Source: a virus
Taxonomy: Duplodnaviria; Caudoviricetes
DNA: 28,304 nucleotides
Strand: one strand, 5' to 3'
Virus record (IMG/VR): IMGVR_UViG_3300008266_001072
Coordinates: 1 to 28,304 of that record
How positions within the stretch are numbered: the stretch's first letter is position 1; every line of letters begins with the position of its first letter. A program made the translations under genes and the position numbers. Below the pieces are notes generated by a model that was not told the DNA's origin, did not search any database, and saw nothing but the letters and a program-made list of their open reading frames with translations. Shown piece after piece: positions 1 through 28,304 of the stretch.

Positions 1-1
1 C

Positions 2-3000
2 ACCCAGCGCCAGGCCAGCGTCGACCAGAACCTGGCCAAGGTGCAGGAGCTGCACGACACGCTCGGCCCGGCAGGCATGCGCGAGACGCTGCTGCAAGAG
101 CTGACGGTGTCGGACCTGAAGAAGAAGGCCGCGGCGCTCGGTGTTGAGTTCTCCACCAGCTACAAGGCCGACGTCAAGCTGCCGCTGGCCGCCGTCATCT
201 TCGGCCCGAAGCTCGGGGCCTTCTACGCCAACCTGATGGGCGCGGACGGCTACCTGACGATGGACCGCTGGTGGTCGCGCACCTTCAACCGCTACCGAGG
301 CACCCTGCTGCAGAAGCCGACCGCGCAGGGCATGGCCCGCTTCCGCGAGCTGCTGGGCCAACCGAACCTGTCGGACGACGAGACCCTGGCCGCGGCGGTC
401 GGGCCTCGCAACGCCTACGCGGCGCGCGGCTACAAGAACCCCTCCGAGATCGAGGCCGCAGCGAACACGCTTTACAAGGCCGCCTTCGAGAACATCGAGG
501 ACAAGCCCTTCAACGCCTCCGACCGCAGTTTCATGCTGGACACGGTCGCCCAGGCGCGGGCTACGCTCAAGCGCCAAGGCGTTGAGATCAGTGTGGCGGA
601 CATTCAGGCCGTCCTGTGGTACTATGAGAAGCGCCTGTACGGAGAGCTGGGCGCTCGTCAAACAGCGGATGTGAGTTATGAAGAAGCAGCCCAACGTGTC
701 GTCGCTGAAGGAACCGCGGATGTTGGAGCCCTCGGACCCGATCTGGGAGGCGACTGGGAAGCTGCCGCTGAACAGTCTGATCCCGGCGCTCTCGCCTACA
801 ACCAAGGCCCCGTCGCCCGCAGCGTAGACGCCTACTTCTCCCTGGAGAACATCGGCTCGCTGCTGGAGAAAGACGACTGGACGATCCTCACGGCAGAGAA
901 CCCGATGGGCCAGCAGGCCACGCCGGAGGAGAACGCCAAGGCCCAGGCCAAGCTGGTCGCTGACCTCGACGCGCTGGGCGTCGACTACCAGCCGTCGATT
1001 GGCCGCTACGGCCAGATCGAGAACTCGTTCGTGGTCGTCGGGATCACCGAGAAGCAAGCCCGCGATCTGGGCGCGAAGTACGATCAGGACAGCGTGCTGA
1101 CCCGCAAGGGTCTGATCTACCAGGACGGGCGGGTCGACGCCGCCGTCGGCCTCACGGTCCACGACACCCGCCCCGAGGACTACTTCACCGAGGTGCCCGG
1201 CACCGGCGCGCTGTTCACGGTGGACCTGGACTTCGGCGAACAGACCGAAACCTTCAACCAGTCCGACCCCTTCTACTCGGCGCTCGAACGCGCTGTGGCT
1301 GGCAGCCCCCTGACCAAAGCGCCAGCGGCGCAGTGGATGGCGACGCTCTCCAAGACGCCCGGCGTCAAGAAGGAAGAGATCGAGATCACGGGGCTGAACG
1401 ACTGGCTTGATGCGCTGGCCGATCCAGACCCGCTCGCGCAGACTTTCGCGCTCGAAGCTGGCCAGGTCGATGCAAAGGGCAACGTCTCGAAGGAGACGGT
1501 GCTCGCCTTCGTGCAGTCCGGCGGGGTGCGGCTGGAGGAGACGGTTCTTGGTGAGCCTGATCCCGACGCGGACGCCGAGATCGACCGGCTGGTCGAGAAA
1601 AGCCAGCAGCGCGTGCGCGAGGAGGCTATGGCCAACCCCGCTTATGGCGCAACCGAGAGCCGCGATGGAAGCGGCTGGACGATATACAACCGCGCCAACT
1701 ACATAGAGTGGAGCGAGCGGTTCCAAACCGAGGCCGAGGCCGAGGCGTTTGCGGAGCGGGCGAACCGCCTCCAGCTCGAAGAACGTCTCGCCGAGAACGA
1801 GGGCTATGCCCGCCGGACCTACGTCGAGGACGCAAGGAACAGGAACCCGCTCGGCACCCGGTTTACCGACTACACCATCAAGGGCGCGGTCCCCGGATCG
1901 CAGCGCGAGTTTCTCGTGCGCCTGCCCGTCTTCAAGGGTAACACATTCGACAGCTCGGAACATCACTTCGAGGGCATAAACGACATCATTGGACACTTCC
2001 GCGCGTCCGAACACGCCGCCGCGAACGGTAAGAAAACGATGGTGCTGGACGAGGTCCAGTCGACCCACCACGCGATGGGCGAGGCCGACGGCTACGCGAT
2101 CTCTGCCGACCCGGCGACGCTGGCTGCGCTTCAGGAAGCCTACAACGCCGCGTTGGAGGCGCAGCGCGCCTCGTGGCCGCCGACGGTGGACGCCGCGCTC
2201 CGGGCGCTTGGGCAGCATCTGGAGCGGTATCGGGGGAACCCCGGCGTCGAGGAGGCGACCCAGCGCACCCTCGACGATCTCAATGACCGCAACAACCGCA
2301 ACCCGTCGTCGGCCGCGATCTACGCCTACAACGTCCTGAACGCCCACAGCTCGCTGCTCGACGACGAGGCGCGCGTGGCGATGAACGCCTATAGCAATGC
2401 CCGCCTGCGCACCACCGAGGCGGCGGGCGCGTTGCTCGCGGCCCAAGGCCAAGGCGTTGCCGACGCCCCTTGGAAGAAGAGCTGGGACGCCCTGCTGATG
2501 AAGCGGGCTATCCGCTACGCTGTGGACAACGGCTTCGAGCAGATCGCCTGGATCAACGGCAACCAGCAGAACGGCGGGCTGACCGGCGGCGACGGCTCGT
2601 GGTTCTACGAGCGCAACCTGGTCAACGTGACCAACGACATCGTCAAGAAGTTCGGCACCAAGGTCGGCAAGGTGGATATGATCCGCAACGAGCCGGGCTC
2701 GCCTCGTCGCGACCTGATGGAGTTCGTCGCGGAAGTCGACGCCCGAGGAGAAAACTCGGGCTACGGCACCCTCGCGGAGTTCCAACGCCCCGCCAACAAG
2801 CTCGGCATCCAGAACGGCTTCGAGATCACGCCGCAACTGGCCGAGGCTGCCCGCAAGGGCTTCGCCCTGTTCCAACCGAACCGTGGCCAGATCGCCTTCG
2901 GCCAGGACATCACCCAGACCCCGTCGGTCATCAGCCTGCTGCGCGCCGCCGACCTCTCGACCTTCATCCACGAAACCGGGCACTTCTTCCTCGAAGCCAC

Positions 3001-6000
3001 GGCCGACATGGCCAACGCCACCGACGCCCCGGCCGACATCGTCGCCGACATGGCCACCGTCCTGAACTGGATGCGGCCGGGCATGACGCTCGCCGACTGG
3101 AACGTCATGTCGCTCGAAGAGCGCAGGCCCTTCCACGAGAAGTGGGCGCGCGGCTTCGAGGCCTACCACTTCGGGGGGCGCAGCCCCAGCCTCGCCCTGC
3201 GCGACGTGTTCCGCCGCTTCTCGGCCTGGCTCAAGAACGTCTACAAATCCCTGACCGCCCTCGACGTCGAGCTGACCGACGAGGTCCGTCAGGTCATGGA
3301 CCGGATGCTGGCCACCGAGGCCGAGATCACCGAGATGGAACAGGCCCGTGGCCTGACGCCAGCCTTCACCAACAAGCCCGAGTTCGCCAGCGACGACGAG
3401 TGGGAAGAGTACCAGCGGCTGGCAGGCGACGCCACGGCCGAAGCCATCGAGCAGCTCGAGCAGCGCAGCGCGCGTGACATGCGCTGGGCCTCCGGTGCCA
3501 AGGACCGCTACCTGCGGTCGCTGCAGCGCGAAGGCGAAGAGCAGCGCAAGGCTGTCCGCGCCGAGGTCACCGCCGAAGTCATGGCCGAGCCCGTCAACCG
3601 GGCCCGCGCTTTCCTGCGCCGCGGCCTGGGCGAGAACGGCGAGCCGGTCGAAGGTGCAGCGAAGCTGGACCTGGCCACCCTCAAGTCGCTCTACGGCGAC
3701 GAGGGCACCTGGACCGGCCTGCGCCGTGGCGGCAAGTACGGGGAGGTCAGCACCGACGGCCTGCACCCCGACGCCGTCGCCAGCATGTTCGGCTACACCA
3801 ACGGCCAGGCCCTGATCGAAGACATGGTCAACGGCGAAGACAGCGCCGACAAGATCAAGGGCCTGACCGACCAGCGCATGCTCGAGCGTTACGGCGACCT
3901 GTCCGACGCGCAGTCCATCGAGCGCGCCGCCAACGAGGCCGTCGCCAACGAGGCCCGGGCCAAGTTCGTCGCCGCCGAGATGGCGATGGCTGACAAGGCC
4001 ATCGGCAAGAAGTCGATCCTGAACAGCGCGGCCAAGGAGTTCGCGGCCTCGGTCGTCAACCGGCTCGAGCTGAAGCGTCTGCGCCCGGCGCAGTACCTCG
4101 CCGCCCAAGGCCGCGCCGCCAAGGCCGCCGAGAAGGCGCTCAAGGGCGACGACCTGCCCGGCTTCGCCACGGCCAAACGCAACCAGCTCGTCAACCTGCA
4201 CACCGGCCGCGCAGTCCAGCAGGCGCAGAAAGACGTCGAGAAGACGATGCGGTTGTTCACGCGGATCGTGAGCGCCAAGGACGACAGCATCTCGAAGTCG
4301 CGCAACATGGACCTGGTCAACGCCGCACGCGCGGTGCTGTCCTCCTACGGCGTCGGCCGCGTCAAGAACGACCCGGCGGGCTACATGCGCGCCCTGTCGC
4401 AGTACGACCCGACGCTCTACGCCGACATCGAACCCTTCGTGAACGGTGCCAGGGGCGACGCCAAGCCCATCGTCGACCTGACCTACGAACAGTTCACCGC
4501 GCTGCGCGATACCGTCAACCAGCTCTGGGCTCTGTCGCGCCGCACCAAGCAGATCGAGATCGACGGCAAGCTCATGGACCGCGAAGTGGTCACCACCGAG
4601 CTGGGCCTGCGCCTCGACGAGATCGGCATCCCCGCCCAGGCTGGCGTCGACCGCGCGCCGACGGATCGCGACAACCGCGTCCGTGACCTGCTCGGCGCTC
4701 GCGCCGCGCTGCGCCGCGTGGAGAGCTGGGCCCGGGGTACGGACGGTGCGAACTCGGGGCCGTTCCGCAAATATATCTGGAACCCGATCTCGGTCGCCGC
4801 CGACGCCTACCGCGCCGAGAGCGGCGTCTACATCCGCCGCTTCCGCGAGCTGCTCGACGGCATGCGCGACGAGCTGAAGCCGGTCGACATCAAGGCCCCC
4901 GAGATCGGCTACACCTTCGGCGGCAAGTCCGAACTGTTCCATGCCCTGCTGCACACCGGCAACGGCTCGAACAAGTCCAAGCTCCTGCTCGGCAGGAACT
5001 GGGGCAAGAAGAACGCTGACGGCTCGCTCGACGACACCCGCTGGCAGTCGTTCGTCGACCGCCTGCACACCGAGGGCGTGCTGACCCAGAAGGACTGGAC
5101 CTTTGTCCAAGCCGTGTGGGACTTGCTCGAAGAGACCAAGCCCGGCGCGCAGAAAGCTCACCGCGCAATCTACGGCCGGTACTTCGACGAGGTCAGCGCC
5201 GACCCGGTCGACACCCCTTTCGGCCAGCTGCGCGGCGGCTACGTCCCTGCGATGACGGACGGCTTCCTGGTTCAGGACGCCGCTCTGCGCGCCGAGCAGG
5301 AGGCCATCGAAGGCGGCGACAGCGCCATGTTCCCGGCGGCCTCGAACGGCTTCACCAAGTCGCGCGTCGAGGACTACACCCGCGAGCTGGCGCTGGACCT
5401 GCGCCTGCTGCCGATGCACATCGACAAGGTGCTGAAGTTCACGCACCTGGGCCCGCCCGTCCGCGACGTCGCCCGCATCCTGAAAGACCGGGGCTTCTCC
5501 AAGAAGCTGCAGGCCTACGACCCGACGGCCCAGACCGACTTGCTGCTGCCTTGGCTGCAGCGTGCCGCCAAGCAGCTGGTCGAGACCCCGTCGAAGGGCC
5601 GCGCCGGTAAGGCAGCCGACCGCTTCTTCAGCGCCGTGCGCAGCCGCGTCGGCATGCAACTGATGTTCGCCAACGTCGTGAACACGGCGCAGCAGGTCAC
5701 CGGCTTCTCGAACGTGCTGCTGCGTGTCGACGCCCCGATCCTGGGCGACGCTCTGTGGCGCTACGTCCGCGACCCCAAGGGCGTCGCCGAAGCCGCCGCC
5801 AGCCAGTCGGTCTTCCTGGCCAACCGCATGTCCTCGGACATCTTCGAGGCGCGCCAGACCATCGCGCAACTCACCAAGCTGGACCCGTCGAAGACGGACG
5901 AGGCCGTGGCCTTCCTGCAGCGCAACGCCTACTTCATGCAGTCGGCGGTGCAGAACGTCATGGACGTCATCAGCTGGACCGCGGCCTTCAACCAGGCTTC

Positions 6001-6736
6001 CGGTAAGGGCGAGAGCGACCGCGACGCCGCGCGCTTCGCCGACAGCGTGATCCGCGAGACCCAGGGTACGATGGCCCCGGAGGATGTCTCGCGCTTCGAG
6101 ACGGGCCCGGCGTTCATCCGCGTGTTCACGCAGTTCGCTGGCTACTTCAACATGATGGCGAACCTGAACGCCACCGAGGTGCAGCTGGTCGCCCGTGACG
6201 CCGGTCTCAAGAAGGGCATGGGCCGCCTGTTCTACGTCTACCTGATGGGCTTCGCGGTCCCCGCCCTGATCGGCGACGCCATCGCCAAGGCGCTGCGCGG
6301 CGGCTGGGAAGACGAAGAGGGCGACGGCTATCTCGACGACCTGTTCGCCTGGTTCTTCTCGTCGCAGGCCAAGTTCGCTCTGGCCGCCGTGCCGGTCGTG
6401 GGCCAGGCCGCCAACGCCGCGCTGGGCGCGTTCACGAAGCTGCCCTACGACGACCGCATCTCGATGTCGCCCGCGGTGTCGGTGATCGAGAGCGGCCTGG
6501 GCACCCCGGCCGAGGTCTACCAGAGCTTGGTCGACGGCGAGAGCTTCAACCGCGCCGACACGCGCGACGCCCTGAACCTGCTCGGCGTCCTGACCGGCAC
6601 GCCCATCGGCGCGCTGGCCAAGCCCCTGGGCTACGGCGTCGGCGTCGCGCAAGGCGACATCGAGCCGACCGGCCCGCTGGACGCAGCGCGCGGCGTCATC
6701 ACCGGAGCGCCCTCGCCAGAGAGCAGGATGCAGTGA
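2..6736 (+). CDS. Giant polyvalent internal virion (ejection) protein, 5'-truncated by the window (>2240 aa)
   Basis: The frame is open from position 2, upstream of the 41 GTG, and the gene lies just before the tail spike as in APSE/BPP-1-like podoviruses. Motifs: GPKLGAFYANL..TMDRWW..ADIQAVLWY (HhH-glycosylase-like), ILTAENP..YDQDSVL (DUF3293-like), FYSALERAV..GVKKEEI and LDEVQS (polyvalent-protein domains), HETGH..HEKWARGFEAY (zincin-like), then a long helical C-terminus. Confidence 0.85.
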   Translation, partial: TQRQASVDQNLAKVQELHDTLGPAGMRETLLQELTVSDLKKKAAALGVEFSTSYKADVKLPLAAVIFGPKLGAFYANLMGADGYLTMDRWWSRTFNRYRGTLLQKPTAQGMARFRELLGQPNLSDDETLAAAVGPRNAYAARGYKNPSEIEAAANTLYKAAFENIEDKPFNASDRSFMLDTVAQARATLKRQGVEISVADIQAVLWYYEKRLYGELGARQTADVSYEEAAQRVVAEGTADVGALGPDLGGDWEAAAEQSDPGALAYNQGPVARSVDAYFSLENIGSLLEKDDWTILTAENPMGQQATPEENAKAQAKLVADLDALGVDYQPSIGRYGQIENSFVVVGITEKQARDLGAKYDQDSVLTRKGLIYQDGRVDAAVGLTVHDTRPEDYFTEVPGTGALFTVDLDFGEQTETFNQSDPFYSALERAVAGSPLTKAPAAQWMATLSKTPGVKKEEIEITGLNDWLDALADPDPLAQTFALEAGQVDAKGNVSKETVLAFVQSGGVRLEETVLGEPDPDADAEIDRLVEKSQQRVREEAMANPAYGATESRDGSGWTIYNRANYIEWSERFQTEAEAEAFAERANRLQLEERLAENEGYARRTYVEDARNRNPLGTRFTDYTIKGAVPGSQREFLVRLPVFKGNTFDSSEHHFEGINDIIGHFRASEHAAANGKKTMVLDEVQSTHHAMGEADGYAISADPATLAALQEAYNAALEAQRASWPPTVDAALRALGQHLERYRGNPGVEEATQRTLDDLNDRNNRNPSSAAIYAYNVLNAHSSLLDDEARVAMNAYSNARLRTTEAAGALLAAQGQGVADAPWKKSWDALLMKRAIRYAVDNGFEQIAWINGNQQNGGLTGGDGSWFYERNLVNVTNDIVKKFGTKVGKVDMIRNEPGSPRRDLMEFVAEVDARGENSGYGTLAEFQRPANKLGIQNGFEITPQLAEAARKGFALFQPNRGQIAFGQDITQTPSVISLLRAADLSTFIHETGHFFLEATADMANATDAPADIVADMATVLNWMRPGMTLADWNVMSLEERRPFHEKWARGFEAYHFGGRSPSLALRDVFRRFSAWLKNVYKSLTALDVELTDEVRQVMDRMLATEAEITEMEQARGLTPAFTNKPEFASDDEWEEYQRLAGDATAEAIEQLEQRSARDMRWASGAKDRYLRSLQREGEEQRKAVRAEVTAEVMAEPVNRARAFLRRGLGENGEPVEGAAKLDLATLKSLYGDEGTWTGLRRGGKYGEVSTDGLHPDAVASMFGYTNGQALIEDMVNGEDSADKIKGLTDQRMLERYGDLSDAQSIERAANEAVANEARAKFVAAEMAMADKAIGKKSILNSAAKEFAASVVNRLELKRLRPAQYLAAQGRAAKAAEKALKGDDLPGFATAKRNQLVNLHTGRAVQQAQKDVEKTMRLFTRIVSAKDDSISKSRNMDLVNAARAVLSSYGVGRVKNDPAGYMRALSQYDPTLYADIEPFVNGARGDAKPIVDLTYEQFTALRDTVNQLWALSRRTKQIEIDGKLMDREVVTTELGLRLDEIGIPAQAGVDRAPTDRDNRVRDLLGARAALRRVESWARGTDGANSGPFRKYIWNPISVAADAYRAESGVYIRRFRELLDGMRDELKPVDIKAPEIGYTFGGKSELFHALLHTGNGSNKSKLLLGRNWGKKNADGSLDDTRWQSFVDRLHTEGVLTQKDWTFVQAVWDLLEETKPGAQKAHRAIYGRYFDEVSADPVDTPFGQLRGGYVPAMTDGFLVQDAALRAEQEAIEGGDSAMFPAASNGFTKSRVEDYTRELALDLRLLPMHIDKVLKFTHLGPPVRDVARILKDRGFSKKLQAYDPTAQTDLLLPWLQRAAKQLVETPSKGRAGKAADRFFSAVRSRVGMQLMFANVVNTAQQVTGFSNVLLRVDAPILGDALWRYVRDPKGVAEAAASQSVFLANRMSSDIFEARQTIAQLTKLDPSKTDEAVAFLQRNAYFMQSAVQNVMDVISWTAAFNQASGKGESDRDAARFADSVIRETQGTMAPEDVSRFETGPAFIRVFTQFAGYFNMMANLNATEVQLVARDAGLKKGMGRLFYVYLMGFAVPALIGDAIAKALRGGWEDEEGDGYLDDLFAWFFSSQAKFALAAVPVVGQAANAALGAFTKLPYDDRISMSPAVSVIESGLGTPAEVYQSLVDGESFNRADTRDALNLLGVLTGTPIGALAKPLGYGVGVAQGDIEPTGPLDAARGVITGAPSPESRMQ

Positions 6737-6744
6737 CCTTTTCG

Positions 6745-6776
6745 GTATGTCTAAGGCCCGGCCTCGCCTCTAGGAT
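6745..6776 (+). promoter_or_regulatory. Putative phage late promoter GTATGTCT-N18-TAGGAT
   Basis: Intergenic, upstream of the tail spike. Same motif and spacing as GTATGGCT-N18-TAGTCT at 26881-26912, upstream of terS. Confidence 0.5.
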
Positions 6777-6803
6777 CGCGCCCGTCCTTCGGAGCTTTTA
6801 ATC

Positions 6804-9728
6804 TTGGCCATATCCTCGAGCACCCGCAAGGCCGGGCCGTTTCTCGGCAATGACGCGACGACGGTTTTCCCGTTCGCGTTCAAGGTCTTCACCGCCGCCG
6901 ATCTGCGCGTCGTCCGCACCAACGCCCTCGGGATCGAGAGCGACCTGGTGCTCGACACCGACTACACGGTCGCGCTCAACTCGAACCAAAACAACGATCC
7001 CGGCGGCACGGTGACGCGCACCACGGCTCTGCCGACCGGCGAGAGGCTGACAATCACCTCCGATGTTGAGGCGCTCCAACCCCTGGTGCTGACGAACAAC
7101 GGCGGCTTCTACCCAAGCGTCATCAACGACGCCTTCGACAAGATCACCATCATCGCGCAGCAGCTGATCGAACAGGTCGGCCGCTCGTTGAAGCTGCCGA
7201 TCAGCTCTTCCGCCAGCCCCACCCTCCCCGACCCTGTGGCCAATCAGCTCATCGCGTGGAACAGTGGCGCGACCGGGTTTACCAACTTCGACCCCACGGA
7301 CCTCGCCACCGTCGCCGCCTACGCCGACGCCTACATCGACTTGTTCACAGGCAACGGAACGCAGACCAACTTCACTTTGACCCACGGCCCGGCCGTGCTG
7401 GCCAACTTGTCTGTGTCGATCAGCGGCGTGGTCCAGGTCGGCGGCGAAGACTTTACTTGGGTCGGCACCACGCTCACCTTCGCGGTCGCGCCCCCGACCG
7501 GCACGCGCATCCAGGTGCGCTACACCCGCGCCATTCCGATCATAGACGTGGCCGCCGTGGAGCTGGCCCGCGATCTGGCGCAAGGCTACGCCTCCGACGC
7601 CGCCGGTGTCTCCGGCGTCAACGTGCCCTCCTACGCCTCGCGCGCATCTCTCGCCGGGGCCACGGTCGCGGCGGCCATCAAGCAAATCGCCACGCGGGGT
7701 TATGCCGCCGAGAGCGACGGTGGCGGCGCAACCTACGCCCGCACATCCTACGCGACGATTGTTTCCGCGGGCTACCCAGCGGCGTCCTACCAACGCTCGA
7801 CCGACCGCATTATGCCAGACGGCTCCACGGACGCCACCAACGGCGGTTATTGGTTGATCGTAGAGCCGGTCACGCGCCCCGAAATGTTCGGGCCAATGAC
7901 CACGACGACCGAGACGACGGCCGCGATGAAGGCTGCGGTCCACTTCATGGCGTTGACCAAGCGGCCCTTGGTTCTGCGCGGCTCGTACGACGTTAACGGA
8001 GAAATCGCCCCGAACATTACGATGGCAAACGCGGCCTACAATCTCCGGTTTGAAGGTGATGTGACGATCACCTACGACGCGTCGGCGGCGGCGACCGAAT
8101 ACTTCCTCGGCGTGTTCAGCACGGCGGCGACCAAGAACTACATCGGCCAGACAGGCGGCTCCCTGACCATCGTGGCCAACAGTAAAATACAGCGCGCCCT
8201 CTCGCTCGGTTGTGCCTCCGGCTCGTCGGCGATTGCCGGTGAGTGCCATGTGCGGGGTGTGCGGGTCACGAACGTCTACGGGCCCGCTGGGTCCAACGGG
8301 GTCGCCTACGCCATCGACATCTCGGGCCCATTCGCCCGGTACTCCCTGGACGATCTGGCGACGGACGGGGCGACGCGCGACGCCAGCCTGGACGCAACGG
8401 GCGATTGCAAAGGTCTGCGGGTTTCGCAGGCGCGCGTGGCTGTCGAGGTCACAAACTCGTCCTTCCTCAACGTCCAGAACGCCCTCCAAGATGCAGACGG
8501 AGCCGCGATCTTCGGCCCGCTGGGCGGAGGCGGGGTGCCCGTCGGGCCGCTCGCTCGCTTTGTCAACTGCACCTTCACAGGCAACAGGGGCCGCAGCTGC
8601 AAGACCCAGACGCGGCGTACGGAAGCCATCAACTGCGTGTTCGACCGGGGTGGCGTCGGAACAATCTCGGGCGGTCTGGAGATCGACGCGCAGTGCGGCG
8701 AGCTTTACGTTGAAAACTGCCGCATCAACATCGACGTGGCGGTTGGGGCCAGCTACTCCGTATTCGCTTCGCAGCTGACCAACCCTGACACCGCGCGCTT
8801 CACCACCATCCGCGACGTCGAGGTCCGCACGACGGTCGATTTCCCGAGGTTCTTCCTCACAGTCCTGGGTGCCAACTCGCCCAGCTCGACAGTCCTCATC
8901 GACAACGTCCGCGTCCTCGGCGTAGACGGTTTGGTGACGACGGCTCTGTCCCGGTCTTTTGTCGAGTTCCAGGCCGACCAAGTCAAGCTGGCGAGCACCA
9001 AACTCTCGATCACCGTGGCAAACTGTACTGTCCAGACCAACCTGATGCTGATCGGGTACACAGGCCACGACGGCACGGACCTTTCAGCAAAGCTCGCCAT
9101 CCACGCCTACAACAACAAAAACACGCTGACGGTTGTCAGCAACAACCGAGTGTTCAACCAGTTGTCGGGCACGACGATTGCCAAGCTGACCGACTATACG
9201 TTCCGCGAGAACGAAAACTTCTACACGCATTTCGTAAACTGGGACATCAGCTTCGCGACGATCAAGCCGGGCAACGATTTCGTGGTGGAGCTGGCGGGGG
9301 CGACGGTTACTAGCGGCCCGAGCGGTCTGCCGGTGACGGGCTACGCGCGCATCGTCACGGGCACGGGGGAGCAGACGTTATGGAACGAGCTGCCGCGCGA
9401 AATCATCGTGGAAAACTACGGCCGCCACTTCTACACGCAAACCGGCACTTGGGTCGAGCTGGCCGACCGCGCCATGCTGGAAGGCACCGCGACCTTCGAC
9501 GCCGCCTCTCTCGCCCTCGGTGGGTCTGGCGCGATCCAAACGCTGACCGTGACGGGCGCGGCTTTGGGCGACCTGACCCAAGCCTCTTTGTCCGTCGACC
9601 TGGCCGGTGTCGTCATCCACTCGTGGGTGAGCGCCGCCAACACCGTGAAGTATTTCGCCCACAACCTCGGGGGAGCCGACCCGGTTGATCTTGCGTCGGC
9701 CACCGCAAAAATACGGGTAGTCAAGTAG
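6804..9728 (+). CDS. Tail fiber/tail spike (receptor-binding protein), 974 aa
   Basis: TTG start with GGAG RBS. Podovirus N-terminal anchor (GPFLGNDATTVFPFAFKVF) and a second related unit (FTGNGTQTNFTL). Tailspike motif RGYAAESDGGGATY, a beta-helix-like middle (NCTF, NCVF, ENCRI), and a C-terminal TVTGAALGD..WVSAANTV domain. Confidence 0.9.
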   Translation: MAISSSTRKAGPFLGNDATTVFPFAFKVFTAADLRVVRTNALGIESDLVLDTDYTVALNSNQNNDPGGTVTRTTALPTGERLTITSDVEALQPLVLTNNGGFYPSVINDAFDKITIIAQQLIEQVGRSLKLPISSSASPTLPDPVANQLIAWNSGATGFTNFDPTDLATVAAYADAYIDLFTGNGTQTNFTLTHGPAVLANLSVSISGVVQVGGEDFTWVGTTLTFAVAPPTGTRIQVRYTRAIPIIDVAAVELARDLAQGYASDAAGVSGVNVPSYASRASLAGATVAAAIKQIATRGYAAESDGGGATYARTSYATIVSAGYPAASYQRSTDRIMPDGSTDATNGGYWLIVEPVTRPEMFGPMTTTTETTAAMKAAVHFMALTKRPLVLRGSYDVNGEIAPNITMANAAYNLRFEGDVTITYDASAAATEYFLGVFSTAATKNYIGQTGGSLTIVANSKIQRALSLGCASGSSAIAGECHVRGVRVTNVYGPAGSNGVAYAIDISGPFARYSLDDLATDGATRDASLDATGDCKGLRVSQARVAVEVTNSSFLNVQNALQDADGAAIFGPLGGGGVPVGPLARFVNCTFTGNRGRSCKTQTRRTEAINCVFDRGGVGTISGGLEIDAQCGELYVENCRINIDVAVGASYSVFASQLTNPDTARFTTIRDVEVRTTVDFPRFFLTVLGANSPSSTVLIDNVRVLGVDGLVTTALSRSFVEFQADQVKLASTKLSITVANCTVQTNLMLIGYTGHDGTDLSAKLAIHAYNNKNTLTVVSNNRVFNQLSGTTIAKLTDYTFRENENFYTHFVNWDISFATIKPGNDFVVELAGATVTSGPSGLPVTGYARIVTGTGEQTLWNELPREIIVENYGRHFYTQTGTWVELADRAMLEGTATFDAASLALGGSGAIQTLTVTGAALGDLTQASLSVDLAGVVIHSWVSAANTVKYFAHNLGGADPVDLASATAKIRVVK

Positions 9729-9962
9729 ATGACCCTCCACTCTGACGCCCGCAAACTGAACTGGGCCATGATCGGCGTCATACTGACGCTTGGCCTCCAG
9801 ATCGCCGTGCTCATCTTTTGGGGCGGCGGCATCAACCAGCGCGTGGCCAGCCTCGAGCGCATCGTCGGCCCTCTCGCCGACGGGACGCTGGCGCGCCTGG
9901 ACGAGCGCACCCAGGCCATGAAGGAACAGCTAGACCGGATCGAGAAGAAGGAGGGAGAATGA
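9729..9962 (+). CDS. Small membrane protein (1 TM plus coiled coil), holin/antiholin-like
   Basis: Hydrophobic WAMIGVILTLGLQIAVLIFWGG followed by a charged coiled tail. First gene of the lysis cassette; ATGA overlap with the next gene. Confidence 0.7.
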   Translation: MTLHSDARKLNWAMIGVILTLGLQIAVLIFWGGGINQRVASLERIVGPLADGTLARLDERTQAMKEQLDRIEKKEGE

Positions 9963-10204
9963 CCGACAACCAAGACCCCCTCCCCGAACCCTCGTTCCAC
10001 TGGCGTCGCTGGGTCACCATCGGCTACGTCGTGTCGACCACGATCCTGCTGGTCGGCATCATCTGGAAGCTCAGCGAGGGTGGGCCGCTGCGCGACGTGG
10101 CCCTGGCCCTGATCGGTTCGCAGGCCTTCTTCGCCCTCCTCTACATGGGCGGCGCGTCGGCCGCCGACCTCGCCCGCATCGTCGCAAGCTGGAAAAAGCC
10201 ATGA
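9959..10204 (+). CDS. Putative holin (2 TM), 81 aa
   Basis: Start re-called at ATG 9959 (MTDNQDPLPEPSFHWRRW..) with GGAGGGAG RBS. Two hydrophobic segments and a basic C-terminus; ATGA overlap with the endolysin. Confidence 0.75.
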   Translation: MTDNQDPLPEPSFHWRRWVTIGYVVSTTILLVGIIWKLSEGGPLRDVALALIGSQAFFALLYMGGASAADLARIVASWKKP

Positions 10205-10584
10205 GCAACGTCTTCGGTTCCCGGTCCCTCTCCCGCCTGAAAGGCGTTCACCCTGACCTGGTCAAGGTCGCCCACCTGGCCCTGTCCTACAGCCCCCTCG
10301 ACTTCATGATCACCGAGGGTCTGCGGACCCGCGCCCGGCAGCAGGAGCTGTTCAACGAAGGTGCGTCCAAGACCCTGAACAGCCGCCACATCACGGGCCA
10401 TGCGGTCGATGTCGCGGCCCTGGTCGGCGGCAAAGTGCGCTGGGACTGGCCCCTCTACCCGCGCATCGCGGAGGCTTTCAAGCGGGCGTCCAAGGAACTG
10501 AACGTGCCGATCATCTGGGGCGGCGACTGGAAGAGCCTGCGCGACGGTCCCCACTTCGAGCTGGACCGGAGGCGCTACCCATGA
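10201..10584 (+). CDS. Endolysin, peptidase M15 family (L-Ala-D-Glu peptidase type)
   Basis: SRLKGVHPDL, ITEGLRT..RQ, SRHITGHAVD, IIWGGDW, DGPHFEL: the canonical M15 zinc-peptidase motifs. Confidence 0.95.
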   Translation: MSNVFGSRSLSRLKGVHPDLVKVAHLALSYSPLDFMITEGLRTRARQQELFNEGASKTLNSRHITGHAVDVAALVGGKVRWDWPLYPRIAEAFKRASKELNVPIIWGGDWKSLRDGPHFELDRRRYP

Positions 10585-10892
10585 AGAACCCCTTCCCCCT
10601 CCGCACCTGGCTGATCCTGGCGGCCGTTGTCGTCGCCGTGCTGTCCCTGCTCTCGTGGCGCGGGGCATGCACCTCTGCGGACCAGGCCAAGGACCAAGCC
10701 ACCATCGCCGACGCGCGCACCGCGACGGCAAGCGAGACCTTTGAGATCACCGTCAACAACGCGGCGGCCGACGCCGCCACCCGGACCCAGGTACAGGAGG
10801 CCCAAGATGCGGTACGCCAAGCTGATCCTGCTGACCGCGAGCGCGTTGCTCGCTACCAGCTGTGCAAGCTCCAGGGTATCAGCGCCTGCTGA
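10581..10892 (+). CDS. Inner-membrane spanin (Rz-like)
   Basis: N-terminal TM followed by an Ala/Gln-rich helical periplasmic part with Cys near the C-terminus. Follows the endolysin and overlaps the lipoprotein gene. Confidence 0.75.
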   Translation: MKNPFPLRTWLILAAVVVAVLSLLSWRGACTSADQAKDQATIADARTATASETFEITVNNAAADAATRTQVQEAQDAVRQADPADRERVARYQLCKLQGISAC

Positions 10893-11130
10893 AGGCTGCT
10901 CGGTCTTCGGCGAGGCCATCTTGGGCAACGTCGTCGGCCACGCTACCCTCGCCGACAGCGGCGTGCCGCTGGACGACTGGCGCAACTACGCCCTCGACGA
11001 GACCGGCCGCCTCACGCAGTCGGAGCGCGACAAGAAGGACGGCCTCGCCGTCATCAAGCTGTGCGAGGCGCGAGACCAGCGTGCCTACCGTGCCGTCAAC
11101 GCCCCTTGGTATGCCTTCTGGGCCCGCTGA
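10807..11130 (+). CDS. Outer-membrane lipoprotein spanin (Rz1-like), 107 aa
   Basis: Start re-called at ATG 10807 with AGGAGG RBS. Signal peptide MRYAKLILLTASALLATS-C with a lipobox; overlaps the 3' end of the i-spanin in another frame. Confidence 0.8.
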   Translation: MRYAKLILLTASALLATSCASSRVSAPAEGCSVFGEAILGNVVGHATLADSGVPLDDWRNYALDETGRLTQSERDKKDGLAVIKLCEARDQRAYRAVNAPWYAFWAR

Positions 11131-11142
11131 AAGAACGAGACC

Positions 11143-11763
11143 ATGACCACCTTCGTCCCTCAGTCCCTGCTCGCCGAGGACTACCCGACCGCCGCTGAAG
11201 TCCTGGCGCTGGCCAACATCATCTGCCCCATCGGAACGGTGATCGACTACGCAGGCACCGCCGAACCGGCTGTCGTGCAGGGCGTGACGTGGGTCTTCCC
11301 TTACGGGCAAGCGGTCAGCCGCTCGACCTACGCCACGCTGTTTGCCCGCCTCGGGACCACTTACGGTTCGGGGGACAGCACGACGACCTTCAACCTGCCC
11401 GACTACCGGGGCCGACCAGGCGCTGGCCGGGACGACATGGGGGGCACCTCGGCCAACCGCCTGACCGCCGCGGTGTCGGGTATCGACGGTGACGTGCTCG
11501 GCGCTTCGGGCGGTGACGAGCGGCTGCACGCACACACGCACACGGTCACCGACCCGGGCCACACCCACCTAATCTCGCCGCCCTCGTCGAGCGACGTCAC
11601 CAGTTCGGGCTCGACCGCGACAGGTGCCGGCGGCGGTGAAACCGTCACGTCGTACAACAGCGGCTCGGCCACCACGGGTATCACCCTGGCCGACACGGGC
11701 GCAGGCGCGAGCCAGAACGTGCAGCCGACGATCATCGTGAACAAACTGATCCGGGTGCTCTAA
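11143..11763 (+). CDS. Phage tail collar domain protein
   Basis: PIGTVIDYAG..GQAVSRSTYATLFARLGTTYGSGD.TTFNLPDYRGR collar motif, HAHTH/HTH metal-binding repeats, C-terminal NVQPTIIVNKLIRV. Confidence 0.9.
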   Translation: MTTFVPQSLLAEDYPTAAEVLALANIICPIGTVIDYAGTAEPAVVQGVTWVFPYGQAVSRSTYATLFARLGTTYGSGDSTTTFNLPDYRGRPGAGRDDMGGTSANRLTAAVSGIDGDVLGASGGDERLHAHTHTVTDPGHTHLISPPSSSDVTSSGSTATGAGGGETVTSYNSGSATTGITLADTGAGASQNVQPTIIVNKLIRVL

Positions 11764-11766
11764 AGC

Positions 11767-11815
11767 AAAAAGCTCCGGCCGCTGGGAAGGACAAGTAACC
11801 AGCGGCCGGAGCTTT
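11767..11815. terminator. Intrinsic terminator between convergent late and replication arms
   Basis: Perfect 17-bp inverted repeat AAAGCTCCGGCCGCTGG (11769-11785) / CCAGCGGCCGGAGCTTT (11799-11815), with an A-tract on the left and a short T-tract on the right. Confidence 0.8.
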
Positions 11816-11909
11816 GGGCGTGACACGCGCTTGATCGCGCGCCACTCATCCCACGGCCCCGTCTCCCGGGAGGCTGTGAGGTCAGCGGCTAACCTAACAC
11901 AGATCGGTG

Positions 11910-12185
11910 CTAGATCAAACCCAAAGCTGACAGATAGAGATCGAGGATCGCCTCTTCCTCTTGGCGCTTGGCCTTGTCCATCTTGCTGATGCGAAGCACC
12001 TTGCGCAGGGTCTTCACGTCATAGCCCTCGCCCTTGGCCTCGGCGAAGACCTCCTTCATGTCGGCCATCACGGCGGCCTTGTCCTCGTCGAGACGCTCGA
12101 GGCGCTCAATGATGCCGCGCAGGCGGCCCTGCGCGTTGTCGTTCAGCACGTCGGGGCTGGCGTCGAAGTATGCGTCGTCGGTCAT
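11910..12185 (-). CDS. gapR: GapR-like nucleoid-associated protein (DUF2312), 91 aa
   Basis: Start re-called at ATG 12185 with GAGGA RBS. MTDDAYFDASPDVLNDNAQGRLRGIIERLERLDEDKAAVMADMKEVFAEAKGEGYDVKTLRKVLRISKMDKAKRQEEEAILDLYLSALG closely follows the Caulobacteraceae GapR pattern. Confidence 0.92.
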   Translation of the reverse strand: MTDDAYFDASPDVLNDNAQGRLRGIIERLERLDEDKAAVMADMKEVFAEAKGEGYDVKTLRKVLRISKMDKAKRQEEEAILDLYLSALGLI

Positions 12186-13597
12186 GTGTTCCTCTTCATG
12201 GCGTCGAGCATGATCTGCTGGACGCTCCTCTTGGTGTTGAGCCGCTCTAGTTTCAGTTCGTCCACAGTCCCCGCGGCGACAAGGTAGTGGACGAATACGC
12301 GCCGGTTCTTTCCGGCCTGCTGTTGGCGCATGGGGCCCACGCGCTCGATGATCTGGTCGTGCTCTTCGAGGTTCCAATCGAGCGAGAAGAACGCCAGCTC
12401 GTGGCTGTGCTCCTGCAGCCCGTCTACCCCGTGGCCCAGAGAGGCCGGGTGCGCAAACCAAACTCGGCCCTCGCCTGCCTTAGCGCGGCGCAAGCCAACT
12501 GGCGTCGACAGGTCGATGCCGTTGGGGAAGGTGCGCTGGAGCCGTTCGAGATCGTGCCGCCAGTTGTAGGCGACAAGCACGGGAGCACCGGCCGCTTCCT
12601 CGATGATGCTCCCCAGGGCCACCAGCTTGACGTCATGAACCTCATGCCACTTCCTTTCTTCCTCGTTGTCGTAAACCGCGCCCGACGCCAGCTGCCCGCA
12701 TTTGCCCGTGCGCGCCGCGGCGTTCGCCGCCTCGATGCCGACCGCCTTGATCTCGGTCCACATCTTGCGCTCCATCTCGCGGTACTGCGCCCGGGCCTTA
12801 GCTGGCAGCTCGACGTAAATCACGTTCTTGACGTGATCCTCCACGTCGACCTCGGTGGTCAGGCAGATGTCGCGGATCGCCGTCTCGATCTGCTCCTGCG
12901 CGAAGGGCAGCGGGTCGATGCTGAAGCCGTCGAACGACTTCTGGAACCACCGCTCCTTGAAGCTCTCGAACGTGCGGCCCAGACGCTGGCCAGCGTCGAG
13001 AAACCAGCCCTGGCCCCAGAGGTCTTGCAGCCCGTTCGGCGACGGCGTGCCCGTCAGGTTGATCCAGCGCGGCGTGCGGTGGGCGACGCGCCCTAGGGCC
13101 CTGGCCCTGGTCGAGCCGCCGCCCTGGTAATAGGTCTTGCCGGTGGTCGGGTGCGTGCGGAAGCCGCCACGGAAGCTCTTCAGCTTGGTGCTCTCGTCGG
13201 CGATCACCATGCCGAAGGGCCAGTCGCCGTCGAGCTTCTCGAGCAGCCACGGCAGGTTCTCGTAGTTGATCGTGGCCAGAGGCGAGCCGCCCCTTCGCAC
13301 ACGGCCGAGAGCTGCCAGCCGTTCGGCAGGCGTGCCGAGGATCGTGTCGACCTGCCACCCCGCGCAGAAGTCCCACTTCTTGACCTCGTCGGGCCAGGTG
13401 TGCTCGGCCACCCGCTTCGGCGCGATGACCAGCGCCGGTCGCGTGACCTCGCCGCAGAGGTGGAGCAGGTCGAGGGCGGCCAACGTGGCCGAGGTCTTGC
13501 CCGTGCCCATCCCCGCCCACTGACCGGCGCGCACGACCTCGCAGGCGTGGTCGATCATAGCCGGTTGCCAGGGCCTGGGGACGTACTCACGGGACAA
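12182..13597 (-). CDS. SNF2-family (SF2) helicase
   Basis: MGTGKT Walker A, LVIAP, INYE, VIADES, LTGTP, HPASLGHGVDGLQ, QIIERVG motifs, as in APSE-like phage helicases. Confidence 0.93.
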   Translation of the reverse strand: MSREYVPRPWQPAMIDHACEVVRAGQWAGMGTGKTSATLAALDLLHLCGEVTRPALVIAPKRVAEHTWPDEVKKWDFCAGWQVDTILGTPAERLAALGRVRRGGSPLATINYENLPWLLEKLDGDWPFGMVIADESTKLKSFRGGFRTHPTTGKTYYQGGGSTRARALGRVAHRTPRWINLTGTPSPNGLQDLWGQGWFLDAGQRLGRTFESFKERWFQKSFDGFSIDPLPFAQEQIETAIRDICLTTEVDVEDHVKNVIYVELPAKARAQYREMERKMWTEIKAVGIEAANAAARTGKCGQLASGAVYDNEEERKWHEVHDVKLVALGSIIEEAAGAPVLVAYNWRHDLERLQRTFPNGIDLSTPVGLRRAKAGEGRVWFAHPASLGHGVDGLQEHSHELAFFSLDWNLEEHDQIIERVGPMRQQQAGKNRRVFVHYLVAAGTVDELKLERLNTKRSVQQIMLDAMKRNT

Positions 13598-13841
13598 GGC
13601 GCAGGCCCCAAGGATCGGGGAACTGGTTATTCAGCACGCCTGGCTCACCTGCCCGGCGCAACGCGCCGATGACCGAGTTGCGGGTGCGGCCCAGTATCCC
13701 GGCGATGTACGCCGCGCTGCGACCGGCACGCCGGTGGCGTATGGCCCGGGCCAACTCTGCGGCGGTCCAGGTTTTGTGGGCGATGCTGCCGCCCGTCGGC
13801 TTCGGGGCGCGGCGCTCTCGGATTTGGTGGTAAGGGTTCAC
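13587..13841 (-). CDS. GcrA-like helix-turn-helix protein (N-terminal DNA-binding domain only), 84 aa
   Basis: WTAAELARAIRHRRAGRSAAYIAGILGRTRNSVIGALRR matches the GcrA N-terminal pattern WT..W..G.SASQIA..LG.VTRNAVIGKVHR. GTG start with GAGGAGAGG RBS. Confidence 0.75.
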   Translation of the reverse strand: MNPYHQIRERRAPKPTGGSIAHKTWTAAELARAIRHRRAGRSAAYIAGILGRTRNSVIGALRRAGEPGVLNNQFPDPWGLRLVP

Positions 13842-14149
13842 TGTGTCCTCTCCTCAATGTAATCGTCGACTGCCTCGATGCTGTCGAGGGTGAAGACCGC
13901 GCAGCCCAGGCTGCGCAGCTTGGCGTGCTCCCGCTCCTGATGCGGATCGGGCTTCTTGCCGGGGGCCTTCAGCTCGACGAAATGAACCTTCGCGGCGATG
14001 AGCGGAACGCCGTACTGCTGGGGGCCTTGAGGCCAGATCACCAACCGATCCGGCGCGCCGCGGTGCCCCGGCCAGACCATCTTCCTGACCAGCGCCCCGG
14101 CGGCTGTCGCCTTCTTGCGCAGGTGCATCTCGACTGTGCTCTCACGCAT
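13838..14149 (-). CDS. VRR-NUC domain nuclease (Holliday junction resolvase-like)
   Basis: Start re-called at ATG 14149 (TGATG overlap). MRESTVE..GAPDRLV..FVELKAPGKKP..Q PD-(D/E)XK motif. Confidence 0.92.
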   Translation of the reverse strand: MRESTVEMHLRKKATAAGALVRKMVWPGHRGAPDRLVIWPQGPQQYGVPLIAAKVHFVELKAPGKKPDPHQEREHAKLRSLGCAVFTLDSIEAVDDYIEERTQ

Positions 14150-14679
14150 CAGATGTGCTTCCATGTTCGCCGGGTGCGGATGCCCCAGACGTGCGCAGGG
14201 TGGACGTTGTAAAGCGTGGCCACCGTGATGTGGTCGAGTTTTAGGGCGCGAATGTTACGCACGTCGTTCTCGGTCAGCTTCGCCATGCCGTGGCGCGAAC
14301 CTCTCGGTCTGACGTCGTTCACGATGCTATCTGCCGCATTGTCCTTGTGCGTTCCGTAGCAGAGATTGGCCAGTCGGTTATCGCCCTTCCGGTCGTTCAA
14401 GTGGCGCGCGACCTGCCCGTCAGGTTTTGGGCCGACGAAGGTAGCGAGCACCAGATCGTGGATCGTATGCTGCTGGCGTTTGCCTTCTCCCGCCAAGGTG
14501 ACGACGTGGTAGCCGTTGCCCTTGACGGCTGGTTGGAGAATGCGCCCGCGCCGGATCGCCTCCCCGAGCCCGCCCTTCCCGGCAGCGACGTATCGGTCCT
14601 TCGAGCGCACTCGGCCACGGTCGCTGACCTCGTAATAGTCACCTTCCCAGCCTTCGATCTTGCGCCACTGTTCTCTCAT
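14149..14679 (-). CDS. NUMOD4-HNH homing endonuclease, free-standing
   Basis: EQWRKIEGWEG.YEVSDRGRVRS (NUMOD4), HDLVLATFVGP..RHLNDRKGDNRLANLCYGT..N (HNH), and a C-terminal AKLTENDVRNIR HTH-like tail. Confidence 0.93.
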   Translation of the reverse strand: MREQWRKIEGWEGDYYEVSDRGRVRSKDRYVAAGKGGLGEAIRRGRILQPAVKGNGYHVVTLAGEGKRQQHTIHDLVLATFVGPKPDGQVARHLNDRKGDNRLANLCYGTHKDNAADSIVNDVRPRGSRHGMAKLTENDVRNIRALKLDHITVATLYNVHPAHVWGIRTRRTWKHI

Positions 14680-16585
14680 TTTTGGTATCTAGCGCCTTCC
14701 CAACCAGCCGCTGCCAGAGGCAGGCCTTGTGCCCACGGGGGGACCGTGGTCATTATTGAGGAGAGACGATCAACCGTAAACTGGTCACTGTCAATAGGCT
14801 CCGTGACCAGCTCGTCGTGACAAGTTAAAATAATAGGGAACCCGGCCGCCTCGGCCTCGGCCATGTTGTGCGCCAGCACGTCGCGAGCCCCGCCCTGCGT
14901 GGCGTTCTCGATCAGCTTGCCGCCGTAGGTGTGCAGCCGCTCCCATTTCCGCAACGGCCAGAGGGGAGGCGCATGCGCAGCCAGCTGCCGTCGCGTTGGA
15001 AGACGAGCTTGCCACCGGCCGCCTCGACCCGCAGGCCCGGTTGCTCTGCGGCGCGGATCGCGGCGCGCTCGGTCTCGTACCACAGCTCGACGATGTGCTT
15101 GTTCTTCTTGCGCCAGGCCTTCACGATCTCGAGCGCCCGGGCGTCGGACATCTCCAGCCCGTAGATGCGGGCCATCGCCTGGAACGCGCCGACGGCACCT
15201 TGGTAACCGCAGGCCAGCTCGGGCACCTTGCCCTGCGCCTGGCGTTGGTCGGCCGTGACCTGGTCGATAGGTATGTTCAGCACCTCGGACGCGCCGACGT
15301 AGTAGAGGTCGGGGCCGGTGCCTGCGTCGTAGTCCCTGAACGCGCGGAGCTTCCACTCTTCGCCTGCCAGCCAGGCCAGGAACCGGCCTTCGATGTTGGC
15401 CAGGTCGGAGGACACCATCTTCTTGCCGGGCCCGACGGTCAGCGCGCCGCGCGTGCAGTTGGCGGCGGTGTTCATGACGTTGTCGTAGACCAGGTCCGCG
15501 CAGTCCGCGAGGAAGGCTTCGATGGCGTCGAGGATGGCCTGTTGCTTCAGCGTCGGGCGCATCAGGTTCTGGGGCTGGAAGAGGCGGCCAGCCCAGCGGC
15601 CGGTGCGCGCAGCGCCACAGAACTGCAGCGTGCCGCGCAGCCGCCCGTCGCTCGACGTCCCCCGCAGGAGCGTCTTGTACTTGGCGGTCGACGACACCGT
15701 GGCCATGAGCCTGATGCGGAGCAGGTGTTTAACCGGCTCTGGCAGGTTCTCGTCGGCCAGTCGCCGCTCGAGCGTGCCCTTCTGCATGTCGGGCAGGTCG
15801 ACGCCGAACTCGCCGAGCAGGTACTTCAGGAAGGCGTCGCGCTGGGTGGTGCTCTCGAGCCCCTGCCCCGTCTCCGGGTCGAAGCCGGTCAGCTCCTGGG
15901 TCTTCGCCTTCAGCCCCTTCTTGGCCAGGTCCGTGGCGCGCACGGCGGCCTCTGCCAGGGCCAGGTCGACGGCCACGCCCCTGTCGTTGATCTTCTGGTC
16001 GAGCACCCACAGGTCACGCTCGCGCTGGTTCCCGGGGTAGTTCCACTTGGGCAGGCGCTTGCGCACCTCGCGCATCGACAGGATGTCGGACCCCGCGTAG
16101 TCGAGGAACCGCTGCCACTCAACGGGGTGGGTCTCGCGCGTCGCGCGCCTGACCTTGGAACTCTGGGGCCTGGGTTTGCAGAAGAGCTGGACCAGCTGCT
16201 TGCCCGCCTTGTCCTTGGCAAGGTCGGTCGGCACGCCCAACACCGAGCACAGCTTGTCGAGGGAGCCGGGAAGGCCGTGGGCGAGGGCCTGGACCATCGT
16301 GTCCACGACCTTCTCGACCGGCATCTCGTAGCCCCATGCGTGGCGCAGGACGGTGCGGTCGAAGGCAGAGTTCTGCCAGACCTGCTCGTCGGCGGCGTCG
16401 GCGGCGGCCAGGGCCACCTTGACCTTGTCCTCCCAGCCGGGCCTGGTGCAGTCGATGACCTCGACTGGGCCTTCGTCAATAGCCCAGGCCAGGACCGTGA
16501 TCTCGACCTTCTCTGCGTAGCGGTGCAGGCCGTGGGCGAGGGGCGTTTCGCAGTAGGTTTCCGTATCGCCAAAAAAGGTGGTCAA
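14676..16585 (-). CDS. Family A DNA polymerase (APSE-type), interrupted by an apparent deletion/frameshift at about 14952
   Basis: TTG start at 16585 (TTGA overlap, GAGGGA RBS). The first frame has the Exo motifs DTETY, NSAFDR and YAGSD, then GAARTGRWAG, motif A DLANIEGR and motif B RQAQGKVPELACGY. RKWERLHTYGGKLIENATQ and motif C TCHDE lie in a different frame that ends at 14676. Confidence 0.9.
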
Positions 16586-17144
16586 CGGTTCTTCCCTCTG
16601 CGGCTGCGCAGCCGCGTCCAGGTCCAGCCGAAGGCTCCCTTGACCGTGCCGTCGGCCGCGTTCTTCACGGCGTTGCGCCACACGTCACGGCTCTCGCCGG
16701 TCATGCAACGCGCCGCCTCGGAGATGGTCATGAAGTAGAGCACGTCCTCACCACGGCGGCCTTCGACGTAGGCGCTGGCGGCGGGGATGTCGATGTAATA
16801 GCTGCGGGGCACCACGATGTCGGGGGTCTTGGACTGCGGGCCCCGGGGCTTCGGTTCGCTGTCGGGGCGATCCTCGGAGCCTTCGATCCGGTAGCGGTTG
16901 TCCTTCTGGGCCAGCGCCAGTCGCAGCGCCTCGGCGCGGGCCAGCCTGTCGGGGTGCGGATCGCCCGTGGCCTCGGGAGGGAGGGGCGTGCCCTGTCCGA
17001 GTGTCGGGAGCGGGGGGCGGGGTTGTGCGACGCGCGGTCGAACACCGGCACCTCGCCCTGGAAGGAGGGCTCCGTGCCCTGGCTGATTTCGTTGATGTGA
17101 CGCTCCTTGAAAAAGGAGCGCGGGGCAGAGGGTTTCTGTTGCAC
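16582..17144 (-). CDS. Hypothetical DNA-binding protein with NUMOD1/IENR1-like C-terminus, apparently frameshifted near 17012-17017
   Basis: GTG 17144 follows the AGAAGGACAAGAGAC leader. The GC3-rich frame reads to ..DRASHNPAP; the -1 frame then continues PLPTLGQGTPLPPEATGDPHPDRLARAEALRLAL..YFMTISEAAR..GAFGWTW to TGA 16582. A G6 run lies at the switch. Confidence 0.55.
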
Positions 17145-17200
17145 GTCTCTTGTCCTTCTAGCAGATCGGGGGTGGCCCGGGAGGACCACCCCTTCTCCTG

Positions 17201-17404
17201 TTAGACCCCGGCCTGGGACGGGTTGTCAAGCCGCTTGGCGAGGGCTTCGGCGTAGTTGGCGGCCAGTCCCACGACTTGGTGGAACGTGAGACGGCTGTTG
17301 ATCGTGTCGTTGGCGAGGATGCCCGCCAGCGCGTGGCCCGCGAGGTAGCCGACGTTGTCTCTGTGCTGGCGCTCCAGGCACTCTTCGGAGTGTTCGCTTT
17401 CCAT
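17201..17404 (-). CDS. Hypothetical phage protein, 67 aa
   Basis: TGATG coupling to the SSB stop. RD..AGHALAGILA..A.NYAEAL pattern typical of small phage proteins. Confidence 0.7.
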   Translation of the reverse strand: MESEHSEECLERQHRDNVGYLAGHALAGILANDTINSRLTFHQVVGLAANYAEALAKRLDNPSQAGV

Positions 17405-17970
17405 CAGGCGAGGTCTCCCGCGTCAACACCGTCGGCGATGTCGTCGAAGTCGTCGGCCGAGGCCGGTGCGCCGCCCGAGAAGGCGTCGCCGTCGCTGTGG
17501 AACTGCAGGCCCTTGAGCTGGGCACGGATGCCGCGGCCCCACTTGTTGTCCTGCGCCCAGAACTCGACCTGGATGATCGCCTTGCAGCCCGAGTAGGGGC
17601 GGCCGTCGGACTGAACCAGGGGGGTCTTGTCCCGGTCGATCAGCAGCGGGCGGGTCGACGACTTGGCCGTGACGTAGAACATGTCCTCGAAGCCGTCGTA
17701 GGCACCGCCGTCCTTGTTCTTGTAGGGCTCCTTGACGAAGCCGACCTCCGGCTTCTTGCCGGTCTTGACCAGGTTGTCGAAGACCTGTTGGGCCTTGGCC
17801 CCCCACTTCTCCTTGGCCACGGCCAGCATGGCCTCGTCGAGCTTCTTAACCGTGGCCTTGTCGGCCGGGTCGACGATGAACTTGCCGTTGAACGCCGGGT
17901 CGCCGCCGTCGATGGCCGTGGCCTCGAAGACGTTGATGAAGGCGCAGCGGGCGAGGAAGTTGACTTTCAT
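17404..17970 (-). CDS. ssDNA-binding protein (DUF2815, APSE/T7 gp2.5-like)
   Basis: MKVNFLARCAFINVFEA..YDGF..YSGC..GIRAQLKGLQF..DGDAFSGG..ADDFDD acidic tail. The frame stays open upstream to ATG 18132. Confidence 0.9.
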   Translation of the reverse strand: MKVNFLARCAFINVFEATAIDGGDPAFNGKFIVDPADKATVKKLDEAMLAVAKEKWGAKAQQVFDNLVKTGKKPEVGFVKEPYKNKDGGAYDGFEDMFYVTAKSSTRPLLIDRDKTPLVQSDGRPYSGCKAIIQVEFWAQDNKWGRGIRAQLKGLQFHSDGDAFSGGAPASADDFDDIADGVDAGDLA

Positions 17971-18132
17971 ATTCGTATCTCTCTTCAGCATTTCAGGATG
18001 GGATTTAGCGATGGTCTCGTAGGCACGATCTATAGCTATGCGCCGGATCAAAGACCCAGGCAAGCCGGTATTTGCCGCCTCTTTCAGAAGAGCCTCGGCC
18101 GCGGCGGGCAGCTTTCCAATCAGCCGAGACAT
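17971..18132 (-). CDS. 54-codon segment fused in frame upstream of SSB (small ORF or N-terminal extension)
   Basis: ATG 18132 follows the stop at 18137 directly, and there is no stop before ATG 17970. Codons are visibly more AT-rich than the SSB body. Confidence 0.5.
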
Positions 18133-18136
18133 GGGG

Positions 18137-18232
18137 TTAGCGCACCGGCCAGAGGGTGTCGACGATGTCGAGCATCAGCTTGTAGCAGCCGTAGAGGGCC
18201 AGTGCGGTGAGGACGAAGTCGAACCAGGTCAC
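18137..18232 (-). CDS. Small membrane peptide, 31 aa ([31 protein letters not shown])
   Basis: GTGA overlap with the DUF2800 stop, GAGGAG RBS, and it fills the gap in the operon. Confidence 0.6.
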
Positions 18233-19470
18233 GCCAGCGGCTCCTCGATGAGGGCAAAGTCGTCGGCCGTAGCCGCGACGGTGAGAGCGGGGCGTTTGTC
18301 GGAGGCCGGGGCCACCGAGGGTTTGCCCTGGCTCTGCGCGTATTGCTCCTGCAGCTTCTTCCACTGGCGAGGGCCAATGGTGCCTGCCTTGGCGAGCTTC
18401 TCGGCCGTGGTGGGGGAGATGAGTTTCAGCTCGAACATCTCCTCGACCTTGAGCCGCATGGAGCGCAGCTGCAGCTCTGCCTCTTCGGGGTTGATCCACT
18501 TCCTGTGGCCGCGTTTGCCTTCGACCAGCTTGAAGCCCGGCACCTCGACACCCGCGACGAGGCGGCGCTCGGTCTCGGCGCGGACGGCGAGGCAGAACAT
18601 CTCCATCAGGTCGACCTTGGCCAGCGCCTCCGCGAGCACGTCGCCCGGCACTTCGGCCAGGGCGGCGGGTAGGGTCTCGGTGGTCAGGTCGACGAAGTCG
18701 TCGGCGCTGGCGGCGGTGGTCACCACGGCGGTGGTCTCGGCGGCCAGCGCCGGGCAGACGGCCTTGGCCTTGCACCACTGGCACTGGCTCGCGCCCGGGT
18801 TCAGCTCGGGCTTGCGGCCACCGTTGAGCTGGTAGACGGCATGTGCTGCTCCGATCCGCGCCTCGGAGGCGAACTCGAGCAGGTCTTCGACGTTGATCTC
18901 GTAGGTGCTCGGCTCCATCGAGACCTTGGGCTGGTAGATCGTCAGCACCACGCGCTTGATGTCGTAGGCCAGCGAGGCCAGGTCCAGAGCGCCCAGGCCG
19001 TAGAGCATGAGCTGTTTGTTGTCCTCGGCGGCGACGTAGTTGCGGCCGTATTTGAGGTCGATGACGTGGAGGGTGGTGCCGACGATCACGATGGTGTCGG
19101 CTGTGCCGTAGGCGTCGGGCTGGGCGAGGATGGGGGACAGGTCGACGACCTGCTCCACCATCAGCTCGCCGCCCAGGCCACGGACGTAGTCGCAGTAGCC
19201 CTGGACGCCGAGGACCATGTCCTCGTCGACCTCGAACTTGCGCCCGCTCTCCTCGATCTCGATCAGCCGACCGGCGTAGGCAGAGGCGTCCTGGCCAGAG
19301 GTCAGGCACCATTCCATCAGCTGGTGGGCGGCGGTGCCCTCGTCGGCGTAGACAGAGGAGGTGTCGGGGAAGGGCTCTTCCATCTTGAGGGAGCCGGGGC
19401 AGGCCATCCAGCGGTGAGCGCCGGACGGCGACAGGCGGGCGTGGGCCTTGCTGGCGGTGGTGTCGTTCAT
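18229..19470 (-). CDS. DUF2800 Cas4-like/PD-(D/E)XK exonuclease
   Basis: [61 protein letters not shown]. Confidence 0.93.
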
Positions 19471-19691
19471 GTTTCGATGTCTCCTCTTTGCGCTTTCATA
19501 ACCAGCAATCTGCGCAGCACGCGCTTGCGCTCGCCCCGGGTGAGCAGAAGGTCCGCCTCCCCCACCCGCACCGCCTTGACGTTGCGGGGGAGGGAGGGGT
19601 CTCGTTTGGCGGGCTGGGGCACGCCCGGCACCACCAGGTCAGCGCCGAAGATCAGCGCGCCGCCCGAAGGGCTGGACATGCCCCTACGCAT
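19467..19691 (-). CDS. Hypothetical protein, 74 aa
   Basis: TGATG coupling at 19691 and ATGA coupling at 19470 fill the operon exactly. Confidence 0.6.
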
Positions 19692-20083
19692 CAGCCCAGC
19701 ACCTCGGCGGCACGAGCCAGGAAGGGGCCCCACTGTTCCTCGGTCAGATCGCCACCGACCTTGGCGTCGAACTCACCGAGCAGCTCGACGGCGGCGGCGC
19801 GGCCCTTCTCCTGGGAGACCTTCAGCACTGCGGCCTTGACCTGGGTGTAGTCGACCGCGGGGGCCCCCAGCTCGCTCGGCACGGCCTCGTCGACCGGCGG
19901 CTTGCCTTTGAGGATGGCCTTCACCTGGGCCTCGACCGGGGTGGCCTCCACCAGAGCCTTCACGGCAGGCTTGACGATGTCGCGCTTCAGCTCTTGGTTG
20001 ACCGAGCGGATCGACATGGCGGCGGCCAGGTTGTTGATGGCCTCGGCCAGCTCGGGGCATTTGATGTCGAGAGTGATGTTCAC
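19691..20083 (-). CDS. Conserved phage protein of the kind usually found upstream of DUF2800, 130 aa
   Basis: MNITLDI..ELAEAINNLA, an Ala/Pro linker, then V..AVLKVSQEKGRAAAVELLGEF.A..L.EEQW. Operon-coupled. Confidence 0.75.
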   Translation of the reverse strand: MNITLDIKCPELAEAINNLAAAMSIRSVNQELKRDIVKPAVKALVEATPVEAQVKAILKGKPPVDEAVPSELGAPAVDYTQVKAAVLKVSQEKGRAAAVELLGEFDAKVGGDLTEEQWGPFLARAAEVLG

Positions 20084-20277
20084 AGCATGGTTTCCTTTTC
20101 AAAGTCGTTGTAGACGTTCTGGGGTTGCTCGTCGGCGTCGAAGGGATAGACGTCGTCGAGGCGCTCGGCCAGTTCGAGGATGAGGTCGCCGTCAGGCTTC
20201 ATCAAGTTGAGGTGGGCGAGACGGGCGAACTCGATCAGCCCGCGCGTCGTCATGCCCTTGAGCTGAACGCGGGTCAT
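20080..20277 (-). CDS. Hypothetical protein, 65 aa
   Basis: Start re-called at ATG 20277 (MTRVQLKGMTT..). Coupled overlaps at both ends; GC3-rich. Confidence 0.65.
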   Translation of the reverse strand: MTRVQLKGMTTRGLIEFARLAHLNLMKPDGDLILELAERLDDVYPFDADEQPQNVYNDFEKETML

Positions 20278-20462
20278 GCGAGCCACCAGACGGCCAGGGC
20301 GACCTCGAGGCACACGCCCGCCACCAGGATGGCGAAGAGGACGCCCGAGAAGAGTTCGGTGCTCAAGTTCCTGTCGGAGGCGAAGCGATACCACTCGCCC
20401 ATAGACAGGAGGTTGGCCAGGAAGACCACGAGCATGGCCAGCGTGAAGAGAGCGTCGCGCAT
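20274..20462 (-). CDS. Small 2-TM membrane protein, 62 aa
   Basis: Start re-called at ATG 20462 (MRDALFTLAMLVVFLANLL..). TGATG coupling; two hydrophobic segments. Confidence 0.65.
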   Translation of the reverse strand: MRDALFTLAMLVVFLANLLSMGEWYRFASDRNLSTELFSGVLFAILVAGVCLEVALAVWWLA

Positions 20463-20806
20463 CAGAGCATGTCCCCTTCTGCGTTGATGAAGTGGACCAC
20501 GCCACCGGCCAGCTGGATCATGACGCAGGCCTGGCGGGCCCGACGGCAGGCTTCGGCCGCGATCTGCACCAGCACCCGACCGTCGCCAGCGCCGGTGGTC
20601 ATGGCGATCTCGTACTTCAGGCTGTCGTCGTTGACGATCTCGCCGTCCCCGTTGCGCCAAGCGCCGGTCACGAGGGTCTGGGTGTAGCCGCCGAAGTTGT
20701 CGAGGATATCCCCGCGCAGGGCGGCGTGGGTTTCGGTGAGGCGGTTGCCGTCGTTGTCCCGCAGCGGCAGGATCAGGAAGGCAATGCGCTTGGAGAAGTC
20801 GGTCAT
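20462..20806 (-). CDS. Candidate SAM lyase (SAMase)/DUF3574-like protein, 114 aa
   Basis: FGGYTQTLVTGAW..EIVNDDSLKYEI..LVQIAAEACRRARQACVMI resembles the G.T..G.W/Y..E..A..ACxxxxQxCV pattern of T3-type SAM lyases. AAGGA RBS. Confidence 0.55.
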   Translation of the reverse strand: MTDFSKRIAFLILPLRDNDGNRLTETHAALRGDILDNFGGYTQTLVTGAWRNGDGEIVNDDSLKYEIAMTTGAGDGRVLVQIAAEACRRARQACVMIQLAGGVVHFINAEGDML

Positions 20807-20817
20807 GGTCTCTGTCC

Positions 20818-20985
20818 TTATTGGGTGCAGATGCCCGCGGAGATCAGGCTGGCTGCGGTTCGGCCGTAGTGGCCCTGGAGGGACCAGGCGGCCCCTGTGT
20901 CGATCAGGTTCTGGAAGAAGTCAACCATCTGGTCCTCTTCCATCTCGCCTTGCTCGTAGGAGATGATGTCGTCGATGCTGGGCAT
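20818..20985 (-). CDS. Conserved small phage protein, 55 aa (MPSIDDIISYEQGEMEEDQMVDFFQNLIDTGAAWSLQGHYGRTAASLISAGICTQ)
   Basis: Not in the ORF track; translated by hand. TGATG coupling at 20985, and the FQxLIDxGxAWxLQGHYGRxA motif is a recurrent phage pattern. Confidence 0.75.
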   Translation of the reverse strand: MPSIDDIISYEQGEMEEDQMVDFFQNLIDTGAAWSLQGHYGRTAASLISAGICTQ

Positions 20986-21194
20986 CAGCCGAACTCCACG
21001 GGGTTCAGCTCGGCACCTGCGGCGGCGCGCTGGTAGCCCAAGAGGACCAGCAGGCGGTCGAGGCCGCGGCCGCGAATATACCCGCCCTCCCAGCCCTTCG
21101 GGCCGTTGAAAGTGTAGCGGACTTCGTACAGCCCGTTGTCGAGGTTGCGGGCCGGGAACTCGCGCCCCTCAAACGTGACGGTGGTGGTAGCCAT
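20985..21194 (-). CDS. Hypothetical early protein, 69 aa
   Basis: First gene after the leftward promoter; AGAAGGACAAGAGAC-ATG leader. Confidence 0.7.
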   Translation of the reverse strand: MATTTVTFEGREFPARNLDNGLYEVRYTFNGPKGWEGGYIRGRGLDRLLVLLGYQRAAAGAELNPVEFG

Positions 21195-21239
21195 GTCTCT
21201 TGTCCTTCTGCCGCAGCGGCTTGTCCCGGCTGCCCACCC

Positions 21240-21268
21240 TCTCTAGGCCTGTCCGAAATAGGTGTCAA
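21240..21268 (-). promoter_or_regulatory. Leftward sigma70-type promoter TTGACA-N17-TAGAGA
   Basis: Perfect -35 (21268-21263), 17-nt spacer, -10-like TAGAGA (21245-21240), at the head of the minus-strand arm. Confidence 0.7.
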
Positions 21269-21305
21269 GCGTTTGGTTGTGAAAAATATGCATGTGAGAA
21301 AATGC

Positions 21306-21334
21306 TTGTACAACGCCTGGGCCGGGTATAGAGA
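21306..21334 (+). promoter_or_regulatory. Rightward sigma70-type promoter TTGTAC-N17-TAGAGA
   Basis: Mirror image of the leftward promoter, at the head of the plus-strand early genes. Confidence 0.6.
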
Positions 21335-21377
21335 GAGAGCCCGTCGGGACAAGCCGACACCGAAAAGGACTGAGACA

Positions 21378-21575
21378 ATGATCGACATGCAAGACCCCCG
21401 TGACCACCGCCGCGTCGCGGCCATGATGACTGACCACGGTTCATCGCGCGGCTGGGACTTCCGCCCCTCCGACGAGCCTCCGATGTGGCTCCGCGCCGTG
21501 GCCGAGGTTCTTCGTCCTCGCAGCCTCATCATTCTGGCCGTGCTGGCCGGGGTTATCAGCTTGTGGTGGTTGTGA
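21378..21575 (+). CDS. Hypothetical early protein with C-terminal TM, 65 aa
   Basis: Start re-called at ATG 21378 after AAGGACTGAGAC; hydrophobic tail LIILAVLAGVISLWWL. Confidence 0.7.
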   Translation: MIDMQDPRDHRRVAAMMTDHGSSRGWDFRPSDEPPMWLRAVAEVLRPRSLIILAVLAGVISLWWL

Positions 21576-21877
21576 TGGGGGCGACGCATACGCCGGGGCC
21601 TTGGGAGTTTGGGCCGGGATACAAGCCGGGCGACACTAGGTTTGATTTGTTCGCCCCCGGCGGCAGGCAAGTCATCGCACAAGCCAGCTACGAGAATATG
21701 TGGTTGGCCACCTATGACGCCGCGACCGATGCCGCCAACGCCCGCCTTATTGCCTCCGCCCCTGATCTTTTGGAGGCCTGCCGAGCGGGCCTTTATGTCG
21801 CTGAGGCTGAGGGGGCAAACGCGACGGCGGCTCTCATCCGCGCCGCCATCGCCAAAGCCACAGGAGAAGCATCATGA
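21575..21877 (+). CDS. Conserved phage protein (HTPGPW...ANARLIASAPDLLEA family), 100 aa
   Basis: Start re-called at ATG 21575 (TGATG coupling). Hallmark HTPGPW and ANARLIASAPDLLEAC..RAAIAKATG motifs. Confidence 0.8.
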   Translation: MGATHTPGPWEFGPGYKPGDTRFDLFAPGGRQVIAQASYENMWLATYDAATDAANARLIASAPDLLEACRAGLYVAEAEGANATAALIRAAIAKATGEAS

Positions 21878-22173
21878 CCGAACTCCCCGACGATATGGAG
21901 GCGGTTGTCAGCGCACGGCTTGTTGAAGTTGACGCTCACGGCGGCACTACGCCATTTCGCAATGCCTATTTTCGCGTTGATGTGATCCGCGCCCTCCTGC
22001 TCGCATACCAAGAGCGGGGGCGGGCTTTGGAGGCATTGATGGACGCCGAGTTCGCGCGCGACTGGCGAACATGGTCTGACGAACGGGCACGGCTGCTTCT
22101 TGGTGTCGGGCCGCGCTACGACGCCTTTATGACCGCCCGCACCACCCTCAGCCAGAAAGGTGATGAACGATGA
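21874..22173 (+). CDS. Hypothetical protein, 99 aa
   Basis: ATGA coupling at both ends; GGAG RBS; paralogous to the C-terminal half of the next ORF. Confidence 0.7.
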   Translation: MTELPDDMEAVVSARLVEVDAHGGTTPFRNAYFRVDVIRALLLAYQERGRALEALMDAEFARDWRTWSDERARLLLGVGPRYDAFMTARTTLSQKGDER

Positions 22174-22823
22174 GCGAGAGAGATCACCCGGTATCGGCGC
22201 TCCGAACACACGTCCCCGATTTGGAGCGATTGGCTTACAACCAAAAGCCAAAGACGCGCGACTGGACATACCTTCGCCTGCTTCAATACGATGAAACCGA
22301 CCTGTTCCAGTGGTTTGGAAAACGAAACGGCTCCTGTTTTGAGGACCAAGCGTCCGAACCGTTTCGCATCCCCGCCCGCCGCACCCCTGCACCAGAGGGG
22401 GAGGCTTGGCGGCACGTCTCGCAAGAGGAAATGGCGCAGGCTGCAAAGTTCGCATCCAACAACCTCGCATCCCCTGTCGTTCCTGTGATGAGAGCCGCTC
22501 TCCGGCAACGCTACGAACTCCCCACTGATATGGGGGCGGTTGTAGCGCGGCTTGAGGTGTCGGCAAGCGACCCTGCTCCGTGGCCGGACCTCCGCGCCCT
22601 CCTGAAAGCATACCAAGAGCAGCGCCGGGCTTTGCGAGAGGCGGCGGAGTATCTGTGCCGCCTTGAGGGCGCGCTCTTGGCTGACGACCTCGATATGCGC
22701 CTGAACTTCCCCGACGAGCCGTCTCCGACCGCGATGGCTGAACGCATCCTGCCGGGCTTTGACAGCATTGAATACGACCTCGCCCGAGCCGCCCTCAACC
22801 AGAAAGGCAAGAGCCATGACTGA
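22170..22823 (+). CDS. Hypothetical mosaic protein, 217 aa
   Basis: ATGA coupling. Shares RTPAPEGEAWR with the Lar ORF and ELPxDMxAVV/RALLxAYQE with the previous ORF. Confidence 0.65.
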   Translation: MSERDHPVSALRTHVPDLERLAYNQKPKTRDWTYLRLLQYDETDLFQWFGKRNGSCFEDQASEPFRIPARRTPAPEGEAWRHVSQEEMAQAAKFASNNLASPVVPVMRAALRQRYELPTDMGAVVARLEVSASDPAPWPDLRALLKAYQEQRRALREAAEYLCRLEGALLADDLDMRLNFPDEPSPTAMAERILPGFDSIEYDLARAALNQKGKSHD

Positions 22824-22995
22824 GAAACTGAAGGCTTGTCCGTTCTGCGGGGGTGAGGCCCGCACCTTTGAATACGACGGGGCCAATCAGGCGACCTGCG
22901 GAGGAAAACACATTGACTGCGCGGGAACTGACGTTGTGGCCCCTGTCGCTATGTGGAACCACCGCACCCCTGCACCAGAGGGGGAGGCTTGGCGG
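22379..22995 (+). repeat. 34-bp exact direct repeat (22379-22412 and 22962-22995)
   Basis: CCGCACCCCTGCACCAGAGGGGGAGGCTTGGCGG occurs twice and encodes RTPAPEGEAWR in both ORFs. Confidence 0.9.
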
Positions 22996-23265
22996 ACTGT
23001 TCCGGTAGAGCCGACAAAGGCGATGCAGAACGAAGGCGTGAACGCTGCGTCCGATCATTTTGGATGGGCCGATGAAGGGCAGATCAAAACCATCCTGGCC
23101 GGAGGATGGTTGCGCGAGGCGGGCGCTTATGGCGGTCGCGTAACAGCGACTTTGGATGCGGCCAACAAAACCCAAGCCGCCCTTACAGGAGAAGACGCAC
23201 CCGGTTTACCGACAAGCCAGAACACTGAGCCAGGCTTGCCGTTTTCCGACGCGGGCGAACCCTAA
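22816..23265 (+). CDS. Lar-family restriction alleviation protein with C-terminal extension, 149 aa
   Basis: Start re-called at ATG 22816. MTEKLKACPFCGGEA..C.....C..WNHR is the Lar-type zinc-finger pattern, followed by VPVEPTKAM. Confidence 0.75.
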   Translation: MTEKLKACPFCGGEARTFEYDGANQATCGGKHIDCAGTDVVAPVAMWNHRTPAPEGEAWRTVPVEPTKAMQNEGVNAASDHFGWADEGQIKTILAGGWLREAGAYGGRVTATLDAANKTQAALTGEDAPGLPTSQNTEPGLPFSDAGEP

Positions 23266-23306
23266 ACGCAAAAGGCCCGCCGCCCCGGTGAAGGGACGAC
23301 GGGCCT
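23264..23306 (-). terminator. Intrinsic terminator on the minus strand
   Basis: Minus-strand AGGCCCGTCGTCCC-TTCACC-GGGGCGGCGGGCCT forms 14 bp with two G-U pairs and is followed by TTTGCGTTT. Confidence 0.6.
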
Positions 23307-23421
23307 GATGCAATAAAAATACGCAAAAAGTGCTTAGGGGTATTGCGTAACATCTGCCTATGTGCGAGAACCAGTCATCGGCGCAGGGCAATCAAGCACT
23401 AGCCGGAACGGAACCACACAG

Positions 23422-23655
23422 ATGACCACCACCTATCGCACCGACTGGATGGACCACGACGACGCGGTTCAAGTTCAGCACTATCCGCTCCACATGGGCG
23501 ACAAGGGCCAATTGACCGCAGCGCGCCTGACCGCTCGTCAAATGAGCAAGCGCCACGGGGGGGCTTACGTCATAAAAACGGTGGATGGGCAAGACGTGGC
23601 CCAGCTCTGCTACACGAATGGTCGCGCTTGCCCTCATGGATGGGACGCCGGATGA
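23422..23655 (+). CDS. Hypothetical protein, 77 aa
   Basis: Start re-called at ATG 23422 (MTTTYRTDW..). Follows an AT-rich promoter-like gap; ATGA coupling downstream. Confidence 0.6.
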   Translation: MTTTYRTDWMDHDDAVQVQHYPLHMGDKGQLTAARLTARQMSKRHGGAYVIKTVDGQDVAQLCYTNGRACPHGWDAG

Positions 23656-23747
23656 CTGTCGAGTTTGCCGCCGTGGCCGCTGGTGTGATAGCGACCTTGG
23701 TGGCGGTCGTGTTGCTCACCGTGCTATTTTATGAGCCAAACAAATGA
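23652..23747 (+). CDS. Small single-TM peptide, 31 aa (MTVEFAAVAAGVIATLVAVVLLTVLFYEPNK)
   Basis: Not in the ORF track; ATGA overlaps at both ends. Confidence 0.5.
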   Translation: MTVEFAAVAAGVIATLVAVVLLTVLFYEPNK

Positions 23748-23941
23748 CCCCCGCTGAATACCGCACCGCTCTCGCAACCCTCGGCCTGTCGCAACTCGCG
23801 GCGGGCCGGTGGCTTATGGTCAGCCCGAAGACCGCACAGAACTACGCCACGGTCGGCCCCAGCGGTCCTGCGGCACGGGCCATGCGGATGCTGCTGGATA
23901 TGAACGAGGCCGACCGGGCGAAGGCTCTGGCGGCGGAATAG
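23744..23941 (+). CDS. Small XRE-type HTH protein, 65 aa
   Basis: MTPAEYRTALATLGLSQLAAGRWLMVSPKTAQNY helix-turn-helix pattern. Confidence 0.75.
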   Translation: MTPAEYRTALATLGLSQLAAGRWLMVSPKTAQNYATVGPSGPAARAMRMLLDMNEADRAKALAAE

Positions 23942-23945
23942 GACA

Positions 23946-24170
23946 ATGACACAACGATCTACCCCCTCCGTGCGAGAGCACATCGCCCAGGCCATCACCC
24001 TGGCCGGTGGTCAGGTGAAGCTGGCGGCCCTCCTCGGCGTCACGCAGCAGGCCGTCAGCGGCTGGCTAAATGGTGCCCGCTGGATGCCCGTGCGCCGCGC
24101 CCAGGCCATCCACGAGCGGCTCGGCGTGCCCGCCGCGAACCTGGTCAACCCAGAGAAGGTGCTGGGATAG
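23946..24170 (+). CDS. Cro-like (YdaS-type) HTH regulator, 74 aa
   Basis: AITLAGGQVKLAALLGVTQQAVSGWL..P..RA..I; AGGA RBS; immediately upstream of the primase as in related phages. Confidence 0.85.
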   Translation: MTQRSTPSVREHIAQAITLAGGQVKLAALLGVTQQAVSGWLNGARWMPVRRAQAIHERLGVPAANLVNPEKVLG

Positions 24171-24171
24171 C

Positions 24172-26376
24172 ATGACCACCGAGAAGGACAACCTCATCGC
24201 GGCTCTCGAGCCGCTGACATCTCGCGCTCGCACCGACGTGACCGCCATCAAGGCCGCGACCGGCATGGCCTGGACCCGCGAGCCCCTGACCGAGGCGCGG
24301 CTGAAGCGCCACCTCGACGGCACGATGCCCCGCGGCGTCTGCCCCATCAAGGCGGGCGAGAGCACGACCAGGATCGCCCTGTTCGATCTGGACAGCCACA
24401 AGGGGGTGACCTCTTGGGCAGAGATGGTGGCTGTGGCCGAGAACCTGTGCAACAGCCTCGGCTGGTCTGGCCTGCAGCCGGTGCCCTTCCGCTCGACGGG
24501 CGGCAACGGCATCCACGTTTTCCTGATCTGGGATGAGCCGCAGGACGCCTACTCGGTGCGCCAGCTCTGCAAGGCTGCGCTGATTGAGATCGGCTTCAAG
24601 GACGGAGCCAAGGGTGTCGCTGCTGGCGAGATCGAGGTCTTCCCCAAGCAGAACAGCGTGCCAGAGCACGGCTTCGGCAACCAGTTCATCCTGCCCCTGG
24701 CTGGCAAGTCCGCACCGCTCGAGCCGCTGTGCGACTATGAGGTGATGGAGCGCGAGTACGCGCTGCAGCTGGCGTGGACGCCGTCGGCCCCTGTGCCGGT
24801 GGTGGAGCGGCCCGTGCGCGAGCTGGCCCTGGGGGATACGCAGGTCCAGCCCTCACAACTGCGCGACGCCCTGGCCGCCATCCCCAACGACACCAGCCCC
24901 CTCGGCTATGACGAGTGGCGCGACGTCATCTCGGGCGTCCACCACGCCACGGGCGGGAGCGATGAGGGCTACCAACTGGCCCATGAGTTCTCGGCCCGCG
25001 CTCCGCACTTCGACGAGGACGAGCTGGCCATCAAGGTCTGGGCCTGGCTCGACCAGAAGGGCGAGACCGCCAACCCCATCACCGAGCGCACGATCTTCGC
25101 CAAGGCGCGTGAGCACGGCTGGCAGGACGCCGCCTCGGTCGATGACTTCGAGGACTTGACGCCGGTGGTGATCGACGGTGAGCAGGTCGACCTGCCCCTT
25201 CCCGCCTTCATCCGCGACGGCAAGGGCAGGATCGAGGCGCTGATCGAGAACGTCCGCCCTGCCCTCCTGCGCCCCGACGTCTGCGGCATGGACATCCGCC
25301 TCGACGCCTTCCGCGGGGAGCTGGTCTACGCAGACGTCGAGCACCCGGGCAAGTGGCTCGCCTTCAAGGACCACCACTACACAGAGCTGCGCCTCACCCT
25401 CGCCGCCCTTGGCTTCAAGCCCGTGGGCCGCGAGATGATCCGCGACGTCGTGCTCTATGTGGCAGAGCACCAGAGCGTCGACACCGCCCAGGTCTGGCTC
25501 GAGGGCCTGACGTGGGACGGGGTGAAGCGGGTCGATGGTTTCTACCAGACGTACTTCGGCGTCGAGGCCTCGGCCTACACCACCGCCGCCTCGCGCTATA
25601 TCTGGACGGCGATGGCCGGTCGCGTCATGACCCCTGGCTGTCAGGCGGACATGGTCCCGATCCTCACTGGCGCTCAGGGGCAGGGCAAGACCCGCGGCGT
25701 TCGGGCTATGGTGCCGGAGGACACCTTCCGTGAGCTTTCCTTCCACCAGGACGAGGACGCCCGTGCTCGACTGATGCGCGGCGCGCTGATGGTGGAGCTG
25801 GGAGAGCTGTCGGGCCTGCGGTCTCGCGAGATCGAGACCATCAAGGCGTGGATCACCCGCTCGAAGGAGGACTGGGTGCCCAAGTACCAGGAGTACGCCG
25901 TCACCCTCCAGCGGCGCTGTGTGATCCAGGGCACCTCCAACCCGACCGACCTTCTCGACGACCCTACGGGCGCGCGGCGCTGGTTGCCGATGGCCTGCGG
26001 CGAGGTGGACGTCGAGGGCATCGCCAGGGACAGGGACCAACTCTGGGCAGAGGCCCGGGTGATGCACGCGGCCGGTGGTGTCGAATGGCGCGAAGCGCAG
26101 GCCTTGGCCGAGGGTGTGCATGATGACTACAGGGTCACCGACACCTGGGAAGACGCCATCGAAAAGTGGCTCGAGACCCCCGACCTGGACGGCACCTTGC
26201 CGGGCGCGGAGGGCTTCAGCACACATGATGTGCTGACGCAGGCCCTCTGTTTTCGCGAACATGCAGTAAAACGCGCGGACGAGATGCGGGTCGCGAAGGT
26301 GCTCAAGGCTCTCGGTTTCCGCAATAAAGTGCAGAAAGACGGGGGCAAGGCGGTTCGGCGGTGGTCGCGGGGGTAA
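24172..26376 (+). CDS. Primase-helicase (primase + PriCT-2 + VapE/virulence-associated E ATPase), 734 aa
   Basis: Start re-called at ATG 24172. FDLDSH and RSTGGNGIH (AEP-type primase), IEVFPKQ, YDEWRDV (PriCT-2), WDGVKRVD, GAQGQGKT Walker A, VELGEL, GTSN, DPTGARRW. Confidence 0.92.
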   Translation: MTTEKDNLIAALEPLTSRARTDVTAIKAATGMAWTREPLTEARLKRHLDGTMPRGVCPIKAGESTTRIALFDLDSHKGVTSWAEMVAVAENLCNSLGWSGLQPVPFRSTGGNGIHVFLIWDEPQDAYSVRQLCKAALIEIGFKDGAKGVAAGEIEVFPKQNSVPEHGFGNQFILPLAGKSAPLEPLCDYEVMEREYALQLAWTPSAPVPVVERPVRELALGDTQVQPSQLRDALAAIPNDTSPLGYDEWRDVISGVHHATGGSDEGYQLAHEFSARAPHFDEDELAIKVWAWLDQKGETANPITERTIFAKAREHGWQDAASVDDFEDLTPVVIDGEQVDLPLPAFIRDGKGRIEALIENVRPALLRPDVCGMDIRLDAFRGELVYADVEHPGKWLAFKDHHYTELRLTLAALGFKPVGREMIRDVVLYVAEHQSVDTAQVWLEGLTWDGVKRVDGFYQTYFGVEASAYTTAASRYIWTAMAGRVMTPGCQADMVPILTGAQGQGKTRGVRAMVPEDTFRELSFHQDEDARARLMRGALMVELGELSGLRSREIETIKAWITRSKEDWVPKYQEYAVTLQRRCVIQGTSNPTDLLDDPTGARRWLPMACGEVDVEGIARDRDQLWAEARVMHAAGGVEWREAQALAEGVHDDYRVTDTWEDAIEKWLETPDLDGTLPGAEGFSTHDVLTQALCFREHAVKRADEMRVAKVLKALGFRNKVQKDGGKAVRRWSRG

Positions 26377-26379
26377 AAC

Positions 26380-26665
26380 GGTTACGACCTCGACGCCAAG
26401 TTACGACCAGTTACGACCTCACGGCGGAGGTCGTAACCCCCGCCAGCAGGGCGTTTGAGGGGGCGGTTACAACCTCTACACTACTTTCTTAAGGGGAGAG
26501 GTAGAGTAGTAGTATAGGGGCCCCGTAGAGGGCCCTGGGGAAAGGTTAGGCGAAAAGTTCTGTAACCGCCGAAAAACAAGCATTTTGAGCCCGTATTCAG
26601 TCGTAAAAACAACAGCTTATTCGGTTACAACGTAGGTCGTAACCGGTCGTAACCAGGTCGCAACC
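26380..26665. repeat. Iteron-like GGTTAC(G/A)ACC repeats, probable replication origin
   Basis: Forward copies at 26380, 26400, 26409, 26465 and 26623; inverted copies at 26429, 26635, 26645 and 26656. They surround an AT-richer core right after the primase stop. Confidence 0.75.
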
Positions 26666-26683
26666 GGCAGGAGCACGTAAAAA

Positions 26684-26860
26684 ATGGCACGTTTGGGTGA
26701 GAAGCACCACGACGCGAAGCTGACCAACGCAGAGGTCGAGCTGATGCGGTCGATGTATGAGGAGGGCGGCTGGAGCTATGGCACGCTCGCCCAGAAGTTC
26801 GATGTCCACAAGGCGACGGTCGCCGACATCATCACATTCAGGATCAGGAAACAGGGATGA
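26684..26860 (+). CDS. Small HTH DNA-binding protein, 58 aa (MARLGEKHHDAKLTNAEVELMRSMYEEGGWSYGTLAQKFDVHKATVADIITFRIRKQG)
   Basis: Not in the ORF track; AGGAG RBS; AKLT..V..R..SYxxLAxKFxV..TV..I HTH pattern. Confidence 0.8.
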   Translation: MARLGEKHHDAKLTNAEVELMRSMYEEGGWSYGTLAQKFDVHKATVADIITFRIRKQG

Positions 26861-26880
26861 GGGGTACGACCGAAACTGTC

Positions 26881-26912
26881 GTATGGCTTGCGGCGGACCG
26901 CGCGCGTAGTCT
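26881..26912 (+). promoter_or_regulatory. Putative phage late promoter GTATGGCT-N18-TAGTCT
   Basis: Upstream of terS; matches the motif at 6745-6776. Confidence 0.5.
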
Positions 26913-26922
26913 CACCTGAACC

Positions 26923-27453
26923 ATGACCCGTCCCTTGCTCAACATCCCGACGGCCAAGTACGACCCCGCGAAGGCGGCCCGCATTTGCGAGCTGCTGTCG
27001 CAGGGCATCACCCTGGCCCAGATACTGCGGGACTACGACGATCTGCCCTCGCGCTGGTCGATCCACCGCTGGATGGCCTCGAACCCCGAGTTCAAGACCG
27101 CCTACGAGATGGCTCGCGACGTGGGCTACGACGCCATCGCCGACGAGATTGTGAACATCGCCGAGGACGGCTCGGCCGACTGGGTCGTGCGCAAGAACCG
27201 CAACGGCGAAGAATACACCGTGGTGGACGCAGAGGCGGTGGCCCGTTCCAAGCTGCGGGTCTACGCCCGCGAGAAGCTGCTGGCCGCGTGGTCGCCCCGC
27301 TACCGCCCGCAGTCGGGTATCCAGCTGTCGAACCCAGAGGGCGGCCCCGTCGAGTTCACCGACGCCGCCGCCTCGGCCAAGATCGCCTCGTTGCTGGCGC
27401 TGGCCCAGGCCCGGGCAGACGGTGCGCCCGAAGACGGCTCAGACCTCGCGTGA
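26923..27453 (+). CDS. terS: Terminase small subunit (Sf6-like)
   Basis: ICELLSQGITL..LPSRWSIHRW..F..AYEMAR..DAIADEIVNIAED..ARSKLRV..R..PRY; directly precedes the large terminase. Confidence 0.88.
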   Translation: MTRPLLNIPTAKYDPAKAARICELLSQGITLAQILRDYDDLPSRWSIHRWMASNPEFKTAYEMARDVGYDAIADEIVNIAEDGSADWVVRKNRNGEEYTVVDAEAVARSKLRVYAREKLLAAWSPRYRPQSGIQLSNPEGGPVEFTDAAASAKIASLLALAQARADGAPEDGSDLA

Positions 27454-28304
27454 GGCCCCCCTCGGTCGCCGAGGTCCAGAAGCTGCTGCCCCACCTCACC
27501 GAGGCAGAGAGGCGCGAGCTGTTCGCCCTGTTGGCCCGGGACAAGAAACGCTGGCGGCCCCTGCCCGGGCCACAGACCGACGCCTACCAGAGCACGGCGG
27601 ACATCATCGGCTACGGTGGTGCTGCAGGCGGCGGCAAGACCGACCTGGCCTGCGGTAAGAGCATCGAGGACCACCGCAAGATCATGATCCTGCGTCGCGT
27701 CGGCACAGAGCTGTCCGCCATCGAGGACAGGCTCGAAGAGCTGTTCGGCACCAAGGACGGATACAACTCGACCAAGGGCATCTGGCGGCAGACGCGCAGC
27801 GACGGCAAGGCCCTGCAGATCGAGCTGGGCTCTGTGCCCAACGCTGGGGACGAGAAGAAGTACCAGGGGCGGCCGCACGACCTGATCGTGTTCGACGAGG
27901 CTGCCAACTTCCTCGAGCTGCAGGTGCGCTTCCTCCTGGGCTGGCTGCGCACCACGGTGGTCGGCCAACGCTGCCAGGCACTCCTGACCTTCAACCCGCC
28001 CACCAGCGCAGAGGGCCGCTGGATCGTGGACTTCTTCGCCCCCTGGCTCGACGACAAGCACCCCAACCCCGCCGTGCCCGGCGAGCTGCGCTGGTTCGCC
28101 ACCGTCGCTGGCAATGACCTCGAGGTCGACAGCGGCGAGCCCTTCGTCATCGCTGACGGAGAGCCGCAGTACGACTTCAACCCCGACGACTACGCAGAGA
28201 GCCCAGACCTGGTCATCCAGCCCATGTCTCGGACCTTCATCCCCTCGCGAGTGCGAGACAACCCCTTCCTCACCGGGACCGGCTACATGAGCACGCTACA
28301 GGCG
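27450..28304 (+). CDS. terL: Terminase large subunit, 3'-truncated by the window
   Basis: Not in the ORF track because it has no stop. GTG 27450 (GTGA overlap); PLPGPQ, YGGAAGGGKT Walker A, KYQGRPHDLIVFDEAANF Walker B, LLTFNPP motif III, SRTFIPS..DNPFL. Confidence 0.95.
   Translation, partial: MRPPSVAEVQKLLPHLTEAERRELFALLARDKKRWRPLPGPQTDAYQSTADIIGYGGAAGGGKTDLACGKSIEDHRKIMILRRVGTELSAIEDRLEELFGTKDGYNSTKGIWRQTRSDGKALQIELGSVPNAGDEKKYQGRPHDLIVFDEAANFLELQVRFLLGWLRTTVVGQRCQALLTFNPPTSAEGRWIVDFFAPWLDDKHPNPAVPGELRWFATVAGNDLEVDSGEPFVIADGEPQYDFNPDDYAESPDLVIQPMSRTFIPSRVRDNPFLTGTGYMSTLQA

Follow-up and report, generated by a model that had tools for sequence, protein, structure and literature searches.

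A stretch of viral DNA of 28,304 bases (IMGVR_UViG_3300008266_001072, positions 1-28,304; Caudoviricetes), referred to here as the window, contains no GANTC, the CcrM site, and none or one copy of about nine other palindromes. Selection against GANTC is the only reading that fits. As to the cause, it is probable, and held with moderate confidence, that GANTC and about nine palindromes were removed because Brevundimonas-type hosts likely carry nucleases that would cut these sites when unmethylated, the one directed at GANTC likely being a putative enzyme sheltered by CcrM and lacking a methylase of its own.

The absence is readily apparent from the exact count, which is zero for GAATC, GACTC, GAGTC and GATTC, in both coding and non-coding DNA. 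At the computed GC content of 65.7%, dinucleotide shuffles (n = 100) predict 125.7 ± 10.2 sites, a trinucleotide Markov chain 68, the host rate 41.5 (1.47 per kb, from 80 host-group chromosomal loci) and a 4-mer model, the most conservative null, 29. Synonymous-codon shuffles (n = 1000), covering 33 ORFs and 8614 codons, give 36.5 ± 4.6 sites with a minimum of 23, corresponding to a Poisson probability of zero sites of about 1e-16. The site is under-represented beyond both composition and codon usage, as in restriction-site avoidance. These counts bear out the initial annotation, which had reported the absence from a manual scan, estimated GC at about two-thirds, predicted several tens of sites and called for a comparison with codon shuffles; the count is near neither the shuffled nor the host rate. 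All 31 Asp-Ser and Glu-Ser pairs use AGC or AGT, as had been noticed for about 30 of them, while TCN, including the TCG and TCC codons described as common elsewhere, encodes 268 of the 377 other serines. Furthermore, the Asp/Glu-Ser dipeptides themselves are rare (31 vs 52 expected, P ~0.001), so that the purge carries an amino-acid cost. The loss of all four variants in coding and non-coding DNA alike is as expected of a per-site cost.

The window is part of a BPP-1/Jess A-like podophage genome (63% complete by CheckV). It carries the Rauchvirus/BPP-1-like gene set, comprising PolA, DUF2800, SNF2 helicase, terminase, portal, capsid and a giant virion protein, with gene content and order as in BPP-1 and Jess A (a Rauchvirus in its record) at 31-63% protein identity. 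The giant protein is represented by its C-terminal part (2-6736, plus strand), probably a virion component, with a DUF3293/SAM-lyase-like domain near bases 890-1110; its frame spans 3178 aa in the clade record G001. At the nucleotide level, the window and Jess A share short blocks of 64-72%, and no genus-level identity to Rauchvirus/BPP-1-like phages was found, the only megablast match being to Gurke phage GapR. The host marker is a GapR (DUF2312) homologue of 91 aa (11910-12185, minus strand), 81-89% identical to chromosomal GapR of the Brevundimonas group; judging from this protein identity, Brevundimonas is the likely host. A CcrM-family gene is present in five of five host-group genomes, which together with the GapR match agrees with the CcrM-bearing alphaproteobacterial host proposed initially. 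Host chromosomes are themselves GANTC-depleted (median 0.49) and keep sites, also as anticipated, and the phage lies far below this depletion. No clade prophage above 38% identity was found in 251 genus genomes, clade record G002 gave no integrase match, and no N6/N4-methylase, PF01555 included, was matched in the phage. An ORF at 22816-23265 (plus strand) gives a weak match, below cut-off, to the Lar restriction-alleviation zinc finger (PF14354, E 0.00078).

GANTC is one of about ten palindromes purged from the window. GGCGCC, CGATCG, RGATCY, GAGCTC, AGCGCT and CCATGG are absent, and GCCGGC and AATT occur once each; for every one of them, none of 1000 codon shuffles is as low. The loss is patchy within the clade, where GCCGGC occurs once in G001 vs 65 times in G002, CGATCG 18 times in G009 and RGATCY 20 times in G005. 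Jess A resembles the window in having one GANTC in 45 kb but differs in keeping AATT, RGATCY and GCCGGC, whereas BPP-1 keeps GANTC itself (0.72). The loss of several palindromes, patchily among relatives, is the pattern of restriction-site avoidance. HaeII-type avoidance is ruled out, as 60 of 93 RGCGCY sites remain. The initial annotation had treated the GANTC purge as singular: the total absence is real, but it belongs to a wider purge of restriction sites, and PMC9516812 already reports phages of alphaproteobacteria depleted in GANTC. The loss of the other palindromes had been overlooked.

GANTC, AATT and GGCGCC are listed for B. subvibrioides as targets of methylases that have no partner nuclease (PMC7987155, Table 1). 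All three are purged in the window. Among 151 Brevundimonas genomes, the NaeI family occurs in 7 and the BglII family in 12 (4-8% range for both), and the family names suggest that these enzymes would be specific for two of the purged palindromes. They were rejected as solitary nucleases, a methylase gene adjoining in all eight loci examined.

The near-absence of GANTC extends to the clade and beyond. Repetition of the count on a fuller genome and on relatives, suggested in the initial annotation, gives zero sites in a 40.5-kb contig from this phage and one in a 44.3-kb relative. The same loss is observed in unrelated cultured Caulobacter phages (observed/expected: Percy 0/131, Jess A 1/96) and in uncultured genomes (G828 0/152, G826 4/122, G827 4/106, G829 7/100). 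In the partial 10-20-kb loci compared, no candidate gene is common to the independent purged lineages other than GapR, which served as the search bait. Two phages have lost GAWTC and kept GASTC, namely Strzyga (0/106 and 118/163) and S2B (0/40 and 33/92), which fits an enzyme that is stricter than CcrM at the middle base. Taken together, recurrence in unrelated phages without a common candidate gene and the GAWTC-only loss point to a host-side, sequence-specific cutter that would be sheltered by CcrM.

In such a scheme, a GANTC enzyme would need no methylase of its own, as CcrM already protects the chromosome; an orphan CcrM has been proposed to shield restriction enzymes (PMC3488263). Since CcrM acts late in the cycle, phage DNA would leave the cell mostly unmethylated, with a phage SAM lyase perhaps reducing methylation still more, and each unmethylated GANTC would then be a cut site in enzyme-carrying hosts. 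Purging may represent an alternative to carrying a CcrM-mimic methylase; GANTC methylases are encoded by other alphaproteobacterial phages, according to PMC5537653 and PMC7139368. This explanation is further consistent with the loss of all four variants, the many Type II-like palindromes lost from the same genome, some of them patchily in the clade, the like-named families for two of these palindromes in Brevundimonas, the three partnerless-methylase sites, the independent purges in Percy, Jess A and G826-G829, and the GAWTC-only losses. Against it stand several observations. Many same-host phages keep GANTC at no less than the host level (phiCbK 0.34, Gurke 0.72, StAshley 0.84); the depletion of host chromosomes indicates that a non-nuclease cost exists; G827 and G829, classed as proviruses, are strongly depleted in GANTC with GGCGCC kept, although integrated DNA should be methylated by CcrM; and the SAM-lyase step is weak, with no SAM-lyase match in Jess A or Percy.

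Furthermore, none of the four nuclease families searched (HinfI, TdeIII, AlwI and MutH, in 251-301 host-group genomes) was found. The HinfI family NF045831 was matched in none of 301 genomes at the Caulobacteraceae level (no control responded), and PF09520, PF09491 (no control responded) and MutH PF02976 (E. coli control responded) in 0 of 251 Brevundimonas-group genus genomes. Further families of GANTC enzymes are those of the HhaII, HpyAIV and TfiI types. Three PF09520 matches in 301 class-level genomes were discarded as candidates, all lying in genomes of 1.4-1.9 Mb and two adjoining a long ORF with just a short CcrM match. Among 23 plasmid-borne CcrM copies, the two examined adjoin ribonuclease HII; these are ordinary surroundings of chromosomal type, and no restriction enzyme is annotated there.

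It is rather unlikely that the host CcrM/GcrA system itself constitutes the cost, with methylated phage sites drawing GcrA-RNA polymerase or another methyl reader and thereby misfiring transcription or hindering replication. GcrA does read methylated GANTC (PMC5887438), host depletion is about two-fold although no nuclease is known (this analysis; PMC8919816), the depletion of the two proviruses is fairly specific, and the four-family search found no cognate nuclease. However, GcrA prefers the subset YGAKTCG and acts near promoters, yet sites deep within ORFs have been lost at an amino-acid cost, and the host tolerates about 1.5 GANTC per kb. The loss of GAWTC alone fits the specificity of neither CcrM nor GcrA, and the other purged palindromes are left unexplained.

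A role for the GcrA homologue encoded by the phage, whose truncated form would block methylated host promoters and the cell cycle while purging keeps it off phage DNA, appears improbable. The 84-aa ORF (13587-13841, minus strand) scores too low for Pfam detection in the window sequence and matches the GcrA DNA-binding domain in PDB 5yiu (E 6.6e-7). Like Caulobacter GcrA (PF07750, PDB 5yiu) and phiCbK GcrA, it has a three-helix DNA-binding domain with methyl-pocket residues, its N-terminal HTH keeping the equivalents of R33, N34, I37, G38 and R42. Unlike them, it stops about 20 residues past the HTH and lacks the sigma-70-interacting domain, without which GcrA cannot activate. The domain was found by profile search in seven of eight clade records, and an N-terminal match to GcrA is also present in G826, which is purged but unrelated. 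On the other hand, K39, which is needed in GcrA, is replaced by Ala in this putative methyl-GANTC binder; Percy, Jess A, G827, G828 and G829 are purged without a GcrA match, RW and Gurke have N-terminal matches yet keep GANTC, and of the 73 viral loci that carry GcrA, none reaches a ratio as low as 0.05. The GANTC-directed reader or nuclease proposed initially stands in its general form, with its GcrA and phage-encoded branches weakened.

The candidate SAM lyase (114 aa, 20462-20806, minus strand) scores 17.8 bits against PF23780, under the curated cut-off of 28, and 11 of its 26 homologues carry a precomputed match to this family. Its invariant G48, W50 and Q92 and near-invariant D60/D61 could, by eye, match G56, E69 and Q104 of Svi3-3. 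PDB searches gave no significant match, and the Atlas matches are unnamed, one having DUF3574 on 12% of its members. No promoters were found in a scan of 20700-21500. Neither this candidate nor the GcrA domain is needed for purging elsewhere.

Very unlikely is a phage-encoded, GANTC-specific nuclease that degrades the host chromosome and from whose cleavage the phage spares itself. The total purge would fit such self-avoidance, and the window holds three nucleases, namely DUF2800, a VRR-NUC-type endonuclease (13838-14164, minus strand) and a NUMOD4-HNH endonuclease (14149-14679, minus strand). The latter two were rejected as the GANTC agent: VRR-NUC and DUF2800 are common to the unpurged BPP-1, BcepC6B and RW, HNH was matched in just two of seven clade records, and the independent purged lineages have no common candidate in the partial loci. 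Composition, codon bias, mutation pressure or assembly artefact have practically no probability, even with host DNA already depleted and a polymerase gene showing one deletion that resembles an assembly error, given the codon shuffles, the one-mismatch neighbours of GANTC at 0.72-1.52 of expectation, and the agreement of independent assemblies and diverged relatives.

Returning to host nucleases, a broader proposal is offered tentatively: undescribed methylase-free defence nucleases of Caulobacteraceae, GANTC- and GAWTC-specific and using the CcrM mark as self signal, may be potent and common enough to have purged at least six unrelated phage lineages, to which this clade would respond with loss of the sites, depletion of SAM and blockage of GcrA promoters by truncated GcrA. 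CcrM is regarded as a regulator of the cell cycle that has no partner nuclease; were the agent a CcrM-sheltered nuclease, the cell-cycle methylome would be linked to anti-phage defence and new enzymes predicted. The window alone is a strong but expected footprint. With Percy and Jess A (full loss) and S2B and Strzyga (GAWTC-only), the question becomes testable in a genetic model host, using its ccrM and gcrA mutants.

Known already from PMC9516812 is the GANTC depletion of alphaproteobacterial phages, namely pelagiphages and a GANTC-poor provirus of 'Ca. Pelagibacter giovannonii' NP1, the cause being left open there; the window adds a member with total loss. That case shares a CcrM-type host class, clade-structured depletion and, in the same text, no cognate host restriction enzyme found. 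In contrast, the present phage has a likely Brevundimonas host, a GC content of 66%, total loss in 40 kb and about nine more palindromes lost, and the same loss is also present in cultured phages of a genetic model host. The counter-selection of GATC by MutH in enterobacterial phages, as cited in PMC4687349, is similar in that a phage loses both ordinary Type II sites and the target of its host's housekeeping methylase; with no MutH-family gene in the 251 Brevundimonas-group genomes, the agent must differ here. Finally, phiLM21, Paracoccus prophages and vB_OspM_OC, described in PMC5537653 and PMC7139368, also respond to the GANTC mark, but do so with CcrM-mimic methylases, methylating and keeping GANTC (LM21 0.25, OC 0.89), whereas the window phage removes the site.

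The word GANTC, methylated by the host CcrM and read by GcrA, is absent from the window: GAATC, GACTC, GAGTC and GATTC each give an exact count of 0 over its whole length, in agreement with the initial annotation, which had reported no site from a manual scan. Depending on the null model, 29–126 sites are expected, with 29 from a 4-mer Markov model (lowest), 36.5 from 1000 synonymous-codon shuffles of 33 ORFs (minimum of any shuffle, 23), 41.5 from the host rate, 68 from a trinucleotide model and 126 from dinucleotide shuffles (highest). Words one mismatch away from GANTC occur at 0.72–1.52 of expectation. The serine-codon bias claimed in the same annotation also holds: all 31 Asp/Glu-Ser pairs use AGC/AGT, and TCN accounts for 268 of the 377 other Ser codons. 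Furthermore, such pairs are themselves rare (31 vs 52 expected), and selection therefore extends to the protein level. The GANTC purge is real and strong. A variable block of small genes (21378–23941, + strand), most of them missing in relatives, lacks GANTC just as the core does and includes an ORF with a weak Lar-like match.

The window, an IMG/VR virus record 63% complete, carries a BPP-1-like gene set (giant virion protein, tail and lysis genes, SNF2 helicase, PolA, SSB, DUF2800, primase-helicase and terminase), the closest cultured phages being BPP-1 and Caulobacter phage Jess A, with protein identities of 31–63%. A single gene, the GapR homologue (11910–12185, − strand), points to a Brevundimonas-type host: it is 81–89% identical to chromosomal copies, and the majority of the best 80 loci matching it are titled Brevundimonas. 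GapR is frequent on phages: 107 of the cultured-phage records searched match it. A search of 251 genus genomes revealed no close prophage, and the relative G002 (96% complete) gave no integrase match; a lytic lifestyle is therefore likely. The PolA gene (14676–16583, − strand) is frameshifted at 14951 by a deletion of ~67 bases, absent from G001 (the same phage), locus L002 and other aligned relatives, and is likely to reflect an assembly error or a private mutation of the window contig.

Close relatives are similarly purged. Fourteen close loci contain 0–3 GANTC each, G001 contains 0 in 40,476 nt and G002 1 in 44,262 nt, and the whole clade records G003, G004, G005, G007, G009 and G010 contain 1, 5, 0, 1, 0 and 3. 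Among 65 distant DUF2800 loci of unknown host the values run from 0.11 to 1.15 of half-site expectation, the low end indicating that a few of these are also depleted; the ratio is 0.72 for BPP-1 and 0.60 for BcepC6B. In a hand-picked sample of 22 cultured phages (40–80 kb each), Percy (observed/expected 0/131) and Jess A (1/96) are purged, Atu_ph02 stands at 0.13, most of the remainder at 0.19–0.6, and Cr30, Gurke, StAshley, OC and BPP-1 retain the word at 0.7–0.9. The median for host-group loci is 0.49 (71 of 80 loci, at least 8 kb, all surrounding gapR). Among 74 GapR-carrying viral loci of at least 8 kb, all 12 of the window clade lie at ≤0.07, and 5 of the other 62, whose median is 0.38, at ≤0.05; none of 73 of the 80 GcrA-carrying loci lies at ≤0.05, these two sets being partly redundant and their counts therefore not independent. 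Locus L385 (GapR-carrying, viral, 18.4 kb, GC 70%) shows the opposite trend to the window phage, with 51 GANTC vs 22 expected, and has no GGCGCC.

Four unrelated, whole or nearly whole uncultured virus records (G826–G829) are depleted as well (4/122, 4/106, 0/152, 7/100); three of the four retain GGCGCC. G827 (L442–L443) and G829 (L447–L448), both classified as proviruses, contain just 4 and 7 GANTC and do not match the PF00589 integrase. In Strzyga (whole genome; L158, L449, L159, L450) and S2B (L140, L141, L169) the loss is confined to GAWTC (0/106 and 0/40), with GASTC at 118/163 and 33/92. Sansa shows the same tendency (GAWTC 12/116 vs GASTC 76/120).

The loss is total and site-specific in the window, and among the stretches compared it recurs in lineages without a common candidate gene; we infer a host-side agent acting per site. 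The simplest such agent would be a host nuclease cleaving GANTC (or GAWTC) when it is unmethylated; such an enzyme would need no methylase of its own, since CcrM shields the chromosome, an arrangement already proposed (PMC3488263). CcrM activity comes late in the cycle (PMC9516812), which would leave phage DNA under-methylated; a phage could then either methylate GANTC, as some are known to do (PMC5537653, PMC7139368), or lose the site. None of 7 clade records matches the PF01555 methylase, a profile that also misses the known phiLM21 enzyme. On balance, we lean slightly toward a CcrM-sheltered nuclease behind the purge. Counting against it, no gene of four known families was found in the genomes searched (HinfI 0/301; TdeIII, AlwI and MutH 0/251 each, the positive control giving no match for HinfI and AlwI), depleted proviruses fit poorly, and GANTC is retained in many other phages that infect these hosts.

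The initial annotation had invoked a GANTC-directed reader or nuclease, host- or phage-encoded. Selection on the site stands; a phage-encoded GcrA-type agent is made less likely, as Percy, Jess A, G827, G828 and G829 are purged with no GcrA-family match. The window ORF in question (13587–13841, − strand) is a stand-alone GcrA DNA-binding domain by family profile (PDB 5yiu, E 6.6e-7), with K39 replaced by Ala and R33, N34, I37, G38 and R42 retained, the base- and methyl-reading residues of GcrA (PMC5887438). Its product may jam host promoters, and the N-terminal GcrA match in G826 speaks for a link of this gene to the purge. In the G002 counterpart (L083, 12372–12719, − strand) the HTH is matched twice in tandem, and the second match exceeds the Pfam GcrA cut-off.

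A further ORF (20462–20806, − strand; 17.8 bits vs a cut-off of 28) may encode a SAM lyase, a domain carried by 11 of its 26 homologues; T3 SAMase keeps T3 DNA unmethylated (PMC8406200). A second SAM-lyase-like domain (DUF3293; ~890–1110, + strand) lies within the giant, probably virion, protein, and a SAM-degrading domain injected with the virion would be unusual.

This kind of purge is already known. About half of 33 pelagiphages and one provirus are GANTC-depleted, with no host nuclease found (PMC9516812), and the classical counterpart is the counter-selection of GATC among phages of enterobacteria (cited in PMC4687349). No paper on a purge in Caulobacter or Brevundimonas phages was found in the openly accessible literature searched; what is new is the window phage as a further case, and its main value is a question open to experimental test.

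Other palindromes are purged from the window too: GGCGCC, CGATCG, RGATCY, GAGCTC, AGCGCT and CCATGG occur 0 times each and GCCGGC and AATT once each, counts equally low in 0/1000 codon shuffles for all eight. Within the clade, GANTC, GGCGCC and GAGCTC are uniformly low, and some of the other palindromes vary. For B. subvibrioides, Table 1 of PMC7987155 gives GANTC, AATT and GGCGCC as targets of methylases that lack a partner nuclease, GGCGCC methylation being predicted, not detected. Of 151 Brevundimonas genomes, 7 carry NaeI-family and 12 BglII-family genes, with a methylase adjoining them in the 8 loci inspected. By family name, we take these to be GCCGGC and RGATCY cutters, respectively. 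The BglII-family genes (L459–L464) show two layouts: some adjoin a DPPW-motif methylase, and others form a divergent pair next to a C5 methylase.

Follow-up and report, generated by a model that had tools for sequence, protein, structure and literature searches.

The DNA analysed here (the window) is a whole virus record of 28,304 nt (28.3 kb; completeness ~63%), in which a replication operon runs leftward on the minus strand. The upstream part of this operon (14149..19470) is of the BPP-1/APSE/Jess A type, with NUMOD4-HNH, a family A DNA polymerase, an Enc34 SSB and a DUF2800 exonuclease, and is followed on the same strand by genes encoding a VRR-NUC nuclease (13838..14164; phrog_93, E 1.3e-27), an 84-aa protein (13587..13841), a SNF2-type helicase (12182..13597; phrog_62, E 3e-120) and, as the last gene, a full-length homologue of GapR (DUF2312; 11910..12185; PF10073, E 8.5e-31). 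The 84-aa protein was assigned as a GcrA DNA-binding-domain-only protein from profile, AlphaFold2 model and residue alignment. Its start is overlapped by the stop codon of the VRR-NUC gene adjoining its 5' side, and the junction sequences show the helicase gene overlapping both the GcrA-domain and the GapR genes. A similar operon order, with GapR after the helicase, is found in the Caulobacter phage Jess A. Where the tail-collar and GapR genes converge, an inverted repeat flanked by A/T runs was read from the sequence (11767..11817); it is likely to be a bidirectional terminator, and was not among the predictions of a terminator scan of the window. No GANTC occurs anywhere in the record (1..28304), in which several 6-bp palindromes are also depleted.

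Since the best cultured matches of the GapR homologue are Brevundimonas phages (80–82%), the host is likely a member of the Caulobacteraceae. No tyrosine integrase was found in any of the five records searched, including a 90%-complete near-identical one, and GTDB genomes yielded one weak match to the domain-gene family among 16 candidates; a virulent lifestyle appears likely for this phage. The DNA polymerase gene carries a 67-base deletion with a frame change compared to three relatives (14912-15356, minus strand, near 14952). The 80-base junction was not found in four near-identical records, two loci of which may not cover the position, and the break in this record probably stems from misassembly or from a defective variant.

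The 84-aa ORF has a GAGGAG ribosome-binding site, overlaps its neighbours on both sides, and comprises a 23-aa leader, a three-helix bundle (residues 25–63) and a 21-aa tail. The first-pass annotation described a GcrA-type recognition helix and an early end without a C-terminal domain, and this description was confirmed throughout: the helix is present, the protein ends 21 residues past R63, and the sigma70-interacting domain (SID) is absent from the ORF. A SID profile gave no match in the window or in records G001 (90% complete) and G002 (96%). As an unbiased check on conservation of the helix, loci were chosen by the helicase alone. In 15 of 79 such loci, among them four copies of the window's phage, the position ahead of the helicase is taken by the domain, and T/S-R-N-x-V-I-G-A-x-x-R is kept by all 12 slot proteins that were translated. 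The slot is occupied in 15 of the 15 close loci that cover it, and the gene thus has a fixed place in the replication operon. Compared with six relatives, dN/dS was 0.05–0.40 for the recognition helix and 0.42–0.95 for the whole gene, the helix being under the stronger constraint.

Relationship of the 84-aa protein to GcrA

Taken alone, the 84-aa sequence is ambiguous. It scored 13.4 bits (E 0.1) against the Pfam GcrA profile (PF07750), below the cut-off of 26.9, and slightly better against HTH_23 (E 0.032), as single family sequences often do. Among 28 family members only four passed the PF07750 cut-off, namely three tandem slot-mates (38.6–42.4) and P0023 (29.8). The assignment therefore comes from family profiles and fold. 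A profile of 21 relatives matched the GcrA DNA-binding domain with E 6.7e-7 and full GcrA with E 6.8e-6, the next non-GcrA chain following at E 0.22 and the Myb chain 2llk at E 1.5. The AlphaFold2 model (mean pLDDT 72, core ~91; helices 27–38, 43–50 and 54–63) had GcrA structures as its top three Foldseek hits (rmsd 0.9–1.3 Å over 43 columns) with Myb ranked lower, none of the matches reaching E <= 0.001. Both comparisons point to the GcrA N-terminal domain, as had been proposed, and a generic Myb/HTH domain is not the better match. Furthermore, PF07750 was found in six of seven longer homologues, the nearest homologues outside the family carry it, and the outer matches of a wider profile were mostly GcrA proteins among the 120 of 203 matches listed; the sole named cluster in the Atlas was Myb-like (0.87).

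In GcrA, the methyl pocket is reported to consist of R33, N34, I37 and G38, with R42 as base reader (PMC5887438). W25, R54, N55, I58, G59 and R63 of the ORF align with GcrA W3, R33, N34, I37, G38 and R42, and the pocket and base reader, five of the six base-reading residues, are all kept while the rest of the sequence has diverged to ~50%. The protein shares the three-helix domain of Caulobacter GcrA (PF07750; PDB 5yiu, 5yiv, 7ye1) at 40% identity over 43 columns, including S20, A21 and T32 in addition to the residues above. Unlike that protein, it has the N-terminal leader, lacks the linker and SID, and has changed backbone contacts at K39>A (A60), H41>R (R62), S22>A (A44) and W15>R (R37). 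K39A reportedly impaired GcrA function in vivo (PMC5887438); full-length GcrA-like proteins vary at this position too, 28 of 43 having K. Judged from profiles and modelled fold, the ORF is a predicted GcrA-derived DNA-binding domain devoid of the sigma70-binding domain, the absence of which means that it cannot act as a sigma cofactor.

The domain-only family proved widespread. We collected 83 SID-less and 44 full-length proteins, the former in ~80 sequence clusters and two lineages. In a quick tree over 49 columns, 62 lineage-1 domains formed one clade (SH-aLRT 92) and 11 lineage-2 domains another (SH-aLRT 94), both among full-length GcrA-like proteins, in a topology that leaves their mutual relation unresolved. 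These features bear on whether a full-length phage GcrA gene could be decaying here into a functionless relic. The dN/dS of 0.95 against the closest relative, which rests on 9 differences, and the variable leader and tail lengths across the family would agree with decay, but the 62 lineage-1 domains are distinct, with intact frames and a conserved helix, and with the slot filled in every close locus covering it a relic is highly improbable.

R42, which lies outside the selection pattern, was kept in 78 of 79 SID-less proteins, the K39 position was Ala in 57 of 79 and H41 was variable; such tallies are partly circular, rows having been picked by the recognition-helix pattern and five rows lacking it dropped. 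The losses at K39 and H41 would suit a domain that has drifted from GcrA specificity and works on phage DNA as a small regulator or replication accessory, the absence of GANTC being incidental. The same reading draws on the reported resemblance of the GcrA domain fold to sigma region 4 (PMC5887438), on the translational coupling of the gene within the replication operon, on some relatives in which an added first HTH repeat has a different recognition helix, and on the independence of GANTC loss from the gene (see below). It is harder to reconcile with base-reading residues surviving in an otherwise diverged sequence, R42 above all, and no target site on phage DNA has been identified; we consider it a genuine though unlikely alternative.

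Of the 83 SID-less proteins, 51, from both lineages, carry an RxFS(W/E)-type motif within their final 16 residues, which none of the 44 full-length ones has. Lineage-2 proteins (G021, G022, G024) combine this tail motif with an intact K39, and in G022 the gene lies between what read as terminase genes in the ORF translations. The C-terminal motif is missing from the window's copy, whose subfamily apparently lost it through deletion, and from tandem forms; some slot relatives are such tandems of two HTH repeats without a tail, and these pass the Pfam GcrA cut-off. Conceivably, the domain would find methylated host DNA and its short tail recruit a partner, either a phage nuclease or helicase or one supplied by the host, with degradation of host DNA as one possible outcome. 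The distribution of the motif and the location of the gene between nuclease and helicase genes fit an adaptor of this kind, which is nonetheless improbable given the motif-less window copy and tandems and the terminase neighbours in lineage 2; the recurrence of the motif on SID-less GcrA domains and on an unrelated HTH protein (the set being L132, 4668-5471, minus strand; L220, L224, L226; many P00xx proteins) could also be counted in its favour.

Several other arrangements were observed among the relatives. In six loci (L009-L012, L015, L016) a 64-aa Cys-rich ORF (phrog_15216) directly follows the GcrA-domain gene and an 80-aa ORF lies upstream beside it, both absent in the window, and in P0019 the domain is fused to the Cys-rich end. 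Tandem DNA-binding forms also occur in P0024, P0026 and P0030, and the GcrA homologue of phage Bajun (L266; 30556-31188 of ON529858) consists of two tandem DNA-binding repeats and a SID.

GANTC sites in the window and across phages

The reported absence of GANTC from the window held up on counting: no site was found, where 125.7 ± 10.2 were expected from 100 dinucleotide shuffles and 29 from a maximal-order Markov model. At the site density of phage RW or DMCA, the probability of zero sites is < 1e-8. The 90%-complete near-identical record also has 0 GANTC, in agreement with the earlier proposal that the phage genome offers no cognate site. Other depleted words (seen/expected) were GGCGCC (0/25), CGATCG (0/20), AGCGCT (0/13), GAGCTC (0/13) and GCCGGC (1/25), and a lack of 6-bp palindromes typically signals that restriction sites are being avoided. 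Consistent with pressure from restriction, a Lar-like restriction-alleviation protein (phrog_599, E 2e-7) is encoded at 22759-23265 on the plus strand. A 114-aa ORF (20462-20806, minus strand) has a weak match to S-adenosylmethionine (SAM) lyase (PF23780, E 0.003); its relatives score E 5e-5 to 1e-4, all below cut-off, and a comparison with solved structures gave no match. If truly a SAM lyase, it would starve host methyltransferases, CcrM included. Within a 2231-aa virion protein, positions 881-1150 (plus strand) encode a DUF3293 domain that also scores 26.3 bits against a SAM-lyase family (cut-off 28).

The phage panels compared here were assembled by manual choice or around an anchor gene, and do not represent random sampling. 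Domain-only proteins with an intact pocket occur in GANTC-poor phages of both lineages (G001 with 0 sites, G002 1, G021 7, G022 4, G024 4), the lineage-2 genomes having 4–7 sites in 27–47 kb. The suggestion that the gene and GANTC loss go together finds partial support in these two lineages, but fails for 13 GANTC-poor phages (0–8 sites), complete or nearly so, that gave no match to GcrA. The cultured ones are Jess A (1 site in 45.0 kb), BL94 (0 in 46.1), Percy (0 in 45.0) and Lullwater (3 in 44.6), together with Cd1, AA and ERS (no site over 40 kb counted per genome), and the metagenomic ones, 92–100% complete, are G023 (0 in 50.1 kb), G019 (2), G025 (4), G017 (5), G020 (7) and G012 (8). Likewise, among the helicase loci, 24 GANTC-poor fragments are without the domain as against 15 with it. 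Sites are kept in all remaining cultured phages that were counted, namely RW (59 in 62.4 kb), DMCA (34 in 50) and PBC5 (57 in 57.4), and, per 60 kb sampled, in RBC57 (76), Domovoi (122), Bajun (142), 7-7-1 (149) and Cr30 (281).

Four SID-less proteins of GANTC-keeping phages (RW, Domovoi, G029, G030) have altered pocket residues. Several phages with SID-less domains keep 0.7–2 GANTC per kb, and intact-pocket SID-less domains occur in GANTC-keeping G031 (24 sites in 23.6 kb), L201 (33 in 15.7 kb), L213 (6 in 7.3 kb), L202 and L216. Two fragments with full-length GcrA (L192, L200) have 0 GANTC. The association leading from the gene to GANTC loss is partial, one-way and seen in two lineages. These counts fit a permissive reading in which GANTC loss is mostly not tied to the gene, the sites having been lost first and for another cause, likely restriction or CcrM avoidance. 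Host genomes are themselves reported to be more than 2-fold depleted of GANTC (PMC8919816).

GANTC loss extends more widely, as a trait of small lytic Caulobacter and Brevundimonas phages. All seven of the small lytic podophages counted for these hosts (Percy, ERS, Cd1, AA, Lullwater, Jess A and BL94; L092, L271-L283, L302-L303), of T7-like and Jessavirus types and without a GcrA gene, have 0–3 sites where 50–106 are expected, while RW, DMCA, jumbo and other phages keep 0.7–4.7 per kb. This indicates a strong and so far unexplained GANTC-directed pressure in these hosts, which may matter as much as the domain family itself.

GapR and possible roles of the lone domain

The GapR gene lies two genes downstream of the GcrA-domain gene in the same operon, as first described, with overlapping stop and start codons, and its product matches the full PF10073 profile (1–72 of 72). 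No difference was found from other phage GapR homologues (PF10073; Erythrobacter phage R34L1, PMC12185513). GapR is reported to encircle overtwisted DNA and to stimulate type II topoisomerases (PMC12185513). Its proposed part in a takeover module was not supported: GapR matches occur in 128 of 50,697 phage records, Jess A has GapR after the helicase and no GcrA gene, and in lineage 2 GapR lies 14–34 kb from the domain gene on the opposite strand. GapR accompanies many alphaproteobacterial phages rather than the domain gene specifically, and is likely a separate replication aid.

The biochemistry of GcrA constrains what a lone domain could do. GcrA without its C-terminal domain showed no promoter localisation in vivo (PMC4647560, section 7), and the same source gives a Kd of ~270–500 nM for DNA and < 15 nM for RNA polymerase, a 1.4–1.7-fold gain in DNA affinity by methylation, and partial inhibition of transcription in vitro at high GcrA levels (PMC4647560). 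Methylation-dependent GcrA recruitment, both in vitro and in vivo, has also been reported (PMC3667746). Because of the weak DNA affinity, the small methylation gain and the failure to localise to promoters, the lone domain would be active at high dose only, and would compete poorly with the complex of GcrA and polymerase. GcrA is moreover described as dispensable in Caulobacter (PMC3885167), which means that a block of GcrA would not necessarily stop the host.

The first-pass annotation had gone further, proposing a dedicated takeover module in which the domain displaces GcrA at promoters as a dominant negative, GapR assists, and GANTC was removed so that self could be told from non-self. GcrA homology, the intact pocket, the missing SID and the absence of phage sites all stood; the GANTC link and the GapR role found no support, and dominant-negative promoter occupancy is doubtful in view of the deletion mutant. 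Each of the 15 domain-holding loci chosen by the helicase is GANTC-poor and GapR-bearing, and the three traits are combined in two lineages, as such a module would lead one to expect. GcrA, however, arrives at promoters via RNA polymerase rather than DNA (PMC4647560), the 13 phages and 24 helicase-locus fragments without the domain are also GANTC-poor, and with GapR remote from the gene in lineage 2 we hold a dedicated module to be quite improbable.

Our preferred reading, to which we give a probability of roughly 0.45, is that the domain may be a weak, dose-dependent roadblock on host DNA during lytic growth, likely binding YGANTCG-type sites that are absent from the phage. If specificity is retained, the domain would bind such sites, in methylated form or otherwise; the target must then be non-phage DNA, because GANTC is part of the GcrA consensus and is missing from the phage, and the domain would act on host DNA only. 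Given expression high enough to bind, it could weakly impede host transcription, and it is from these steps that we infer any effect on the host. Earlier GANTC loss would have permitted the gene, the gene not being the cause of the loss. Most likely, then, the domain serves virulent Caulobacteraceae phages as a putative accessory binder of host DNA, one that the earlier loss of sites permitted. Besides the biochemistry above, weak points of the roadblock reading include Ala at K39, in light of the impairment of GcrA by K39A, the changed H41 and S22, the intact-pocket SID-less domains of GANTC-keeping phages and the loss of the RxFS motif from the window's copy. A bolder and rather unlikely version is that virulent Caulobacteraceae phages, already purged of GANTC on two occasions, recruited the GcrA methyl-reader, in which a short RxFS(W/E) tail or a second HTH replaced the SID, and which as an epigenetic reader encoded by the phage would mark or silence host DNA as non-self via the CcrM marks of the host.

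Phage copies of this host cell-cycle reader are known from phiCbK (gp222; PMC3556154), DMCA (gp084), RBC57 and Bajun. In contrast to the domain-only protein of the site-free window, GcrA is full-length in DMCA, RBC57 and Bajun, and their genomes keep 0.7–2.4 GANTC per kb. The cultured Caulobacter phage RW encodes a GcrA domain devoid of a SID (gp061, annotated as hypothetical) close to the corresponding helicase gene, but with N34>C and I37>L, a separate SID-like gp049 and 59 GANTC; its SID-like and domain-only proteins (L094, 18371-18934 and 29325-29642) form a natural split. Jessavirus (Jess A, BL94; PMC11053796) shares the replication operon with GapR after the helicase and has 0–1 GANTC per genome, but has no GcrA-like gene, the protein in its slot before the helicase being without a match to the domain profile.

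GcrA homologues in phages have been on record since 2012, together with speculation on a role in host control (PMC3556154, PMC7987155, PMC9437464, in the portions available), and phage methyltransferases mimicking CcrM have been published (PMC5537653). The accessible text describing the Jessavirus and RW genomes makes no mention of GcrA (PMC11053796). In the open literature, subscription papers and supplements aside, we found no description of a domain-only GcrA family, of GANTC-free Caulobacter podophages or of GANTC-directed pressure. A domain-only family with an intact methyl pocket, here in a site-free genome, would offer a clean test of whether host cell-cycle methylation can serve a phage as its mark of non-self.
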